This document shows, one piece after another, positions 1-64,000 of a stretch of DNA of 64,000 bases; positions within the stretch are counted from its first letter, which is position 1, and the number at the start of each line of letters is the position of its first letter. Where the stretch lies: positions 32,001 through 96,000 of IMG/VR virus record IMGVR_UViG_3300024999_000048. One strand, given 5' to 3'. Under the pieces are notes generated by a model, which was not told the DNA's origin, did not search any database, and saw only the letters and a program-made list of their open reading frames with translations. This stretch comes from a virus. The translations under genes were made by a program, and so were the position numbers.

Positions 1-670
1 GTAAATTTATTCTATATCAGATATGGATATAAAGATTATGGTTTTGAAAGTGATTCACAGGAGAATGTGGCTTATGAAGTAGAGAAGAAAGAGATTGTTG
101 AATATGAATGGAGGTATGTGAGATGAAAATTGTAGCAACAAGCAATTATAATCTAGATGACTACTGTGAATATATCATAGCAGAAGGATTAAATAGTTAT
201 TATGGAAAATTAATTTGTGATTTTCTGCAAAGTCAAGTTAGAGATGGCGATAGTGCTTGGCCTGTATTGAAGGAAGATGATTATGTCCCTTTTGTGTGGG
301 AACCTTGATAATGCAATATTAATTAAATAAAAAGGAGAAATTGTATAATGAACTTACAAACAATGGCGCAGGAAGTAATTAAAACTTTTAATAAAATTAC
401 TTCTATAAATAATCAAGATTATATTACAAACATATTGTCAGATTTTGCTATAAAAATGTATAATGAAGGATACAAAACTGCCAATGATGATGCTAAAAAT
501 GTCGTTCAAGAAGTTTATCAAAAAGAAAATCAAAGAATTAATGATCAATATGGAAAAGAAGTTCAAAAAATTAATAAACAATTGCATGGTATATTGCAAG
601 ATGTTAGAAATATAAGGTGGTGATTGTGGATTGAAATTAGTGAAAAGATTTTACAAATTAATAAAATGTG

Positions 671-699
671 TTGACATATGGTTAGTGAAATGGTATAAT
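671..699 (+). promoter_or_regulatory. sigmaA-type promoter with extended -10
   Basis: TTGACA (671-676), 17-bp spacer, TG-N-TATAAT (694-699). Confidence 0.75.
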
Positions 700-804
700 T
701 ATATGTGGTAGTAATATGGGTGAGAGGAGTTAGACATGAGCAAGAAATTAATTGTGTATGGGTTTACATAGTGTGAAAATAAAATATTAATCAATTATGA
801 AAGG

Positions 805-1059
805 ATGATTAATTTAATGCCATCGCAAACAAATATACAACAAACAAATGCAAATAGTATATTGCAAAAAGATTATTGTATTATGTCATTGCAACTTGCC
901 AGAATATTAATGGATAAAGGTTATGAATTACATAATATAGCACCAAACAAAAGATTCCCAAATTTAAATGTATATTATTTTTATTATAATGAATTTATTG
1001 AACAAGAAGTAAAAAATTATGAACAAAATAATAAGAGAAATAAATTTATTTTTCGGTAG
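805..1059 (+). CDS. small protein, DUF5659-like
   Basis: SLQLARILMDKGYELHNIAPNKRFPNLNVYYF resembles the S..LA..L...G.......PN......VF.F pattern of this family. Confidence 0.5.
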   Translation: MINLMPSQTNIQQTNANSILQKDYCIMSLQLARILMDKGYELHNIAPNKRFPNLNVYYFYYNEFIEQEVKNYEQNNKRNKFIFR

Positions 1060-1101
1060 GAGAATATTATTAACTCTTATTAAGAATTAGTCTCTCTTAT
1101 T

Positions 1102-1192
1102 ACACCTAAATGGGCGTACTGAATTTGATACGCCTAAACTTAGGTATACCTTACAGGGAGCGTACTAGATTTAGTACGGGTAAACTTTTACC
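1102..1192. repeat. cluster of overlapping short palindromes / iteron-like repeats, candidate replication origin
   Basis: CGTACTA-gatt-TAGTACG, GGTAAA-ct-TTTACC, CCTAA-ac-TTAGG, GCGTA...TACGC; GC-richer than flanks; lies directly upstream of the initiator-like gene. Confidence 0.5.
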
Positions 1193-1231
1193 TTATTTAT
1201 GATAAAATTTATAGAAGGATAGTGAATTAAC

Positions 1232-2734
1232 ATTAAACAAATAAACAAAGAAGTAAATAGAGAATTTTCTAAAATTCCAAATAAACTTTTCTATACTAAA
1301 GAAGAAGGAGAAAAGAGTATTTTAGAAAAAGCAGATTTCAATGAGAAAGTATTATGTGTTTTAGATTACTTGTATATGGGAACAGATAGAAGAGGAATTG
1401 TTAGATTTACAATAGACAATATGATAAAACAATGTAAATTTAAAATAAGGACTGGAGAAAAAGAATCAGTATCTCAGTTTAAAAAGATATTACATATGTT
1501 ACAAAGAGAATCTTTTATACAAACATTATTCGACGAAGAGGACATTGTAGGTAGTCCGTTAATAGAGAGTTATAAACTCAAAGATTTGATTATATGTTCG
1601 CTGACAATAGATTTTGCTAATAAATTTGTCATATTAGAAAAAGAAGAAAAAGACAAAATATATGGTTATAATGAGGAAAAGTTAAGTCATTTGAAACTTC
1701 TTTTATATTATTGCTATTTGAAATGCAGAATGTATAAACGTCCAATTGGTGATCAAATGGTTATATCGGGTGGTAGGGCTGAAATAGCATATCCAACATT
1801 TGAAATAATAAATAAAGATTTAGGTCTTACTGATGATACGATTGATAAATATAATAAAATATTAGTTGGTTTGAATATGATAAGATATAAATCAGCAGGT
1901 AACTGGTATTATAAAGATGATCCTAATAAGATAGTAAGAGAGAGTTGTAATATTTATACCTTATTTACAGATGAAGAAACAGCAAATCTAAATCTCAAAG
2001 AGGGTATTAAATATTATAAGAAACTTGATAGAAATAGTAATAAGATATTCACTGGAAGTAAGGCTTACAAAAATAATAATAAAGTGTTAAATGGAGAATT
2101 GGGGTCTATTATCAAGAAAGAGAAAAAGGGTACAGCGACAGAAAAAGATATGATTAGGAAGAATGAATTATTATATTGGATTAATGCTAATGAAGAACAA
2201 CATGGTATTCGAGCTTTATTAGATTCTAATCCTGATACATTGCTTTCTGATATCTATTATGGATTTAATAGTGATGAAAAAGCAGAAAAGTATTATAACT
2301 TAGAACACTCATTAGGACTTCTTGATACTGGCAAGGAATTTGGAATTGACTTTACGTATTATAAGTGGATAATGATGAATTATGACAAAGAAGAGCATGA
2401 CAAATTTGTGCATTGTGTTAATAATAAAAAGAAAGCTGGATTAAAGACTGAGGATATAATATATTTTGCGGATAAAACGCCAAAACATAGGGGTTTTTGT
2501 TCACAAAATAAGAAAAATTACGTAGAGAAAAAACCAGATATATTTGAAGATATGTTTGAAAATGATGAACCATACGAAGAAGAATATATAATGACTGAGG
2601 ATGACATTCAAGCAATGCATGAGATTGATGAATTAAATCGTGCAATGATACCGGACGAAGTATTGAGAATAATTGAGCAACAAGAGAATGAAGAAGACTA
2701 TGATTATGGAGACGATGAAGATTTATTTAGTTAA
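1232..2734 (+). CDS. putative phage replication initiator / HTH protein (ORF track start 1370; frame is open from ATT at 1226/1232)
   Basis: HTH-like AYPTFEIINKDLGLTDDTIDKYNKIL; N-terminal extension contains FSKIPNKLF; acidic C-terminal tail; purine-rich GAAGGA upstream of the ATT codons. Confidence 0.5.
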   Translation: MKQINKEVNREFSKIPNKLFYTKEEGEKSILEKADFNEKVLCVLDYLYMGTDRRGIVRFTIDNMIKQCKFKIRTGEKESVSQFKKILHMLQRESFIQTLFDEEDIVGSPLIESYKLKDLIICSLTIDFANKFVILEKEEKDKIYGYNEEKLSHLKLLLYYCYLKCRMYKRPIGDQMVISGGRAEIAYPTFEIINKDLGLTDDTIDKYNKILVGLNMIRYKSAGNWYYKDDPNKIVRESCNIYTLFTDEETANLNLKEGIKYYKKLDRNSNKIFTGSKAYKNNNKVLNGELGSIIKKEKKGTATEKDMIRKNELLYWINANEEQHGIRALLDSNPDTLLSDIYYGFNSDEKAEKYYNLEHSLGLLDTGKEFGIDFTYYKWIMMNYDKEEHDKFVHCVNNKKKAGLKTEDIIYFADKTPKHRGFCSQNKKNYVEKKPDIFEDMFENDEPYEEEYIMTEDDIQAMHEIDELNRAMIPDEVLRIIEQQENEEDYDYGDDEDLFS

Positions 2735-2747
2735 AAATTAGTTAATA

Positions 2748-2770
2748 TAGGGGCGGCTATTCCGTCCCTA
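2748..2770 (+). terminator. hairpin, probable intrinsic terminator
   Basis: TAGGGGCGG-ctatt-CCGTCCCTA just after the stop at 2734. Confidence 0.6.
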
Positions 2771-5399
2771 ATTGTAAAGGAGAGATTATAAAAATGTATG
2801 AACTAACAAATAAAGACGAGGCATTATTAGATTGTGCTTTAGGTTTAATGAATAATGGAATGGAATGCAGTGATTGTATATTAAATTCATGGGAAGATTG
2901 CGTAAGTAGAATCTTCAAAGATGATGTAAGAGAATTATTAACTAAGATGAAAATAATGGATAAGAAATGGAGAATGCTAAAAATGAATGAAGATTGTTAT
3001 AAAGTATATGACAATAAAGAGATTAGTCAAATTATAGTCGAGATAAAATTTGATGCAAATATAGAAAGATCAGCTTTTGTGCCAGTAGCGAAATATGATT
3101 ATGAGTTTAGTGAAGGTGAAGTATATTTATGTTATGCGGAAGAACGTAAATTTTATAAGAAATATAATACGTGGAAGAAAGCAGTAGAGAGAAAATTCAA
3201 ATTATTTATTCCAGATGATATAAAGGAGGGGGAGGAGATTAAATAAATGACAAAAGACATAAACAAAATCTATCAATCAAAAGGTTATCAGAATCGCAAA
3301 GAATTCATTGAAAGTTTAGTGGAAGATGTTGATATTCCTTTGAAAAATGCATTGGATATTCTAGATAATAAATATTTCGATGAATTGGTTTGGTTGCTGA
3401 GCCATGAGATTGATGAGAAAGTTGAGGAGAGTGAACAATGACTAAAAATATATCAAATTACACAAGAAAACAAAATATTAAAGAGTTAGTTGACAAAATC
3501 ATAACTAAAACATTTGATATAATCCTTTACCCCTTACGTCTAGCATATAAAAAATATGATGGTTCTGATTTACAATCCAGAAGAAAAGTTAAGAAAGCCT
3601 ATGGTAAATTGATAAATAATATTTATAGAATTTTATTAAATGAAGGCTGTGTTTATGTCACTGATTTTTATGTCGGTCAAGAAAATGGTTCTTATGATAT
3701 TATTTCGATAGGTGAGGAATTTGTTTTGCTACATCATACAAAGAAAACTGCAAAGGTTATTTTTGATGAGATAGAAGATATTTTAAGAGGTGATGAAAGT
3801 TTAGTAGTTGATGATTATAGTGTTGGTGATTTGTTTAAGTATGGCTATTTTAAGGAAGATGGTAGAGTTATTAAGGCAAGTATGAAAATTTTTATATAAG
3901 GAGGAGATGTAAATAAATGTTAGAGTTTTATAAAATTAAGAGTCCATTTGATGGAGATGAACAATATAGTTCTGGCCTCAGAAATGGATATATCCACAAA
4001 TCCAAGAAAGGTAAAACATGGAATTCTATTGGTCATGTAAAAAGTCATTTGTCTATGACTCAGAGATTTGATAGTAAAGCATTTGAATTGTTTTATGATT
4101 CATGGTTGATTGTAAGAATCACATTGGAAGGAATGGAGGATTTAGGAACTGTCAAGGAGTTTAGAGAAAAGAATGGATGTTGGATGGGGTAAAATTGTGA
4201 AATATTTTACATTAATTTTATAGGCTGAAATAGGAGTGATATTTTGAGTTACACCTACAACGAGAAAGAAATAAAAACTAAAGAAGATGCAATTAATATT
4301 TTAGAAGAAATTAGAGCATATCAAGAATTAGAAGGATTTCCATTTGATTTTGGTAATGGATTAATTCAAAACGATTTGTCTTATGGTACAGAACATGTTT
4401 ATTGGAAAATGGATGCTCAAGTTTTAGAGGATATAATTGAAGATTGGGAAGAAGATATTGAATGGGCAAACTGGTTAAAATCTCAATCAAAGAAGAAATA
4501 TAAGAAACAAAAACTAAACAGGTATTATAGAAAAACAATTGATAAGAGAAAATTAATCAAATTATCTAAAACTTCATGGTGGATAGTATATTACAATGAA
4601 AAAGAAAACAGATATATTCGATGCTATTATAGTGGTAGGAAAAGTTATGCAAAATGGTGTTCTGATAAAACGGTAAGGAATAGCAATGATTTTTCGTTAA
4701 TAGGAGCTGGATATAGGAAATGTTTTAATTATTGGTATACTGTGTTTTAAGAGAATAATCAAAATAAAATGTATGATTTATTCTATGTTAAGGAGGTGAA
4801 AACAATGAAACAAACATTAGGTAATTTATTAGATAATATAACTAAAATACTTTATGAACATAATTCAGAAATAATGTTATTAAACGACAATATTCCAGAA
4901 GATGAATATGATGTAGAAGCTTTAAATATTGTATTAAAGATTTTTGAATGTGACAATGCTACAGAGGTTAAAAATATTGTTACTGATACATTTGTTGAAT
5001 ATTTTGGTGAAGGTGCTGTAACAAGAGAACAGGATTATACTAATATTGCAAAAGAAATTTGGATCTTGTGGGAAGATTATATTAATTATAATATGAGCAA
5101 GTAAAAATAAGAGAAAAGAGGAAATAAAATGAGTAATGGTTGGATTAAAAATTTATCATCTGAAGATTTCTATTTTATTCAATTTAACAATTATCTAGGT
5201 TGGGATAAAATAAATGAAAAAACTCCTTATTATGTTTTATTAGAAACTATAAAAGGAAAAAATAAATCATCTCAGGATATAGGAGTTAAATTTGATGATA
5301 TTTCACATGGTAATTTCTATTGGAAAGGGTAATTGGATGGATGATTTTGAAGAGTTTAGGATTGAATGTGATAATAAGAGAAACGGGAGGGATAAATAA

Positions 5400-5780
5400 A
5401 TGAGCAGGGAAATAAAATTTAGAGCATGAGAACCATTAAATAAAAATATGATATATTTTGATGGTTTTATTCCATTCCAAATAGGAGAGAGATATGTTGA
5501 GGGAGCTTTAAGTTCACAGAATCAAGAGAAAAGATATTTAACAACCATGAATTTCGATGCTATTGAAATGATGGAATATGTAGGATTAAAGGATAAAAAT
5601 GGTAAGGAAATGTACGAGGGAGATATCTTACATATCGAAGGAAGAGATATCTCTCAACTTTTATATTTTGAAGATTCAGCATTTCAAACAGATGAATTTT
5701 TATTATTTGATGTAAAACTATTAAGAACTATAAAAGTCGTTGGTAATATTTACGAGAATTCAGAATTGTTAGATAGGTGA
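5400..5780 (+). pseudogene. YopX-family protein interrupted by an in-frame TGA
   Basis: ATG 5400 gives MSREIKFRA*EPL..., TGA at 5427-5429 where YopX has W (IKFRAW); downstream MEYVGLKDKNGKEMYEGDIL and VVGNIYENSELL are classic YopX motifs. Confidence 0.8.
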
Positions 5781-6389
5781 GGTTATTGGCAATAAATATG
5801 ATAATATTAATTTGTTGGAAGGAGTAGAGTAAATAAATAATGATAAAACAAGATAAAATAAATTTCATTAAAGAATGGTATACATTTAGAGAATATATGT
5901 GTAAAAAATACAATGATATTTGTACAGAATGTCAATTGTATGAATCTAGTGATGGATGGTCTAATGAAAATGGAGAATATAAATATAGTCATAATTGTAA
6001 ATATGATTTTGAACAAGGTTTTGCAGAAGAAATAATTGAATTGATGGAAAATAAATAAAAAGAAAAGAGGTAATTAATATGATCGAACAAGATATGATGA
6101 TTTTACAATTTGTAATGCCATATGATAAAATTTTAAAAGATGAAAACGCTTATTGGGAAGAAGATACCCAAACTATGTATTCATCTGAGAGATACTTGGG
6201 ATTAAGAGAATTTAATAAACATGGGTTTAGAGTTTTGCAATTTGTACCTAATCGTTATGAAAATCATAAAGCAGAATGGGTTCTAGTAGAAAAATTTGAA
6301 TAAAATTACATTGTTTGGGTTTGCACAAATAAAAGACAAATATTAAAGGTTATATATAAATAATAAAATAAATGGAGGAATAATAATTA

Positions 6390-7073
6390 ATGGCAAAAGT
6401 TAAAAAGGATAAGAATGGTCTAGTGGTAACTTATGATAAAGATAGAGCATCAATTTTGCAAGGAGATTCATGGGTATTCACCGATAGTTTAAATTTAGCA
6501 GAAGTTTTAGGAACAGAGAGAAAAGTAATAGTCACCAAAATAAAAGATGTTTTAAAATTTTATAAATTGAGTAGCGAGAACCACATCCCAGAAATTTATG
6601 AAATTGCGTATTATGTTAACTCACAAAACAAGAAACAACCTTACTACAAAATGTCTAAGTGGTTTACTATTGAGGTGTTAAAAAAGTGTAATCGAAAGAA
6701 TAGTTATTTAGCCAAAAAAGAATTAGAGAGAATAGGAGTTTATGATGTTAGAGATTTACCAAAAATAATCTCAGAGAATATGTTTTATAATATATTAACG
6801 GGACTATTTCCTAAATTAAAAATACATAGACAACACAAAGTTGAAAATTGTTTTGTTGATTTTTATATAGAAGACATAAAATTGTTTGTTGAATTTGACG
6901 AAGATTACCACAAAAATAAGTTACAAAATAATGCTGATAAAATAAGGGAAATAAAAATATTAAATTATAATGACAATAGTATTATTCGAGTAGATAAAAA
7001 TGATATATATGATGGATTAAGGAAAATAATATTAATAGTTAGTGATACGTTAGGCTTAAATAATGCAATATAA
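6390..7073 (+). CDS. Rha-like regulator fused to DUF559/Vsr-like endonuclease domain
   Basis: N-term TDSLNLAEVLG...YVNSQNKKQPYYKMSK (Rha-like); C-term RQHKVENCFVDFYIEDIKLFVEFDEDYH (PD-(D/E)xK/DUF559-like). Confidence 0.65.
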   Translation: MAKVKKDKNGLVVTYDKDRASILQGDSWVFTDSLNLAEVLGTERKVIVTKIKDVLKFYKLSSENHIPEIYEIAYYVNSQNKKQPYYKMSKWFTIEVLKKCNRKNSYLAKKELERIGVYDVRDLPKIISENMFYNILTGLFPKLKIHRQHKVENCFVDFYIEDIKLFVEFDEDYHKNKLQNNADKIREIKILNYNDNSIIRVDKNDIYDGLRKIILIVSDTLGLNNAI

Positions 7074-7090
7074 AGGAGTTTTATAAAATT

Positions 7091-7657
7091 ATGTACATAA
7101 ATAGTAATAAGATATCAGTTGAAACGGGATTAAGTCATGAAATAATAGAATTTACAATCAAAGATGTTGTGAACTCTTATAATCTTAATTCAGAAATTAT
7201 CAAAGATTTTACCTATTTCAACTATCAGAAATTAGAAGACGGAAGTTACGATTTAACAAAAGATTTAATGGTATTGCTAATTTTTAATCTTCCTGAGACA
7301 GAAAAAATTATGGAATATAGAAAGTTATATATCGCCAAATTCAATGAAACATCCAAAAAACTACTTAATAATAAAGAAAAGCTGGAACTTGACATTACCT
7401 TTACAAATCTCGTATATTCAACTTTGTATGGATATGATGCCTATAAATTAAGAATGATACATAATTTGCCCAAAGGTGAAAATATAAGACCTTGGCTATC
7501 AGATGAAGACGTTAAGGTTGTTGATAAAATGGAACAAGAAGTTGGCACTCTGATTTCTTATGGAATCGAGTTGAAGGTGATTAGGTCTATGATTAGTAAG
7601 AAACATGGTGGAAGTGATAAGAGAGAATTAGTTTTGTTGAATGAGAAAAGGAAGTAA
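7091..7657 (+). CDS. Rha-like phage regulatory protein
   Basis: INSNKIS...YDLTKDLMVLL...RKLYIAKFNE resembles the Rha domain. Confidence 0.5.
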   Translation: MYINSNKISVETGLSHEIIEFTIKDVVNSYNLNSEIIKDFTYFNYQKLEDGSYDLTKDLMVLLIFNLPETEKIMEYRKLYIAKFNETSKKLLNNKEKLELDITFTNLVYSTLYGYDAYKLRMIHNLPKGENIRPWLSDEDVKVVDKMEQEVGTLISYGIELKVIRSMISKKHGGSDKRELVLLNEKRK

Positions 7658-10600
7658 ATTTTCGAATACTTTGAAATCCAGAACTTATGGGATAATTATA
7701 AAACAATAAATAAATTTATACAGTCTATTGATTTTTGTATTGATAGACTGTATAATAGTATCAAGGAGTAAGTCAAAGGAGCGTGTTGCATTTATGAAAG
7801 TTAAAATCACAAAAGATGGCGACAATGACAAAATGGTTATACTAAATGTTTTAGATTGGAGTGCAATGAATATTAGTGACTTGATAGGCAAAAAGATTGT
7901 GAATATAGTCCTTGACAATAAGTATGAAGAAACTACTTTAGAATTGGAGTAATTCCATAAGTTTATATTTTCATGCTATCGTGAAAGGAAGGAATATCCT
8001 AAGAAAGTATATTTGGAAGATGCGTTACTTCATAATCGCATGTTAGAATTTTTAAAGTTGCTTTAAATTATATTGAAAAGGGTGATAAAAAATGGAACAA
8101 TTATTAGATGCCACAATTATTTTAGATGCAGAATTAACACCCGAACAATTGGATGCGGTAATACAATCACTAAAGGATGATTCGGTAAAACTACTCAAAG
8201 AATTAGAACTGATGAGAGAGAAAAAGAAATTAATATGGGGTTACTAAATATAATCCCATATTTTCATTCGAAATGTTGCTTTTAAGCTATAAAATATAAT
8301 TGAAAAGGAAAGTGTAAAAATGAGATATTTTGAAGTAATAATGAAAAGCGGAGAAAAGAATCATCTTTCATATGATGCAGTAGAAATTCAAAGAGATGGA
8401 ATATCAGAAATTATTAAAGAAATTGATAGGAATGATTTTTTGAGAGAAAAAGAAGGAATATGTGAAGAATTGTTGTGCCATTCATGCGAAGAAAATAAAT
8501 GCAGTATTATTTAATACGAAAAATACATTTAAATGAAAGGGGTGTAAGGCAATGATTAAAATTTGTACAGCATGTGGTCAAGAAATAGACACAAAAGAAC
8601 AACCATATTTCAAAATTGGTAGTAAATATATCTGTGATGATACTGTTAATGTAGATTGTTGTACTATTTTCTTGAGTTGGCACAGAAAGAACGAAGATAA
8701 GACTGAATAAGTTGGCACTTTTATTCCAATTAAAATGAGAAAAGGAGATACATAATGGAAACAATTAGACAAACAATTCTAATTAATAAACCTAAAATTC
8801 TTAACAATAAAGAACATTCATTTTATGATTGGGGAAATTATATCAAAGAATATGTTGATGTATTAGAAAAACAACTTTGCGAATTATTTTCTAATGCTCA
8901 TAAATATTTCTGTGATAAAGAGAGTAAATTAGTTGGAAGAGATAGTTGGTTAGGGAATCATATCAGACCAAACAAACAATTGTATATTTATGATTTCTGG
9001 GAAATGGAAAATATCGAAGAATTTAGTTTTGGATTTAATTCAACTAGAGGCAAGGATATCGGTAAATTAGTTGTGGATATTAAGTGGGTGTAAATATTTT
9101 GAATATTAAGGAGGTTAATATTATGCATGGAATTTGTAAAGAGTGTGGATTTGAGGGAGATTGTATCAGTGCGGAAAATGATTTATGCGCCGAATGTAAT
9201 GAAGATATTAGACAATGTGAAATTTGTAAATTCCCATGTCGCACTATAGAAGAACAAACTAGAAAAATTGGTTTGAAATCATGCTTGAATTGTAGTTGGG
9301 AAGGTTGTACTAGTTATGGGCTTGATGAAAAGATTTGTGATATATTTAATGCAAAAGATAGTTTGAAATGATGTTTTCCTAGTATTTTAGAAAAGGAGTG
9401 ATAATTTATGTCAAGAAAAGAGAATTATTATGCAACTACTGTCCAAAGATATTTACCTAAAGCACAAGAAATTTGGAAAGATTATAAAGTTTCACATCAG
9501 TTTATTATTATTTGTAAAACTAACTCAATTGCTAATGCCAACAAAATTGCTCAAGATTTTGGGTTTGAGAAGAATACATTTAAAAGTGATGTAACACGTA
9601 ATTATATTAGAGCAGAAGAAATTAAATCTTTAGAAGAATCAAAGTCAAAATTTATTATTCGTCCTATACAAGCATGGGAAAATGAATCTAAAGATATTAT
9701 GGAAGTATTGTAAAAGGAGGATATTAATAATTTTGATCCCTTAAAAGAATCGTTTGATAGGTAGGGGTAAATTAATGTTTAAAAGATGCTCTAATTGCAA
9801 ACATAAAACCGTAGGAGAAGATAAAGAACCTTGTATTAGTTGTAGATGTAATTGGGTGGCTGAACCAATTGATAAGAATGATTGTTATACTATTATCACA
9901 CATTTCGGAGATTTAAAAGGTAATGCATATATAGATAAGGATTTATATTGTGAAACGCAAGGATGCCATAGTAAACAATTTGTAATAAATTGGGATGATG
10001 GATCTATCACTATTAATTGTAGTTCTGGTTTAGCTTGGATTAATAGAACAACTCTACAATTAGTACAATATCCTCATCATTAAAATTATCCTACGAACTC
10101 ATACTTTCATCGTATGTCAATTATGGGTTTGAAAATCAAAGCATTTGGAAGTATAATTAAGTATTAACAAGTATGAGGGAGGTAAATTTATGATAACTGC
10201 AATAAAATTATCAAAAGAAGAAGTTTATACCGTTATTTGTAATCATTTTCAAATAAAAGGTCATATGGTTGCAGGAATTGAATCAAAAACAAAATTATTC
10301 AAAGGATTATACGAATTAAAAGTTATGTTAGTTAATGGGAATTATTTTATTTTAACAAAAGATGAGGCTTTTACCATAGTATGTGAATATTATCAAAGTA
10401 AAGGATATAAAGTTAATGGAATTTATATCTTAAATAATGGAGACTCTTTTGAACTGGTTACTCGTTAAATAACACGAAAGGTAGGTTTTAAGTTATGTTT
10501 GGCTACAATTATAAATACAAATATATCTATTTTTTAAAGATAAAAGAGTCCAAGATACAGCAGATTTAGTAGCTACAAGACTAGAAGAGAGTGAGAGATA

Positions 10601-10994
10601 CTATATTCACAAATGCAGAGGTGGAGAGTTTAGAACAGGAGATATAGTCTCTAAAGATGAGTTTGTAAAGATGTTGGTGTTAGTAACTAGACCAATTGTG
10701 TTGAGTGACAGTTATATCGATTTGGAATTATAGGAGGTAAAACATGAGTAAAAAGTTAGTATTTATTAAAACAAAAGCTGAGATATTTTGTCCATTCTGC
10801 AAAGAAAATAATTGGTGGGATTATGATCATATACAAATAAAACAAGGAAAATACAGTGGCGATTACACTCTGCTTACTAAAATTGAATGTCAGTGCGGAT
10901 ACTGTGCAATGTTTAGAGATGATTGTTTAGAGTGCCTGAATTGAAATGTATCAAGTAGTTTGTTACATTTAAAGAAGAAAGTGGTTGATTAGAC

Positions 10995-11423
10995 ATGAAT
11001 TTAGAACAAGCAATTTCTATAGCATCATTAGCTCATGCAGGACAATTAGACAAAGGTGGAGAACCTTATATTTTACATCCACTCAGAGTTATGATGAAAC
11101 TTAAAGATGAGAAACAAAGAATTGTTGCTGTATTACATGATGTTATAGAAGATACAAAAGTAACGATTCAAGATTTATTAGATCAAGGATTGGATTGTGA
11201 CTTGGCAAATATTGTTTTGATTTTAACCAGACGTAAAGATGAGAATTATGATGAATATATAAATCGTATATGTTATGATGAACTTGCGATGAGAGTAAAA
11301 TTAGCAGATTTAAATGACAATATGGATATGTCTAGAATTGATATTTTAACAAAAAAAGATTATCAACGTTTGGCTAAATATCGTGTAGCTAGAAGTATAT
11401 TGGAGAATATTTTGTTTGGATAG
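10995..11423 (+). CDS. HD-domain small alarmone hydrolase (Mesh1/SAH-like)
   Basis: AHAGQLDKGGEPYILHPLRV, AVLHDVIEDT and VKLADLNDN match RelA/SpoT hydrolase motifs. Confidence 0.8.
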   Translation: MNLEQAISIASLAHAGQLDKGGEPYILHPLRVMMKLKDEKQRIVAVLHDVIEDTKVTIQDLLDQGLDCDLANIVLILTRRKDENYDEYINRICYDELAMRVKLADLNDNMDMSRIDILTKKDYQRLAKYRVARSILENILFG

Positions 11424-14400
11424 TTCCGAGGAAACAAAAGATTTAATTGAAATTGGAGGAGGAATAAACATATGAAATCATGGAATGAAGTTAAACCTAA
11501 TATGGTAGTTTATATTAAAGATCCAATCGAAGTCTATGAAGATGAAACTGCAATTGGAAGTACAAAAGCGTTTCAAAAAGCTCAGATTAATGTGTGTGAT
11601 AATGAGAGTGTAGAAGTAATTATTGATGGTGGGCAATTTGATGGTTATGATTTCTATTGGTATATCAAAACAGATAAACCTGAAGAATTATTAACAAAGG
11701 AAGAATATAATTTGCTAAATATTAGCGAAAAGAAGATTTGGATTGAACTTCAAAAGTATTTAAAGAAAATTGATGCGCTTAAAGAAAAATCGGAAGATAT
11801 TTTGGAAATTAAGAGATTAATTGAGAAAAATCAATAGAACGAAAGTAGAGTTTAAAAAGAAAGGGTGATAATTATTTTAAAAATTACTTTTACTCTAAAT
11901 ATACCTTGGATCACAGGAGAACCTGCTGGAACAATTATATCAATTGAGCAACATACACAAAGAGAAGTTAATCAATGGGTTAAACATCATAAAAAGCATT
12001 GTGGTCTAGATGTTATAAGTATTACTGGCGAAGCTACGGATACATTAAAAGATTCGTAACCGAATGAAATAGATAATTTAATTGAAAAGAGAAAGGTGAT
12101 AGATTATGAATAAAAGTCTGAATATTATTGTTGACACAACCTGTTTTGATGATTACAAGTCAATGATAGAATTAGTAATTATCAATATGTTCGCAGAGAT
12201 AAATGAAAAGTTGTCCAGAGGTGACGAAATAAGCAGAGAGGATAAGAACGCAATTCTTATTATGTTTCAAGTAGTGCATGAAGATTGTAAATGCATAAAG
12301 AAAATTAACATTAATGAGGATGAACGTAGTTATGAAGGCTCTATACAAGAATTAGTAAACCTAGCTTCTGCAAGTGGAATTATGAGTCACTTTGAGAAAT
12401 TGATAAAACAGTATGTTAATGTTTTTGGCAAATCAGGTGAGATATTAAAAATCACAATATGCAACTTTGAAGACAGCAAATATAAAGATAAATTAAAGTA
12501 TCAATTAAAAAAATACTTCGACAATGAATTGATTGAATTAAAATGGAAATAAAACAGTGATTTTAAAGTATTTATATGTTTGAAAAACGGAGCATTACGG
12601 AGCAAATGGAAGCATGGAGGAGATAGAAAATGGATAGTAAATTACAAAGATTAAATTCTCTAAATTATCAAGCGTCAAAACTTTTAGAATCATATTCTGA
12701 TATTTTTATTGAGAATTATGGATTAGCAATTGAATTTGGAAATGTTTTGGTCACAATTAATACTTTGATTGAAAAAGAAGAAATTGAATAGGCATGGCAA
12801 TTTCGATGAATAGGAGAATTAAATAAAATGAAATTATTAATGTGTAAAAACTGTGGAGACGTTTTTAGTCTTGATTATCAAGAAAAACATTGTAAATGCA
12901 AAGGTATAAAAGGTAAATATTTAGATGATTTGAATGCCGAATATTATGGAGATGATGCAATCCCGTTAGGTTTTGCAAATAATAGTATATCTTTTGCTAT
13001 TAATAATCAACCATTGAATGGTATGGGATATAATTTTAATGCTTTTGTTATTCCTAAAGAATGTGATACTTTTATTAAAAAGTAAGTTTAATATAATAAA
13101 CAAATTTACTTGAAAGCGAGGAAATATAATGGCTGGATGTGGAATAAGACGATGTTGTGAAAATTGCAATAATCAAGTAGAAGTTAAGAAATATGTTTAT
13201 TATTGTAAATTCGGAGAAAAAGTATTTCAGGAATGTCAAGTGGAGTATCCAGAAGATTTAAAAGCAGGGAAACTTTATGATCCAATGCTAAAAGATTTAG
13301 TTTTGAAAAAAGATTGTTTCGTATTATTGGAAGGTTATTAGGAATAGGTAGGAGGATATCAGAATGAATATATGTGAAAAGTTAATTTGTCATTCTTGTG
13401 AAGAAAATAAGTGTGACATAAAGGAATTTGCTAAGTTAAATGGTATTTCAGAAGATATGGCAAAAGAGATTCTTGAAGAATATCATGCAGACCAAGAAGC
13501 TCAAATGCAAGAAGTATATGAGGATATTATAAGATCATCTCGTTAAAGGCATAAACCTTAAATCTGTTATGAAGGAGGGTAAAAGGTGTGTTTTCTACTA
13601 ATGAAGATGTAACAATCCATGATTCTGATTTTGAATTTTATTTAAAAGGCAAACCTACTGGTGAATATGCGAGAGGTAGAGTTATTAAGAAAGATGGAAG
13701 TATATATCATGTAAAACTATATTGTAATGGCGAAGTCTATGCGGTGATAGAAAAATTCTTATATAGAGCATGGTAATAAAACAACCATTCTATAGACTTT
13801 ATTACTGGAAAATCATAGTAATATCAAGTATAATTAGCATGAGAGGTGTAAATCATGCAAGATATTATCAATACTATTAAAATATCAAATAATCCCAAAG
13901 AAGTAAAACAAATTTTAAAATCATTGAAAATTAAAGAAGTGATTAAAGTAGCGAATGGTTTGAATGTTAAGATTAGAGGCAATGAGAATAAAACAGAGAT
14001 TATTAGTAATATTATTTTGGAAATTATGAAATAGAAAGGTTGTTAATGATATGCAAGTAGAAATTATTCACACAAATGAAACTGGGCAATGGCAATGGGC
14101 AGTACAATTTGCCGGAACAGATATGTGGTTAAATGCTTTTGAGACGAATGAATTGGCAGTAGAATATTGTGAAATTAACGGTTATATAATTAAGGATAAG
14201 GAGTGAATAATATTTGAAACTAAATATTAGGCAAGTAGGTCTATGGTGGAAATGGAATGAATATTGCAACAATTGTGGTAAACAAATCAGAGATGACAGT
14301 TTTTCATCAAGTGTCAAACCTGACGAGGATAAGACTGATTATTGTTTAGAATGTTTAAATAAAATTCATAATGGTATTGTTGACAAGTCTTGAGTATAAA

Positions 14401-14426
14401 TGCAAAAATAAAATTTATTAATGTGG

Positions 14427-14456
14427 TTGACTTATGAATTAATGGTATGGTAGAAT
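14427..14456 (+). promoter_or_regulatory. sigmaA-type promoter
   Basis: TTGACT-18bp-TAGAAT with TG upstream of -10. Confidence 0.6.
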
Positions 14457-17400
14457 AGGGTAAGAATAAATTTTGAGAGGCGGAGCAAAGATGGGATATG
14501 GAAGAATTCAGTCTCTATCAGAGATAGAATTACATCAAGCATTTGACGAGATTGTGAAATACAACAATGGAGGATTTCTTGCAGAAGATGCACTTGTGAG
14601 ACAAATTAGGAATGAATTTGCTAAAGAAATGGGTAGCGAATCTTTAGATATGGGATGTATTCATGCTTGTAATGAAATTACATTTGAGATTGCTAAAAGA
14701 CATTATGATCCAAAAGGTAAAGAATATCGTGTATATTATAAAGACCACGCAAATACAACGTGGCCTGAGTGGTTTGATTTTGCTGGATCTACAATAGAGG
14801 AAGCAGAAGAAGTTAAGTCAAGAATTGAAGAGGTTGAAACTGTTTATGATGTAGAGATTAGATGCGTCTAGTCTCATCTCTATAAAATTGAGAGGTGGAA
14901 TTATCAATGAACTCAAATGAAAAGTATTATGAATTTCTTGACAATCTAAGAGAAAGTGGAGTAACCAATATGTTTGGTGCAACGGAATATTTAATGGAAG
15001 CATTTTCTGATTTATTAGAAGTTAAAGCAAGGGAAATATTGAGAAGTTGGATGAAGACTTTTTCAGATAGGCATCCAGAATAAAATCATCAAGGATGAAC
15101 TTTAAAGAAATTAGAAGGGAATGATTTAATTATGCTTCAAATGTATAAGGGATTTTATTATAATGGAGATTATGCGATATATGGTGATGTATGGAATAAA
15201 GTACCTAATAATTTTTTTGGTTCAGGTATAGCCAGAAAAGTATTATATGAAATTGACAAATATTATGAGTATTTAGATAAAGAAAAATATATAGACTTTA
15301 AAGATTATATTGATAAAAATATTGATGATTTAAATTATAAATTAAACAACATAGATATCCTAATTGAAGATGGTTTAGATATTGGTGGAGTTTCTATGAT
15401 TATTCAATTGGTAAATGGCACTTCATTAATTATTAATACAAGTGAATGGGGATCTATCAAAAGACTTTAAGAATAATGTGATACCTTTTGAAAGAAGATT
15501 AGAAAGGATGTGATAAATCATGAAAACATATATGACAATTTTTATCCCAGAATTAGAAATTATGAAAACAGTTAGCAAAGACATTATTAAAATTGATTTA
15601 GATAATCCATTTAAAGTAAGTGGTAAGAAAGATAATTATTATAAAGTTGATCCTTATTTATATTCTAATAATGGTCATATTATTGATGCAATAAATGAAA
15701 AACAGTTGAAAAATTTAAACCACTATGAAAGTGTAATTATTGTTAATGGTGAATATTTATCAGATATATTAGAATTAGAATTTAATACTCTGTATCATCA
15801 GTTAAATAATATCGGAGTTATAGTAACTTATACAGGTGATTGTGATGAATATGACGGTGAGCAAATTGCAGTTAGTAAAATGATTGCTTATGCAAGTGAA
15901 TTAAAGGCGATTTGCGAGAAGATAATTTAAGGTATTTAAAGAAAGAGGAGACACATAAAAATGGATGAACGTACAACCATGGAACATGAAAGTTTTGCAA
16001 TGTTAGGTCTTACAAGGAGTTCATGCAGTTTTAGTCAAAATCTATTTGGGAGTTCTATTCAACATAGTCATACTATTAAACTCAAAATTGCTCCTGCTAA
16101 AATTGATAGAATGCTGAATAGGGATTGGTTTCACGCTAACACAAAACCTTATATTGAAGTTGAGATGTCATACTCACAATTTGCTGAAGCAATTACATCA
16201 ATGAATGTGGGAGATGGCGTACCAGTTACACTCAGACGGTTAAATGGTAAAACGATTGAAGACTGCCCACAATTTGATAAACGGCAAGAATTTGAGAAAG
16301 AGTTTGAAAAGGAAATGCAAAAAATCGGAAAGTCACTTAGGATTTTAACTGAACAAGCTGAAGCATTATTAAGTGAGAAAAAACCACCAACAAAAGCAGA
16401 TAAAGAAGCTATTCTTAAAGGAATTAAGATGTTACAGCAAGAGATTGAAAGCAATGTTCCTTTTATTCAAAGTAGTTTCAATGAGCAGATGGATAAAACT
16501 ATTCTTGAAGCAAAAGGTGAATTTGAAGGTTTTGTAATGCATAAAGTAATTTCTACAGGATTAGAAGGGTTACAAAAAGAATTTAAAATGCTTGGAAATA
16601 ATGAGGAATAATCAAATCATATTATTCTTCAAATGGAATTAGAGGAGGAAGTAAAATGTATAAATATATTGGTGAACCTAAAACTGAATCTGAGCAAGAA
16701 GTTATGTGGAAAACAGCAGCAATATTAAGAAGTTTTATGTCTTTAGAAGATTCAGAACAACTAGAAAAGAAATTTATATTATATAGAGATGAACACTCTG
16801 CAAACAATGAAGAGTTTGAACCTTGGTATGTTTGGTTTATGAAGCAAATTGATATTAATGTGACGATGAAAATTTAATATTAGTACGTTGAAAGTGTGGA
16901 TTGATGGGATATTAGAAAGGAATGAATAATATGAAATTTATTGCTAATGTTTTAGTTAAAATTGAAGTTGAAGCAGATACAGAAGAATTTGCAAAAGAAT
17001 TATTATCCGAACAATTAGTTAATCTTAATATTGGTTCTTTAGGTTATCATGCTGATCATGAAGATTATTCATTACAAACTATTGGGAGAAGAGTAATGAG
17101 TATACAAAATGACAATGTAAGATTTGTGCTAAAAGCAAAAGATTCTGGACTGTATTTAAAATCAAGTGAACATGGAATCAATTCCTATACAGATAATATT
17201 AGTTTAGCTTTTGTGTGGAAATGTAACACTAGTATTTCTGAATTAAAAATTGATGAAGATATGTATGAAATATTTGTAATTTAGTATTAAAAGGAGTTGA
17301 AAACAATGGCATCAATCACTCTTAAAAACATAGCAGAGCATATTATGCTAGGAAATGCTAAAACAAGTGAAGAATTTAATGAAAAGATTAAAGGCCAATG

Positions 17401-18972
17401 GGAATACAGGAGCAGTAAAAGTATTTCTGATGTTAATTTGGCTGTAGAAAATGGATTAAAATTAGGTAAAGGTAAGGTAGAAAGAGAAATTGAATGTATT
17501 GCTATGTACTTGGAGAGTGTTTTGAAGAAGGTTAAGGTTGTAAAGAAAGAAAAAGTTAGTAAGAAGGAGAGTGTTAAAGATGTTGAAATTTAAATGGAAA
17601 GATGGATTATATTTGACGGTAGTAAAAGAAGAAACAGGATTTCATATTTCAGTTATCAACAATGATAATGAAGAGGTAGATGGTTATATTAATCCCTTTT
17701 CAACTTTTAAAGATGCTAAAACAGCATGTGAAATTTTGTCTAGTGAAATATGTTAATAATTTAAAGGAGATGATTAATATATGAATTATCCAGAAGCATG
17801 GGATGAATTAAGAGATAAACTTTATAAAACTAGACAATCTTTAAACGGATTGGTAAGAGAAATAGAATATCCTGCTCTTGATAATTATAAACGGCTAAGT
17901 AGTAAAAGAGAAGGTATTGATTTAGCAATAGGCTATATGATTGATATCGAGAAAATTATTGGAAAGTAAATTTAAATTATTAGGAGGAATTAAAAAATGG
18001 AAAAGACAAGAATTATTGAATACAAGTATGATGAAAACGACATTAAGACTATTAGAACAAAGTTAATTGATTTTTATATATGATTAGTAATAAAAATTCA
18101 GAGGCAGAAATAATAGAAGATAGGATTAGAGAGTTAATGGATGAATATTTTGATTTATAAACCACTTCAACATCTAGTTTTATTCTAAGAAAGGAAATGA
18201 TATAATGGCATTATTCACTAATCAACCAATGTTTTGTCCAATTTGTGGAGTACAATTTATGTATGATTTTAATTATCATGGCATTCCTGTTTGTGATAAA
18301 GAATGTTGGGAAGAATATCAAAGGAGAAAGTCTTTAAGTATAATGGGTGAGAAATATTATGTAAAGGTTAATTAAAGGAGAGTGCTAAACGTTGGAAAAT
18401 GAGTATGTTTTGGTATATGAACACAAAGGTGTTGATATTTACACTTTAAAAATAGCAAACCCATCTAAAGGAGATAGTTTTAAATATTTTACTTTTAATA
18501 AAACTATTCTAGGGAAACAAGAATTTGATACTATCCAAGAAGTAATAGATGCTATTGACAGGTAATTTATAATACTATGAATCGAGGATTTGAAGGCAAA
18601 TAAAATGTATTAGGAGTTTTATTATGAAGTCATTTAGTGATTTTAAGAAGGAATATTTTGATAATGTGGATAATAGTCATACATTTGCAATATTTAACAA
18701 AAGCACGAATAAGTTTTTACAATACTATGAAATTGTAAAAGACAATGCAAATTATAAGTATCGTATATTTGTAATTCCGCTATCCTTTATTAGACCAGAA
18801 TCATTTGATTCTCAAATAGAAGCTGAAGAATGGATAAAACAAAAAGATGTTATTATTTCTAAAAAAGCATTTTTGTCATATAGTTTAGAAAAAATTGAAG
18901 AGTAGTCCTGCGAAACTAAGATTCTATGCCATTATCCAATATATTAATAAATAAAATAAAGGAGATTAAAAA

Positions 18973-19740
18973 TTGAGAGGACAAAAGATTCCATATCAAG
19001 AAAATCACAGAATAACCAATGAAGGAGAAATACAAAAGAAATGCAACAAACACCATATTTTATTTCCAAATGAAGATCCATGGATGTCTTGCACTGAAGA
19101 ATATTTTTATAAGACAGCTCATAATAAGAGAGATGGATTACGCCCAGATTGTAAGGAATGTACAAAAATAAACTCTTCAAAATGGTTAGATGAAAATAAA
19201 GATATTAGAAAAGTAGCGAATGCTACTTATGCACAAAAACCAAAAGTTAAAAAGAAACGACAAATTAGAGATAAAAAGAGACATTCCGATGGGTATTTTA
19301 GTAAATATCAACAAGATCATAAAGAACAGATTGGTAAATATTCTAAGTATAAACAAATGAATGCGACACACAACATAAATAAAGTCGAATGGGAATCTTG
19401 TTTAAAATATTTTGATTATAGTTGTGCGTATTGTGGACTTAAGTTAAAAGATCATTATAATATGTTTAAAGGTGAACTAAGGTGGGAGATGTTACATAAA
19501 GAGCACGTTATACATAATGGTAGTAATAGGTTAGATAATTGTGCTCCTGCATGTAAGTCGTGCAATAGTCAAAAATGGGAATTCGAGTTTGACAAATGGT
19601 ATAAAAATAATATAAACTATACTCAAGAGAGATATGATAAAATTAATCAATGGTTAAATGAAGATCATAAACTTTACATACAAGATGAGAAAACAAAGAA
19701 GAAATATAAATGGAAAGTACGTAATCCGATAAACCTTTGA
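18973..19740 (+). CDS. HNH endonuclease
   Basis: CAYCG...EHV...NRLDNCAPACKSCNSQK; N-terminal CxxC motif. Confidence 0.8.
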   Translation: MRGQKIPYQENHRITNEGEIQKKCNKHHILFPNEDPWMSCTEEYFYKTAHNKRDGLRPDCKECTKINSSKWLDENKDIRKVANATYAQKPKVKKKRQIRDKKRHSDGYFSKYQQDHKEQIGKYSKYKQMNATHNINKVEWESCLKYFDYSCAYCGLKLKDHYNMFKGELRWEMLHKEHVIHNGSNRLDNCAPACKSCNSQKWEFEFDKWYKNNINYTQERYDKINQWLNEDHKLYIQDEKTKKKYKWKVRNPINL

Positions 19741-20592
19741 TTTCGATGGTTAGGAGGTAAAATTATGAGAGTTAAATTTAATAATAAAATGTATTTATGT
19801 ACAAAAGTTACGCATACTCCGTATAGCAAACTATTATTATTTACTACATTAAATGGAGTGTATACTGTTGATATGAAATCATTAGAAAATGCAGAATCTT
19901 ATTATGAAGACATTTTTATTAAAGGATATTGCGATGTCTCTGATTTTGAATATAGTAATTAATAAAATACTCAATTGATTGGAGAATATATAAATGGATT
20001 TACTATGTAATAGTATTACAAAATGTTATCATCAAAACTATAATGCAAAATTACAAATTATGACTTGTAGATGGGATTGTGCAGAAGATTGTTCTCATTG
20101 CATTAAGAATGAATCAATTTCAATGTGGAAAGAGCAACTTAAAAAAGTAGAACAATGTCCACAAAGACAAGATTCTTTGGTGGAGCAAATGTATGATCTA
20201 CATGCGATTGCTAATAAATTCGGATTATATGATGCAGCAGATTCAATTAAACGAAGATTTATGGAGAAATAATTTTAAGAAAAGGAGATAAATTATGCCA
20301 AGAAAATTTGATGTAAACAATATCAATCTACAAATTGACAACATAGATTTCTGGAGTCCTCATGAGGGAAATAAAGGTGGAATGAGAATCTATTGGAGTG
20401 CTGATATTGGATTTGGGCAATTTGATATTGTTAAACGTAGTGGAAATGACGGAGAGGACTATGATAGTCCAGAAGAAGAATTAATATTAATTGTCGATAC
20501 TGAGAGAATGGATCATGGGGATGATAAGGAATTTACTCAAAAGATTTTGAGTTTATTGGTTGAGAAGTTGAAAGTTACTGGATAAATTATAT

Positions 20593-20621
20593 TTGACTTT
20601 ATTTTACTAGTATGTTACTAT
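20593..20621 (+). promoter_or_regulatory. sigmaA-type promoter for the RNA-repair block
   Basis: TTGACT-17bp-TACTAT, TG at -15/-14. Confidence 0.6.
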
Positions 20622-20899
20622 GAATATATAAATAAAATATTAGGAGTGATACATAAAATGGCAAAAGCAGAAAAGAGATTAAAAAATATAAAAAGTGTTG
20701 AATTACATATTTGTCCCATCTGTAATAGTAAAAATATAAATAAAGTCGAGTTAAACGAGTATTATTGTATGGATTGTTGTATTGAAATACGAGATGGCAA
20801 ACCTTTCACAATTCAATATAGTGGAGAATTAGTTCCTTATTATGTAAATGAATTCATGGATTGCGGATAGAAGGATAGGAGGATAGGAGGATAAATAAA

Positions 20900-21583
20900 A
20901 TGATATTTATTAGTGGTGACACTCATGGAAGTATGGGCATGTCAAGATTTAATATGAAAAACTTCCCTCTTCAAAAAGAACTGACTAAAAACGATTATAT
21001 GATTATTACAGGTGATTTTGGTTTAGTATTTTCATTAGACAAAGAAGAGGAGTATTGGTTAAACTGGTTACATAAGAAAAATTATGTTAGTTTATGGATA
21101 GATGGAAACCATGAGAACCATTCAATGCTAGATAAGATGCCAGTCTCAATATGGAACGGTGGGAAAGTACATTTTATTAACGATAGTGTAATACATCTAA
21201 TGCGTGGACAGGTATTTAATATCAATGGAACAAAAATATTTACTTTTGGTGGAGCTGACTCAATTGATAAAGCAAATAGGACGGAGGGTAAATCATGGTG
21301 GAAAAGAGAAATGCCATCTAATGCTGAGTATGAGGAGGGTTTAGATAATTTAGATAAGTGTGACTGGAAAATCGATCTTGTTATTTCACATGATTGCTCT
21401 ACAAGAGTTTTTGAGAAACTAATGGCAGGACTATGGGTAAAGAGTTTAACTTCCATTAACAAGTATTTTGAGGTCTTAGAAGAGAAGTTAGATTATAGGC
21501 AATGGTATTTTGGACATTATCACGAGGATAGATGGATTGATGATAAACATAGGTTGATTTATCATAATGTTGAATTGTTATAA
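20900..21583 (+). CDS. calcineurin-like metallophosphoesterase
   Basis: GDTHG, GDFG, GNHE and FGHYH motifs. Confidence 0.9.
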   Translation: MIFISGDTHGSMGMSRFNMKNFPLQKELTKNDYMIITGDFGLVFSLDKEEEYWLNWLHKKNYVSLWIDGNHENHSMLDKMPVSIWNGGKVHFINDSVIHLMRGQVFNINGTKIFTFGGADSIDKANRTEGKSWWKREMPSNAEYEEGLDNLDKCDWKIDLVISHDCSTRVFEKLMAGLWVKSLTSINKYFEVLEEKLDYRQWYFGHYHEDRWIDDKHRLIYHNVELL

Positions 21584-21600
21584 GGAGGTAAATATAAAAT

Positions 21601-22110
21601 ATGATTAATGAATTTAAAGGCAAATACTATTTTTTATCTAATTTCTATACTGCTCCAGTAGAATATGAAGGACTATTATATCAAAATAATGAATCTGCTT
21701 TCCAATCAGCAAAGGTTATAGATATTGAAAGACGAAAACAATTCTGCAATATAGATCCTTCTACATCTAAAAGAAAAGGTAGGAATGTTACTCTAAGGCA
21801 TGATTGGGAGAAGATTAAGGATAAAGTTATGGAAGATTGTATTAGAGATAAATTTACAAGGAATGAGGAATTAAAACAGAGATTAATTAATACTGGCAAG
21901 AAAGAATTGGTTGAAGGAAATACGTGGAATGATATCTATTGGGGAATATGTCGTGGCAGAGGTAAGAATATGTTAGGTAAGATTCTTATGAAAGTTAGAG
22001 CAGAATTACAAGAGCAAGAAGTATCTGATTGTTATGGAACTTGGAATAATTTATGCGATAAAGAATATTGTTCTGGTTGGGATAGATGTAAAGAGATAAG
22101 CAAATCCTAG
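21601..22110 (+). CDS. NADAR (YbiA/DUF1768) family hydrolase
   Basis: FLSNFY, ESAFQSAK, KRKGR, DWEKIKDKVM, LVEGNTWNDIYWG, GKNMLGKILMKVR. Confidence 0.9.
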   Translation: MINEFKGKYYFLSNFYTAPVEYEGLLYQNNESAFQSAKVIDIERRKQFCNIDPSTSKRKGRNVTLRHDWEKIKDKVMEDCIRDKFTRNEELKQRLINTGKKELVEGNTWNDIYWGICRGRGKNMLGKILMKVRAELQEQEVSDCYGTWNNLCDKEYCSGWDRCKEISKS

Positions 22111-22152
22111 CAAACAAATATTTTAAAGGATATTTAAGGAGGAAGATAAATT

Positions 22153-22935
22153 ATGAGTAAAGATTCATTAGGCGACCGTATGAAGGGTTACGAAAATGTT
22201 GAGCGTAAATATTTAACTAAGAGACTCCCTTGTTTGCTTAGGATTGATGGTAAGGCGTTCCACTCATTTACTAAAGGATTTCAAAAACCATTCGACAAGG
22301 TATTGATGAAAACTATGTGGGATACTGCAAAATATCTTTGTGAAAATGTTATGGGATGTAAGATTGCTTATACTCAAAGTGATGAAATTACTTTACTACT
22401 TACCGATTATGATTCTCTTACAACTCAAGCATGGTTTGATAAAAACATTCAGAAAATGGTCTCTGTTTCTGCAAGCATGGCAACATTAGCCTTTAATAAG
22501 TCATTTTTTCAAAATTTAGATATATTTATAGACGAATATGAAGACACAGAAGAAAACACAAAATTAGCTAATAAATATTTGTCAAGAATCAATACAGCAA
22601 TGTTTGATAGTCGAGCTTTTAGTATCCCAAAAGAAGAAGTTTGTAATGCTTTCGTATGGAGACAACAAGACGCTACTAGAAATTCTATTGAGATGGTAGG
22701 TAGATATCATTTTGGAGATAAGAGATTATTCAAAGTTAATAATAATCAAATTCAAGAAATGTTGTTTCAAGAAAAGGAAATTAATTTTAATGATTTGCCA
22801 ACTTATCAAAAACGTGGAGTGTGTATTATAAAAGAGCAATATGATAAAGATGGAACTATGCGTACTAGATGGGTAATTGATGAGGATATTCCTATTTTTA
22901 CACAGGATAGAGATTATATTGAGAAGTATTTGTAA
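22153..22935 (+). CDS. thg1: tRNA(His) guanylyltransferase / Thg1-like 3'-5' polymerase
   Basis: RMKGYE, RIDGKAFHSFT, YTQSDEI, FDSRAF, WRQQDATRNSI. Confidence 0.92.
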   Translation: MSKDSLGDRMKGYENVERKYLTKRLPCLLRIDGKAFHSFTKGFQKPFDKVLMKTMWDTAKYLCENVMGCKIAYTQSDEITLLLTDYDSLTTQAWFDKNIQKMVSVSASMATLAFNKSFFQNLDIFIDEYEDTEENTKLANKYLSRINTAMFDSRAFSIPKEEVCNAFVWRQQDATRNSIEMVGRYHFGDKRLFKVNNNQIQEMLFQEKEINFNDLPTYQKRGVCIIKEQYDKDGTMRTRWVIDEDIPIFTQDRDYIEKYL

Positions 22936-23615
22936 AAGGAGATAATAAATAATGAATATTTATATTGGTATATATGACGAAAGTAATATAGAATTTCATT
23001 GTATAAAAATTCCAGCTATTGATTATTCAGTAGCATATAAAAAATTTATTAAATATCTAAAAAATAATATTAATAGTATATTGATTGAGGACAATATTTA
23101 CATAATAGAATCATGGTTACTAAAAAGCATTTAAAATATTGTTTTCGAGGTATTTAGAGAGGAGATAAAGTAATGAAAGATAGACAATATATTGATCAAC
23201 TTTTCACCACAGATGGGTTTGAAAATGTATTAAAAGCAATAGATGCAATGCATCCAATTGTAAAAGAAATTCAAGTATTTAAACAAGGGTATGATGTTAT
23301 TATGAAGAATATTGTGTCTATCAAGATAAAGGATGAACACGCTGAACATCTTAAATGTCAGGGTTATTTCTCAGATTTTAATGGTATTGAAATTTTAGTA
23401 GTAGAGGAAAGGGATATGGAAATTAATCAAGGTAAAATTATTTATAGTGATGGAAGTAGCAAAATAATTGATATTTATAAACCTTAATGTACACAAGGAG
23501 AGGATATAATTGGCAAAATATAGTAAAAAGTCCACAATACAAGGACACAAATTACGTTAAAATGTGGGTTTTAACGGATGTAATAAATAAAATAAAAGAG
23601 AGGGCGTAATAAATA

Positions 23616-24920
23616 ATGAGTTATAATGGATACATAACTAAAATTAAAAATATGAGAAAACATTCTAATGCGGATAGACTTCAAGTAGGAGAGTGCTTTG
23701 GTAATTTTGTGATAGTTGGTCTAGATACAAAAGAAGGAGAGTTGGGTTGTTATTTTCCAACAGATGGTAGATTAGGAGTTGAATATTGTCAAGAAAATAA
23801 ATTACTTAGAGAAAGAGATGCTAACGGTAATCAAACAGGTGGATACATGGATGTTGAAAAACGTCAAGTAACTACAATTAATCTTAGGAAAGAAAAATCA
23901 GATGGTTTATTTATGCCATTGAAAAGTCTTGATAAATTTTGTAATATTACTGATCTTAAAGAGGGAGATACAATTACAACTCTTAATGGAGTATTGATTT
24001 GTGAAAAGTATATTCCTAAAGGTAAGAAAAGAAATAATAATCCTACGATACAAGGAAAGAAAAATAAGAAAGTAGAAAAAGATACTTTCCCATTCTTTGC
24101 TGAACATGTTGATACTTCACAGCTTGCTTATAATACGCAACAATTTAGAGAAGGTGATTTGTGTTATATCACTCTAAAAATTCACGGTACATCACAACGC
24201 ACTTCAAATGCAATCAAGGATCAGAAAAAGATTCTTCCATATTGGATACATAAGATTTTGTCGTTTACAAAAATCAAACCTAAATCCAAAAGAACTTGGG
24301 ACTATGTAACAGGTACTAGAAGAGTTATATTAAAAGATTATAATGGTGGATTCTATGGTGACAATGATTTTAGAAAACAATGGCATGATTATTTTGTAGG
24401 CAAATTACATAAAGGAGAATCAATTTATTATGAAGTCGTAGGATATACCAATGGAAATACTACAGTAATGCCAGAATGTAGCAATGCTAAAACAAAAGAT
24501 AAGAAGTTTATTAAAGAATATGGCGAAACTACTAGATTTACATATGGTTGTGGAACAGGACAAAATGATATTTATGTTTATCGTATGACAATGACAAATG
24601 AAGATGGGTTTGTAGTGGAAATGCCTTGGCATCTTGTTAAATTACGCTGTGAACAAATGGGTATTAAATATTGTCCAGAATTTGATAAGTTTGTGTTTAC
24701 AACAAAAGAAGATTTAATGGAGAGAGTTAATAAATATGTTGATGGGGCAGATCCTATTGGTAAGACGCATATTAAAGAGGGCATTGTTGTAAGAATTGAT
24801 AATAAGGAAAAGTTTTCAGCTTATAAACACAAGAGTTTTCATTTTAAAGTATTGGAAGGAATTATTAAATCTGATGATGTTTTAGATATTGAGGAGGAAA
24901 ATAGTGAATACGCTTCATGA
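23616..24920 (+). CDS. RNA ligase (DRB0094/Rnl2-like)
   Basis: N-term HSNADRL and LRKEKSDGL; motif I KIHGTS; YYEVVG; EGIVVR; terminal YKHKS. Confidence 0.8.
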   Translation: MSYNGYITKIKNMRKHSNADRLQVGECFGNFVIVGLDTKEGELGCYFPTDGRLGVEYCQENKLLRERDANGNQTGGYMDVEKRQVTTINLRKEKSDGLFMPLKSLDKFCNITDLKEGDTITTLNGVLICEKYIPKGKKRNNNPTIQGKKNKKVEKDTFPFFAEHVDTSQLAYNTQQFREGDLCYITLKIHGTSQRTSNAIKDQKKILPYWIHKILSFTKIKPKSKRTWDYVTGTRRVILKDYNGGFYGDNDFRKQWHDYFVGKLHKGESIYYEVVGYTNGNTTVMPECSNAKTKDKKFIKEYGETTRFTYGCGTGQNDIYVYRMTMTNEDGFVVEMPWHLVKLRCEQMGIKYCPEFDKFVFTTKEDLMERVNKYVDGADPIGKTHIKEGIVVRIDNKEKFSAYKHKSFHFKVLEGIIKSDDVLDIEEENSEYAS

Positions 24921-25536
24921 ATTAATCAATAATCCTGAAGTATTAAATATCTATCAATATGGCAGTAGGGTATATAGTTGCTTCACAAATGAATCAGATT
25001 ATGATTATGTAATTGTCGTTACGGACGACTATAAAGAATTTGTAGATAATATAGAATTAGGTGACAATCATTTTAATTTTTATAAGCTATCACAATGGAA
25101 AGATATGATTATTAGGAACACAATTGAAACTCTTGAATGTCTATTTGTAGATGAGAAATTTATTATCAAGGAGTCTGTGAAATTTGATATTATAATCAAT
25201 CAAGTTGAGTTAAGAAAATCAATATCTAAAGTATGTTCTAACTCCTATGACAAATGTAGAAAGAAGTTAATAATTGAGAAAGATTTTGCTCCTTATATTG
25301 CTAAGAAAAGTCTTTGGCATTGTATCAGAATATTATTATTTGGCATTCAATGTGCTAAGTATGGAAAGATTGTGGATTATTCTGAAGCAAATAAATATTA
25401 TAATGATATTGTGCTAAATGAAAGCAGTGAATGGGAATATTATAAATCTAATTGGCATGTGTTCTGTAATAATTTGAGAACTGAATTCAGAAAGTATTCA
25501 GAGAAAGAGTGGATCAAGTGGAAAGAAACAAATTAA
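24904..25536 (+). CDS. Pol-beta superfamily nucleotidyltransferase
   Basis: YGSRVY...SDYDYVIV (GS..D.D); GTG start at 24904 after GAGGAGG. Confidence 0.75.
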   Translation: MNTLHELINNPEVLNIYQYGSRVYSCFTNESDYDYVIVVTDDYKEFVDNIELGDNHFNFYKLSQWKDMIIRNTIETLECLFVDEKFIIKESVKFDIIINQVELRKSISKVCSNSYDKCRKKLIIEKDFAPYIAKKSLWHCIRILLFGIQCAKYGKIVDYSEANKYYNDIVLNESSEWEYYKSNWHVFCNNLRTEFRKYSEKEWIKWKETN

Positions 25537-26441
25537 TCATGATGATTGGAATTGTGGCGAGTGGGAAATCATTTTATGCTCAAGAATTAGCACAAAAAGA
25601 AAATGCGGTTATACATTCTTCTGACCAATTAAGAATTGAGTTGTTTGGTGATGTTAATTTTCAGGATAAGAATGGAGAATTATTTGTAGAGTTACACAGA
25701 AGGATTAAAAGTGATTTAAATAAAGGTAAAAATGTACTGTATGACGCTACCAATCTTAATTATAAGAAGCGTAAAGCGTTTCTTGAAGAATTAAAAAAGA
25801 TTGATTGCGTTAAAGAATGTTACTTAGTGGCTACCCCTTATGAGAAATGCTTAGAACAAAACAGACAAAGAGAAAGAAAAGTTCCTGAATTTGTTTTGGA
25901 TAGGATGTATAAGAGTATATTTATACCACAGTTTTATGAAGGGTGGTCGGATATACATATTATATGGAATACAAAGGGCTATAATTTTGATACTAATGAA
26001 TTATTTAATGGTGAAAATGGATTGAATAAAATTGACCAACACAATCCATTTCACACTTTAACTATTGGAAAACATTGTTTAAAATGCTTTCAGATTTGTG
26101 AAGAATTACTTGATGATTTTGAATTAAATATGGCAGCTATGTACCATGACATTGGAAAGAGATATACTAAAGCATTTAAAAACTCTAAGGGTGAAGATAC
26201 TGACACTGCACATTACTATAATCATAATAATGTTTCTGCATATGATAGTCTATTCATTTTTAATAAGCAAGATTTTGATATTGAAACAATTTTACTGATT
26301 ACAAATTACATACAATGGCATATGCAACCTTTCTTCAATAAAGATTCGGAAAAAGCAAAAAATAAGTTTATTAATTTAGTTGGTCAAGAATTTTATGATA
26401 AATTGTTAATTTTGCATGAAGCTGATGTATTGGCAAAATAA
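25509..26441 (+). CDS. polynucleotide kinase (AAA_33 P-loop) fused to HD domain
   Basis: GIVASGKS, SSDQLR, YDATNL, R.RKVP; C-term HTLTIGKH, YHDIGK, HMQP, HEAD. Confidence 0.85.
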   Translation: MDQVERNKLIMMIGIVASGKSFYAQELAQKENAVIHSSDQLRIELFGDVNFQDKNGELFVELHRRIKSDLNKGKNVLYDATNLNYKKRKAFLEELKKIDCVKECYLVATPYEKCLEQNRQRERKVPEFVLDRMYKSIFIPQFYEGWSDIHIIWNTKGYNFDTNELFNGENGLNKIDQHNPFHTLTIGKHCLKCFQICEELLDDFELNMAAMYHDIGKRYTKAFKNSKGEDTDTAHYYNHNNVSAYDSLFIFNKQDFDIETILLITNYIQWHMQPFFNKDSEKAKNKFINLVGQEFYDKLLILHEADVLAK

Positions 26442-26546
26442 TCCAACCTTATAACCCTACTGTAACAAGGGTTTCAAAATCAACGATTCCCATTTTGTCC
26501 CATAAAAATCAAATTTTATGCTTTTTGGAAATTATAAAATAAATAC

Positions 26547-26576
26547 TTGACTTATTATAACTTAATATGATATACT
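26547..26576 (+). promoter_or_regulatory. sigmaA-type promoter with AT-rich UP element
   Basis: TTATAAAATAAATAC-TTGACT-18bp-TATACT. Confidence 0.65.
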
Positions 26577-26608
26577 AAATTGAGAAATAATGTTTAAGGA
26601 GATGTAAA

Positions 26609-27508
26609 ATGGTTAAAAATATTAAATGCTTAGAGAGTTCAGAAGGTAATGTTTGGAAATACATATTTGACTTTGGAGATGCTATTGCCGAGGCCGTACT
26701 TTATCGCTATGGAACATTCGAAGAACGAACTGTAATATGTTGCTCTGTGCAGTCTGGATGCCCTGTAGGATGCCAATTCTGCGGTACTGGTAAGCATTTT
26801 GTTCGTAATCTTACTGTAGATGAGATTGTTGGTCAAATTGAATATATACTTAAGGACAAGAATATAGAATCTATTAATACCACTTGTGAAAAGTTTCAAA
26901 TTATGTTTATGAGTATGGGCGAACCAATGCTTAACTGGTATAATGTGAAATATAGTATTCTCCAAATGTATCATGGTTTAAGATGGGGAAATGCTCAATA
27001 TTTGATTTCTACCATTGGAGTAAATGATGATGAGGTTTTTGGTGGATTAATTGAATTATCTAAAGCTGTTCCAAACGTAGGTCTACAATTCTCTATTCAT
27101 CGTGGTTATGAAACAATGAGAGATATCTTAATTCCATTTAAAAATAAAATGAGTTTGAGAAAATTACGTGATGCTGGTATCATATGGTCTGAAGCTACAG
27201 GTAGAAAGGTATTTCTTAATTATTGTGTAACTGATGAGAATTCTTCATTAGATGAACTTGGAAGATTAAAAGATTTATTTACTTCACATAGATTCAATTT
27301 TACATTTAGCACAGTTTGTACAGCAGATGAAACTATGAAACAAGTTGGAATTAGAGATTTAAGTAAGATAGAAAAGGTGGCAGAATCATTTAGTATTGAT
27401 GGATATAATACAAGAGTATTTAATCCTGCAGGTCAAGATGACATTGGAGGTGGTTGTGGTCAATTGTGGTATGTTCAAGAATGGTTAAGTAAATATGAAA
27501 ATAAATAA
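26609..27508 (+). CDS. RlmN/Cfr-like radical SAM RNA methyltransferase
   Basis: CSVQSGCPVGCQFCGTG (CxxxCxxC), FMSMGEP, GQDDIGGGCGQL. Confidence 0.88.
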   Translation: MVKNIKCLESSEGNVWKYIFDFGDAIAEAVLYRYGTFEERTVICCSVQSGCPVGCQFCGTGKHFVRNLTVDEIVGQIEYILKDKNIESINTTCEKFQIMFMSMGEPMLNWYNVKYSILQMYHGLRWGNAQYLISTIGVNDDEVFGGLIELSKAVPNVGLQFSIHRGYETMRDILIPFKNKMSLRKLRDAGIIWSEATGRKVFLNYCVTDENSSLDELGRLKDLFTSHRFNFTFSTVCTADETMKQVGIRDLSKIEKVAESFSIDGYNTRVFNPAGQDDIGGGCGQLWYVQEWLSKYENK

Positions 27509-27526
27509 ATTATAGAAGGTGATAAA

Positions 27527-28357
27527 TTGATTTGGTTAAACGACACGTTATTAGATTTCACCACATTCCCAAATGGGGAAACAAAAATCAATGAACAACA
27601 AATTAATAAAATTTTAGGAGGTGTTAATAATTCATTAACTACATTTAAATATCAATCAGATGCAGATTTGATTAAGTTATTATTCCTAAAGAAATACCTA
27701 GATCAATTAAAAGTAAAATCTGATCTACATATTATGTACATGCCATATAGTAGAATGGATAGATCGGAAGGAGGTTCAGCATTCACACTAAAATATATTG
27801 CAGAATTTATTAATGGTTTAGGATTTGATTATATTCACGTATTAGAACCACATTCTAATGTAACTCCTGCATTATTAAATAATTGTAAAACTAGATTCTT
27901 GTCTGTTGATATATTTTATGATATTAAAGACAAAATTAATTTCAATAATGATACTGATTATGTGTATTATCCTGATGCCGGAGCAGAGAAACGTTATAGT
28001 AAAATGATTGCTGTTCCTAATCAATTAGTAGGATTTAAACACAGAGATTTTAAAACAGGTAAAATTACTAGTCTTCAAGTTTTTGGAGATGTTAAGAAAA
28101 AAGGATTTAAAGTGGTTATGGTAGATGACTTGAGTAGTTACGGAGGTACATTTATCTTAGGAGCAAAACAACTTAGAGAGCTTGGTGCTTCAGAGATTTA
28201 TCTTGTTGTTGGACATTGTGAAGAATCAATTTATAAAGGTGATATATTTAAGACAGATTTAATTGATAAAGTTTTCACTACTGATACTATTATGAATGAA
28301 TCTTTAAATAATAAAATTGAAGTATATAAAATTATGAATAAGAAAGAGGCAAAATAA
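27527..28357 (+). CDS. ribose-phosphate pyrophosphokinase-like protein (Adps-like ADPR-PP synthetase)
   Basis: FPNGE, YMPYSRMDR, EPHS, YPDAGAEKRY, VDDLSSYGGTF; adjacent to a Nampt-like gene. Confidence 0.85.
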   Translation: MIWLNDTLLDFTTFPNGETKINEQQINKILGGVNNSLTTFKYQSDADLIKLLFLKKYLDQLKVKSDLHIMYMPYSRMDRSEGGSAFTLKYIAEFINGLGFDYIHVLEPHSNVTPALLNNCKTRFLSVDIFYDIKDKINFNNDTDYVYYPDAGAEKRYSKMIAVPNQLVGFKHRDFKTGKITSLQVFGDVKKKGFKVVMVDDLSSYGGTFILGAKQLRELGASEIYLVVGHCEESIYKGDIFKTDLIDKVFTTDTIMNESLNNKIEVYKIMNKKEAK

Positions 28358-28358
28358 T

Positions 28359-30068
28359 ATGAAAACAAATCCATTGTTAATGACAGATGCTTATAAAATT
28401 AGCCACCTCATTATGAGTGAAAAAGGTACAGAGAAAATCTATTCTACATTTACACCAAGACATTCAAGAATTGAAGGAATTAATGAAGTAGTATTCTTTG
28501 GATTACAAGGATTTATCAAGGATTATTTAATTGAAAATTTCAATGAAAATTTCTTCAATATGGATAAAGGAACTGTAATTGCAGATTATAAAAGAATCAT
28601 TAAGAATTCATTAGGAGATAATTGTGCTGATACTTCTCATATCGAAGCATTACATGATCTAGGATATTTACCTATTAAAATTAAAGCGGTAAAAGAAGGT
28701 ACCCTTATTCCAATGAAAGTTCCTGTATTTACAATTGAAAATACTCAAAAAGAATTCTATTGGTTGACAAATTTTTTAGAAACATTGATTTCTGCAAATA
28801 TGTGGAAAGTAATTACTGCTACAACAATTGTAAAGAAATATAGAGATATTTGTGAAAAATGGGCTGAGAAAACATGTGATAGTAAAGATCATATTCAATG
28901 GCAATGTCATAATTTTAGTTATAGAGGAATGAGTGGTCATGAAGATGCAGTTACTACAGGTGCAGGACATTTGCTGTATTTTACTGGAACAGATACTTTG
29001 CCAAGTATTCAGTATTTAGAACAATATTATGGCGCGAATGTAGAGAATGACCTTATTGGTGCAAGCGTTCTCGCCACGGAACATAGTATTCAATGTGGAT
29101 ATCAAGACGATCTGAGATATTTTAAGAGAATGATTACAGAAGTGGCTCCTAGCGGTATTGTTAGTATAGTTAGTGATGGATACGATTATTTCAATGTTCT
29201 TGGTAATATTTTACCTACACTAAAAGATGATATTATGAGTAGAGATGGTAAGACCGTCATTCGTCCTGACAGTGGCTCTCCAGTGAAAATTATTTGTGGG
29301 AATGTGATTGTTGAAGATTTAACCAATGAAGAATATTGTGATAATCTGGAAGATTGCAAGGAAATTATGTTGGAGAGAATGGTTGACGATATAAGAAATT
29401 ATACACCTCATGGAGAACATGGTATTTCTAGGCAAGATGCTATTTTTAAATTTCAAGATAAGCATTATGAAATTGTTATTGAAATTGATTGGAATAGACA
29501 TGACAAACAATATTATTATATTGATGGTGCTAATGTTTACATTTGTAAGGAAGCAGAGTTAACCTTAGAGCAAAAAGGTTCTGTAGAATCTCTGTGGGAT
29601 ACCTTTGGAGGTACTATTAATAGTAAAGGATATAAGGTATTAGATAGTCATATCGGAATTATTTATGGCGATAGCATTAGTCCAGAAATTGCTGAAGAAA
29701 CTTTCAAACAATTAGAAGCAAAAGGATTCTCTTCTGAAAACATCGTATATGGAGTTGGAAGTTATTCTTTGGGTTATCACACCAGAGATACATTTTCGAT
29801 GGCTTTAAAGGCCACTTACACGGTTATTGATGGAAAAGAGAAATTCATCTTTAAAGATCCTAAAACTGATATTGGTGGAATTAAAAAATCTCAAAGAGGT
29901 ATGGTTTCTGTGTTACAAGATCCTGATGATGGAGAAATATTTCTTATAGACAGATTAAATGCAGAGAAAAGAGATAATTATAATGGTCGTGATTTACTTG
30001 AAGATGTATTTATTGATGGGAAATTAGTAAGAGATGAAAGTTTAGCGGAAATTAGAGCAAGAGTTTAA
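28359..30068 (+). CDS. nicotinamide phosphoribosyltransferase-like protein (Namat-like)
   Basis: TDAYKISH, FFGLQ, HNFSYRG, FTGTDT, ATEHS, SIVSDGYD, IRPDSG, IYGDSI, KDPKTD. Confidence 0.9.
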   Translation: MKTNPLLMTDAYKISHLIMSEKGTEKIYSTFTPRHSRIEGINEVVFFGLQGFIKDYLIENFNENFFNMDKGTVIADYKRIIKNSLGDNCADTSHIEALHDLGYLPIKIKAVKEGTLIPMKVPVFTIENTQKEFYWLTNFLETLISANMWKVITATTIVKKYRDICEKWAEKTCDSKDHIQWQCHNFSYRGMSGHEDAVTTGAGHLLYFTGTDTLPSIQYLEQYYGANVENDLIGASVLATEHSIQCGYQDDLRYFKRMITEVAPSGIVSIVSDGYDYFNVLGNILPTLKDDIMSRDGKTVIRPDSGSPVKIICGNVIVEDLTNEEYCDNLEDCKEIMLERMVDDIRNYTPHGEHGISRQDAIFKFQDKHYEIVIEIDWNRHDKQYYYIDGANVYICKEAELTLEQKGSVESLWDTFGGTINSKGYKVLDSHIGIIYGDSISPEIAEETFKQLEAKGFSSENIVYGVGSYSLGYHTRDTFSMALKATYTVIDGKEKFIFKDPKTDIGGIKKSQRGMVSVLQDPDDGEIFLIDRLNAEKRDNYNGRDLLEDVFIDGKLVRDESLAEIRARV

Positions 30069-30083
30069 AATAAGAGGATAAGA

Positions 30084-30126
30084 TTGGATTCTGAAAGTAT
30101 ATTAATATTTTGCTTTCAGAATCTAA
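30084..30126 (+). terminator. long hairpin after the Nampt-like gene
   Basis: TTGGATTCTGAAAGTA...TGCTTTCAGAATCTAA inverted repeat. Confidence 0.55.
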
Positions 30127-31186
30127 AATCCAAATATTAAGGAGGCCAATACCTATGGAAGAACTTGATATCTTTAGTGTTAGCATGAAGAAAATAGAAG
30201 GAACTAAAAATTATTAATCAAGGGGATTTAAATTTTATGAATTGGAATATTAATTTTTGTTCGAAGAAAGAGGATTTTGATTATTGTCAAAATAATTGCA
30301 ATAAAACATGTCCTACTGTATCAAATTTCTGGTATGGGCATATTATAAATCCATTAATTAATTTATGGATGACTATCCAAAACAGATTTACTAAATGTGA
30401 TAAATTACCTACTAAATGTTCGTTTTTGTTTTGTAAAAAGTATTGTTCTTTACATAGGAGATGCAAGTGAAAATACGAAAGAAGGTAAACAATATGTTTT
30501 ACGTCAAAAGCAAGAAACCTGAATCATGTTGTGATGAAGTATCAGGAACTCGTACAAAGAAAATAGTTTATGATATTCAATATAAGCGTGGTTATCCATT
30601 CTTTACTTTTTATGAGAACGGACAATGGATTACTAGAAGTGCAAAATATTATGAACCAGTAATTCAATCATAGAGTTATTTAGAAGGAATTCATAAAGGA
30701 GAATTGATTTCATGAAAGATATTTTTAATTTTGAATTAGATGAAAAGAATAAAAAGCGTTTTTCTCATTGTGATTTTGTATTCAAAGCAGAGAAGGAAAA
30801 TGATGGAAAATATAAAGTTACTTGGATTGAAGATGGAGAATTAGAGCAGTCATCTATAGAAGAAAAGAGAATGAAACATGGATTAGATGAAGGTTATTGG
30901 GTTATAAAACAAGACTAATTAAAAGAAAGGATAATAAATATGAAAGAAATACCAAATTGTAGAATATGTCAATTAAAATGTTGTGGATGCGAAAGTTATG
31001 ACACTTGCTTAATGCGTAAAGGTGAGAATGGTCATAAAATAGAAGATTGCACATTAATGGCTAGTAAATATTATTTGCTTACTGAGTATTTAAGTTATGA
31101 GAAAGGTTTAAATATGAGATTATGTAATTACGATGTGGTGTGTAAAAGTTTAGTGGAAGCATGGAATTAGGAAGGAGAAATGTAAT

Positions 31187-31519
31187 ATGGAAGATGAAAT
31201 AGTGGAGTATTTTATTGTTAATAGTGAATTAAATATGTCTGCTGGTAAGGTGTGCGCTCAAATAGGCCATGTGGCGACGATAATTGCAGTAGATTATTGT
31301 GATCAAGATATCTTTTGGAAGTGGTATCAAAAAGATCAGAAGAAAATAATTTTACGTGGTGAACAAAAGGATTTAGAGAAATTAATTGATGCAGGATTCT
31401 ATTATATTAGAGATAATGGGTGCAATGAAGTAGAAAAAGGGTCATTGACCTGTGTAGGACTTGAACCTATGTTAAAAAGTGAAGCACAGAAATTTGTGAA
31501 GAGATTACAATTGTATTAG
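31187..31519 (+). CDS. peptidyl-tRNA hydrolase, Pth2 type
   Basis: MSAGKVCAQIGH, QKKIIL, IRDNGCNEV, SLTCVGLEP. Confidence 0.85.
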   Translation: MEDEIVEYFIVNSELNMSAGKVCAQIGHVATIIAVDYCDQDIFWKWYQKDQKKIILRGEQKDLEKLIDAGFYYIRDNGCNEVEKGSLTCVGLEPMLKSEAQKFVKRLQLY

Positions 31520-31902
31520 ATTCCCAGAAAAGAATAGTTTTAAAGGCAAGAAAGGACAACAAAAATGTTTAAATTAGAATTGTCAAAAGTTTCAGGGATT
31601 TTAGTTAAGCAATCAAATATATTTGAGTGCGATTTAAAAACTGCTTGGGAAAAGTGGATGCATCCTGCTATTACGGAACAGTTTACATATGAAGAAGTTA
31701 AATTGTTTATAGAGGGGAATAAAAGTAAGTGTAATAAGTATTAATTAATTTTAAAGAGGAGATTATATGCATAAAATAAAAGGATATTGGAGTAAATTTG
31801 TTTTAATTCAAATGATAGCAATAATACTTTTGTCTATAATTGGATTACCTAAAAGTAATTCCAGTATTTATTGGTGGATGGGAGTTACTTTGATTGATAT
31901 GA

Positions 31903-32247
31903 TTGCTACTCATCCTGTATTTTATGAAGAGGAGTAAGATAATAATGGATGATGATATTATTGAATTTGAACCAGAAACTAAAATACCGTTATGGGGAAG
32001 AATTATATCATGGATATTTGGTGGAATTCTTTTAATAATTGCATTATCAATATTAGTGATTGGATCTTGGACTTTAGGATTAAGTATATTAGAAGAAATG
32101 AAAATGTTTGGATTATTAAAGACTTTATTAACTTTAGGTGTAGGATCTTTGTTATTTTTGCTTTCTGCAATAATGATTGTTTTGTTTACTGCTATTGTAA
32201 GGAGAATTATGAAGTGGGAATGGTTGAAGATTCCACCAATGGAGTAG
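31903..32247 (+). CDS. small membrane protein (2-3 TM)
   Basis: two long hydrophobic stretches; likely start at ATG 31945 after GAGGAG. Confidence 0.55.
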   Translation: MLLILYFMKRSKIIMDDDIIEFEPETKIPLWGRIISWIFGGILLIIALSILVIGSWTLGLSILEEMKMFGLLKTLLTLGVGSLLFLLSAIMIVLFTAIVRRIMKWEWLKIPPME

Positions 32248-32380
32248 GGGTTATTTAGTTGTTGAGTGATAGAAGAGAGGATAAAAGGATGTGATTGTAA
32301 TGTAGAAATAAATATATGGTACAATGTATATTGGACAAATAATTGGTCATAATAATTATCACGGAGTTAAATAAAAAGGA

Positions 32381-32797
32381 GTGATAATTATTATGCAAGT
32401 AGTAAATAAAGTTCAACAATCGCAACAGTTGGTTAGAGGTGGGATATACCTAGTTGATCTAGGTGAAGGAAGAGGATCTTTGCAAGGAAAGGTTCGTCCA
32501 TGTGTGTTAATTTCGAACCGAATGGCTAATATCCACAGTTCAGTTTTGCATATATGTCCAGTGAGTTCAATTACTACTAAGTCAAAATTACCGACGCATA
32601 TTGGATTGAGCAAAAATAATTCTGGATTATTAAGGGATAGTATTGTACTCTGCGAACAAACACAACTGGTTACGAAGGATTCAATAGGTCGCATGGTTGG
32701 CCTTTGTTTGGAGGAAGATTTAATGAGAATTAATAGAGGAATTGCTATACAGTTCGGATTATCTGAAGTTAGAAATAATGTTGCTTATGCAAATTAA
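32381..32797 (+). CDS. mazF: PemK/MazF-family endoribonuclease (no adjacent MazE)
   Basis: RGGIYLVDL, GSLQGKVRPCVLISN, KLPTHI, DSIVLCEQ. Confidence 0.9.
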   Translation: MIIIMQVVNKVQQSQQLVRGGIYLVDLGEGRGSLQGKVRPCVLISNRMANIHSSVLHICPVSSITTKSKLPTHIGLSKNNSGLLRDSIVLCEQTQLVTKDSIGRMVGLCLEEDLMRINRGIAIQFGLSEVRNNVAYAN

Positions 32798-32816
32798 GAA
32801 GGAGAGATATAATTAA

Positions 32817-33719
32817 TTGAAAGAGTTTAAAGATTTAATTGGTCAAACGTTTAATAGATGGACTGTAATTGGCATATCTGATAAAACAAATAAACATTAT
32901 GATAGATATTGGTTATGTCAATGCAGTTGTGAAAATAAAACAATAAGAGAAGTTAGTGAACTTAGTTTGATAAAAGAGAGAAGTAAGAGTTGTGGATGTT
33001 ATTCAAGTGAAGTAACGACTAAAATGAATAAAGATAGATCAATCAGAGATAAATATCCACATTACAAAAGAATATATAGTGTTTACGATGGAATGAGAAA
33101 GAGATGCTATAATGAAAACAACGACAATTATAAATACTATGGTGCGAAAGGAGTTATTATATGTAAAGAGTGGTTAAGTGATTTTATGAAGTTTTATCAT
33201 TGGTCAATAGAGAATGGATATAGTCCTGAATTGACTATAGACAGAATAGAAACACACGGTATATATGAACCAGATAATTGCAGATGGGCGACTCAAGAAG
33301 TTCAAGATTATAATAAAAGAAATACAGTATATCTTGAAATTGATGGAGAATCGAAAACTGTATTAGATTGGGAGAAGATATCAGGATTATCTTATTCTGT
33401 TCTTTGGCAAAGATATAAAATATTTGGTTTTAGAACAAAAGAAGAAATGTTTAAACCTGTTAGACAAGTTACTAAGATAATACATAATGGCATAGAAAAA
33501 ACATTAAGACAATTACATGAAGAGACAGGGTTAGGAATAGCTATTTTAGAGTGGAGAAATAAACAAGGATTAAAAGATGATGAATTAATAAAACCAGCAA
33601 ATAGATGGGCAGGACATGTAAAATCTACAGAAAAAAGAATTAGAAAGAAAAAGACAAAAAATGTAATAGATATACAAAACACAATAGATATAAGAGAAGA
33701 GGTGTTAACCATTGGTTGA
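32817..33719 (+). CDS. HNH-type homing endonuclease
   Basis: WLCQCSC...SKSCGC; MRKRCY, YYGAKGVIICKEW, LTIDRI, YEPDNCRWAT. Confidence 0.85.
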   Translation: MKEFKDLIGQTFNRWTVIGISDKTNKHYDRYWLCQCSCENKTIREVSELSLIKERSKSCGCYSSEVTTKMNKDRSIRDKYPHYKRIYSVYDGMRKRCYNENNDNYKYYGAKGVIICKEWLSDFMKFYHWSIENGYSPELTIDRIETHGIYEPDNCRWATQEVQDYNKRNTVYLEIDGESKTVLDWEKISGLSYSVLWQRYKIFGFRTKEEMFKPVRQVTKIIHNGIEKTLRQLHEETGLGIAILEWRNKQGLKDDELIKPANRWAGHVKSTEKRIRKKKTKNVIDIQNTIDIREEVLTIG

Positions 33720-34332
33720 AACCCTCATAGCATCACTGCTATTCTCTAAACTTCATCTTTACATAAAACTAGGCAAACTCCAAATACACAAAGAATCATA
33801 TCTAATAAAACCAATACTAAAACAATGGAGTTTCTATCCAGTAATATTTATGTCGATATTTTATGTCTATCTACAATACACAATAATGAATCAGAATTAC
33901 TATTTTCTTCAATATCAACATATAATAAAAAATGCTATATTAGGATCATATATGGTTCTAGGACTTGATGTTCTATTAAGGTATGAGAAGTATAAAGAGT
34001 ATATTATTGCATGTTGTAGTCTCTTGTGTGGCTTTACATTGAATTATATTGTAATGCATTTTAATCAGGGGAAGATGCCGATTTTTCCCGATATCTCTTA
34101 TTCAACTGGTTACACACAATATAATGTGATTATGAATGCTTCTAAGTTTAGCGATTTTCATGTTTTAGGTGATCACACAACAAGATTGATATTTTTATCA
34201 GATATATTCGATATAGGAGGAAGTATTTGGTCTCCTGGAGATGTGCTTTGTAGATTATTTGCTTTTATAATCGTCTACTTTTCGGTTAAAGAAATTAGCA
34301 AAATACATATGAATAAAATAGAGAATCAATAA
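33712..34332 (+). CDS. DUF5317-family membrane protein
   Basis: GFTLNYIVMHFNQGKMPI and LIFLSDIF...SPGDVL match the family's G..N....NGG.MP / L.D / S.GD motifs. Confidence 0.7.
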   Translation: MVETLIASLLFSKLHLYIKLGKLQIHKESYLIKPILKQWSFYPVIFMSIFYVYLQYTIMNQNYYFLQYQHIIKNAILGSYMVLGLDVLLRYEKYKEYIIACCSLLCGFTLNYIVMHFNQGKMPIFPDISYSTGYTQYNVIMNASKFSDFHVLGDHTTRLIFLSDIFDIGGSIWSPGDVLCRLFAFIIVYFSVKEISKIHMNKIENQ

Positions 34333-34344
34333 ATAAAATAATAC

Positions 34345-34373
34345 TTGCGTTACGCCTTGTCTTATGGTATAGT
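34345..34373 (+). promoter_or_regulatory. sigmaA-type promoter upstream of membrane protein-agrD
   Basis: TTGCGT-17bp-TATAGT with TG extension. Confidence 0.5.
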
Positions 34374-34389
34374 TATTACAGGTTAAGAA

Positions 34390-35229
34390 ATGGATAAGAA
34401 AGAGGTAATACATATGCAAGGTGTAACAAATGCTTTATTAAACACAATTTTAGTTAGTATACCGGAGGAAGCTTTTATTGTGATTATGACATTGGTTTTT
34501 CTAAAACGATTTGATATGTTGGACATACGAATGTGGAAACACAGTTTAAAATGGGTTATGGTTCCAACAATTCCTGTGGCAATGGTAATAAATGTGTTTA
34601 GATACATAATAATCATACCAAAACCAACAATGTCTTTAATTGCTTTTATATTAATGAATGTACTAATCTTATATGTGGTTATAAAGAACAGTTATAGTAT
34701 TGATAAAAAATTAATTTTTAAAACAATAATTTTTACAGTTTTGAGTTTTATTATTGTTGGATTAATTGAATTGTTATATTATCCTCTTTCCCTTTCATTG
34801 CTACATAAGGAAATGAGTTTTTTTGATAATAAAATTATATACAATATAATAATATCACTTCCTGCAAGAATTATTGAAATATGTATTTTGACGTTTGTAG
34901 TAATAAAAAAGAACAATACAGTACAGGTAAATTTATTTAATACAATAGTCAAAAATAGATTTTTTACAAATAGTTTCTTAACTATAATTATATCAATAGT
35001 GTCATTGATTATTTATATAGCAAAGTTAATAATTGTTGATAATATCATTATTCATATTAGTATTGTTGATCAGTTGATTTTAACTTCGATTGTAATATCT
35101 GCACCAATAATATTGATCACATGGTTCTTAATGTTTATCAACTATTTGTTAACAAAAGAAAAACAAATACAACAGACTTATGAGAGTCTTGTTATGCAAG
35201 ATGACATAATGCTTGATGTAGAAGATTAA
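34390..35229 (+). CDS. polytopic membrane protein, AgrC-sensor-like but without kinase domains (paralog 1)
   Basis: about 7 hydrophobic segments; SIPEEAFI, LPARI, VNLF shared with 37159..38010; likely start ATG 34414; no H-box or HATPase motifs. Confidence 0.6.
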   Translation: MDKKEVIHMQGVTNALLNTILVSIPEEAFIVIMTLVFLKRFDMLDIRMWKHSLKWVMVPTIPVAMVINVFRYIIIIPKPTMSLIAFILMNVLILYVVIKNSYSIDKKLIFKTIIFTVLSFIIVGLIELLYYPLSLSLLHKEMSFFDNKIIYNIIISLPARIIEICILTFVVIKKNNTVQVNLFNTIVKNRFFTNSFLTIIISIVSLIIYIAKLIIVDNIIIHISIVDQLILTSIVISAPIILITWFLMFINYLLTKEKQIQQTYESLVMQDDIMLDVED

Positions 35230-35249
35230 CGTGAAAGGAGGTGAAATAA

Positions 35250-35366
35250 ATGAAAAAATACGCTATTATCGCTGGAGTAGTTGCCTTGTCTGCTACGATG
35301 TTCTCAAATGTTTTTGCATCATGGTTATTTTCACATCAACCAAAAACTCCTAATTGTATGAAATAA
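35250..35366 (+). CDS. agrD: AgrD-type cyclic autoinducing peptide precursor, 38 aa (absent from ORF track)
   Basis: MKKYAIIAGVVALSATMFSNVFASWLFSHQPKTPNCMK; perfect RBS AAAGGAGGTG; hydrophobic leader + S-WLFS + HQPKTP, like clostridial AgrD C-xxxx-HQP..P; agrB 1 kb downstream. Confidence 0.88.
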   Translation: MKKYAIIAGVVALSATMFSNVFASWLFSHQPKTPNCMK

Positions 35367-35378
35367 TCTCACTCTACA

Positions 35379-35406
35379 TATAGGGAGGGTTTCAGCCTTC
35401 CCTATA
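35379..35406 (+). terminator. hairpin downstream of agrD
   Basis: TATAGGGAGGG-tttcag-CCTTCCCTATA. Confidence 0.65.
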
Positions 35407-35445
35407 ATCATAATATAAATTAATAAGAAATCGCAAATAATTGTG

Positions 35446-35475
35446 TTGACATATTCATACATAGTAGGATATAAT
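35446..35475 (+). promoter_or_regulatory. consensus sigmaA promoter for mazF2-agrB
   Basis: TTGACA-18bp-TATAAT. Confidence 0.7.
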
Positions 35476-35516
35476 TATATTATCACGTAAGGCAAATTAT
35501 AAATATCTTATTAAAT

Positions 35517-36320
35517 ATGAAAAGGATGTGCATTACTATGTTCAACAAATTATTTGCTAAATCAACTACCTCTGAGGAAAACGTCAAAAAGGATTTTAAG
35601 AAATTAGCTAATTATGTACTCCATGCAAAAGGCCAAAATAGAACGATCAATGGATTTGCAGCAGATATGAAAACCGATTCTGAATACTTAACTCTTATTG
35701 CAACCGCTAAAATAAATTCATATCCACAAATTGATTTTCTTAAAATAATTGCAAACCATTCTCAAGGAAGGGTGTCTTTGCAAGAATTAACGATGGCATG
35801 TGGGTATTCAAACTACACTAATAATGACATGGAACAGATAAAAAGTATTGAAGTTAGACGAGGGTGGTTCTGCTACGTAAACCTAGGTGATGCTATGGAC
35901 TCAGAATATGGAGGAAATCGAATGTGTTTAATTGTGCAAAACGACGTAGGAAACCATTTCTCATCGACCTCAATTATTTTACCTCTCACCAGCAGACGAA
36001 AAACTCAACTCCCCACGCACGTTCAAGTCGGAATAAAAAATTGCGGCCTACCACAAGAATCAATTGTTAGTTGTGAGCAAATTCGTTGTGTAAGTAAACG
36101 GAGATTAATTCAAAGGGGAATAGTTCAGAAGGTATCTGAATGTCCTCCAGATGTAATGTTAAAGGTAGAGGTGGCTTTACTCAAGGCGCAAGGAGTTATA
36201 CATCTTAAAATGAATGAACAGGAAGCTATTCAACACTTAATGAACATGAATACCCAGAAAACATTTCAGTATCAAAATAATTATGCAAGTGCAGGACAGC
36301 AGGTAGCCTATGCACGATAA
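35517..36320 (+). CDS. mazF: MazF/PemK-family RNase with an N-terminal XRE/HTH-like domain
   Basis: C-term RRGWFCYVNL, DSEYGGNRMCLIVQNDVGN, LPLTS, LPTHV, CEQIRCVSKRRL; N-term RTINGFAADMKTDSEYLTLI...ELTMACGY helical XRE-like; likely start ATG 35538. Confidence 0.8.
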   Translation: MKRMCITMFNKLFAKSTTSEENVKKDFKKLANYVLHAKGQNRTINGFAADMKTDSEYLTLIATAKINSYPQIDFLKIIANHSQGRVSLQELTMACGYSNYTNNDMEQIKSIEVRRGWFCYVNLGDAMDSEYGGNRMCLIVQNDVGNHFSSTSIILPLTSRRKTQLPTHVQVGIKNCGLPQESIVSCEQIRCVSKRRLIQRGIVQKVSECPPDVMLKVEVALLKAQGVIHLKMNEQEAIQHLMNMNTQKTFQYQNNYASAGQQVAYAR

Positions 36321-36344
36321 AAGAAAGGAAGATTAAATAATTTA

Positions 36345-36986
36345 ATGAGTTTTATTGAATTTGTATCAAATCGTTCAGCTAAATGGTTAGCTAAAAATTA
36401 CCCGAACAATGGCAAATATCCAACTGTAGAGGATCAAATAGAAGTTTTCACATATGGTTTTATGGTTATATGGGGTGCTATATTAAAGGGATTCATAATG
36501 GTATCACTAGCATCTATTTTCGGAGTAATACTTCCTGCTATGATTATCACATTAACCTTCAGTAGTTTAAGAATCATAGCAGGAGGATATCATTTCGGTG
36601 AATATACAAAATGCATCACGTTTTCTACCATTCAATTCATAGGATCAGCATTAATAGTCAAGCACACACTTCAATATTGGTCACACCTAGACATACAAGG
36701 ATTATTTCTATTTTGTTGGGCAATGGGATTATATATAAATTTTCGATATATTCCCAAAGACACACCAAACAAACTGATTACAGAACCATTAGAAAGAGCA
36801 AAGTTTAAAAAATGGTCATTATTATACTTAATTTCATGGGTAACAATGATGACCATTTTATTATTCTTCAATCTAAAAATAATTGTTATTGCAAGTTGTT
36901 TCGGATTATTATTAGAACTTTTCTCGATAAGCAAGGTTGGTTATGGTATATATTCTCTTGTAGATGGTATTAGTATACATAAATAA
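36345..36986 (+). CDS. agrB: accessory gene regulator B (peptide-cyclising membrane endopeptidase)
   Basis: YGF, LRIIAGGYH...C (catalytic His/Cys), PKDTPNK; multiple TM helices. Confidence 0.92.
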   Translation: MSFIEFVSNRSAKWLAKNYPNNGKYPTVEDQIEVFTYGFMVIWGAILKGFIMVSLASIFGVILPAMIITLTFSSLRIIAGGYHFGEYTKCITFSTIQFIGSALIVKHTLQYWSHLDIQGLFLFCWAMGLYINFRYIPKDTPNKLITEPLERAKFKKWSLLYLISWVTMMTILLFFNLKIIVIASCFGLLLELFSISKVGYGIYSLVDGISIHK

Positions 36987-37158
36987 AATCTCACAAACCT
37001 CACAACATCCCATCTTATCCCATAATTGCAATACTTTATTCAATTTAATTTCCCAACATTTATGATATATTTACAGCAATAAGTAATAGCACATAATAAT
37101 TACACCCTTACTCAAAACAAACCAAAAACCTAATAATAGAGAAGGAAGGAAACCCTAT

Positions 37159-38010
37159 ATGCAATCTATTACTAATGCTGTATTAAACCTACTATTCGTT
37201 TCCATCCCAGAAGAAGCATTTATTGCAATCATAACTCTAACATTCCTAAATAAACTTGACAACTTATTCGACATCTATATGTGGAAGAAAAATCTAAAAT
37301 GGCTTATGATAGCAACATTGCCCGCATCAATATTAGTTTGTGTTTTGCGATTTATGTTATTAGTTCCCCAAATTATTGTAATAAAATCGGTAATGGCACT
37401 CATGATCACATCAATGATATACATAGTAGTAAAAAACTCTGACAAAATAACTATTCTTTTAATATTTAAAACAGCAATGTTCACATTAGCAGGTTTTGTA
37501 ATTACAGGAATATTGGAATATGCATATTGTCCAATAATATTTTCTCTATTACATAAACCTCAAGAATTCTTTAATAATGTTTTCCTCTATAATTTTCTAT
37601 TAGGATTACCCGCTAGAGTCCTCTATACTTGTGTTGTTGTTTTTATTATAATGAAGAAAAATGGCAAAGTTAAAGTTAATTTATTTGATATTTTAATTAA
37701 AAGCAAATTATTTATTGGCAGTTTTGTTGTTACAATATTGTCTGTAGTTTCATTAATTGTTTATATTGCTAAATTGGTAAAAAATGAAAGTATTTTATTT
37801 AGTTTCCAATTCATTGACCAATTTATCATTATTGTAATAATCACATCTGTTCCAACTATTTTAATTACTTTGTTATTAGTGGTTATTAATTATTTAATAT
37901 CTGGTGAGAGGAAGAATCAGCAAATGTATGAGAATATTGGCAATGAGGATGGTAAGAACAACGGCAACATTAATAATGAGGAAGATATTTATGACAACTA
38001 TTATGAATAG
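37159..38010 (+). CDS. polytopic membrane protein, AgrC-sensor-like but without kinase domains (paralog 2)
   Basis: MQSITNAVLNLLFVSIPEEAFI aligns with paralog 1 throughout; short acidic/Asn-rich C-tail, no kinase motifs. Confidence 0.6.
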   Translation: MQSITNAVLNLLFVSIPEEAFIAIITLTFLNKLDNLFDIYMWKKNLKWLMIATLPASILVCVLRFMLLVPQIIVIKSVMALMITSMIYIVVKNSDKITILLIFKTAMFTLAGFVITGILEYAYCPIIFSLLHKPQEFFNNVFLYNFLLGLPARVLYTCVVVFIIMKKNGKVKVNLFDILIKSKLFIGSFVVTILSVVSLIVYIAKLVKNESILFSFQFIDQFIIIVIITSVPTILITLLLVVINYLISGERKNQQMYENIGNEDGKNNGNINNEEDIYDNYYE

Positions 38011-38061
38011 GGTGATTCTGTACACCTCCTATTCTATTCACAACTATAAATAAATAACCAT

Positions 38062-38091
38062 TTGACAAATCTCAATGAACAATGTTATAAT
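38062..38091 (+). promoter_or_regulatory. consensus sigmaA promoter for the yopQ/yopR-like pair
   Basis: TTGACA-18bp-TG-N-TATAAT; a second candidate TTGCAT-17bp-TATAAT starts at 38129. Confidence 0.7.
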
Positions 38092-38192
38092 CATAGAGAT
38101 AAATAATTAAAGTAATTAAGCATCAACCTTGCATATCGGCATATATTATTATATAATGGTATCAATACATAGCAACTTAATTTGTTGCTGAT

Positions 38193-39566
38193 ATGTCAAA
38201 GGAGGAAAATAATATGAAAAAAGATCGTCAAGTTCTTGAGGATGTTCTTGATTTAGTAATTGAGGACTATTCTAATGACAACAAGGTTATGGAACATGTT
38301 ATAGTTAAATTATTAGAAAGAGGTATCCCAAGAGGACTTACAACTGGTCTGTTTACCAAAGCTACGCCATTGGTTTATGCTTCAGAAACCGAATTGTGTT
38401 TATTTACAAAGTACCTCTTTGGATATACTCACAGACCAGAAATAAATCCAGAAGAATTTTTTACAGAAATAGACTTATCTTTAGCAGAATCGTATCAAAA
38501 ACTAGAAAAGGACAAAGTTAAATATATTTTGTTGCATAATGTTGATCAACTTACTCCAACTCAATTTTTATGTACAAAAGAGACTTATCAAAATAATAGT
38601 GTTTATATGGGGAATGGATTATTAACTTATAATCCAAATACTCAAAGACAACTTCTGAAACGAAGAAGTGGAGACAAAATCATTGAATCAATTAATGTTG
38701 GTGGGAAAAAAGTTACAGAAATTACTTCATCAATGTTAGACAATACATTTTGCCCAAATGCAATCATATGGAACATTAGAAAGATAAACGGACAAGAGAA
38801 GTTTAAATACGATGCAAAATCTAGAACCTTATTAATTGAACCTGACAATATCACAACTTTTGTGGACATAATCGATGGTGCAAATCGTACTTGTGGGATG
38901 ATTAAGGTTGTTGAACTTAAACCTGAAATTGATAGAATTACTTCGATATATATTCATCATGTCACGGAAGAACGAGCGAATCAAATTATAAAACAAGAAA
39001 GTTTAGCTGCTCCTATTCAGACAGAATGGGTTGATTTTAAAGATACCGCAAATCCAAATATGGAAGTTGCTAAAGGTATTAATGATCGTCAAAGAGAAAA
39101 TGAAATGTTTAATCGAGTAGGGTTAGATTCCAAGGAATTGAAATTAGAAAACAAACTGGTTATGTTTGATACATTATCAAAAGCTATTGAATTTGTTTAT
39201 GATCTTAAAGAAAAACCTGTTATTAGACAAAGAGAAGTAATTGATGATTTGGTAGAATTATTTAATAATGTCATTGGACTTAATTTTTCAAAATTTAATA
39301 CAGAATTATCAGATGCCAGAGAAAAAACTTATATGGCACATGACAACATGTTTATTGGGTATATTATATTGGGAGATTTGTTAAGGCAGAAATATGAAAC
39401 AGAATGGAAATCTGAGTTGGTGAAGGTATTAAAGTCTTTAGATTTTGATAAGTCTAATAAAATTTGGAAGAAAATTGGTATTGAAAACAATGTAAATTTA
39501 TCTACTTTTAAAAAGATTTCAGAGTATTTTAAAGATATTGTCTCTGAAAAGGAGGTTGCTGTATAA
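38193..39566 (+). CDS. YopQ-like protein with DndB/ParB-like (DGQHR-type) domain
   Basis: YNPNTQR, IIDGANRT (DGxxR variant); size and position directly before a YopR-like gene as in SPbeta. Confidence 0.65.
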   Translation: MSKEENNMKKDRQVLEDVLDLVIEDYSNDNKVMEHVIVKLLERGIPRGLTTGLFTKATPLVYASETELCLFTKYLFGYTHRPEINPEEFFTEIDLSLAESYQKLEKDKVKYILLHNVDQLTPTQFLCTKETYQNNSVYMGNGLLTYNPNTQRQLLKRRSGDKIIESINVGGKKVTEITSSMLDNTFCPNAIIWNIRKINGQEKFKYDAKSRTLLIEPDNITTFVDIIDGANRTCGMIKVVELKPEIDRITSIYIHHVTEERANQIIKQESLAAPIQTEWVDFKDTANPNMEVAKGINDRQRENEMFNRVGLDSKELKLENKLVMFDTLSKAIEFVYDLKEKPVIRQREVIDDLVELFNNVIGLNFSKFNTELSDAREKTYMAHDNMFIGYIILGDLLRQKYETEWKSELVKVLKSLDFDKSNKIWKKIGIENNVNLSTFKKISEYFKDIVSEKEVAV

Positions 39567-40582
39567 TGTCGTTCACTATCGAAAGAACTTTATTCAATGA
39601 AGATCAAAAGAATCGTTTTCTTAATGAAAAATATCCAAATGAAAGCACTCGAACGACTAATACTTCTATCTTAAGAAGTGTAGGTAGATTTGAAAATGAT
39701 AAAAACAAAGATTTGTGTAAATTTAGTTATGAAGAAGTAAAAGAATTATTGATTGGTATGAAAAAGAAATCTGTGAAATCATTGGGTGTTGCTTATACAA
39801 TTATTATGCAGTATCTTGATTGGTGTTTATTCAACAATTACAGTTCAATGAATGTTTTGAAGTTGGTTGATAAAAAAGAAGACCTTCCAAAATATGTTCA
39901 TCAAGTAGCTCAGAAAAATTCTTATATCTCTAGAGATCAAATGTATTCTTACTGTGACCGGCTCTATAATTATGCCGACAAAGCAATGATTGCATTATTA
40001 TTTGAAAATGTTAGAGGAAGAACAGAAAAAGGTCATTCGTATGAAGAAATGAGAAATCTAAAAATTAATGATATATTCCCTGAAACAAATACAATTGCCA
40101 TAACTAGGGATGTAGATGATAATGTAAAGAATGACGCAGAGACTCCAAACCCAAGAACAATTAGTGTAGACCCAAGAACTATGGATATTCTCGTTGCAGC
40201 AGCCATAGAAGACACCTATCATCGTAGTAATGGTGAAGCGGAAGGTAGATTCGCTATATCTCAAACCAAAGACACTCCCTACCTTCTAAGAACGCTGGAC
40301 AGGAAGAGTAGCGCTGGAGATGATAGAATTACGGTAGGAAATATTAGTGCAAGATTTAAAAATTTCCGTCAATATACTGGCATCAAATTTCTAAATCCAA
40401 CCCTAGTATTTCAAAGTGGAATGTTTGACCGATGTTTTAAAGAGGAAGCAGATATTGGCGAGTTGAGTTCAGATAATTTTCGATATATACTCAGTGATTT
40501 AGAATTGGATGAAAGGGGTTGGCAAGGATTAAAAGAAACTTATGAAAGTTACAAACAAATACAGTCTACAGTCCCTAAATAA
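39566..40582 (+). CDS. YopR/MrpR-like tyrosine-recombinase-fold repressor
   Basis: LFNEDQKNRFL...FENDKNKDLCKFS N-terminus; ALLFENVRG...EMRNLKINDI; LNPTLVFQSGM lacks the canonical HxxR catalytic motif. Confidence 0.75.
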   Translation: MSFTIERTLFNEDQKNRFLNEKYPNESTRTTNTSILRSVGRFENDKNKDLCKFSYEEVKELLIGMKKKSVKSLGVAYTIIMQYLDWCLFNNYSSMNVLKLVDKKEDLPKYVHQVAQKNSYISRDQMYSYCDRLYNYADKAMIALLFENVRGRTEKGHSYEEMRNLKINDIFPETNTIAITRDVDDNVKNDAETPNPRTISVDPRTMDILVAAAIEDTYHRSNGEAEGRFAISQTKDTPYLLRTLDRKSSAGDDRITVGNISARFKNFRQYTGIKFLNPTLVFQSGMFDRCFKEEADIGELSSDNFRYILSDLELDERGWQGLKETYESYKQIQSTVPK

Positions 40583-40596
40583 TGGGGCTGTAGACT
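40563..40596 (+). terminator. hairpin overlapping the end of the MrpR-like gene
   Basis: AGTCTACAGTCCC-taaataat-GGGGCTGTAGACT. Confidence 0.65.
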
Positions 40597-41287
40597 TATA
40601 TCCCAATTTAAGTTTGGAAAGGTGTGAGAGTATAAATATAATTAAATTATAAATTAAGTTATTTTGTCGAAAGAATGGTTATATACATGTAATTTTTGTT
40701 TTGCAATTTGATGGACAAAGTGGGATAATGTAATTGAGCAGAGGGCGAATATGTGTTCCTAAAACAAGCTCAGAAAGGAACAAACATTTGGGTTCACTAA
40801 AAAATTATAAAGGGGTAGATGAATTGATAGCAGAACAGGAAGTATTTGTACTCAAAGACAGTAGAGGTAATTTTGTAGGAGTTAATTCCATTTCGTATGA
40901 TAAACGAAAAAGAAAAAATATCTATTCCTATTCGGAAATACATACGAATGGATACCGTACATATACAAATATAGACGATGCGAAAAAAATCTTGTATCTC
41001 CTTCAAGAAAAGGGAACAAAAATAAAATTTGGAATCCATTTCCATATTGAAAAGGTAAATAGGCAAGAGGTAGTGAAAAATGAATATAAATTGGGTATTA
41101 TTAAAACTTGCCCATTTAAACACATGGTAATTGACGAAATAGAAATAGATCAAATAGTTAATTCTATAGGAATATCATGTATTTTAATGGATTATAGAAC
41201 GATGGTAGAGGTGGGAGTATAGTTCTCCCTTTTCTCTTAGGGTTAATACAATAAATAAATATATCCATAAAAGAAAGCGAGCAAACA

Positions 41288-41863
41288 ATGAGGAAAATTA
41301 CATTTACACACAATAAATTATTTGTCAGCATGATAAGTGTATTTATTCTCATCAGTAGTACAAATGCAAATCATGTGATAAATGAGGATAAAAATATAAA
41401 ATTTACTAATTATGTAAGGAGTGATGCTTGTGAAATATTAAATCAAATGAGAAAACAATACATAGTAAAAGTAAGCCCAAAAGAAAAAGTTATTATTAAA
41501 GAAGAAAACTTGTTTCTTGTCTCAGCCTACGACCTTTCATTTCAATCATGCCAGAAATCAAGAGGTAATTCTGAGTATGGTATTACTGCTTCAGGGTTTA
41601 ATCTCAAAGGCCACACACTTCAATCTGCAAGGGTTATTTCTGTAGACCCTAGTATTATTCCATTAGGTAGCAAAGTAATGCTTACATTCAAAGAAAATGA
41701 ATATAAAAGGTACAACGGTATCTATAAAGCTTTGGATGTCGGAGGTAGAATTAAAGGCCACAGGATTGATTTATTCTACGGAGATTTCAGTTCATCCAAA
41801 CCAAATAGAAAGACAATTTCGTTCGGTTTAGCACATGCAATTGTAACAATTTTGAATGATTAA
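41288..41863 (+). CDS. secreted 3D-domain protein (lytic-transglycosylase-like)
   Basis: N-terminal signal/TM; SAY, GITASG, SVDPSIIPLGS, ALDVGGRIKGHRIDLF. Confidence 0.85.
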   Translation: MRKITFTHNKLFVSMISVFILISSTNANHVINEDKNIKFTNYVRSDACEILNQMRKQYIVKVSPKEKVIIKEENLFLVSAYDLSFQSCQKSRGNSEYGITASGFNLKGHTLQSARVISVDPSIIPLGSKVMLTFKENEYKRYNGIYKALDVGGRIKGHRIDLFYGDFSSSKPNRKTISFGLAHAIVTILND

Positions 41864-43013
41864 ACATATTGTGAACAAATTAGTAAATATAAAAATAAAA
41901 TTTAAGGAGAATGATAAAAATGGCAACTATATCAAGTATCACAGACTTTCCTGTAAAAAATGATTTTAACGCTATGATTGGTTTAGAATATCGTAATCTT
42001 AAAGATAGGATTGCTAAGACTGAAGCATTAGAAAGAGAAATGTTAAGAAAAAGAAAATTAGAGAAGAGGGATTTTAGAATTTCTTATGAGGATAATGGGA
42101 TGTTATATTGTTGTTTTTGGGACAAAAGTATAATTTATTAATACATAAAACAGGACAAAAAATTAAATATTCTTAACCCACTGAATTTTTAATCTCAATT
42201 CGTATATACTTTTTAAGGGACAAACCAAATAAAGAGAAAAGAGAGTGAAGATTAATATGATTATTACTGAAAGTGTAGAGATTACAAGAACTGAACAAAT
42301 TGTAGTAGGCAAATTGTGTAACAAATGTGGAAATGTATTTAGCTCTTATGCAGAAAATATAAAAACATCAAATACTGATTTAGGTGAGTATGGGAATTGT
42401 AAATCGGAAATATGCGATGACTGCTGGATAAAATTTATAAAAACTTTTTCTATTGTCCCATCAGGTTTTAAAAGTAACCCCCAATTTACTTCATCTTTTG
42501 ATTTAGACCATGATTTACATCAAAAATTATTTGTAGAGTGGCAAGAAACAAATGTATGGAATTGTGATGAAAATCCATGGAGAGATTATTATAGTGAAGA
42601 TAATTCAATTCAGGAATTTGAAGAGTATGAGGAATACACTGAAGAATATGAAGAGTTTTATGATGCTGTAGAGGATCGCAAACCCTTACATACTAATTTG
42701 AGATTAGTAAAGTAGATTGAATTTTGAGATTTATTTCAATATTAAAGGAGGATTATATTATATGAAAAATAAAGAAGATACATTATTTGACGTAACAACA
42801 TTGAAGATAGGAGATATAGTCAATTATTTTTCTCATGATAATGGAAATTATTTTATTGAGCAGGGCGAGGTTAGAAGTGAAAATATCTATAAGGATGGTG
42901 TAGAAGTTCATGGAGAAGGGTGGAGACAGTATGTAGGAAAATGGTTTATAAATAAAATTATAAGAAATGAGAAAGTAATATATGAACAACAATAATATTA
43001 TAAGAATTTAAAT

Positions 43014-44873
43014 ATGAAGGAGATTAATAAAATGAGTGAAAATAAAGTTCAACTACAGGTAAATGTAATTAATCAATTAAAATTACTTCGACAAAGCACA
43101 TTTAAAGACACCTTATGCTTCTTAGATGAAGATATTCAAAATGCTCAGAGAGCAAAGGCAACAGAGGTTAAAATAACAGTAGATTATTATGAGAAAACAG
43201 TAATTATTGAAAACAATGGACAAATTTTAACCAAACCTCAAGCTCTATTTTCTATTGCTGAAAGTGAATGGGATGATGATATTAAGTCTACAGAAAACCC
43301 CTTCGGCATGGGTTTCTTCAGTAATATTACAGTTAGTAATTTCATTCAAATATATACAGGTAATAAATTAATTACATTTGATGTGGAAAACATGATTCAA
43401 ACAAATGACACTGAAATCAAAGTTGAAAATATTGAGGATCGCTATGAGGGATTCAAATTGGTGTTAAATAATTTTGACTTTAATACTGCTTCCTCATCTA
43501 ATATTCAAGAAAGAGTAAGATTATTGGGAAGATATATTCATGAGTTAGATATTTATTACAACGACACATTGCAGGAGAAAAAGGATTTAACTCAAGGTGA
43601 TGACAGTATCTATAAACTACCTATAGAAGACGCAGAAAGTTTTAAAGGTTGGATTGCACTCAACAATAATTATGGATGGGGAGATAATTTAAATATATTT
43701 TATAAAGGTAGATTAGTAACTAAACTAGAAAATACACCTTATCTAAAAGGTGATTTACATATTAGTGATAAAGCATTAAATTTAACTTCGCCAGACAGAA
43801 AAGATGTTATTAAGGATAGTAAATTTTATGATTTTAGAAATATAGTTAAGACTTATGCTGAAAAACTATGTGCGGAAACAATGCTTGAAGGTGACGAAGA
43901 TGAAATTAATGAATTTACGAATGCAATTAGTTATTATGTAAACAAGAAAGAAATTAAAAATATGATTAAATTCCTTACATTTAAAAGTAATGATAAAAAT
44001 GATTTAGAATATTTAAGAGGTGTTGCCATAGCAAAAGGAAAAAATAAAGGAATTAATAATTTTAAAGATTATGAATTACACCTACGTAAAGAATCAAATC
44101 AACAAAATGAATCTAATTTTGAAGAAGTAACTATTGATGCTAAAATTAAAACTCAACCTCCAAAAGCAAAAGGAATTATAGTGCATCAAGGTAGCAGTTC
44201 TTATTCTGATGGATATGTAGAAAAACCAGAGATTAATGATAATGAAACAACTGTAAAACAAGGAGAAATTATTCTAAACAATGATCAACCTGTATTTTAT
44301 ATTGGATTTTCAGAAGTTGAGAAATACGAATATAAACTCAATGTAGTAAAACACTATAATTTAAAAATAATTATTGCAAGAAATAAAATTGAGGAAGAAA
44401 TTCTTAAAAACATGAAAGATTCTGATAATGTATTACATATTTCAGAACTAATTGAAGATGTAATAATAACTGGAGTGTTATCAGATACATCATTAAATAT
44501 TAAAGAACATAGAGCATTAATGTTGTTTGATATGATTAGTAGGATGGTAGGACTATCTTATAATGCTTTTGTAATAGGTAATTTAGCCGTTACAAAAAAT
44601 ATAAAGGTAGAAAGTTTAGATATTAATACTCAGATTGTTGAAGATAATGTATTTGTAATTAGGAATATTGAAGCAAATAAAGTTTACGTAGATAGGAAAA
44701 TTATTGATCAAACCAATTTAAGAGAAGATTTAGAAGTTAATTTGGATATTAGTGATTATAAATTTATTTTGGGCAATCTTTATAATATTGTTGAAGAACT
44801 TAGACTTTTGGAGCATAAAAATAAAGATGACTATATGAATACAATATTAAGTATTTTGGGAAGTTCAATATAA
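43014..44873 (+). CDS. GHKL (HSP90-like) ATPase domain protein
   Basis: EDIQNAQRA (N-box), ENNG (G1, Asn in place of Asp), PFGMGFFS (G2). Confidence 0.7.
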   Translation: MKEINKMSENKVQLQVNVINQLKLLRQSTFKDTLCFLDEDIQNAQRAKATEVKITVDYYEKTVIIENNGQILTKPQALFSIAESEWDDDIKSTENPFGMGFFSNITVSNFIQIYTGNKLITFDVENMIQTNDTEIKVENIEDRYEGFKLVLNNFDFNTASSSNIQERVRLLGRYIHELDIYYNDTLQEKKDLTQGDDSIYKLPIEDAESFKGWIALNNNYGWGDNLNIFYKGRLVTKLENTPYLKGDLHISDKALNLTSPDRKDVIKDSKFYDFRNIVKTYAEKLCAETMLEGDEDEINEFTNAISYYVNKKEIKNMIKFLTFKSNDKNDLEYLRGVAIAKGKNKGINNFKDYELHLRKESNQQNESNFEEVTIDAKIKTQPPKAKGIIVHQGSSSYSDGYVEKPEINDNETTVKQGEIILNNDQPVFYIGFSEVEKYEYKLNVVKHYNLKIIIARNKIEEEILKNMKDSDNVLHISELIEDVIITGVLSDTSLNIKEHRALMLFDMISRMVGLSYNAFVIGNLAVTKNIKVESLDINTQIVEDNVFVIRNIEANKVYVDRKIIDQTNLREDLEVNLDISDYKFILGNLYNIVEELRLLEHKNKDDYMNTILSILGSSI

Positions 44874-45581
44874 ACGATTATAATAATTAGAAAGAAGGAA
44901 AATAAATGAAAAAACAAAATGAAGATAAGTATCTCCCATACACTAAAAAAGATTTTAGAAAATATTGGTGTGATCCAGAATCTGAATTTCCAGAAATGCA
45001 AACATTTGAAGTCATCAGACCACTTACCGAAAAAGAGAAATCTGATTGGATTAAGGGAGAAGATTGTGATTATAATGAAGAAATGTATTTAATTAGAAAT
45101 AATAATGGTGATGAACGTGAAGTCTTTGATGTAGAAATTCTTAATGAATATGAAATAGATTCAGAAACATGGAGATGTTGTGTGATAAATCTATTGGAAA
45201 GTATGGAAGGTGAAAATGAAGGAATTATGGATTTTATAAGTGAATGTAAAATTGAACAATATGTTAAAAAACATTGTTAGAAAGAAGGAAATAAATATGT
45301 TAACACAAATTATCAAAGATGAAATTGAAACTATAATTCAAGAAAAAGGATTGGAGCAAATCATCAAAGATATTGTTCAAAAGAAAATGTCTAATGAAAA
45401 TATTCAAAAGATAATTGAAATGGAAATTGACAAATTATTGCCAGAAGCAATTGCAGAAAGTGTTAGATATCAGCTCGTAGACGATGGAGAAGTAAATTAC
45501 ATGGTTCATGAAAGATTAAAAGAAATGGTTAAAAATAAGATTTCTGATTGGAAATTATAGAAAGGGAAGTGAGATTAAAAA

Positions 45582-45752
45582 ATGAGAGATATAAATAGAA
45601 TTGATGAAATCATTGAAGCATTGCGTGATTGTTGGAAACAATATCCTGATTTAAGATTAGGACAATTGATTTATAATCTTAATAAATCTGGAAATAGAGA
45701 TATATTTTATCCAGAAGATGATATGTGGTTACAATGGATTAAGGGAGGATAA
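45582..45752 (+). CDS. small phage protein, DUF1040-like (absent from ORF track)
   Basis: MRDINRIDEIIEALRDCWKQYPDLRLGQLI...DIFYPEDD. Confidence 0.6.
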   Translation: MRDINRIDEIIEALRDCWKQYPDLRLGQLIYNLNKSGNRDIFYPEDDMWLQWIKGG

Positions 45753-46409
45753 TTGAATATGAAGAAATTCACTATCCTCTTGGTTGTTGGAGCTTTATTC
45801 ACAGCAAATATTTATATGAAATATCATAACTTATCTGTACCAAAACCCATACCAACAGAACAAGTGCAACTAAGAGATTATCAAAAAGATATTGAAAGAA
45901 CAGCAGAATTAAAGAAAATGCAAGACCCAACTATAATTCAAAATGAAATAAGAAAGGTAGGTGAAATCACTTCATTAAAAAGTAAATATAATTATTTTAG
46001 CAAAATAACTAATAAGGATAAGTTCTTTGATAAAATCACATTAAGAGAAATTACATTGAATTTTGAATATAATTTTGGAATTGGAGTCAGTAGTCTTGAA
46101 TACATAAAAGTAACTAAAATTGAAAATGGGAAAGTTTATATATCTATCCCAAAAAATCGAATCCAACTTATTTATATAGAGCAAAATATGCAGAACTCAA
46201 GAATTATAAATGAAGACAACATGTTTATGTTTGATCAATTTAGTCCTTCTGACACTCAAATATTATCTGCACAAGCACAGAAAAATGTTGTTAATGCAAT
46301 TGGTAAAGATAAGAAATTGTTTAATGATGCAATGGTTAATTTGCAAGAAGTGGTAGAGGTGTTGGTTATTAGTTTAGGGTATGAGCAAGTTGTTTTTAAT
46401 GTTATTTAA
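45753..46409 (+). CDS. DUF4230-like membrane-anchored protein
   Basis: N-terminal TM; ITSLKSKY, FGI, ISIPK, LGYEQVVF pattern. Confidence 0.55.
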   Translation: MNMKKFTILLVVGALFTANIYMKYHNLSVPKPIPTEQVQLRDYQKDIERTAELKKMQDPTIIQNEIRKVGEITSLKSKYNYFSKITNKDKFFDKITLREITLNFEYNFGIGVSSLEYIKVTKIENGKVYISIPKNRIQLIYIEQNMQNSRIINEDNMFMFDQFSPSDTQILSAQAQKNVVNAIGKDKKLFNDAMVNLQEVVEVLVISLGYEQVVFNVI

Positions 46410-46898
46410 GAGAAAGAGGGATATTAAATGAAAGAATTTAAATTAATCCAATATAAAGAATGTCCATCATGTGGATTCAATATTAAACCAGAAGTTAAAC
46501 ATGCATATGATAATAATTGGTGTCCTCATTGTGGTTTTGGTTATAAAGAAACAATTCAAAGAAAAGAACCAGAATATTTTAGTAGTGGATATGATAAAGC
46601 TGTTAGAAGTGGATTGCTGTAATTAGGAGTGATTAATTATGTGCTATGGAACATGTTCTTTTGAAGAATACATGGGCGAATGCGGTGTCTATGGAATTAG
46701 TAATCAAATAAAATTTGAGTTAGGTTTTACTCCTTGTTTTATTGGTGGATATGTGACCTGTAAAGAAGAAGATGAATATTATCAAGGATTATTAAAAGAA
46801 GGTAAAATTAAAGAGTTGAACAAAAAAGTATGGAATATGAGATTCCATGTAAAGGTTTCTAGTGCAGGATTTATGAATATTTGAAAGTATAAGGGAGG

Positions 46899-46991
46899 TT
46901 ACTTAGTTAAATAATAAATCAATATGCCTATAAATGGGGTAGCAATAATTATTAAACCTAGAATTATAATCACAATTCTTCTAATGTTCAT
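46899..46991 (-). CDS. 30-aa hydrophobic peptide, type I toxin-like (absent from ORF track)
   Basis: MNIRRIVIIILGLIIIATPFIGILIYYLTK; RBS AAGGAAGG upstream on the - strand. Confidence 0.6.
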   Translation of the reverse strand: MNIRRIVIIILGLIIIATPFIGILIYYLTK

Positions 46992-48264
46992 AATATCATA
47001 CCTTCCTTGTTTTTCTAATTAAAAAGACCCTGCCATAAAAGCAAGGTTAGATTTAGGACGAGAATGAATTTAGTACGAGATTATCATGTCCATGGTTAAG
47101 GATAATTATGTAGTAAGGAGAGTTAAATTATGAAATGTGTATTGGATAAATGCCCTAGTATATTTGAATCAGATGGTAAGAATTGGTGTAATGTATTAAG
47201 CTATTATGTTTGGAATGATAACGAGTGTAAATTGCCTGATAAAATAAGAGAAATTAGAGATGAATTATTAAGAAAATGTGAATTATTAGAAACTATTTTA
47301 GAGGTTGATAACAACAAAATAGATGAAACTGTATGATAAAATTAGACCCGAATAATTGGCAAGATGCAGAATATTGGTTTGAAGATGAGGAAGAGGTATT
47401 TGAGTTTATGAGGGAAAATGAAGATATGATTGTGAAATATTCTTTAGAAAATGGAATGACGATTAGGGATGGAATTAGGTATTTATTTAAGGTGAGAGAT
47501 TAGAGGAGGTAAAAGTTAATGAACAATGTGAAACAGTATAAATGTCCAGAATGTAATAAATATGAAGATGCAAAATCATGGGATGAAGAAACATTAAAAC
47601 ACTATGACGAAGATGAAGACATTACATCTATTGAAGATGATAAAAACGGGTGTTATTTTTATTGTCCAAATTGTAAACTAGATATTGATGGAAAGAATAT
47701 AGAAACTGATGAAGAATTAATAAAACCATTAAATATTATTAAGGAAAAGATTGAAGAGGTATTGATGGAATATATGGATGGGACTTATAAAGGATTTGAT
47801 GGAGGTAATTTAATAGACGATATTGATGTTTGCTCATTAAGGGATGATTTAATTAAATTATTCCAAGAAATAAACAAGGAGGTATATAAATGATATTGAT
47901 TCATTACACAGAACATTTTAGCCAAGACAGTCCAGATAAATATGTGTTCTATTCATATAAAGAATTCTTCAAGTTTTGGGAAAAGAATTTAAGAAATGGA
48001 AATATTAGATTAATAAGTCATAGTGAAATGGAGGAAAAATAAATGAGTATTAAACCATTAATTGAATTAATAACTTGTGAATCAGGAGATTTTGAAGTAT
48101 TACAAGTAAATTTGGGTGAAGATTTCTTTTGTGAAGGACATAGAATTTCTAATCAAGATTGGATTAGATTGTTAAAGGAATTAGGTTATCCAGTTACTAA
48201 GAAATGTTTGTCAGATGAAAATATGGAATATGGTGATTATAACGTGGAAGGGATTAATGAATAA

Positions 48265-48510
48265 ATGATTAGTATAGAAGAATTTGAGACTAATATGGTT
48301 TATAGACACTTTAAAGGTAATTATTATTATGTGATGGACTTAGCAGAGAACACAGAAACAAATGAATTGATGGTTGTATATCATGCTTTATATGGTGATT
48401 ATGAATGTTATGTAAGGCCATTTGCAATGTTTGTAGAAGAATTAGGTGATGTAGAAAAATTGTTATATAAGCAAGAATATAGATTTGTGCCTGTAACTAT
48501 GAGTAAATAA
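48265..48510 (+). CDS. DUF1653 family protein
   Basis: YRHFKGNYY, ETNELMVVYHALYG, VRPFAMF, QEYRF. Confidence 0.85.
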   Translation: MISIEEFETNMVYRHFKGNYYYVMDLAENTETNELMVVYHALYGDYECYVRPFAMFVEELGDVEKLLYKQEYRFVPVTMSK

Positions 48511-49525
48511 AAGAGAAGTTTTATTCTAATTAAGAAAGGTAAAACATATGAATGTAAATCTATTTGATTTATCTAAAGCAGAAATAGTAAAACCCATTAT
48601 TCATAAAAATAATGGTACACTTCGAGACGTAGGCAGTTCAGTATTAAGACATCCAAAGACTAAGGTATATTTAATTTATGAATTCAATTTTGATAATCAA
48701 GATATGGTAGTTATTATTGTGGAATATTGGGTTGGAATACGTGGAGAATATTCTAGAGAAATGTTGGTGGTGGATAGGAATTGTATTAAGAAAATTCCTA
48801 ACAAATTGTGAATTTATTCTATGCGGAAGGATTAGATATGGATGAATTTGAAAAACTAAAATATGATGGCGATTATCACACTTATGGATATTTTAAAACT
48901 CATAAACTTAAAAATAGTCAGACAATAGGGATATATTTTTGGAAACATGAGCAAAGCAAATCTAATGATTATGTAATATTATTAGCAATTGCAAATAAAA
49001 AGAAGCATCTCAGGCAATTAATATTAGGTGAAAAAGATATATTAACCGATCATGAAACTGGCAAATGTGGATTAGAAGGGTTGCTATGGGCAAAGAAACA
49101 GATAGTTGAATTTGAGAAGTCTAATTGTTGTAAAGATGGAGATTTTATTAGTGTTTATTGGACTGATAATAGAAGAAGAGATGTTTATGAATATGGATTG
49201 AGAAAAATGGGATTTGTGGTTGGGTATCGGGACGGTAGGAAATGTTTGAGTAAGAGAGTAGTAAAATAAAGAAAGAGGTAATTAATAATGAATGAAATGA
49301 GTGAAACTATTAAAGAAAAATTAGATAAAGATCCAGGTTATCAAGCGTTTAGTAATTTGATGGATATGGTATTTGAGATTGCTGATGAATTGCATAATAA
49401 AATTGAATTAACTAATGTTGAATATGAATTTATTGATGCTTTCGATGAATACATTGCTTCTATGATAGATGAAGAAGAGGATACTGTAGAATAGAAATTA
49501 GTTTTATAAATTATAAAATAAATAT

Positions 49526-49555
49526 TTGACAATATGGGTTCGGATGTAGTATAAT
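49526..49555 (+). promoter_or_regulatory. consensus sigmaA promoter for DNA ligase
   Basis: TTATAAAATAAATAT-TTGACA-18bp-TATAAT. Confidence 0.7.
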
Positions 49556-49608
49556 GTTAGTAGAGATGCAAATGAATCCATATTAATTTAAGAAAGAAGG
49601 AATAAGAA

Positions 49609-51576
49609 ATGAATAACATTAATCGCATACAAGAGTTAACCAATCAACTCAATATAGCCTGTAACGCCTATTACAACCTAAATAAACCCATTATGGAGAA
49701 TCGTGAGTACAATCTATTGTTTGAAGAATTAGAGTCCTTAGAGCAAGCATCAGGAGTAATCCTAAGTGATTCACCTACACAAAGAGCCGGATACAAAGTA
49801 GTATCAGATTTGCCAAAAGTAAAACATGAAATTCCTTTATTGTCATTAGATAAGGAAAAAGAAATACCTAAACTAGAAAAATGGTTGGGAAATAAACAAG
49901 GTGTATTGATGCTCAAGATGGATGGAGGAACTGGGGCCACACATTATAAGAAGACATTTAAACAATTAGTTACCAGAGGAGATTCAGAAACAAATATTGG
50001 TGAGGATATTTCTCATAACGTACATAGCATAAAAAATATTCCATTAAGTATTGATGATAATAATAAAATTATAATTGTTGGTGAAAACTTTATGAAATAT
50101 TCATCATTTAATGAAATTAATTCAAGAATACTAAACCCTGATGATAAATATGCAAATCCCCGAAATCTAGCTAATGGTTCTGTAGGATTGTTAGACAGTA
50201 AAATATGTAAGAATCGAAATATAGAATTTTGTGCATTCAATATTATTAAAGGAAATAAGTTTAAAACAAAACAAGAACAATTAGAGTGGTTGAAATCTCA
50301 AGGATTTTATACTGTACAATATTGGATGGTTACAAAGGATAATCTTAAGGAAATGATTGAACAGATTATTGAAGACATTCCTACTTTTGACTTCCCGATT
50401 GACGGCCTAGTTTTATCTTTTGATGATATAGAATATGGATTATCTTTAGGTCAGGTAGCTAGATTTCCTAAACATTCAATTTCTTTCAAGTTTGAGGATT
50501 CATGGTTCAAAACTAAATATCTATATACCGAGTGGAATACAAGTAGACTTGGTAGGATTATTGGAACTGGAGTTTTTCAACCTATCAATATTGAAGGATC
50601 TGAAATAGCAAGAGCGACAACTCATAATTTAGACATATTTAGGAATTTAAAACTTGGTAAGGATGATATCATTGAAATTTCAAAACGCAATAAAATTATT
50701 CCTGCTATTGAAAATAATATTACTAGAAGCAATACTGAGCAATTACCTACAGAATGTCCAACATGTAAAGGCGAAGTAGAAATAAGATTAGAAGCAAAAA
50801 CCAATAACTTGTATTGTATTAATCCTAATTGTGAAGCAAAATTAACTCAGAAACTAAAATATTTTGTGAGCAAGCAATGTTTTAATATTTCAGACTTAGG
50901 AGAAGCGACTCTAGAAGCATTTATTGATAATGGATTTATTGAGAATTATATGGATATTTTCAAACTAGAAAGATACAAGAAAGAAATTGTGAAGATGAAT
51001 GGATTTGGGGTTAAATCCTTCAATAAATTAATGATTGCTCTAGAAAATGCAAAACAAATTAGTATGACATCACTAATTGCATCTCTTGGTATAAAAAATG
51101 TAGGATTTGGATCATCAAAGAGACTTACGAAACATTTTAATAATGACATTGGTTTATTTTTAGAAGCAACAAAATCATATAGAAATTTTGTAAATATTGA
51201 TGATTTTGGAGATATTACTGCCAATTCAATTTGTGATTATTTCCAAGATGAAGAGAATATGAAAATGTTTTTGGAATTATTGGAATGTGTGAATATCAAA
51301 AAAGAAGAAAAGAAGGAGGATAAAGGTATGAATAGTCTTGAAGGAAAAACATTTGTGGTAACTGGGAAGGTGACTACTTTCAAAAATAGGGATGAAGTAG
51401 GAGAACTAATAACTTCTCTTGGTGGGATATTATCAGGTTCAGTAAGCAAAAATACTTCTTATCTTTTGAATAATGATGTGACATCTACATCTGGGAAAAA
51501 TAAAAGAGCTCAAGATTTAGGTGTTGAAATTATCAGTGAACAACAATTCAATGAAATGATAGGGAGAGTAGTGTAA
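49609..51576 (+). CDS. ligA: NAD-dependent DNA ligase
   Basis: AYY, SPTQRAG, LLSLDK, KMDG, TRGD, ANPRNLANG, IDGLV, FKF, CPTC...C.NPNC Zn finger, HhH, C-terminal BRCT (FVVTGK, SVSKNT). Confidence 0.95.
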   Translation: MNNINRIQELTNQLNIACNAYYNLNKPIMENREYNLLFEELESLEQASGVILSDSPTQRAGYKVVSDLPKVKHEIPLLSLDKEKEIPKLEKWLGNKQGVLMLKMDGGTGATHYKKTFKQLVTRGDSETNIGEDISHNVHSIKNIPLSIDDNNKIIIVGENFMKYSSFNEINSRILNPDDKYANPRNLANGSVGLLDSKICKNRNIEFCAFNIIKGNKFKTKQEQLEWLKSQGFYTVQYWMVTKDNLKEMIEQIIEDIPTFDFPIDGLVLSFDDIEYGLSLGQVARFPKHSISFKFEDSWFKTKYLYTEWNTSRLGRIIGTGVFQPINIEGSEIARATTHNLDIFRNLKLGKDDIIEISKRNKIIPAIENNITRSNTEQLPTECPTCKGEVEIRLEAKTNNLYCINPNCEAKLTQKLKYFVSKQCFNISDLGEATLEAFIDNGFIENYMDIFKLERYKKEIVKMNGFGVKSFNKLMIALENAKQISMTSLIASLGIKNVGFGSSKRLTKHFNNDIGLFLEATKSYRNFVNIDDFGDITANSICDYFQDEENMKMFLELLECVNIKKEEKKEDKGMNSLEGKTFVVTGKVTTFKNRDEVGELITSLGGILSGSVSKNTSYLLNNDVTSTSGKNKRAQDLGVEIISEQQFNEMIGRVV

Positions 51577-52807
51577 TCTATTCTTCCTCAATTCAAATAT
51601 CGAATTCGAGGGATATGTTGAAAATGAGTTGATTAAAAATGAGTTTCTGGATAGATGAAGGATTAATAGGTTCTATATGTAAAAAATGTGATCGTTGTAT
51701 ATTTTATGATTGGTATTTATGTGAATTTGCACCAAACGATAAGAATGAAGATGGGGCATTATCTCTTCCGATTTTAGAGTGTGAAAATTTTAAATTAAGA
51801 AAGGAAGCATAAAACAATATGAACACTAAATGGGTTGATTTTATAATTTTAGATTTAACATGGGATGAAGAAACTATTTTTACTAAAGAATATTTTGAGG
51901 AATATGTTAATGATAAATTTGTTGCAGTTAAATTAAATGAAGATGGTAAACCTTTATATATTTGGACAGAAAAATATTGTTTTACAATTACTACATTTAA
52001 AAAGATAGTAATAGGTAGTCCTGCTATGATTGGAATACCCAGAAATCCAGAGTAAGGGTAATACCAAGAAATACCAATTTGCTAGGATAAGGAGATTATA
52101 AAATGGATTTTGAAAATATGACGAAAGATGAATTATTAGAAGTTTTAAAAGAAAGTTATATGAAATTAGTTCATCTTATACCATATAGTCCAACTTTTAA
52201 AGTCGGGAACTACTACAGATGTGCACAAACAGGAGACGATGAGATAAAAATATATGGAGATGTTATTTTATATTTAACTTTTGAAGAGACAGATAAATAT
52301 TTTAGGAAGTAGGATAAATTATTAATTAATTTAAGAGTAAGAAAGGAGGACATATTATGCATAAATTTACTGATGAAGATATGAAGAAATATACTTTAAT
52401 GAAAGTTAATGATAAAAAAGGATGTACAATGTGTTATAACCAAACAGAGCATATTGACTATATTTGCGAAGACAGAATGTGTGGTACGGAATGTTCAGAA
52501 ATGTTTTTATGCACAAATGAATAAATGTGAATAAAATTGTTTAATTTAGAAAGGAAGCGTAAAAGAATATGATTAAATATTATTGGAAAGTTATTATGAG
52601 AAATGGAAATGGTTATTATATTGAATCTGAAGTTAATAATATTGAAGAACTTATTAAAAATAGTTTTAATAAGTTTCTCAAGATAGTTTTGCTGTATTTA
52701 ATTTACATAGTTACAACTCTATAACGCAAGAAAATAAAATATTAATTAGATATTCTGAAATTTCAGAGATACTATGGAATGGAAAGTAGAAAAGAAAGGA
52801 TGATAAA

Positions 52808-53083
52808 ATGAAAAAACTAACCCTGTTAGGTTTATTGTTATGTGTCTCTATAGGTTTAGTAGGATGTGATTCAAATGCAAAATTTGTAAAAGATGATAAT
52901 AAAAAGTTAATTAATATTTCTGGATTACTTAGCTACGACATTGATACTAGAATAATTTATTATTATTTTAAAGATTCTGCTGGAAACGCAGGTTATGGAT
53001 TTATGTCTCCTTACATATCTGAAAACGGATACTTTTGTAAATATGATGTAAATGAAAGAAAAATAATTGAATTGAAGAAATAG
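52808..53083 (+). CDS. putative lipoprotein
   Basis: MKK + hydrophobic core + lipobox LVGC. Confidence 0.7.
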   Translation: MKKLTLLGLLLCVSIGLVGCDSNAKFVKDDNKKLINISGLLSYDIDTRIIYYYFKDSAGNAGYGFMSPYISENGYFCKYDVNERKIIELKK

Positions 53084-55868
53084 GATCAATGGATTATTTG
53101 AATTAAAGAAAGAAAGGAAGTAATTTAAATGGGATTTTGTAAATACGTAGAATGCATAATTACTCAAGATTACATTTGTTGTTTGGAATGTGATAAATTG
53201 CAAGAATGTAAAAATAAATGTTATTGTTGTAATGCGATAGATGTATACGATCATCCAGGAGATTGTAGTGAATATTCAAAATAAAATTAAAATACAATAA
53301 ATTTAGGAGGAATAAAATATGAGCAACAACAAACAAGAAATTTCTATTGATCGCGTAAAACAAATCACCCAAGAGGAATTACAAAGATATGTAAAAGGAA
53401 ATTTCTCAGAAGAAAGTTTAAGAGCGACCATCCAAAGTCAATTAGAAAATTCTGGGACAGAAATAGTTTTCAAACATTTAGGTCTGAGAAAAGATTCATG
53501 GAGTAGTAAATGGGAATTAAATGGTGGATACGGAGGTCTTAATCAAATAGTAAAAAATCAAGAACTTCTTATTAATGAAATTGGATCAAAAGTAATCCAA
53601 GAAATTGTTAAAGATGTTACACCAGAAGACGTTCTATCTTCTTTAACCAAGCAAAATATACAATCACTAAAAAAGATTTACAGAGAAACATTATTTGATT
53701 ATTTTAAAGATGAAGTTAGAAATCTTGCAATTGAAAATGGGAAAGAACAGGCTCAAACACTGTTTAAAAAGTATTTATACGAAGAAGATAATTCCGAGGA
53801 AATTTAACTTTTAATTGAATAGATATAAATAAGGAGAGATAATATATGATATTTTTTACATATGATGAGGATAATTATGATAGTGAAGAGGTTAGAGAAT
53901 CGGTAAAATACGAGGAATTAAGAAAAGTCAAAGGAATATGGATTGATAGGAGATATGCTTCTTCACCAGAAGACATACCTTATTATAAAGGAAATAAAGA
54001 ATGGGCAGACAAAGAGTGGTATGGAGAAGGAAAAAATCATAGGGTTACTGATGGTATGATTGAAAGAGATTTTGAGGAAGAATTTTCAATCATTGAACTA
54101 AATTCTTTAGATGATTTATTGGAATTTCAGAGAAAATATGATACTAACGCAAGTATTAGTATTGGAAGTCATTATTTTTACAATGGTGAATTATTAAATA
54201 CATTTAATTATGACTATCATGTGGAATAATATTTTAAATTTATGGTTTCGTTCTAGAAAGGAGATTTATAACATTGATCATTTATCCAGATAGAGACTAC
54301 TCACACATCTTATTATCTCAAGGAAGACAATGTGGAAAAACTAATATACATCTTGCTATTTTAGAAGCAGTTATGGAAAGTAAATTAACTAATAAACCTG
54401 TAAAAATAAGTTTTGGTATGAAGTTAATGAGAATAGAAGATTTATAGGAGAAATACAAATGAATTTAGAAGAAAAGATTAGTGAATTAAGAATGGCACTA
54501 GAATGTCTAAAAGACGAATATATTCAATATGTTGATAATGCCTGTCATTGTGATGAATATGATGATAATGAAGAATGTCCATATTGCTATGCTAAAAGAG
54601 TATTAAGGGAAACTAAGTAAAAAAAAGAATAATTTAACCAAATAAAAGAAAGGAAGTATTAAAATTATGAGTGTAGATTATTATTCATGTGATTATTGTG
54701 GAGAAAGTGCCTATGAAGAATTTGTAAAAAGTTGTGAAAAATGTGGTCACAGTATTTGTACAGAATGTGTAGTAAATGATGATATAAATTCTGAATATGC
54801 AAGTAGATATCGTGTTAAATATGATGGTTCTGAAGAACAAAAAGAGAAATATGGAATTACTGAAGAAGATATAGAAAAAGGATGGATTGAAATAGGTAAA
54901 CCTATTCAGGATACAGGTGTTGATCCAAAGTATTGTCCTTTTTGTAATGGGAAAATGATTCATAATAATGATTTATTAGACTATTTATTGAACAAATATA
55001 ATCTAACTAAAGATGAAGTTAAAAAAGAATATTTAGGAAGGAAGTTGTAAAATGAAAATTGTAAAAAATATTATACATAATAGAGAACCAATTTATATTG
55101 TAAAAATGTCTGGAGATTATAATGATGGAGATTATTCGTATTCCGAAGAAGAATTTGTTGAGTCAGCATTTAATGAAATTGCAGAATGTTTATTAGAAAT
55201 TGATAAATTGGTTGGAAGGGATTATGTGAATGGGGATTATGGATATGAATATGTAGAACGACATATTAGAAAGTTACAAAAACAATATAAAATGTATTTT
55301 GATTATCCTTTAGGAGATACTGCTTCTGATGCACCGATTCATAGCTTAGATAGTTTGGATATTCAATTTATTGATATCGATGGTCGAATATATGATGTTA
55401 GTTTAGAGGATTAAAGGAGAAGAAAAGGATGTTTAAAATGAATAAAGATTATTTAATAATTATTGGTGCATTGGCAAAATTAATTGGAGAAGCTGGATTA
55501 GCAGAAAAAGTAAATTTATTAATATCAGAAGAGAATGCTAATAAATATTTAGACCAACTTGATGAATATGGTAACAATACAACTAAGGAAGAAAGGGAAT
55601 CTCATTTAATGGATTTATTCTTGAGTAATTTTTCAAAACTATAGAATTGCATATTTAATTGAATGAAGGGAGGTGATATATTTAATGGATGCATTTAAAT
55701 TTGTCAATATTACTAGAAAATATAAGAAATGTCCAAACTGTGGAAGTAGTTGGAAAGATACAAAATTACAAGTAAGTGTAAAAGATGAAATTGTAACAAT
55801 CAGTTGTGAATGTGGTTTCTTAAAATTGGTTGATGAAAATAATAAAGAAATTAAAGGAGGAGAATAAA

Positions 55869-56915
55869 ATTAATAGTACAATATTTTTACCTAAAACCAT
55901 TAAAGTAGGTTATCAAAATCGTTCTGATACATACACAGGCCAATTAGCATATGTTATTTATTATGACCAAAAGAATGTTCTTAGAAAAAGTAAATCATGG
56001 GAATCATGGCGTGACAAAAAGATTGAACCACAAGAATTTGAAAATGTCCCTACAAGTGGATTTGTACTTAATAAGAAAGTAGGAGACTACAATTCGGGAT
56101 GGGATCATCGAAAATCATATTGTAGAGTATTTGACCCTCGTAACTTTGAGATTGAAGTGTCTATTGAAAACCTTCTCTACATTCTTGAAAATGCTAGTTC
56201 TATCAAAGGTAAAGGATTAGAAGGAGAATTCGTTTACGGTTGGAATAATAAAGATATCATTTTAATTCCTGTTGATTCTCCTGATTATAAAGAGTTATCA
56301 GAATTAAACAACCTAAGACACGAGAAGAAGAAATTTGATGGTAAGGATTTAATATTAGGTGCAACATATAAATCCAATTCTAATAATGAATTAATTTATT
56401 TGGGTAGATTTTATGAGAATAATGATGATAAAAAGGAAACTAAAACTTATTTTTTCTATGATAGAAACGCCAATTATAGAAAAATTGATTCAATAAAATC
56501 TTTAACGGGAAATATAATTGATATCATAGATGAAAATTGTGTAGAAGATTATTCTAATTTGATAGATGAATTATTAAAGAGCAGTAGTTATTCTGCTAGA
56601 GAGCCTAAGTATGATACTTATTTAGATTACACATTGGCAGAATTTAAAGAATCATTAAATAAAAATAATTATTGGCATACTAAATGCTATGTTCAAATTA
56701 ATAATAAATATACCAAATATTATATAGAAAGGTATAGATCATATTCTTATTATAGTAATAGAGACAATGGTTATAATGTTTACACTACAGACAGAGGACA
56801 TAAAGATGAAACATTAATAAGAGAAGCGTCTCCTGAAAGAATATTTAATGAAATAAACCCTAAATATTTAGTAACATACAATTCAAATAAAGAATTAATA
56901 AAGGAGTGGAAATAA
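55869..56915 (+). CDS. large-phage hypothetical protein (probable ATT start)
   Basis: IKVGYQNRSDTYTGQLAYVIYYD...RVFDPRNFEIEV; AAGGAGG 8 nt before ATT at 55869. Confidence 0.6.
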   Translation: MNSTIFLPKTIKVGYQNRSDTYTGQLAYVIYYDQKNVLRKSKSWESWRDKKIEPQEFENVPTSGFVLNKKVGDYNSGWDHRKSYCRVFDPRNFEIEVSIENLLYILENASSIKGKGLEGEFVYGWNNKDIILIPVDSPDYKELSELNNLRHEKKKFDGKDLILGATYKSNSNNELIYLGRFYENNDDKKETKTYFFYDRNANYRKIDSIKSLTGNIIDIIDENCVEDYSNLIDELLKSSSYSAREPKYDTYLDYTLAEFKESLNKNNYWHTKCYVQINNKYTKYYIERYRSYSYYSNRDNGYNVYTTDRGHKDETLIREASPERIFNEINPKYLVTYNSNKELIKEWK

Positions 56916-57769
56916 AAATGGCAAATAAAACTAACGATCAAAAGATTATGGAATTAAAAAAGCAAATCGAGGAAAAGAAAATTAAGTTAGGAAAGTCTCA
57001 AAAGTTCACACCAATTACTAATTGTTCAATTGAACTAGACGGTGTAAGAGTTAATATTCAAGTTCTTAATAAAGAGCAATTAACTTATCTATTAGTTAAA
57101 CTTAATTCATATGCGAAGTCTGCAAAAGAATTGGAAATTGATTTTGTTATATCTGGATATCATGTTGTGGATTGGATTACTGATATTAAATCTAAATTAG
57201 ATTTTGTAAGTCGCAAAGAAGAAGAGAATAAACTAAAAGTGATGGAATCTAAATTGCATCAATTGCTTTCTAATGAGAAGAAAGTTGAACTTGAGATTGA
57301 TGAGATTATGAAGAGTTTGTAGTAAGTCGAGAAGTGAAAGTGCCTTGTAGCAATGGTTACAAGGCATGACATTTCCCTTAAAGTGAATATTTGCACGGAT
57401 TAGAGAGGAGATAAATTATGAAAATTGGAGATAAGGTAGAAATAATTAATATTGAAGGTATGTGGGATAAAGAAATATATTATCATGGTTGGGGATTGAC
57501 GGATAAAGAAACTCTAAAAGATTATAATGTTGAAGTGCCTGAATTTAATAATATTGAATATTTTGAAAATGGAGACATCGCTATAATTATTCCTTCTGGT
57601 TCAGAGATTATTGAAGATAGTTATATGTTAGAGATTGAATTGACAGATAATAATGGAAATGATTTTAAATGCCATTCTCAAACTTATTCTTTAGATGAAT
57701 TAAAGTCTTTTTGTGAGATCAATTAAAAAATCTGTTTTAATGGAGAAATAAAAGAAAGAGGTATTAAAT

Positions 57770-58100
57770 ATGATTCATAAAATTGGTGAAGAAATTCGTG
57801 TTGTTAGAGATTATGAAATTGAAACAATTTTAAGTGAAAATAAATTACAAGTTAAAGAAGGCGACAAAGGTTTTATAGATAGTAGTGGTAGCATTCACTA
57901 TACTTCTAGTCAAGCGAGAGGTAAAATTCATTGTTTAAACGAACCTTGAGGTTGAAGGATATGACTATGAAAATATTGCTAAAATGTTGTGGAATAGGTT
58001 GAAAATACAGTTTGAAATTGAAGAGTTTCTTGGAGATTATGATGTTAGTGAAAAAGATGTTCTTGAAGAACTAGAAGAAGTTTTAAGTGATATTTTGTAA
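57770..58100 (+). pseudogene. frameshifted hypothetical gene
   Basis: MIHKIGEE...HCLNEP* continues in the +1 frame as LEVEGYDYENIAKML...LSDIL*; one extra C near 57944 explains it. Confidence 0.6.
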
Positions 58101-60014
58101 GAAAGAGGGATGAATTAACAATGAAAAGATTTAAAACAAAAGTAACCAGAATCGATGAATACATAATTGAGATTGATGAGAATGTAATTGACGAACAATG
58201 GATGGATGATTTTAGACATGTATTTTTCTCACTTTATGATCATTATGAACATGCCGAACATCTTGCACAAATTAGAGCTAGACTTGGAGAAGGTTTTATC
58301 GAAGGTTATGGCAATGTAAAAATTAATGGCAAAGTGCCTTGGTATGTTACTAAAACAGAAATAGAAAAGCGTTTGCCATGTGAGGATGCTTTTAATATTA
58401 TTATCAAAAGTGAAGATCAAGATTGTGAAGTTGAAGTGGAGGAGATTAAATAATGGAAAATTATTATGAAGTAACTAAACAATCACCATTACATAAAGAA
58501 TATATGGATTATATAGTAAGTGATAAAATAATGAGGGAAATTTCCCATGAGTTTTTATCTAACAATAATATTAACACAAAAGAATATGCTTCAACTAAAG
58601 ATACTTTTTATATTATTCCAAATGAAAAAGATATTGAGGACTTTGGTAAACTGCTTAATAAAGAATTAGAAAATGGTTTAAGAGCATTTAAAGCAAAATC
58701 TAAAATAGGTAAAGCATGGAAAGATACTCTTAAAGAGAAAGGAGTACAACCATTACATAAACCAATGTTAATGCTATATTTTAATGTTTATGGTGAAACA
58801 CAAAGTAGGTTATTTGCCATTGAAGATAAGATATATTGTTCTTTTAAGAGTGAGCATAATTTTGAAAATCCTGAAGGATTTATTGAATTAAAAGCAAGTG
58901 AATTTTATAAAATCGTAGAAGATGAAAATGAAAGAAGGAAAACAAAGCATGAAAATAACTAAATATAATACTAAAGGTGCTGTATGGTATAAACATAAAG
59001 AGTTAGATAAAGAAGGCAAAATGATTTCTATATCTAACACAGGAAGAAAAGAACCTGATTATTTTAAAACAATCAGAAGAGAATTTAGTGATTTAGATCC
59101 ATATAGGAGTGAACCAGAAGAAGTTGAAGATTTCATTTATTATCTCAATAAAGAAGTAGATTTAGAGGAAAATGCTTATGATTTTGATATGCCATTACCT
59201 GACAGTACAAAAGAATATTTTTTAATCTTTAATGATAAGATTTGGCTTTACATAGTTATATCTGATGAATATACGGGAAGTGGAGAATCTTCAACTTATG
59301 CTCATATTAATAGTATTTTAGTTCCAGAAGGTACAGACATTGAAAAGGTCAGAGAAATTAAGGATTGGTTAATTAAGGGTGGATTTAAGTTATTGGAGTA
59401 GGAATTTCTTGAAAAATACAAAGTAAAATATAATATTGTGTTTTCTGAAAGTGTTGCTACAGTAGGCTTTTAGAAAACACAATATGGCATAAGACTAATC
59501 ATTTAAAGGATAAAGAAAGGTGATGTAGATATGACTTTAGAAGATGCTATTATTCATGCAGAGGAAACAGCTAAAGAAAACCTTTGTAATGCATGTGGAG
59601 ATAATCATAGGCAATTAGCTGAGTGGTTAAAGGAATTAAAAGAATACAAATTTCATTTTGGAAACGACATGGCGAAAAAGAAATTAACAAATTGCGGTTA
59701 TTGGGATGGATTAAAATCAAGAAAAGATCATAATGCATCTATAAATATTATGGACGATATGATAAAAGAATAGGGTGTTAAAATTAACCTTTCATTCGGT
59801 TAGAGAAAGGAGTTAAGAAAATGATTTGTAAATCATGCAGCGGTAAATCTGTAGCAAGAGGAATAAAATTTATTAATTGTTTTAGATGTGGTAAAAAGAA
59901 AGTAGTTAATTGTCTTTATCAAAATTACTGCGAAGACTGTTCAAACGAATTACAAAAATGCCAACGCTGCGGTGAAAAGATAATCGCAGAAACATCAAAG
60001 GAGGAATTAAAGGA

Positions 60015-60545
60015 TTGTTAGATATAGCTAATAAATATGAAGAAAAACTACAATTACTATTTGCTAATATTACATTTGATGATAAATACAAATTCTTATC
60101 TGGCTCATCTTACCGAGATAAATATAAAACAACTGATAGTACATGGTCAAAGCATGAATTTGTAAGTATACATAAGGAAGAGATTATTGGGTATTTAAGT
60201 TATGCAATTGACAGAGATTCTAATACTGCATGGGGAATGCAAATAGTCAACTTCAAAAAACCAAATATAATATTTGCAAAAGATTTAAAGCAATTCTTAA
60301 CAGATATTTTTGAGAAGTTTAAATTTAGAAAATTAAAATTTGCTGTATATGTGGGTAATCCAATTGAGAAGTCCTATGATAAAATGTGTAAAAAATATGG
60401 TGGGAGGATTGTAGGGACTTATATAGAAAACGATAAATTAATAGATGGCAATTATTATGATTGTAAAATGTATGAGATTATGAGGACTAGTTATCTAAGT
60501 GTTAAAAACAATGACGAAGAGGATTCATGGGATAATATCTTTTAA
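60015..60545 (+). CDS. GNAT/RimJ-RimL-like acetyltransferase fold
   Basis: IIGY, FEKFKFRKLKFAV, GRIVG, LIDGNYYDCKMYEI resemble the RimJ/RimL C-terminus. Confidence 0.55.
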   Translation: MLDIANKYEEKLQLLFANITFDDKYKFLSGSSYRDKYKTTDSTWSKHEFVSIHKEEIIGYLSYAIDRDSNTAWGMQIVNFKKPNIIFAKDLKQFLTDIFEKFKFRKLKFAVYVGNPIEKSYDKMCKKYGGRIVGTYIENDKLIDGNYYDCKMYEIMRTSYLSVKNNDEEDSWDNIF

Positions 60546-61078
60546 AATACAAAGGAAATCAAAAACTGATTTGCTAGGAAAGAAGTGATAAAATAATGCC
60601 ATATGATTGTTCAATTACAAAAAGAAAAGGTTGTAATTATTGTATAAGAGGTAAGGAATTATCAGAAAATAATAACTTATCTTTTTGGATTAATGATAAT
60701 GATTGTAAAGGAAATGCAAGAATTAAAATCAGAACTGTAGCAGGAGTGAATTCTATGAATGAGCATATCAATATTAATTATTGCCCTATTTGTGGTAAAG
60801 AATTAACTTAAAAGAGGAGTTTGATTCTATGTTTAAAATAATATGTAGTACATGTAGAAATGAAGTAAATCTAATTAGGCCAAAAGATAAAGAAGAGCAT
60901 TCATATAATGAAAGTGAAGGTTGGTATGTCACAGAAGATAACTTATGAAGTTTTGATATTCTTGGCGAACATGATCAAATTTGGATAACTTGTAATGGTT
61001 GTGATGCAAAGGTTTGGATGTTTACATAATCAGCTCAAAACTCATGATTGATGTTATTAAAGAAAGGAATGATGTACA

Positions 61079-61834
61079 ATTTTAAAATTTAACGAAATAC
61101 ATAATCAGGATTGTATTAATTATATGAAATCATTACCAAATGATTGTGTTAATTTAATAATAGCAGATCCTCCCTATTTTGAAGTTGTAAAACAGAAGTG
61201 GGATAATCAATGGAAAACTGAACAGGATTATCTTGATTGGACATATAATTATCTTAAAGAATGCAATCGTATTTTAAAATCTAATGGCAGTATATATATT
61301 TGGGGATTATTTCCTACCTTTCATTCAGTGGTTCATTTAGCAAAAACATTATTTACACCATTACAAGAAAACATATGGTATAAACCAAATGGCAACCCGA
61401 TAGGAGGTAAGAATAAATTTAGACAACTTTATGAAAATTGTGCCTCTTTTGTGAAAGATAAAAAGAATTATACGTTTAATTCTGATGATGTTCGTGAACC
61501 GTATGTAGATAGTTATGAAAAAGTATTGAAGAAAAGAAACAAAAAGGATATAGAAAGAGGTTATACTCCTGATCCAAGAGGTAAACTAAGAAGCAATGTA
61601 TGGATTTATGGCAATCAAAATAAACAAGGTCATTTTACTCCAAAACATTCTGATGTTTGTGATAATATTATTAAAGTTGCAAGTAATGAAAAGGATTTAG
61701 TTTATATACCATTTGCAGGCAGTGGTTCAGAAATTTTATCATGCATAAATAATAATAGGGATTATATAGCGACTGAAATAGATAAATCATACATAAATGA
61801 CATTATATTACCAAGAATAAATAATTTTGTATAA
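61079..61834 (+). CDS. N4/N6 DNA methyltransferase, beta class (probable ATT start 61079)
   Basis: IIADPPY (motif IV), HFTPK, PFAGSGS (motif I); upstream in-frame ILKFNEIHNQDCINYM supplies the usual N..H..DC N-terminus. Confidence 0.9.
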   Translation: MLKFNEIHNQDCINYMKSLPNDCVNLIIADPPYFEVVKQKWDNQWKTEQDYLDWTYNYLKECNRILKSNGSIYIWGLFPTFHSVVHLAKTLFTPLQENIWYKPNGNPIGGKNKFRQLYENCASFVKDKKNYTFNSDDVREPYVDSYEKVLKKRNKKDIERGYTPDPRGKLRSNVWIYGNQNKQGHFTPKHSDVCDNIIKVASNEKDLVYIPFAGSGSEILSCINNNRDYIATEIDKSYINDIILPRINNFV

Positions 61835-62061
61835 CACATAAAAATACCGATTCTAGTTAATTTGAAAGGAGTAGATTAATAATGATTAGAAAGACTCCGT
61901 ATTATTGCGAAATATGCAAGAAGCATTTTGATAAACCAAACATTGTTAAAGAAAATCATTGTGAATATAACGTATGCCCTCACTGTAACAGTAAATGGAT
62001 TTCACGACCATGTTTTATTAATTCTCGATAACTCACTGTTTCTTAGAAAAGGATGTGATTA

Positions 62062-62271
62062 ATTATAATAAGAGGTAAAAGAAGATTAATAAATTGTTAT
62101 GAAGATTCATGTCGCGAAGACATAATATCAAGTATTAAAGCATCTATGTCATTTGAAGGTTTAGAACCTAGTGATTATGCTGTTAGTTTAATTGACCAAT
62201 ATGCAGATGGTAAAATTACAGTGGAAGAATTTATAAGTAAGATAAAAGAAAAACATAATATTGGCAATTAA
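62062..62271 (+). CDS. VbhA-family (Fic) antitoxin-like protein, ATT start (absent from ORF track)
   Basis: ...SIKASMSFEGLEPSDYAVSLIDQYADGKITVEEFISKIKEKH; (S/T)xxxE(G/N) inhibitory motif and Y..G.I....F pattern. Confidence 0.7.
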   Translation: MIIRGKRRLINCYEDSCREDIISSIKASMSFEGLEPSDYAVSLIDQYADGKITVEEFISKIKEKHNIGN

Positions 62272-63190
62272 AAATGCTAGTTTATAGGAGGATTTATATG
62301 GATTGGAGAGGCAGAAAATATTATGTCGCCAATTTTTCACCGGAATCTTATGACATGAGGATTAAAATACTTAAAAATATTAATGAAATTAAGTTGTACA
62401 ATCCAACAAAATATGATTTTAATATAAAACTTCCAGACGAGAAAGAACCAAGAGGGTATTATCATGTTCTAATTGGATGTAGAATTAATAAAAAAGATAT
62501 AGTGGAGTTTGAACTAAGGAAAGCCGAGAGAAGAGATGAAAATTCAAATTGGAAAGAGATTCAGAGAGATGTTAGTAAAAAATATTTTGATATATATATG
62601 GTCAAGAAATGCCATATAGAAAATGTGACTTAAACCCAAGCAAAAGATGCAATCATTGTATGGGTTGTTAATATCCGTTAAATCACAAATTTTAAAGTAA
62701 AACATTAGGAGGTCAATATGAATAAATTTAAAAAGTGGTTACAAATAAAACTAAAAGATTTTCTAGATATAGGAAATATAGAATCAAATTTTAAAGACCA
62801 TGAGACATTTAATAGCATCAGATTTTCAGATATTGAAAGCGATATACATGATAAAACTTCATATCTAAGAAACCTTATAAATAATAATGTAAATGATATC
62901 TCACATTGCCAAGAATCAGTAAATATATTACATAATACAATTGAGAATATAGTGCATATTGGAACCGATGTATATAAATCAAATCAAGGTCATAGTTGGG
63001 CTATTGTATGTGTAGAAGGTAAGATGAATTTAGTTAAGTTTGTTGATTTAAACAGACAGGACGGTAGAGAAGTATTAGACTTTTTGAAGAGATATGAAGC
63101 AGGAAGACACTGTATAGACACTCCATATAAAGAAATGTTTTATGACGGGTTATTTAAATTCTAGTATTCGTTCTTAAATTAATAAATAAA

Positions 63191-63239
63191 TACTTGACTT
63201 AATAGCACAAAATATTATATACTGTTATTAAGTCAAGTA
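63191..63239 (+). promoter_or_regulatory. promoter embedded in a 17-bp inverted repeat
   Basis: TACTTGACTTAATAGCA-N15-TGTTATTAAGTCAAGTA (16/17); TTGACT 63194, TATACT 63218. Confidence 0.65.
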
Positions 63240-63285
63240 ATAAAACACACAAATAAATAAATAAAAAAGGAGATGTTTAAAAATA

Positions 63286-63588
63286 ATGAAAAAGTTAATT
63301 TCTATATTACTTTTATCAACTCTTGTATTGTCCGGTTGCGGAGCCAAATCTAATAAAATTCAACAACCTCAACAGCAAGTTCAAACCGATGATGAAGAAG
63401 AAATGTCTTGGTTTGAAGATGAAGTTTTGGATATGGACGACTGGGGAGAAACAAAACATAAGAAAAAAGTTGTGCCTAAAACTGGCGTAATTGCTCCTAG
63501 TGTAACAAAACCATCTACTAATGTTAAACCTTCTACTCCTTCCAAATTAAATACAAATACTAAATCTAGCATAACCAAAAAGAAATGA
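63286..63588 (+). CDS. putative lipoprotein with low-complexity tail
   Basis: MKKL + lipobox LSGC; Q-rich, acidic and KPST-repeat segments. Confidence 0.7.
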   Translation: MKKLISILLLSTLVLSGCGAKSNKIQQPQQQVQTDDEEEMSWFEDEVLDMDDWGETKHKKKVVPKTGVIAPSVTKPSTNVKPSTPSKLNTNTKSSITKKK

Positions 63589-63597
63589 GTTGATTAA

Positions 63598-64000
63598 ATG
63601 GCATACCCAGGACATGCGGATTCCAAAATGATGTTTTATCCTACACAAGAAATAGAAACTCATAGATTATTAGGATTGCTTGGTAGGATAGAAATTGACT
63701 GGTTAAAGAAAAATGCTCTTAAAGATTATTATACAAAAGAAGGTATTTACCAAGAGTTGGCAATGAAAAGTTTAGATAATCAAGTTCCTATAGAAATAAT
63801 TTATTATGACCACTGGTTAAACACAAATCAATATGACATGATAAAAAAGAATTGTGAGTTCAATATTGGATTTCATAATGAACATCCTGTGGTCATAGCT
63901 GATTTATGGGCTGGTGAGGGAAAGTGGTTAGACTGTTTCTCTTCAATTATAGATAGGAAAAATACAAGCAATAATTTTATTCAAATTGCTAATGAAATTG
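63598..64000 (+). CDS. partial SAM-dependent methyltransferase domain protein (DUF6094/DarB-like N-terminus), runs off window
   Basis: MAYPGH...FYPT...IADLWAGEG...ANEI; open frame to the window end. Confidence 0.6.
   Translation, partial: MAYPGHADSKMMFYPTQEIETHRLLGLLGRIEIDWLKKNALKDYYTKEGIYQELAMKSLDNQVPIEIIYYDHWLNTNQYDMIKKNCEFNIGFHNEHPVVIADLWAGEGKWLDCFSSIIDRKNTSNNFIQIANEI

Follow-up and report, generated by a model that had tools for sequence, protein, structure and literature searches.

Dyad sites with junction-specific centres between the small genes of a large SPbeta-like phage

Dyad sites at gene junctions

The DNA analysed here, a window of 64,000 nucleotides, belongs to a large SPbeta-like phage whose whole record is 121 kb long. 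Dozens of two-armed 26-base sites lie between the small genes of this phage, each with its own six-base centre (Table 1). The architecture of 10-bp inverted arms around a 6-bp centre agrees with the original prediction, and all 13 sites listed there are present exactly as written. In the window the pattern TCCN4AAA-N6-TTTN4GGA occurs 21 times with at most two mismatches, compared with 6.06 expected (sd 2.44); none of 100 shuffles reached 21. The intergenic DNA of the whole record contains 22 matches with at most two mismatches (1.69 expected), 9 with at most one (0.06 expected) and 3 with none (0 expected). The ORFs of the record contain 5 matches, fewer than the 9.25 expected; this split between intergenic DNA and ORFs is limited by our ORF calls, which come from our own ORF-plus-RBS heuristic and not from a gene finder. 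The motif is strongly enriched between genes. Furthermore, a blind Gibbs sampler recovered ATAAAA-N6-TTTTAT in 66-72 of 157 intergenic stretches.

Sites were called with a symmetrised weight matrix (PWM) at a score of at least 10. This gave 70 sites in the whole record, compared with 11.2 in block shuffles, and 42 in the window, 35 of them outside ORFs. The preferred spacer in this phage is 6 (32 vs 8.6 in shuffles); N7 (22 vs 7.6) and N2 (18 vs 6.9) also exceed the shuffles. Among the 58 sites outside ORFs in the record, 57 have a measurable upstream distance and 37 of these begin no more than 10 nt past a stop codon, which agrees with the placement past a stop codon and ahead of an RBS given in the original prediction. 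The stop codon is overlapped by 18 sites, and a median of 25 nt separates the sites from the following start codon. There is no site from window position 31547 to 41146, where a site-free regulatory island had been noted. Two other details of the prediction were also recovered. Reverse-complementing the left arm at 22105 gives the right arms found at 52078 and 60570, and the sites at 11425 and 53793 have their arms in common, with different centres and unrelated neighbouring proteins. A promoter box at 26529-26551 begins 5 nt past the site with centre ATCAAA.

Table 1. Weight-matrix sites outside ORFs in the window (no strand assigned). "Listed" marks sites of the original prediction.
Centre	Position	PWM	Centre found in	Remarks
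TGTATG	4760..4785	10.9	3 independent genomes	9 nt past stop
TCCAGA	7667..7692	15.4	this phage only	
TTATAT	7953..7978	11.4	4 genomes	
TGTTGC	8264..8289	15.8		
TGATGT	9359..9384	15.3	2 genomes	stop overlapped
GAATCG	9737..9762	18.1	3 genomes	
TCATAC	10089..10114	19.0	3 genomes	listed
GGTAGG	10470..10495	14.2		
CAAAAG	11425..11450	15.5	5 genomes	listed; unrelated flanks
TAGATA	12060..12085	13.2	3 genomes	
CAGTGA	12545..12570	10.3		weak
GTGTGG	16884..16909	16.6	7 independent genomes	listed; upstream/downstream classes reassorted
ATCTAG	18162..18187	15.0	5 genomes	
CGAGGA	18573..18598	15.5	2 genomes	
CTAAGA	18906..18931	14.9		listed; upstream of HNH gene
CTTTGA	19725..19750	14.8	5 genomes	listed; flanks all unrelated
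CAAATA	22105..22130	19.0	4 genomes	listed; pattern matched perfectly
TATTGT	23127..23152	13.8	2 genomes	
TGTGGG	23553..23578	18.4		listed
ATCAAA	26498..26523	18.3	6 genomes	listed
GAATAG	31522..31547	18.6		listed
AGTTAA	41146..41171	11.6		weak
TTTGAG	42713..42738	10.5		weak
TTGTGA	48796..48821	14.3	5 genomes	
TATCGA	51588..51613	16.2	4 genomes	3' of NAD-ligase gene
TACCAA	52062..52087	15.3	3 genomes	listed
TTTAAC	53793..53818	17.6	4 genomes	listed
TGAATA	57374..57399	16.7	2 genomes	listed
AATCTG	57719..57744	17.8		
CTAATC	59485..59510	11.5		weak
AACTGA	60554..60579	11.8	3 genomes	
GAGGAG	60804..60829	15.2		
CTCATG	61031..61056	10.9		weak
ATGCTA	62264..62289	11.7	2 genomes	weak
CACAAA	62674..62699	17.2		listed

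Centres are unique to junctions and collinear in relatives

The centres are unique to each junction, and they are conserved and collinear across related phages. Out of 46,107 inter-genome site pairs 192 have an identical centre, and 59 centres are common to 2-7 independent genomes. The order of the centres agrees in 961 of 968 comparisons. Of the 64 same-centre pairs among the first four genomes, 63 lie on a single collinear chain, and in these genomes no centre pair matches in reverse complement. Within a genome one repeated centre was observed, compared with 6.3 expected, and none of the centres in the four genomes checked is palindromic. The centres, which had been described merely as variable, are instead junction-specific addresses, and the order of the array is kept rather than shuffled.

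We also used a centre-blind test, in which site pairs were picked by flank homology alone. In these pairs the centre was 96.9% identical (250/258), the aligned flank 89.6% and the arm on the homologous side 74.1%; the centres were identical in 37 of 43 pairs, compared with 23.3 expected. There is counter-evidence as well. The centres are different at three or more positions in 11 of 54 flank-homologous site pairs, and genes are not tied to slots, since 31 homologous gene pairs have a 3' site beside one member only. On the 3' side of homologous gene pairs the same centre was found in 11 cases and a different one in 3. The centre CTAAGA is two letters off CTTTGA, which comes after the homologous gene in genome G001.

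The address pattern of this phage recurs in SPbeta and phi3T. TAAAA-N6-TTTTA occurs 22 times in SPbeta, compared with 0.7 expected, while the N5 form occurs once and the N7 form never; the spacer is strictly N6. The 22 strict sites of SPbeta (in 50 kb) and the 20 of phi3T have 16 centres in common, all collinear, and at these common addresses the whole 16-bp core is identical. Six junctions have one flank that is about 100% identical and another that is unrelated; at four more, among them those with the centres AGACTG, TATTCC, TTCAAT and GTTTTA, neither flank is related. The annotation of SPbeta includes a Sak4-like annealing protein and a RecJ-like exonuclease.

Flanks and gene exchange around the sites

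Identical centres are surrounded by unrelated arms and genes. In 137 of the 192 same-centre pairs neither 90-nt flank could be aligned and the arms were unrelated; arm identity in the first 49 flank-unrelated pairs was 0.55 and 0.61, compared with 0.54 and 0.57 in random site pairs. In 52 of 64 same-centre pairs neither side had related neighbouring proteins. Where one flank is homologous, each arm follows the flank on its own side (Mann-Whitney p = 0.0036 by pairs, 0.016 by address). Identical letters were 7.07/10 in the left arm and 6.22/10 in the right arm of 27 pairs with upstream homology only, and 5.61/10 and 6.96/10 respectively in 23 pairs with downstream homology only. The site with centre TCATAC, for example, has its right arm and downstream flank in common with G009, and a different left arm. 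At the GTGTGG address the upstream classes U1a and U1b each occur with two downstream classes, and three upstream classes are found together with the downstream class D1.

Of 117 comparisons at site-bearing junctions, 7 showed the gene neighbourhood retained in relatives and 110 showed it broken; the counts at site-less junctions were 225 retained and 479 broken out of 704 (Fisher p = 2e-10; the pairs are not independent). This difference supports the proposed link to gene exchange. However, breakage is frequent at site-less junctions too (68%), and counted per junction in G000 the broken fraction was 0.84 with a site and 0.71 without, a weak difference (p = 0.07). The expectation that breakpoints fall in the spacers held in part. 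The centres behave as the segment that is common at crossovers, but not all breakpoints lie in the centre. G002 and G009 have all 26 bp in common and diverge just past the right arm, and in some upstream-homologous pairs the homology stops ahead of the left arm. G006 and G007 share a block that is 100% identical, and both carry the centre GAATAG close to its edge; the edge follows the site by 4 nt in G007, but in G006 it is ~600 nt away from the site with this centre.

Proposed protein binding at the arms and possible role of the sites

Both arms follow one consensus, T-C/A-C/A-N-A/T-T-A/G-A-A-A, and in 57 non-ORF sites the column make-up of left arms and reverse-complemented right arms is equal. 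The arms of these sites do not co-vary (316 Watson-Crick matches vs 320.7 +/- 8.7 for re-dealt arms, z = -0.54); we therefore read the site as a protein-binding dyad in the DNA and not as a hairpin. The protein would most likely bind the arms as a dimer. The sole canonical tyrosine recombinase (PF00589) is a protein of 189 aa, in which all catalytic residues are present according to our own reading of its alignment to XerA. Its gene lies outside the window; it is an accessory gene and is absent from G007, a site-bearing relative whose completeness is rated at 100%. No serine recombinase was found in G000, G006, G007 or G008, and the one recombinase-fold protein common to the phage family is MrpR-like. 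The integron-like system of the original prediction was rejected, as both an integron integrase and an attI are missing; folded attC sites do not fit sites of 26 bp with arms that lack covariation. A pdif-like system was abandoned because dif/pdif sites have distinct XerC and XerD arms, whereas here one consensus serves for both.

The sites could also act in RNA, as weak intercistronic hairpins for mRNA processing, stability or translational coupling. Their location between stop codon and ribosome site, close ahead of the start codon, and their self-complementary consensus suit this idea. The missing covariation speaks against it; in addition, the arms of individual sites are often complementary at just 4-6 of 10 positions, G-U pairs are not systematically more numerous than A-C mismatches, the sites have no Rfam match and the address-like centres are left unexplained, so that we consider an RNA role highly improbable. 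The dyads may instead serve the MrpR-like repressor, a recombinase-fold protein encoded at window 39566-40582, as a dispersed operator or as a roadblock array; an operator was the alternative raised in the original prediction. The encoded protein has both MrpR domains (E = 4e-18 and 2e-7). Homologues occur in the site-bearing relatives searched (G001, G003; nine viral loci) and are absent from two complete site-less records, G004 and G005, although this co-occurrence is confounded by relatedness. Published work describes the phi3T homologue as a clamp on a 26-bp box, the 6-bp central part of which is covered by the core-binding domain; both lengths are those of the dyad. In SPbeta and phi3T a match to the reverse complement of the published box directly adjoins several dyads. 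The studied members are reported to be non-catalytic, and a monomer is reported to recognise an asymmetric box of 24-26 bp, in which it reads 24 of 26 bp, whereas the dyad arms are symmetric and the centre is different at every site. ChAP-seq of MrpR in SPbeta is reported to give ten peaks, all in promoter regions with a 15-bp SPBRE motif, compared with the 22 strict dyads. The strong promoters of our phage carry another repeated box, and an operator does not explain unique, collinear and conserved centres. Together, these results disfavour the operator reading, which we regard as improbable.

Another explanation is that the dyads bind a dimeric protein with a different main job (silencing, roadblock, insulation or organising replication) and that exchange is a by-product. 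The inner arm letters and the centre (12-26 bp) would then be a homology patch used by phage single-strand annealing or relaxed homologous recombination, similar to the PeSLs of T4-type phages or to lambdoid boundary sequences. PeSLs, short regulatory cassettes that mediate modular shuffling, are a published precedent. Breakpoints at the outer arm edge as well as in the centre fit a crossover anywhere in an identity patch, and so do the identical 16-bp cores of SPbeta and phi3T. No universal catalytic recombinase was found in the genomes searched, and SPbeta has the annotated annealing protein and exonuclease mentioned above. However, the 137 flank-unrelated pairs have just the 6-bp centre and the invariant AAA/TTT in common, ~12 bp, and arms at random-pair identity. 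Such a length is very short for annealing proteins. The centres are conserved above the arms (97% vs 74%), which is unexpected if contiguous identity of the whole site mattered, and the fixed six-letter centre between symmetric arms is left unexplained. We judge this explanation unlikely.

We think it probable that the sites are junction-specific crossover joints, built in for gene swapping between phages. Laboratory phi3Ts x SPbeta hybrids count against this, since 15 of 16 recombination sites are reported to be in homology regions. That a site-specific recombinase performs the exchange is a tentative proposal, with at best an even chance of being right; the exchange itself would be located in the centre. 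The full explanation that we prefer, which combines dimer-bound arms, junction-specific centres and conservative site-specific exchange, is about evenly balanced between right and wrong. A reciprocal recombinase alone does not explain why the centres stay so conserved within lineages. The proposed joints would resemble core sites of tyrosine recombinases whose overlap regions are heterospecific, and the process would be a natural recombinase-mediated cassette exchange. Our literature searches found nothing in print on such address-coded joints.

According to the crossover-joint model each site, with its inverted 10-bp arms and junction-specific 6-bp centre, would be a protein-bound joint of two genes. 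In a cell shared by two related phages, DNA would be exchanged between joints with an equal centre, most likely by conservative site-specific exchange across the centre, and the uniqueness of the centres would stop the joints of one genome from recombining together. Genes or gene blocks would be swapped in register, from the stop codon to the next ribosome site, and such a swap would leave the genes unbroken and the gene order unchanged.

The dyad site and its surroundings

The 13 dyads listed in the original prediction all read as written, each with two inverted 10-bp arms around a 6-bp centre between a stop codon and the next start. The predicted enrichment over background was also confirmed, with 21 palindrome matches in the window against 6.06 expected. 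It is confined to intergenic DNA: when up to two mismatches are allowed, 22 matches occur there vs 1.69 expected, and 5 vs 9.25 in open reading frames (ORFs). The shuffle and ORF comparisons exclude chance or AT-rich background as the source of the sites. Of 157 intergenic stretches, 66-72 yielded this core in a Gibbs sampler that was run blind, and an iterated weight matrix found 67 sites in the whole 121-kb record (G000), 57 of them outside ORFs. With a symmetrised matrix and a score of at least 10 as the site call, G000 contains 70 sites compared to 11.2 in shuffles; the window contains 42, of which 35 lie outside ORFs. The dyads number about 35 in the window and about 60 per genome.

The site starts at most 10 nt from the stop codon in 37 of 57 cases and overlaps the stop in 18; the median distance from its end to the next start codon is 25 nt. 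A site is present in 20 of 49 gaps of 40-59 nt and in 2 of 91 gaps shorter than 40 nt; the length of the former gaps is largely due to the site itself.

Next to this placement we analyzed the internal structure of the site. Position by position, the composition of the left arms equals that of the right arms in reverse complement, with the consensus T-C/A-C/A-N-A/T-T-A/G-A-A-A. The complementarity of the arms within one site is the same as that across sites (316 matches vs 320.7 +/- 8.7). The fact that the arms are equal in composition but do not covary speaks for a symmetric protein recognition sequence and not for an RNA or DNA hairpin; the dyad points to a putative protein which would bind it. 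A hairpin or RNA element was rejected because the arms lack covariation and match no Rfam family, and we consider an RNA element highly improbable. Centres of six nucleotides are preferred (N6, 32 vs 8.6 expected), while N7 (22) and N2 (18) are somewhat raised too. Core sites of tyrosine recombinases of the lox/FRT/dif kind have inverted arms of ~9-13 bp, here 10 bp, and a 6-8-bp centre of fixed length and free sequence, here N6 and most strictly so in SPbeta. The core-site layout that had been predicted, with inverted arms and a short variable centre, is therefore found in the arms as well as in the centre. Outside the 26 bp the flanks hold ~0.1 bit of information and no conserved promoter hexamers. 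The dyads at 11425 and 53793 have identical arms; paralogous duplication was discarded as the cause since the neighbouring proteins are unrelated.

In some sites (centres ATCAAA, TTCGAC, ATTGCA, TGTTAT) a C-rich flank, unusual on this G-skewed strand, lies just 5' of the left arm. It ends in CCACTTT-C/A-AAAA or TTCAAAA-like letters and may serve for accessory binding or represent the end of a small RNA.

G000 has a G+C content of 28%, its ORFs are almost all on the plus strand, and its nucleotide similarity to large Bacillus phages is distant only. Contigs of 227 and 230 kb, rated complete, are among its relatives in the viral collection. In the window Pfam detected a MrpR-type recombinase-fold protein and also AgrB, MazF-like, DndB-like, NAD-dependent ligase, Thg1, NADAR, DNA methylase and HNH endonuclease proteins. 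An island without dyad sites, encoding DUF5317, a MazF-like fusion, AgrB, DndB-like and the MrpR-like protein, is probably a lysis-lysogeny control module. A second group of genes forms an RNA-repair and NAD-salvage cluster (NADAR, Thg1-like, RNA-ligase-like, nucleotidyltransferase, kinase-HD, radical SAM, PRPP-synthetase-like, NAPRT/NAMPT). No tRNA was found in the window, and no relative was found among the genome contigs searched with the MrpR alignment for host identification. Parts of window 16000-24000 are contained in 16 public runs, most of them labelled as groundwater metagenome; seven of the 16 hold at least half of its words. For four runs (X5, X6, X8, X9) the Logan contigs on window 10000-29999 are short (0.3-1 kb), and among the loose ends listed (24, 191 further unlisted) there is no visible clustering at sites.

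Positions of the features discussed in the text
Feature	Positions	Remarks
Tyrosine recombinase (PF00589), 189 aa	G000 20648-21217; viral locus L001 1459-2028	outside window (~ -11350)
MrpR-type recombinase-fold protein (Pfam)	window 39566-40582	
Island without dyad sites	window 32295-41222	
RNA-repair and NAD-salvage cluster	window 21601-30068	
HNH endonuclease gene	window 18973-19740	bracketed within 18906-19750
23-bp promoter box	window 26529-26551, 49508-49530, 63176-63198	first copy 5 nt after dyad 26498
C-rich flank	window 26430-26497; G000 27570-27630, 17810-17867; G001 2500; G006 18227, 2218; G007 14058; G009 15024, 42387	
TTAGAATAAAAATAAAAT-like element	SPbeta 113664, 132747; phi3T 107932, 121065	loci L075, L077

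Centres as junction-specific addresses

The related viral records, G001-G003 taken in first and then G006-G009, have 3.5-7.1 sites per 10 kb; in the more distant loci L005-L008 the density, ~1 site per 10 kb, equals that of shuffles. In G000-G003 we found 64 same-centre pairs, i.e. sites of two genomes with an identical centre. All but one of them (63) lie on one collinear chain, and none occur in reverse complement. An analysis of eight independent segments with 337 sites gave 192 same-centre pairs among 46,107 pairs. This count took in G000-G003, G006, G009, G007 1-19600 and G008 20595-61742; sites less than ~100 nt from contig ends were dropped, and the loci L023, L026 and L029 were left out. 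The 59 centres which are common to 2-7 genomes have a concordant order in 961 of 968 comparisons. When all offsets were scanned for identical 6-mers, a local peak appeared at the centre (124 pairs), with 93 and 105 pairs at the neighbouring offsets and ~30 in the far flanks. Centres are repeated within genomes only once (6.3 expected), and palindromic centres are absent from the four genomes checked. The proposed shuffling of a cassette array finds no support in these data: the order of the centres is kept, and each centre is specific for its junction like an address.

Picking site pairs by flank homology alone resulted in 54 pairs; their centres were identical in 37, one letter off in 4, two letters off in 2 and at least three letters off in 11. 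With the last 11 left out, as they were read as different addresses, the 43 same-address pairs showed an identity of 96.9% in the centre, 89.6% in the aligned flank and 74.1% in the arm on the homologous side. The centre is hence the best-conserved part, which is the opposite of an ordinary spacer.

The surroundings of an address are much less constant. For 137 of the 192 same-centre pairs the alignments of both 90-nt flanks stay within the 99th percentile of the null distribution. The first 49 pairs with unrelated flanks had arm identities of 0.55 and 0.61, compared to 0.54 and 0.57 for random sites. The products of the neighbouring ORFs were compared for 64 pairs; in 52 of these neither side has related products, and in the other 12 just one side does. 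The centre is the sole part that the unrelated-flank pairs share. When homology is upstream only, 7.07 of 10 positions are alike in the left arm and 6.22 in the right arm; when it is downstream only, the values are 5.61 and 6.96. The arm follows its homologous flank (Mann-Whitney p = 0.0036 by pairs, 0.016 by address), and this is the outcome expected from crossing over within or at the centre. The address GTGTGG is present in 11 distinct sequences, with upstream and downstream classes freely reassorted. A scan of viral contigs for one address, using a 15-letter pattern, gave at least 120 loci, mostly from unrelated viruses; of those listed, 15 had a site with a weight-matrix score of at least 9. 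From these we kept L089, L102, L149, L158, L162 and L165 (G+C at most 0.31, at least 4.4 sites per 10 kb) and dropped the other 9. Genes are not tied to a slot; Thg1 follows CAAATA in G000 and TAGATA in G003.

Junctions with a site are broken in relatives in 110 of 117 comparisons and site-less junctions in 479 of 704, where the counts of broken junctions are inflated by crude ORF calls. This comparison covered plus-strand parts (G006 1-130000, G007 1-19651, no G008), and gaps of more than 400 nt were dropped. Calculated per G000 junction, the broken rate is 0.84 with and 0.71 without a site (p = 0.07). Breakpoints are not always in the centre; some are found at the outer arm edge or ahead of the arm. 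They coincide with the sites only in part: site-bearing junctions are nearly always broken, but some breaks fall outside the centre and many site-less junctions are broken too.

The records G006, G007, G008 and L023 represent one phage from different samples, 100% identical over 185 kb, and provided one extra junction only, which is not at a site in G006. The border of the identical 185-kb block is 4 nt after a GAATAG site in G007 and ~600 nt from the site with the same centre in G006. Left of the GAATAG site G007 has a wholly different ~20-kb segment, in which identical centres follow one another in unchanged order; this difference may come from a chimeric assembly. G008 extends the genome ~41 kb past the end of G006, so that the phage genome is probably larger than 227 kb.

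The HNH endonuclease gene of the window is bracketed by the centres CTAAGA and CTTTGA, which are 2 letters apart. In G001 a 95%-identical counterpart of the gene upstream of HNH has CTTTGA immediately after it. From this arrangement the HNH gene looks like an inserted cassette, with a duplicated centre that would since have drifted.

The model Bacillus phages SPbeta and phi3T contain the same kind of site. Between 84 and 134 kb of SPbeta the pattern TAAAA-N6-TTTTA occurs 22 times (0.7 expected), while N5 is found once and N7 never; phi3T has 20 such N6 sites. The two phages have 16 centres in common, all of them collinear, and each genome uses every centre only once. A nearly identical flank is combined with an unrelated one at six junctions; at four both flanks are unrelated. 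The annotation of both phages includes a conserved XerD-like gene, yomM. A study on phi3Ts-SPbeta laboratory hybrids places 15 of 16 joints in long homology and describes one non-homologous joint 'following yosA' (10.1101/2020.05.06.055103). This joint could bear on the dyad with the centre TATTCC at SPbeta 116415. In these phages a repeated TTAGAATAAAAATAAAAT-like element corresponds, in reverse complement, to the SroF box published for phi3T, and it abuts the dyad core at several junctions.

Candidate proteins and known systems

The original prediction had called for a search for an intact tyrosine recombinase elsewhere in the genome. G000 encodes only one PF00589 protein, with 189 aa and a catalytic domain only; in an alignment with XerA, read by eye, its Arg, Lys, His-x-x-Arg, His and Tyr are aligned. 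It resembles Xer catalytic domains and 200-aa DNA invertases, below curated cut-offs, and its size is similar to that of FimB/FimE-type invertases. A search for an inverted-repeat switch beside its gene gave only weak AT-rich pairs, none of them clear. The protein is present in G006, G008 and G009 and missing from G007, which is rated complete and yet bears sites. This candidate with aligned active-site residues does not occur in all site-bearing genomes. No resolvase-type recombinase was found in G000, G006, G007 and G008.

The MrpR-like protein occurs in those of the searched site-bearing relatives that cover its region, and the prediction had named its operator as an alternative function of the dyad. 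We also considered the protein as a possible active recombinase: a profile comparison with the 189-aa recombinase gave no match (probability 0.1), and the protein has no NCBIfam hit. In an alignment to YopR, read by eye, the nucleophile tyrosine was not placed. MrpR (= YopR) of SPbeta keeps 3 of 7 catalytic residues and showed no recombination activity, and its ten ChAP-seq peaks lie at promoters that carry a 15-bp motif (PMC10516654); the repressor SroF of phi3T binds as a monomer to an asymmetric 26-bp box (bioRxiv 10.1101/2025.11.27.690993). This SPBRE/SroF box is similar to the dyad in being repeated and intergenic, in the same phage family, 24-26 bp long and sometimes adjacent (PMC10516654; 10.1101/2025.11.27.690993). 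However, the SroF box is asymmetric, present in ~10 copies at promoters and read nearly base by base, whereas the dyad is symmetric, present in ~60 copies away from promoters, and has a free but address-specific centre. Since the studied members behave differently, we do not take the dyad as an operator of the MrpR-like protein, and the odds of this alternative are small. The -35 TTGAC of strong sigma-A-type promoters forms the end of a 23-bp AT-rich box with 3 copies compared to 0.04 expected; look-alike boxes were seen by eye at two further promoters beyond the window. This box could act as an UP element or as the true MrpR-like operator, for which it is a better candidate than the dyad.

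A literature search found no published description of the dyad sites. We class them with two known kinds of elements, recombinase-type sites and modular-shuffling cassettes. The stoperators of Cluster A mycobacteriophages, which are bound by the immunity repressor, also occur as dozens of short copies, spread over the small gaps between the genes of a phage; they are 13 bp long, asymmetric, in one orientation and without a variable centre. The attC sites of integrons have 57-141 nt, fold single-stranded and need an integron integrase, attI and a Pc promoter, and the order of their cassettes changes. One paper reportedly treats integrons in phages (PMC9892861). The dyad array resembles an integron array in that small genes on the same strand are each followed by an imperfect inverted repeat, but in contrast to attC the dyads are 26 bp long, their arms do not covary and the slot order is constant. 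No integron integrase, attI or Pc is present; the best TIGR02249 score is 30 bits vs a cut-off of 265, with the 189-aa PF00589 protein as the one match. In the absence of these components, and with sites that are too short and carry no folding signal, the integron-like system which had been proposed was given up.

In engineered Cre and Flp systems with heterospecific lox/FRT sites only sites with the same centre recombine, and the segment between two different centres is exchanged in register and in order; two or three variants are used together with a known enzyme. The dyads likewise have inverted, putative binding arms round a short asymmetric centre, but they are natural and far more numerous, each with degenerate arms and its own centre that is conserved across a phage family. 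The pdif sites alternate in orientation and have distinct XerC and XerD arms in an 11-6-11 layout, whereas both dyad arms share one 10-bp consensus, the site order is fixed and the centres are unique. In a comparison by eye with a Bacillus dif motif, the outer TCC is two positions off and the XerD-side arm does not match. The presumed likeness to dif/pdif hence fails in the arms. What the dyads have in common with the dif modules of Acinetobacter plasmids is reportedly many short recombinase-type sites that bound accessory modules in varied contexts (PMC6449649, PMC13141974).

Like the dyads, the PeSL (promoter-early stem-loop) cassettes of T4-type phages are short intergenic repeats in regions of small, non-essential early genes, where they mark indels and replacements between related phages. 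According to Arbiol et al. (2010) a PeSL combines a sigma-70 promoter with a terminator hairpin, and homology-based recombination occurs between copies, giving even mini-circles (PMC2839356). The dyads also lie where small accessory genes are replaced or affected by indels, as the 110 of 117 broken junctions show; unlike PeSL they do not join a promoter to a stem-loop, having neither promoter hexamers nor stem covariation, and they carry junction-specific centres. The strong promoters of the phage are separate elements.

Possible address-coded exchange and phage mosaicism

Based on the sequence comparisons, the dyad sites are probably junction-specific crossover joints. Whether a site-specific recombinase acts across the centre is at best an even call. 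Exchange at the centre has indirect support from the identical centres between unrelated arms and flanks in 137 of 192 pairs, from the arms that follow their own flank and from the 97% conservation of the centres; yet some breakpoints are outside the centre. Short-homology exchange, at a site whose putative binder has another main role, appears rather unlikely as an explanation of the joints.

Starting from crossover joints, we tentatively suggest, with a little less than even confidence, that SPbeta-like phages, from those of soil Bacillus to a large groundwater phage with relatives of at least 230 kb, carry a genome-wide address-coded recombination system with ~60 heterospecific joints and a putative enzyme. 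A recombinase could play this role, or else a dimeric nuclease which would make staggered cuts across the centre that are then re-ligated. Gene boundaries would bear a joint, predicted to bind protein, with a six-base label; because the label is specific for the junction, exchange would be precise, in register and restricted to the same slot. Co-infecting relatives could in this way exchange accessory genes one slot at a time, with the gene order left intact. The fact that SPbeta and phi3T have the same sites makes the idea directly testable in Bacillus subtilis by ordinary genetics.

If true, the system would be nature's equivalent of cassette exchange or of ordered sticky-end assembly, and it would offer dozens of natural recombination sites, each orthogonal to the others. 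It would also explain how dozens of small accessory genes, probably for counter-defence and host takeover, are turned over while the gene order is kept. The mosaicism of phages is usually put down to rare recombination, either illegitimate or through short homologies, with subsequent selection. The dyads suggest that one large phage family builds mosaicism into its genome.

Follow-up and report, generated by a model that had tools for sequence, protein, structure and literature searches.

The window analysed here is a stretch of 64,000 nucleotides from a large, SPbeta-like phage of clostridia (record of 121,089 bp, 72% complete). All ten genes of the original prediction (10/10) were confirmed in window positions 32381-40582, on the + strand and in the order proposed; together with a hairpin and two promoters they are the following.

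32381..32797, + strand: mazF1, stand-alone MazF/PemK endoribonuclease, no antitoxin adjoining (PemK_toxin 1.8e-20)
32817..33719, + strand: HNH homing-type endonuclease, a variable insertion (phrog_374 2.6e-67)
33712..34332, + strand: DUF5317 polytopic membrane protein (PF17248 6.3e-19)
34390..35229, + strand: TM1, predicted 7-TM protein, no Pfam, PHROG or NCBIfam family; likely start 34414
35250..35366, + strand: agrD, 38-aa precursor (TIGR04223 22.8 bits, cut-off 19)
35380..35405, + strand: hairpin, 10-bp stem, 6-nt loop, no U-tract
35446..35475, + strand: promoter of HTH::mazF2-agrB, sigma-70-type TTGACA-18-TATAAT, 12/12 match
35517..36320, + strand: HTH::mazF2 (PemK 2.3e-21 at aa 115-222); likely start 35538
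36345..36986, + strand: agrB, membrane cysteine peptidase/cyclase processing AgrD (PF04647 7.2e-34)
37159..38010, + strand: TM2, TM1 paralog, no Pfam, PHROG or NCBIfam family
38062..38091, + strand: promoter of yopQ-yopR, TTGACA-18-TGnTATAAT, 12/12 match with TG extension
38193..39566, + strand: yopQ homolog, DndB-like (phrog_5732 6e-61; DndB 5.8e-9)
39566..40582, + strand: yopR/MrpR homolog (MrpR_N_CB 4.1e-18 and MrpR_C_cat 2.4e-7, each above its own cut-off; phrog_5830 7.8e-54)

The yopQ-like gene showed 24.8% identity to yopQ of SPBc2 (tblastn, 6e-17), and the yopR/MrpR homolog belongs, by its domain matches, with the master repressors of integrase fold found in SPbeta-like phages. The HNH gene, which had been counted as a member of the module, was dropped from it, most relatives either lacking HNH here or carrying it at other positions.

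The agrD gene is preceded by a strong ribosome-binding site, and the predicted ring of its product is a Ser lactone of five residues, S-W-L-F-S, after which comes HQPKTPNCMK with a PxxP motif. Residues A23, Q30, P31 and C36 were invariant and S24 near-invariant in the AgrD alignment, and R76, G80, G81, H83 and C90 of AgrB were invariant across 18 homologs. The hairpin after agrD is kept in 12 loci with compensatory stem changes; it was not called in a terminator scan and may serve as a terminator-like element, or in processing, between the agrD unit and the HTH::mazF2-agrB unit. The TTGACAT and -10 elements of the promoter of the latter unit are likewise conserved in 12 loci.

Family alignments and gene callers place the start of TM1 probably at M9 and that of HTH::mazF2 probably at M8. 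The topology of TM1 predicted from hydropathy and K/R distribution is 7-TM, N-out and C-in, with a conserved acidic tail in the cytoplasm; helix 1 contains an invariant P-E-E, and the invariant charged positions embedded in the membrane are P25-E26, E127, R160 and K212. TM1 and TM2 are 45% identical across 265 aa (E 2e-80). TM2, which has an acidic tail of its own unlike that of TM1 and is less variable, occurs in 8/24 distinct modules and is thus optional; in the tree the TM2 proteins form a single clade (100/100) nested within the phage TM1 proteins. The family comprises 226 representative clusters, the best 150 of which are all of 326 aa or fewer and include no kinase-fused form, and its alignments showed neither a conserved His nor a metalloprotease-type motif. 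Comparison with AgrC-type kinases by hhalign gave probabilities of 91.2% (E 1e-6) and 91.8% (E 7e-7) over TM4-loop-TM5, a partial similarity of 67-69 columns, as against 0.2-0.6% for the AgrB and DUF5317 controls; with a narrower, phage-only TM alignment the probability went down to 8%. The TM profiles therefore resemble the sensor regions of AgrC-type kinases weakly, and TM1 is a candidate kinase-less peptide receptor.

DUF5317 was found in 13/14 of the loci seeded by the TM family; in most phage modules it immediately precedes TM1, and it is absent from the bacterial TM-agrD cassettes described below. Its invariant residues are N111, N118, M122-P123, H150, D164, D167 and S174-x-G176-D177, and it had no sequence match in the PDB; it is regarded as a candidate peptide maturation factor.

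HTH::MazF2 consists of an XRE-like HTH (about aa 20-100), a MazF/EndoA-type RNase (aa 109-224) and a tail ending V-A-Y-A-R. Its MazF profile matched B. subtilis EndoA/YdcE structures (4e-28), PF02452 was present in all 29 homologs of the N-domain, and across the modules the catalytic Arg was retained in 23/24 and Thr/Ser in 24/24. The earlier assignment of the N-domain as an HTH holds by profile comparison, namely an HMM match to an XRE-type protein encoded beside a TM gene in bacteria (9e-11) and an hhalign probability of 79% (E 1.6e-5) against the XRE proteins of the bacterial cassettes, but Pfam gave no HTH call. HTH::mazF2 is the candidate effector of the module. In 13 homologs the stand-alone mazF1 kept its catalytic Arg (R39-P40) as well as a Ser/Thr ahead of LPTH; the gene always lies upstream of the module, but its pairwise identities were uncorrelated with those of each other module gene (Spearman about 0). 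The proposal that phage-encoded MazF RNases are under module control thus fails for mazF1 and could at most concern the fused MazF2. Moreover, MazF genes also adjoin yopQ-yopR in c-st-like phages without agr, hence MazF and agr need not share one pathway, and PHROGs files phage MazF as moron/host takeover.

The synteny on which the original prediction depended proved to be widespread. The arrangement mazF1..DUF5317-TM1-agrD-HTH::mazF2-agrB-(TM2)-yopQ-yopR was present in 14/14 viral loci seeded by the TM family, which places it far beyond chance, and the order from DUF5317 onwards in 26/42 yopQ-seeded viral loci, representing 24 distinct modules. In these 26 loci the module lies immediately upstream of yopQ-yopR and co-oriented with it, although the proteins are just 25-80% identical. 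Variation is correlated among TM1, agrD, HTH::mazF2 and agrB (Spearman 0.50-0.81) and does not follow that of yopQ/R (about 0), so that the module appears as an exchangeable cassette. Loci L003 and L018 are 95-100% identical in DNA save for one patch of 56-75% over TM1 and agrD, while their AgrB proteins are 100% and their HTH::MazF2 proteins 97% identical; since the two differ solely in this patch, TM1 and agrD are a co-diversifying cognate pair. On the sequences compared, TM1 is the hypervariable cognate partner of AgrD. The 20/20 peptide rings that were parsed are mutually different, and the remaining four AgrD C-termini of the 24 modules differ too.

A chromosomal counterpart was found in Clostridia. 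All cassettes (26/26) have an agrD-like ORF after the TM gene, AgrB adjoins the pair in 12/26, and an HTH_3/XRE gene lies directly downstream in 15/21 neighbours tested; on either side are housekeeping genes, with no kinase next to the cassette and no toxin gene. The phage module consequently looks like a captured, so far undescribed kinase-less agr variant whose regulator was fused to MazF. In the 14/26 cassettes with no adjacent agrB, the TM protein could itself have a processing role.

The prediction of a system lacking AgrC, AgrA and MazE was upheld in the record and, with one exception, in its relatives. Profile searches of the 121,089-bp record gave no HATPase_c_5, HATPase_c, LytTR or MazE_antitoxin, and AimR was absent from it by tblastn. 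In the records of five large phages related to it, of which CheckV rates four as 100% complete, HATPase_c_5 was found in 0/5 and LytTR above cut-off in 0/5; the exception was a MazE-type domain in 1/5, about 10 kb from mazF1. Kinases of the AgrC type (HATPase_c_5) number 5-12 in the cassette-bearing bacterial genomes and in the MAG that holds L018, itself a prophage-like locus; a host kinase could thus sense the peptide.

The proposed positional analogy with arbitrium was also borne out: in SPBc2, aimR-aimP precede yopQ-yopR by about 2.4 kb, with all four genes on one strand, and relative L061 carries an AimR homolog in the slot upstream of yopQ-yopR. The SPbeta region upstream of yopQ also contains exclusion- and toxin-like accessory genes (superinfection exclusion, a RES-domain protein), so that position alone is no proof of a decision role. 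A study of phi3T links MazF to lysogeny, which MazF activity favours (PMC10769878).

Taken as a whole, the locus is a conserved cassette for what may be cyclic-peptide signalling directly upstream of repressor genes, and possibly a second kind of phage peptide communication; no paper describing such a kinase-less Agr phage module was found. We give an even chance to the reading in which it is a phage-borne Agr-type peptide communication module without AgrC or AgrA that biases lysis versus lysogeny or induction. AgrB would cyclise and release a five-residue lactone or thiolactone from AgrD, and TM1, co-diversifying with AgrD, would be the cognate membrane partner, most likely acting as a sensor that has no kinase and is akin to the sensor module of AgrC. 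The signal would pass to the XRE-type HTH::MazF2 by protein-protein contact, probably via the acidic cytoplasmic tail of TM1, and HTH::MazF2 may then act on gene expression through binding to DNA, through mRNA cleavage of the MazF type, or both. The module would have originated from a chromosomal clostridial cassette of the form (agrB)-TM-agrD with a convergent xre gene. Judged by its position and by analogy with phi3T, its most likely job would be to tip the balance between lysis and lysogeny, or to influence induction, in response to how dense kin phages or lysogens are, each phage using a private peptide. The predicted Agr-type signal with a kinase-less receptor is thus supported as to the TM1-agrD pairing (the patch, the constant adjacency and the weak AgrC-sensor likeness), with TM1 as its putative receptor.

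In another reading TM1, perhaps with DUF5317, would be a peptide maturation or export factor (leader removal or transport), with a part like that of MroQ/SpsB in S. aureus, and not a receptor; a host AgrC-type kinase would sense the peptide, the MazF genes would be separate accessories and the phage would manipulate or eavesdrop on host quorum sensing. Invariant charges within the predicted helices would be more usual in an enzyme or transporter than in a hypervariable sensor. Co-diversification with AgrD would be seen equally if TM1 were a maturation or export protein specific for the precursor, and it suits a substrate-specific enzyme; agrD, moreover, accompanies the TM gene in every bacterial cassette where agrB does so in fewer than half. 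The abundance of HATPase_c_5 kinases in host-type genomes fits host sensing, and phiCDHM1 shows that phages can carry host-derived agr genes (PMC3901668). Against this reading stand the missing His and metalloprotease-type motif in the TM family, its profile likeness to the AgrC-type sensor region and not to AgrB or DUF5317, and the hypervariability of TM1 where AgrB can remain 100% identical. In bacteria, moreover, an XRE regulator goes with the cassette, and in phages it forms part of a fusion within the operon; together with the TM protein this makes a self-contained input-output circuit. This explanation is considered unlikely, if worth keeping in view.

An island for defence, addiction or superinfection exclusion, in which MazF toxins gated by the peptide abort infections by rival phages or keep the prophage stable, with the membrane proteins as regulators of the toxins and no part in the phage's own choice between lysis and lysogeny, is in our judgement improbable. 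The two MazF toxins, whose catalytic residues are intact, the lack of MazE, the exclusion and toxin-like genes upstream of SPbeta yopQ, the PHROGs class and the MazF genes beside yopQ in agr-less phages would suit it. The co-oriented position beside the repressor operon in 26 loci, the AimR homolog filling the same slot in L061 and the ancestral bacterial cassette, with an XRE regulator and no toxin, argue otherwise, as does the arbitrium-like pattern of one private peptide per phage expected of kin communication. That accessory genes without joint function were juxtaposed by chance is scarcely credible: mazF1 and HNH do vary independently, but gene order is held across divergent proteins, the core genes co-vary, the hypervariable patch over TM1 and agrD is bounded, the hairpin and promoter between genes are conserved and a bacterial counterpart exists. 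For the core TM1-agrD-HTH::mazF2-agrB, chance is effectively refuted on these grounds.

Compared with canonical agr (agrBDCA of Staphylococcus and clostridial agr), the proposed communication module shares an AgrB in which the His/Cys pair is invariant, an AgrD whose ring has five residues, opens with Cys or Ser and is followed by a PxxP segment, and a hypervariable segment spanning peptide and membrane partner with many specificity variants. It differs in that the phage has neither an AgrC kinase nor AgrA (LytTR), and the bacterial cassettes have neither beside them. The membrane partner stands alone, a 7-TM protein 260-340 aa long whose cytoplasmic tail is short; the associated regulator is XRE-type and MazF-fused in phages, and the AgrD follower is short and basic. 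Agr cassettes have also been noted in Paenibacillus phages. The agr3 locus (agrC-agrB-agrD) of phiCDHM1 is likewise a phage-borne agrB and agrD without response regulator (PMC3901668) but belongs to a 54-kb myovirus carrying an AgrC kinase (HATPase_c) and lies near the endolysin gene, not the repressor operon, with no TM-family protein, HTH::MazF or yopQ/yopR context.

With the type II system MazEF (B. subtilis EndoA/YdcE) the module has in common the MazF fold and catalytic residues; unlike it, the phage lacks an antitoxin gene of the MazE/AbrB type, an XRE-like domain forms the N-terminal part of MazF2, and MazF1 and MazF2 share a V-A-Y/F-A end tail. In LytTR regulatory systems (HdrRM/BrsRM) a polytopic membrane protein controls a small cytoplasmic regulator without phosphotransfer. 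This concept of membrane inhibitor and transcription factor may be likened to TM1 and HTH::MazF2 by analogy only, the protein families being other ones and an AgrB-made peptide ligand being absent there.

In arbitrium the signal is a linear hexapeptide, which after import binds a TPR-HTH receptor in the cytoplasm. Arbitrium (aimR-aimP-aimX) of the SPbeta-group Bacillus phages has no sequence relationship to the Agr-type module, and shares with it the slot upstream of yopQ-yopR, a secreted peptide (predicted in the case of the module) private to each phage and a modular cassette exchanged between phages, as well as a MazF link, described for phi3T (PMC10769878). Unlike arbitrium, the phage module would combine an AgrB-made cyclic peptide and a membrane-protein partner with a phage-encoded MazF fused to a regulator.

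The region from 32381 to 40582 of the window carries ten genes on the + strand, whose families were assigned with Pfam, PHROGs and NCBIfam. The IMG/VR virus record, of which the window is bases 32001-96000, is linear, 121,089 bp long with about 28% G+C, and its completeness is 72% (CheckV). The gene set from mazF1 to yopR given in the original prediction was borne out for all ten genes and their families, as listed here.

Genes of the region, in order:
MazF1, + strand: stand-alone MazF upstream of the module; PemK, 1.8e-20
HNH endonuclease, + strand: phrog_374
DUF5317, + strand: 6.3e-19
TM1, 34390-35229, + strand: 279 aa, polytopic, matches no family
AgrD, + strand: 38 aa; TIGR04223, 22.8 bits against a cut-off of 19
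HTH::MazF2, 35517-36320, + strand: 267 aa; residues 115-222 are MazF (PemK)
AgrB, + strand: PF04647, 7.2e-34; 117 bits against a cut-off of 23
TM2, 37159-38010, + strand: paralog of TM1 with 45% identity to it
YopQ homolog, + strand: DndB-like; 24.8% identity to YopQ of SPBc2, the SPbeta reference phage
YopR/MrpR homolog, + strand: both MrpR domains exceed their cut-offs

The order of the SPbeta-type repressor operon, yopQ (DndB-like) and then yopR/MrpR (an integrase-fold repressor), is thus present, and SPBc2 YopQ and YopR matched the whole record by tblastn at 3.5e-21 and 1.5e-12, respectively. Within the phage's own 121,089-bp record there was no match to HATPase_c_5 or HATPase_c, to the AgrA-type LytTR domain or to MazE (PF04014, the AbrB/SpoVT-type antitoxin), so that the claimed lack of agrA, histidine kinase and mazE holds there. 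AimR and AimP of SPBc2 and the AimR-like protein of the viral locus L061 likewise gave no tblastn match at E<=0.01. The ten confirmed families, together with these absences, confirm the observation. An AgrC/AgrA pair elsewhere in the phage had been the alternative to consider, and it was looked for also in five large module-bearing phage records, four of them 100% complete and two with terminal repeats: none of the five contained a HATPase_c_5 kinase or a LytTR domain over the cut-off, and one held a MazE-type domain, about 10 kb away from mazF1. The lack of a match to the large serine recombinase (PF07508) is uninformative in a record of 72% completeness. The 8.2-kb region had no megablast match among 50,697 phage records, and the sequencing runs listed for it came from groundwater and soil metagenomes, all of them DNA runs.

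The synteny was examined in two scans of different seed. Fourteen loci were retrieved from IMG/VR with the TM family (the homologs of TM1 and TM2), and all 14 kept the order mazF1 ... DUF5317-TM1-agrD-HTH::mazF2-agrB-(TM2)-yopQ-yopR with minor exceptions: L013 is devoid of DUF5317, agrB precedes DUF5317 in L009 and L010, and the agrD of L010 was detected through ORF listing alone. The independent seed, a YopQ profile, returned 42 loci, and the module lay directly upstream of yopQ-yopR in 26 of them, which extends the predicted co-occurrence of agrB, agrD, the TM family, mazF and yopQ/yopR to both sets. The remaining YopQ-seeded loci had a MazF of the c-st type alone within about 450 nt of yopQ (8/42), a mazF at a greater upstream distance (2/42), an AimR homolog with a yopP homolog (1/42, L061), or no match to any of the models (5/42, one of these with almost no upstream DNA). 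Since the scans shared many contigs, removal of duplicates left 24 distinct modules. In the viral locus L087 (2278-3228), mazF1 and DUF5317 stand upstream of yopQ-yopR with no TM gene, agrD, HTH::mazF2 or agrB; the module may have decayed there, or DUF5317 may be a partner of MazF1. The agr module is lacking also in Clostridium phage c-st (L017 7183-7845, CST027) and in L059, L071-L076 and L079. The MazF of c-st-like phages bears a C-terminal extension of about 90 aa and is encoded within about 450 nt upstream of the yopQ-yopR homologs, which indicates that a phage MazF at the repressor operon is a wider theme.

The comparison of L003 with L018, a phage-type module found in a bacterial genome, showed 95-100% DNA identity over 9.8 kb apart from one sharply bounded patch of 56-75% identity, which takes in agrD completely and TM1 for the most part. 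At the protein level AgrB, MazF1, YopQ and YopR do not differ at all (100% identity), and HTH::MazF2 retains 97% identity. TM1 and AgrD are therefore a cognate pair. Across all module pairs the most diverged protein was usually TM1; between the window and L012, for example, identity was 41% for TM1, 81% for HTH::MazF2, 83% for DUF5317 and 92% for AgrD. The pairwise identities of TM1, AgrD, HTH::MazF2 and AgrB correlated with one another (Spearman 0.50-0.81) and not with those of YopQ and YopR (0.00-0.12), which argues that the core genes form an exchangeable cassette. The identities of MazF1 showed no correlation with the other genes (-0.01 to 0.19); it accompanies the module constantly but lies outside the co-evolving unit. 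A chance juxtaposition, one of the rival explanations, is effectively excluded for the core genes.

AgrB is a membrane peptidase with a predicted catalytic His/Cys pair; H83 and C90 are invariant across 18 homologs and are, we presume, the counterparts of H77 and C84 of S. aureus. The AgrD homologs consist of a hydrophobic leader followed by [S/C]-x-x-x-x, then [H/Y/N]-Q-P-x-x-P, and a short basic tail with an invariant Cys in the 12 aligned phage sequences. The ring Cys or Ser is placed five residues ahead of the predicted cleavage site and is accompanied by the PxxP follower, as agr precursors require. Clostridial AgrD reads ...A-C-L-W-F-T-H-Q-P-E-E-P, and by analogy the mature signal of the window AgrD would be a five-residue lactone ring, S-W-L-F-S. 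Ruminiclostridium autoinducing peptides with a Cys ring residue can rearrange to homodetic cyclopeptides, according to a report by Hertweck's group (PMC8251862). With a Ser in the ring this rearrangement would not occur. Of the 24 modules, 20 yielded a parsable ring, and no two of these rings are alike; the other four AgrD C-termini differ too. This diversity matches the pattern of one private word per phage known from arbitrium peptides and from the specificity groups of agr.

Directly 3' of agrD (window 35380-35405, and at the same spot in L002-L015) there is a hairpin with a 10-bp stem and a 6-nt loop, whose stem is preserved by compensatory changes across 12 loci. The element lacks a U-tract and was not called in the terminator scan; possible roles are regulated termination, processing, or stabilisation of the agrD transcript. 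This hairpin and a promoter matching the consensus at 12 of 12 positions suggest two transcription units, DUF5317-TM1-agrD and HTH::mazF2-agrB, lying on either side of them.

A search of 1.84 billion proteins yielded 226 representative clusters of the TM family at E<=1e-3. The best 150 of these representatives were each no longer than 326 aa, so that no kinase-fused form was seen among them. Ten of ten distant members examined had no Pfam domain, and profile searches of PDB sequences gave no match for the TM family or for DUF5317; a signal-peptidase-II-like aspartic peptidase is one idea for the latter. In the ESM Atlas look-up TM1 belonged to its own unnamed cluster (0.96; 637 members, 76% viral), with sub-threshold leads besides. 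The family alignment (hydropathy and K/R distribution) predicts a seven-helix protein, its N-terminus outside and a conserved acidic tail, QQTYENLVMQDDIMLDVED, in the cytoplasm. TM1 was also considered as a CPBP/Abi (MroQ-like) protease and rejected: P-E-E is kept, but the Arg at +5 and the conserved His expected of CPBP motifs are missing.

Profile-profile comparison by hhalign was performed with ten AgrC-type (HATPase_c_5) kinases from cassette-bearing genomes. The 40-sequence and 121-sequence TM alignments matched them at 91.2% (E 1e-6) and 91.8% (E 7e-7), and the phage-only alignment at 8%; the controls (TM against AgrB, TM against DUF5317, AgrB against kinases and DUF5317 against kinases) remained at 0.2-0.6%. 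Both high-probability matches span 67-69 columns and place TM4-loop-TM5 of the family onto kinase positions 82-151. A homology of the TM family to the AgrC sensor module is hence suggested, not conclusively, by these profiles. The TM2 proteins group together, with good support, as a single clade inside the phage TM1 proteins; they have much shorter branches and diverged tails, and occur in only 8 of the 24 modules. TM2 thus appears as an optional, slowly evolving paralog, which may serve as a second, non-private sensor or modulator.

The profile of MazF2 matches the B. subtilis EndoA/YdcE structures at 4e-28. Both MazF1 and MazF2 belong to the MazF family (PemK), with the predicted catalytic Arg and Thr/Ser conserved among homologs, positions that we assigned by presumed correspondence to B. 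subtilis MazF residues. The putative HTH in the N-domain of HTH::MazF2 has no Pfam match. Positions 23-94 of the fusion HMM match the XRE-type neighbour of a bacterial TM gene (L020, 214 aa; E 9e-11), hhalign of HTH::MazF2 against the XRE proteins of the bacterial cassettes gave 79% (E 1.6e-5), and all 29 database homologs of the N-domain carry the MazF domain. The two MazF proteins share similar C-termini, ..N-N-V-A-Y-A-(N) in MazF1 (window 32780-32797) and ..Q-Q-V-A-Y-A-(R) in HTH::MazF2 (36300-36320), and [V/L]-[A/V]-[Y/F]-A occurs at or near the C-terminus of most homologs; that it is a degron or docking motif is speculative. Before HTH::mazF2 stands the inverted repeat AAGATAT (overlapping the -10) ... 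ATATCTT (just 5' of the start codon), conserved in L002, L005, L006, L011, L013 and L014. In the window the repeat differs by one base and occurs nowhere in exact form, and the idea of an operator, at most possible, was dropped on that account.

A bacterial counterpart exists. In GTDB genomes the TM family occurs at 28 loci of Clostridia and other Bacillota, the carriers including R. cellobioparum, R. hungatei and Anaerobacterium chartisolvens. Two of them (L018, L019) are phage-type modules with yopQ/yopR, which leaves 26 bacterial cassettes. Their TM gene encodes 287-339 aa (in L044 it is split into two ORFs), and an agrD-like ORF follows 3' of it in all 26, seven of these detected by HMM and the remaining 19 of 19 gaps by ORF listing. 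The agrB gene lies just upstream of the TM gene in 12 of 26; in the other 14 (L032, L033, L035, L026, L039, L041 and eight more) no agrB is adjacent, and the peptide would be processed there by an AgrB encoded elsewhere or by the TM protein. The downstream neighbour is a convergent HTH_3/XRE gene in 15 of 21 cases examined. The six bacterial loci annotated have no adjoining kinase or LytTR gene and are flanked by unrelated housekeeping genes. Just 5' of agrB, eight cassettes contain a divergent gene for a 132-aa protein with a zinc ribbon and a TM2 domain (L040 7547-7945; also L025, L031, L036, L037, L042, L043 and L044); the eight come from closely related genomes, and this may be mere shared synteny. 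Our reading of these gene orders is phage capture of an (agrB)-TM-agrD-xre cassette, with fusion of its regulator to MazF.

In SPBc2, aimR-aimP is found about 2.4 kb upstream of yopQ-yopR. The viral contig L061 (28% G+C) encodes at 4023-5162 a 379-aa homolog of the SPbeta AimR (23% identity, E 1.3e-21), which precedes homologs of yopP-yopQ-yopR; arbitrium and the agr module therefore share one slot in related phages. A consensus promoter for yopQ-yopR is located directly downstream of the module. In phi3T, MazF activity favours lysogeny when AimX is absent (PMC10769878). The most likely scheme is that AgrB makes a secreted cyclic pentapeptide which would bind TM1 on its outer side, that the cytoplasmic TM1 tail would pass this state to HTH::MazF2, and that the latter, acting on DNA and/or RNA, would bias lysis against lysogeny, the last step being suggested by the position of the module and by phi3T. 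A predicted complex of two HTH::MazF2 with TM1 (score 0.01, mark 0.32) gives no verdict either way.

Other explanations have to be weighed against this scheme. TM1 and/or DUF5317 might mature or export the peptide, which would then be sensed by an AgrC-type kinase of the host, and such kinases number 5-12 in the relevant genomes. The charged residues invariant inside the TM-family helices (P25-E26, E127, R160 and K212 in the phage set) count against a pure sensor role of TM1; the profile similarity to AgrC sensor modules is on the other side. The island could also be a peptide-gated toxin or defence module, a rival to set beside its place at the repressor operon. The full reading, taken as one, is that clostridial SPbeta-like phages decide between lysis and lysogeny by a second, independently evolved language, in which a private cyclic pentapeptide made by AgrB is read by a new class of kinase-less 7-TM receptor, and this by direct contact, with no phosphorelay, addresses an XRE::MazF fusion coupling transcriptional control to mRNA cleavage; the same receptor class would explain sensing at the 'orphan' agrD/agrBD loci of Clostridia. 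We regard this joint reading as possible but rather doubtful. If its kinase-less receptor holds, there is a real chance that the signalling mechanism is new. The bacterial cassette is present in culturable Ruminiclostridium and Anaerobacterium strains and is thus directly testable.

As for earlier descriptions, phage phiCDHM1 carries agrC-agrB-agrD, with the kinase, adjoining lysis genes, and agr genes were noted in Paenibacillus phages as well (PMC3901668). A 2025 review treats the agr homologs of Clostridium and SPbeta-like phages in general terms only (PMC11945551), and four agr loci of R. cellulolyticum are covered by Figure S1 and Table S1 of PMC8251862. The literature found contained no description of a TM-family partner, a family with no name to search by, or of an agr module at the yopQ-yopR operon, and no mention of DUF5317. 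Neither an HTH::MazF fusion in an agr operon nor agr genes with MazF in SPbeta-like phages were found in it, and the R. cellulolyticum loci could show the TM gene.

To our knowledge, no peptide system other than arbitrium is established as a means for phages to gauge the number of their own kin in choosing lysogeny, and arbitrium occurs in Bacillus-group phages alone. Its TPR-HTH receptor AimR and peptide AimP are absent from this record by tblastn. With respect to MazEF, the MazF features are present whereas an adjacent MazE antitoxin is not, and a phage-encoded MazF tied directly to a signalling cassette echoes the MazF dependence of phi3T. Compared to agrBDCA, the AgrC kinase and the LytTR regulator AgrA are absent from the phage record, whereas the features of the AgrB peptidase and the AgrD precursor are common to both. 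Where AgrC/AgrA is not encoded nearby, the bacterial (agrB)-TM-agrD-xre cassette is a candidate for the sensing of agr peptides. An Agr-type module that is both conserved and highly diversified, in the arbitrium slot of large clostridial phages, would mean that communication between phages has arisen at least twice, from different components of bacteria.

Follow-up and report, generated by a model that had tools for sequence, protein, structure and literature searches.

The window, by which is meant the whole 64,000-nucleotide stretch of phage DNA that was analysed, encodes two members of an undescribed family of stand-alone seven-transmembrane (7TM) proteins, and members of this family are consistently paired with agrD, both in the cassettes of jumbo phages and in Clostridia. 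Profile comparisons indicate that the family is remotely homologous to AgrC-type (HPK10) kinases across their membrane sensor and linker. In agr-type signalling the peptide acts through the AgrC kinase on AgrA, and many clostridial agrBD loci have no receiver nearby. The reading favoured here, believed about as strongly as it is doubted, is that the 7TM proteins are kinase-less AgrC-type autoinducing-peptide receptors with an output other than phosphorylation. The phage cassette comprises the following features.

32381..32797, + strand: stand-alone MazF/PemK-type endoribonuclease homologue, 138 aa (PF02452, E 1.8e-20)
33712..34332, + strand: DUF5317 membrane protein, 206 aa (PF17248, E 6.3e-19)
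34390..35229, + strand: copy 1 (pos1, parA) of the kinase-less 7TM AgrC-like sensor family (45% identity to copy 2)
35250..35366, + strand: agrD, 38-aa autoinducing-peptide precursor (TIGR04223, 22.8 bits against a cut-off of 19)
35446..35475, + strand: promoter-like site TTGACA-18-TATAAT, 12/12, 5' of the MazF fusion (consensus match only)
35517..36320, + strand: fusion of an N-terminal five-helix domain to MazF (PF02452, E 2.3e-21, residues 115-222)
36345..36986, + strand: AgrB, AgrD-processing membrane peptidase homologue, 213 aa (PF04647, E 7.2e-34)
37159..38010, + strand: copy 2 (pos2, parB) of the same 7TM family, 283 aa (BLASTP against copy 1)

The order of genes is MazF, HNH, DUF5317, copy 1, agrD, the N-domain-MazF fusion, agrB and copy 2, and the core of this cassette is common to all 13 related viral loci. 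The first-pass annotation had placed the two 7TM genes on either side of agrD/agrB. They do flank the pair, but agrD directly follows copy 1 and the MazF fusion separates agrD from agrB. Both MazF genes are present in 13/13 of the viral loci and two full 7TM copies in 11/13. AgrB is found in all 13, placed either between the MazF fusion and copy 2 or upstream of DUF5317. The stand-alone MazF, which ends in ..NNVAYAN and has an orthologue in each of the 13 loci, is the upstream member of the conserved cassette. The DUF5317 gene, also found in 13/13, lies directly 5' of copy 1 in phages, and no linkage of DUF5317 to agr loci was seen in the 5 bacterial genomes checked. Promoter-like sites in the region number 47 against a shuffle expectation of 46.5. 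PADLOC returned no matches for 10 cassette proteins, megablast of the cassette found no match among GenBank phages, and tblastn with copy 2 and AgrB found none among 50,697 GenBank phage records.

Copies 1 and 2 are real open reading frames whose BLASTP alignment contains 118/265 identities (45%), 70% positives and one gap (E 2e-80), so that the paralogy proposed from the letters of the DNA lies far beyond chance. All of the motifs quoted in its support (SIPEEAFI, LKW, LPAR, VNLF, YIAKL and INYL..E..QQ.YE) fall within this alignment. The true start of copy 1 is probably the ATG at 34414 (MQGVTNA...), giving 271 aa instead of 279, because AAGAGG lies 8 nt upstream and the start agrees with the N-termini of relatives. 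Neither copy is matched by any Pfam (E <= 0.1), NCBIfam, PHROG or PADLOC model and hence neither carries a HisKA or HATPase domain, and the AlphaFold2 model of copy 2 consists of seven long helices (mean pLDDT 65), in keeping with the earlier description of both as kinase-less, multi-TM proteins. The topology of the family would be N-out, C-in. The short acidic tail described after the membrane region is there as well: both copies end 20-35 residues past TM7, and the tail contains no His. As for the intramembrane EE said to be conserved, the first Glu holds, P17 and E18 being nearly invariant among 100 family members, but the second is not conserved outside the phage clade. The 7TM model, which is of modest confidence, has no Foldseek match in the PDB at E <= 0.001, and a wide VIA-align search with it gave generic helical matches only (best Z 7.5). 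The family profile finds nothing below E 1 among PDB sequences, and the ESM Atlas matches are clusters without names only.

An exhaustive profile search yielded 177 relatives (representative clusters). Among the matches listed (150 of 177) all are <= 326 aa, and thus the copies are not recent truncations. Close clusters at HMMER range are 202-287 aa long in 34/34 cases, and the open frames of family members span 230-343 aa. Neither these 34 clusters nor the listed profile matches are full-length kinases, which bears out the stand-alone nature of the family. Pfam at E <= 0.1 detected no GHKL ATP-binding domain (HATPase_c_5/HATPase_c) on 29 distant members, and no longer fused form was found, itself weak evidence. 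The concern that homologues might normally be full-length kinases applies to remote relatives only; the family itself is old and conserved, with dN/dS of 0.12-0.32 in 8 pairs (0.16-0.32 for copy 2), indicating purifying selection. It occurs in a clade of large phages and in 21/399 sampled Clostridia genomes. The reading frame is uninterrupted in 14 phage loci and in 19/19 of the bacterial loci retrieved, which were gathered with a single bacterial family member as query. Bacterial members carry a cytoplasmic helix region of 50-70 residues that is DHp-like and lacks a conserved phospho-accepting His; an example of this vestigial tail is ..QNIDYLCALIDEKQYGELKRVL... Phage members end 20-35 residues past TM7, and in many phage-clade relatives the tail is just ~10-20 residues long. 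Among 29 close members no invariant column is a His or an Arg, and no His or Cys is invariant across the family. A literature search covering titles and abstract openings retrieved no account of a kinase-less AgrC-like family or of DUF5317.

A comparison with AgrC sensor domains, which the first-pass annotation had suggested, supports the kinship at the profile level. In hhalign, 100 family members matched 17 AgrC-type kinases at 97.8% (E 1.3e-12) over 260 columns, collinearly from TM1 through the linker and DHp, with 13% identity. Controls remained at 0.3-0.8%: reversed kinases gave 0.3%, reversed family 0.8%, AgrB (15 sequences) 0.3% and DUF5317 0.5%. Taken separately, two subsets of the kinases scored 72.9% (E 3e-5) and 96.9% (E 1.4e-10), with reversed controls at 0.1-0.2%; in the better-scoring subset, AgrB is next door in 4/10. 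The 17 kinases, which in the PDB best match the kinase module of S. aureus AgrC (6e52, E 4e-31), had been pre-selected from 37 as those touched by the family HMM, and the 20 unselected kinases pooled gave 19% over 38 columns of the DHp region with the TM part unmatched. Because AgrC is represented in the PDB by its cytoplasmic module only, the homology to the sensor is profile-based. The nearly invariant intramembrane Pro-Glu of the family is absent from the kinases. No H-box or phospho-accepting His is present in the phage tails, and no His is conserved in the DHp-like tails of bacterial members. The 121-kb phage record, estimated to be 72% complete, contains no HATPase_c, HATPase_c_5 or LytTR (PF04397) match, and hence no other phage-encoded receiver was found. 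A LytTR neighbour is present in 1/19 bacterial family loci (L066), and each of 5 family-bearing genomes has 12-24 HATPase_c_5 matches.

The association of the family with agrD is close. An AgrD-like ORF lies directly 3' of the family member in 15/19 bacterial loci and ~600 bp 3' in one more (L061; 16/19 in total), as well as in 14/14 phage loci, 11 of them distinct, and the stop codon of the 7TM gene and the start codon of agrD often overlap. AgrB is present in 14/14 phage loci. In bacteria it lies within 4.5 kb of the family member in 4/19 loci and ~4 kb off in a fifth, and it is encoded elsewhere in the genome in 9/10 genomes checked; the draft genome G207 has two 7TM/agrD pairs and no AgrB match. 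In canonical agr loci the AgrB gene directly precedes agrD. The 7TM gene therefore occupies the canonical position of AgrB, which fits a role in maturation as well as a role as receptor. An Xre-type HTH (HTH_3) neighbour is seen in 7/19 bacterial loci. No kinase gene consistently adjoins the family member in the 19 bacterial loci, and MazF adjoins it in 0/19, the link to MazF being specific to phages.

Strong variation in copy 1 and AgrB goes hand in hand with variation in the AgrD ring, whereas the flanking genes remain ~80% identical. The phage AgrD (...NVFASWLFS|HQPKTPNCMK) presumably has, by analogy with clostridial AgrD biology, the predicted Ser-based five-residue ring and cleavage site. 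Between the window and a related viral locus (L005), DUF5317 is 82%, the MazF fusion 81% and copy 2 83% identical, against 62% for AgrB and 41% for copy 1; AgrD is 92% identical and 2/3 of its changes fall inside the predicted ring. In the staphylococcal agr specificity groups, too, the sensor, AgrB and the AgrD ring vary together. The divergent pos1 lineage tracks AgrD type, and the pos2 orthologues group in a single short-branched clade (support 100/100). When conservation was examined by topological region, variability was not concentrated in the outer loops. All linked AgrDs keep the QP(K/R)xP tail, which the part of PMC3901668 cited here describes as used by AgrB.

The MazF fusion is built of an N-domain (~25-97), MazF (~112-225) and a C-terminal helix with a ..QQVAYAR tail. 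In Foldseek it is closest to the MazF of Bacillus and Staphylococcus (34-36% identity, E 5e-10). The N-domain is modelled by AlphaFold2 as five helices (pLDDT ~85-90); Pfam detected no HTH above noise in it across 6 loci, and hhalign against 7 bacterial Xre neighbours gave a weak match (26%, E 7e-4). In 5 loci the tail of copy 1, QIQQTYxNLVMQDDxMLDVED, is more conserved than the TM body, and the type of 7TM tail shifts together with the type of MazF fusion. Neither MazF has a conserved MazE-like gene next to it, and the tails have no sequence similarity to MazE families. A complex prediction of the copy-1 tail (250-279) with two MazF fusions, run without controls, gave 0.00 against a mark of 0.32 and counts neither for nor against an interaction.

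The position of the gene suggests that the 7TM protein may instead handle the AgrD precursor or a cyclic intermediate, by leader removal, chaperoning or export, replacing or aiding AgrB. Such a maturation or export factor would explain a 7TM gene in the agrB position directly before agrD. The agrD-like ORF directly 3' in 15/19 bacterial loci, often with overlapping codons, is in line with it, as are the rarity of an adjoining AgrB (4/19) and the two pairs of G207 without an AgrB match; a catalytic or substrate-binding role is conceivable for the nearly invariant intramembrane Pro-Glu, and a processing enzyme would also co-vary with the AgrD ring as copy 1 does. However, the family is similar neither to AgrB (hhalign 0.3%; no PF04647 match) nor to Rce1/CPBP proteases (no PF02517 match at E <= 0.1, no invariant His), and it descends from a ligand-sensing domain. 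CPBP/Rce1-like proteases are marked by EExxxR, FxxxH and HxxxN/D motifs. Furthermore, canonical AgrB is also present in the phage cassettes and in 4 bacterial loci, and elsewhere in 9/10 genomes checked, and the linked AgrDs all retain the QP(K/R)xP tail used by AgrB (PMC3901668, in the part cited). A role in maturation is thus considered unlikely. Somewhat less likely still is a non-signalling peptide binder, or a dominant-negative partner that silences or retunes a full-length AgrC kinase, in the case of the phage that of the host. A sensor domain kept after loss of the catalytic half would suit such a role, the DHp-like helix of bacterial members could pair with a kinase, AgrC-type kinases are numerous in family-bearing genomes (12-24 HATPase_c_5 matches, 5 genomes), and the phage record has neither response regulator nor kinase. 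Phage members, however, lack even the DHp-like helix, and no kinase gene is consistently adjacent; a gene that is tightly co-transcribed with its own agrD and co-varies with the ring looks more like half of a productive cognate pair than like a sink.

The idea that the membrane proteins hold a MazF until peptide binds can be stated as that of a membrane-tethered antitoxin, in which acidic, aromatic tails would hold both phage MazFs in a MazE-like manner and peptide binding would release or capture them. It draws on the joint conservation of a pair of MazF homologues and a pair of 7TM copies in viral loci, the lack of a conserved MazE-like gene beside either MazF, the acidity of the tails, the unusual conservation of the copy-1 tail and the change of tail type with MazF-fusion type; phage phi3T, where arbitrium peptide signalling acts through MazF, offers a precedent in the account cited (PMC10769878). 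Against it, MazF is next to bacterial family members in 0/19 loci, many relatives in the phage clade have no more than ~10-20 tail residues, and resemblance of the tails to MazE families is lacking at the sequence level. A tether of this kind is therefore judged very unlikely. That the proteins are decayed AgrC remnants without function, as the absence of the kinase half might suggest, is almost certainly wrong and was rejected: 177 relatives of uniform length with intact frames, conserved motifs and dN/dS of 0.12-0.32 do not describe pseudogenes.

The kinase-less receptor reading takes the family to be the seven-helix AgrC-type (HPK10) membrane sensor minus its catalytic half. The AgrD-derived cyclic peptide would be bound at the outer face of the 7TM protein, as it is by AgrC, and the signal would be relayed through contacts of the cytoplasmic tail with partner proteins instead of through phosphorylation. 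Candidate partners are the Xre-type regulators nearby in bacteria and, in the phage, the N-domain-MazF fusion, with the other MazF as a further possibility. Copy 1, given its co-variation with the AgrD ring and AgrB, would be the receptor cognate to the phage-encoded peptide, and the conserved copy 2 may be a second receptor or co-receptor. Counted against the receptor reading are the remoteness of the homology, the pre-selection of the kinases, the AgrB-like gene position and the absence of Pro-Glu from the kinases, and also Xre neighbours in just 7/19 loci, an N-domain that is not demonstrably an HTH and outer loops that are not singled out. The fuller proposal, a kinase-independent branch of agr signalling in which the 7TM receptor reads the cyclic peptide and its tail gates effectors (MazFs in phages, Xre regulators in Clostridia), is improbable as a whole.

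Known systems share parts of this arrangement. The AgrC/HPK10 kinases, such as S. aureus AgrC and the kinases of clostridial agr loci, have a homologous polytopic N-terminal membrane domain and are encoded beside agrD/agrB, and in the staphylococcal pattern their variable sensor likewise co-varies with the AgrD ring and AgrB. Unlike AgrC, the 7TM family has no GHKL ATPase and no phospho-accepting His, its gene comes before agrD instead of after it, the invariant Pro-Glu is its own, and the phage record lacks a LytTR regulator. AgrB and the MroQ-type CPBP membrane peptidases, the latter linked to AIP maturation in the preprint cited in part (bioRxiv 10.1101/516906), are likewise multi-pass membrane proteins that are tied to AgrD and have a TM-helix motif containing Glu, but the 7TM family has no sequence or profile similarity to them and no conserved His or Cys. 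In the orphan agrBD of C. perfringens, as described in the parts of PMC4963840 and PMC7492741 cited here, clostridial agr signal genes are likewise not followed by agrC and agrA; there the receiver, VirS, is a full kinase encoded elsewhere, whereas here a kinase-less sensor is coupled to agrD.

Among phages, the agr3 cassette of the Clostridioides difficile myovirus phiCDHM1 is reported, in the portion of PMC3901668 cited, to hold agrB, agrD and a putative receiver with no response regulator. The cassette described here turns this round: it has a receptor domain but no kinase, in two copies, plus two MazF genes. phiCDHM1, with its different architecture, was the one isolate example of phage agr communication retrieved by a literature search at the level of titles and abstract openings. 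In the arbitrium-MazF circuit of Bacillus phage phi3T, phage peptide communication has its output through a MazF endoribonuclease, using a linear peptide, the cytoplasmic AimR and the host MazEF according to the part of the report cited (PMC10769878). Here, by contrast, any functional link would run from an agr-type peptide through a candidate membrane receptor to MazF homologues that are phage-encoded. An AgrC-like sensor that stands alone and is fixed before agrD would be either a phosphorylation-free receiver or a missing player in maturation and export, and natural differences in specificity between the window and loci such as L005 and L016 offer ready-made test pairs. Because the 7TM pair sits with the complete sender set (AgrB, AgrD) and two MazF RNases, the cassette suggests phage-encoded agr-type peptide communication. 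Under the fuller, improbable proposal of tail-gated effectors, such phage-to-phage, or phage-host, communication would switch the cleavage of host RNA on or off.

The viral record that contains the window is 121 kb long and is estimated to be 72% complete. All genes in the window lie on the + strand, with a GC content of about 29%. The first-pass annotation described the products of 34390–35229 (copy 1) and 37159–38010 (copy 2) as paralogous membrane proteins that lack a kinase and stop in a short acidic tail. They are indeed paralogues (265 aligned residues, 45% of them identical; E = 2e-80), and the acidic tail, which contains no His, is present at both C-termini. Neither copy matches any model in Pfam, NCBIfam, PHROG or PADLOC. 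The AlphaFold2 model of copy 2 consists of seven long helices (mean pLDDT 65), and Lys-rich loops are located at residues 30–45, 93–99 and 167–184. Read by eye, the positions of the helices and of these loops suggest an N-out, C-in topology. Copy 1 most likely starts at ATG 34414, because AAGAGG is located 8 nt upstream and this start agrees with the N-termini of orthologues. The two genes belong to an agr cassette arranged as follows.

Genes of the phage agr cassette (window coordinates)
32381–32797, + strand, MazF homologue
32817–33719, + strand, HNH endonuclease
33712–34332, + strand, DUF5317 membrane protein
34390–35229, + strand, copy 1 of the seven-transmembrane (7TM) family, between DUF5317 and agrD
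35250–35366, + strand, agrD (TIGR04223, above cut-off)
35517–36320, + strand, MazF fusion (five-helix N-domain and MazF)
36345–36986, + strand, AgrB
37159–38010, + strand, copy 2 of the 7TM family, after AgrB
38193–40582, + strand, after copy 2, DndB-like gene (PF14072) followed by an MrpR-like tyrosine recombinase gene (PF22822, PF22823)

The core of the cassette, namely MazF, DUF5317, copy 1, an AgrD-like ORF, the MazF fusion and AgrB, is common to 13 related viral loci (L005–L017), ten of which are distinct since L008–L011 are identical in the cassette region. AgrB is placed either after the MazF fusion or before DUF5317. Full copy 2 is present in 11 of the 13 loci; it is truncated in L017, and an HNH gene (9659–10387) takes its place in L016. 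The 121-kb record contains no match to HATPase_c, HATPase_c_5 or LytTR. HNH genes of different sizes also lie between MazF and DUF5317 (32817–33719 in the window, 1822–3420 in L005, 1889–3625 in L008 and 1893–3494 in L012), which suggests homing-endonuclease traffic around the locus. In every phage locus the DUF5317 gene immediately precedes copy 1. Two of five bacterial genomes checked also encode a DUF5317 protein, on other contigs unlinked to the agr loci, and no mention of DUF5317 was found in the literature searched. Perfect matches (12/12) to a sigma-70-type consensus are located at 35446–35475, ahead of the MazF fusion, and at 38062–38091, ahead of the DndB-like gene. These promoter-like sites hint at two transcription units, one with DUF5317, copy 1 and agrD and one with the MazF fusion and agrB.

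The DndB-like and recombinase genes are also found 3' of the cassette in L005–L017, with L006 ending short of the recombinase. Two strongly divergent versions of these genes exist, with identities to the window of about 75% and 25%, and the version does not follow the agr type. The two phage MazF homologues, like their orthologues in L005–L017, end in (N/Q)(N/Q)VAYA(N/R), a motif that could mark the protein for docking or degradation, and no MazE-like antitoxin gene is conserved beside either MazF in these loci or the window. The gene set at 20900–31519 and 49609–51576 includes NAD salvage genes (NAMPT and PRPP-synthetase-like) together with genes for a Thg1-like tRNA-His guanylyltransferase, an AAA_33+HD protein, a radical SAM protein, peptidyl-tRNA hydrolase PTH2 and NAD-dependent DNA ligase; two RNase toxin genes follow these genes of the RNA-repair type at a distance of a few kb.

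Relatives of the two copies are short proteins. A word-indexed search among proteins of 155–496 aa returned 34 clusters of 202–287 aa, none of them a kinase, and an exhaustive profile search of 1.84 billion representatives returned 177 proteins at E <= 0.001, 116 of them at E <= 1e-10, with lengths of 47–326 aa in the best 150. At this range of similarity the relatives are not full-length kinases, and the family is stand-alone rather than a set of recent truncations; the first-pass annotation had likewise inferred stand-alone receptors. A search restricted to proteins of 504–2000 aa gave no match, which is weak evidence. Among 399 genomes sampled from the class of one bacterial member, Clostridia, 21 contain a family match at E <= 1e-5; two further genomes were left unscored. 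The open frames in the sampled genomes encode 230–343 aa, except for one weak match that is a real kinase of 419 aa. No family match was obtained in GenBank phage records by tblastn of copy 2, and no kinase-less AgrC-like family was found in the literature searched.

The weak match to the 419-aa kinase led to a direct comparison of the family with kinases. A set of 37 HATPase_c_5 kinases was collected from five family-bearing genomes and a protein search, and the 17 touched at all by the family HMM were aligned; searched against the PDB, this alignment matches the S. aureus AgrC kinase module best (6e52, E = 4e-31). The comparison with AgrC-type sensor domains proposed in the first pass was run at the profile level. 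In hhalign, an alignment of 100 family members matches these 17 pre-selected kinases with a probability of 97.8% (E = 1.3e-12) over 260 columns, collinear from TM1 in each to the stretch just before and around the kinase H-box. Control comparisons gave 0.3–0.8% with either alignment reversed, 0.3% with AgrB and 0.5% with DUF5317. Two subsets of the kinases match the family separately (72.9% and 96.9%), and AgrB is encoded next door to four of ten kinases of the better subset. Three points count against the relationship: the kinase set was pre-selected, its identity to the family is about 13%, and the 20 unselected kinases, when pooled, give 19%, confined to 38 columns of the DHp region. In bacterial members the cytoplasmic tail, 50–70 residues long, resembles a His-less DHp helix pair, and phage members have not even this DHp-like segment. 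On these sequence grounds, the family is concluded to derive from AgrC-type sensors whose catalytic half was lost long ago.

In Clostridia, the family is linked to AgrD. Scanned for the motif and inspected by eye, 15 of 19 bacterial loci have an AgrD-like ORF immediately 3' of the family member and on its strand, often with overlapping stop and start codons. L061 has one about 600 bp further 3', and L053, L054 and L055 gave none by either means. Two other matches of the scan, elsewhere in the loci, are likely false; TIGR04223 supports the AgrD of the window only, the other AgrD-like ORFs resting on the motif [CS]x4..QP(K/R)xP. In a Pfam scan that covered 118 of 203 selected neighbour ORFs, AgrB was adjacent in 4 of the 19 loci (L056, L057, L058 and L062), an HTH_3 regulator in 7 (L049, L057, L059, L061, L063, L064 and L068) and a LytTR regulator in one. 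A later genome search added L064, where AgrB and the family member are about 4 kb apart. AgrB is encoded somewhere in 9 of 10 genomes checked; the tenth, G207, a fragmented Clostridia draft with two 7TM–agrD pairs, gave no match. Beyond the first HTH, four of the Xre neighbours are related to one another as a separate family (E = 1e-7 to 3e-17; small database).

Two local arrangements recur. In L060 (from G207), L065 and L066, genes for a STAS protein, a Peptidase_C26 protein (Cys-His amidotransferase-like), the 7TM member and an AgrD-like ORF follow one another with no adjacent AgrB. In L051, L054 and L055, a conserved soluble protein of 123–131 aa that belongs to no known family is encoded directly upstream of the member on the same strand, and its gene adjoins a divergent LytR_cpsA_psr gene; among these three, only L051 has an AgrD-like ORF.

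The two phage copies have diverged differently. A maximum-likelihood tree unites the phage proteins in a single clade (100/98), within which the copy-2 proteins are monophyletic (100/100) with short branches, and the copy-1 proteins, encoded beside agrD, are long-branched and paraphyletic. Mean pairwise identity is 59% for copy 2 and 34% for copy 1. Between the window and L005, identity is 82% for DUF5317, 41% for copy 1, 92% for AgrD, 81% for the MazF fusion, 62% for AgrB and 83% for copy 2, and two of the three changes in AgrD fall within the predicted Ser-lactone ring (SWLFS versus SMFFS). Judged from these identities, copy 1, the AgrD ring and AgrB are a hypervariable block between conserved genes. 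The agr specificity groups of staphylococci display the same pattern, with the AgrC sensor where copy 1 stands here.

There is about an even chance that the family acts as an AgrC-type peptide receptor without a kinase, its cytoplasmic tail contacting a partner protein. A role in the maturation or export of AgrD is rather unlikely: the family member occupies an agrB-like gene position and adjacent AgrB is scarce, as this role would have it, but both its sensor ancestry and the AgrB of the phage cassettes argue against it. A decoy, also among the first-pass suggestions, or a dominant-negative sensor appears somewhat less probable again, and the membrane-tethered antitoxin that the same annotation put forward for MazF is improbable. 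Gene decay is hardly credible; dN/dS values of 0.12–0.32 in eight phage pairs show that both copies are maintained.

The nearest known systems are AgrC itself, whose sensor the family shares without the kinase, the arbitrium–MazF circuit of phi3T (PMC10769878) and the agr3 cassette of phiCDHM1, which has a kinase domain but in which its authors identified no receptor domain (PMC3901668). In five loci the membrane body of copy 1 is less conserved than its tail, and the tail varies in step with the kind of MazF fusion; both observations point to a cytoplasmic partner. As a kinase-less receptor, the family would perceive its peptide in the manner of AgrC and then contact this partner through the cytoplasmic tail, the candidates being Xre regulators in bacteria and the N-domain–MazF fusion or the other MazF in phage.
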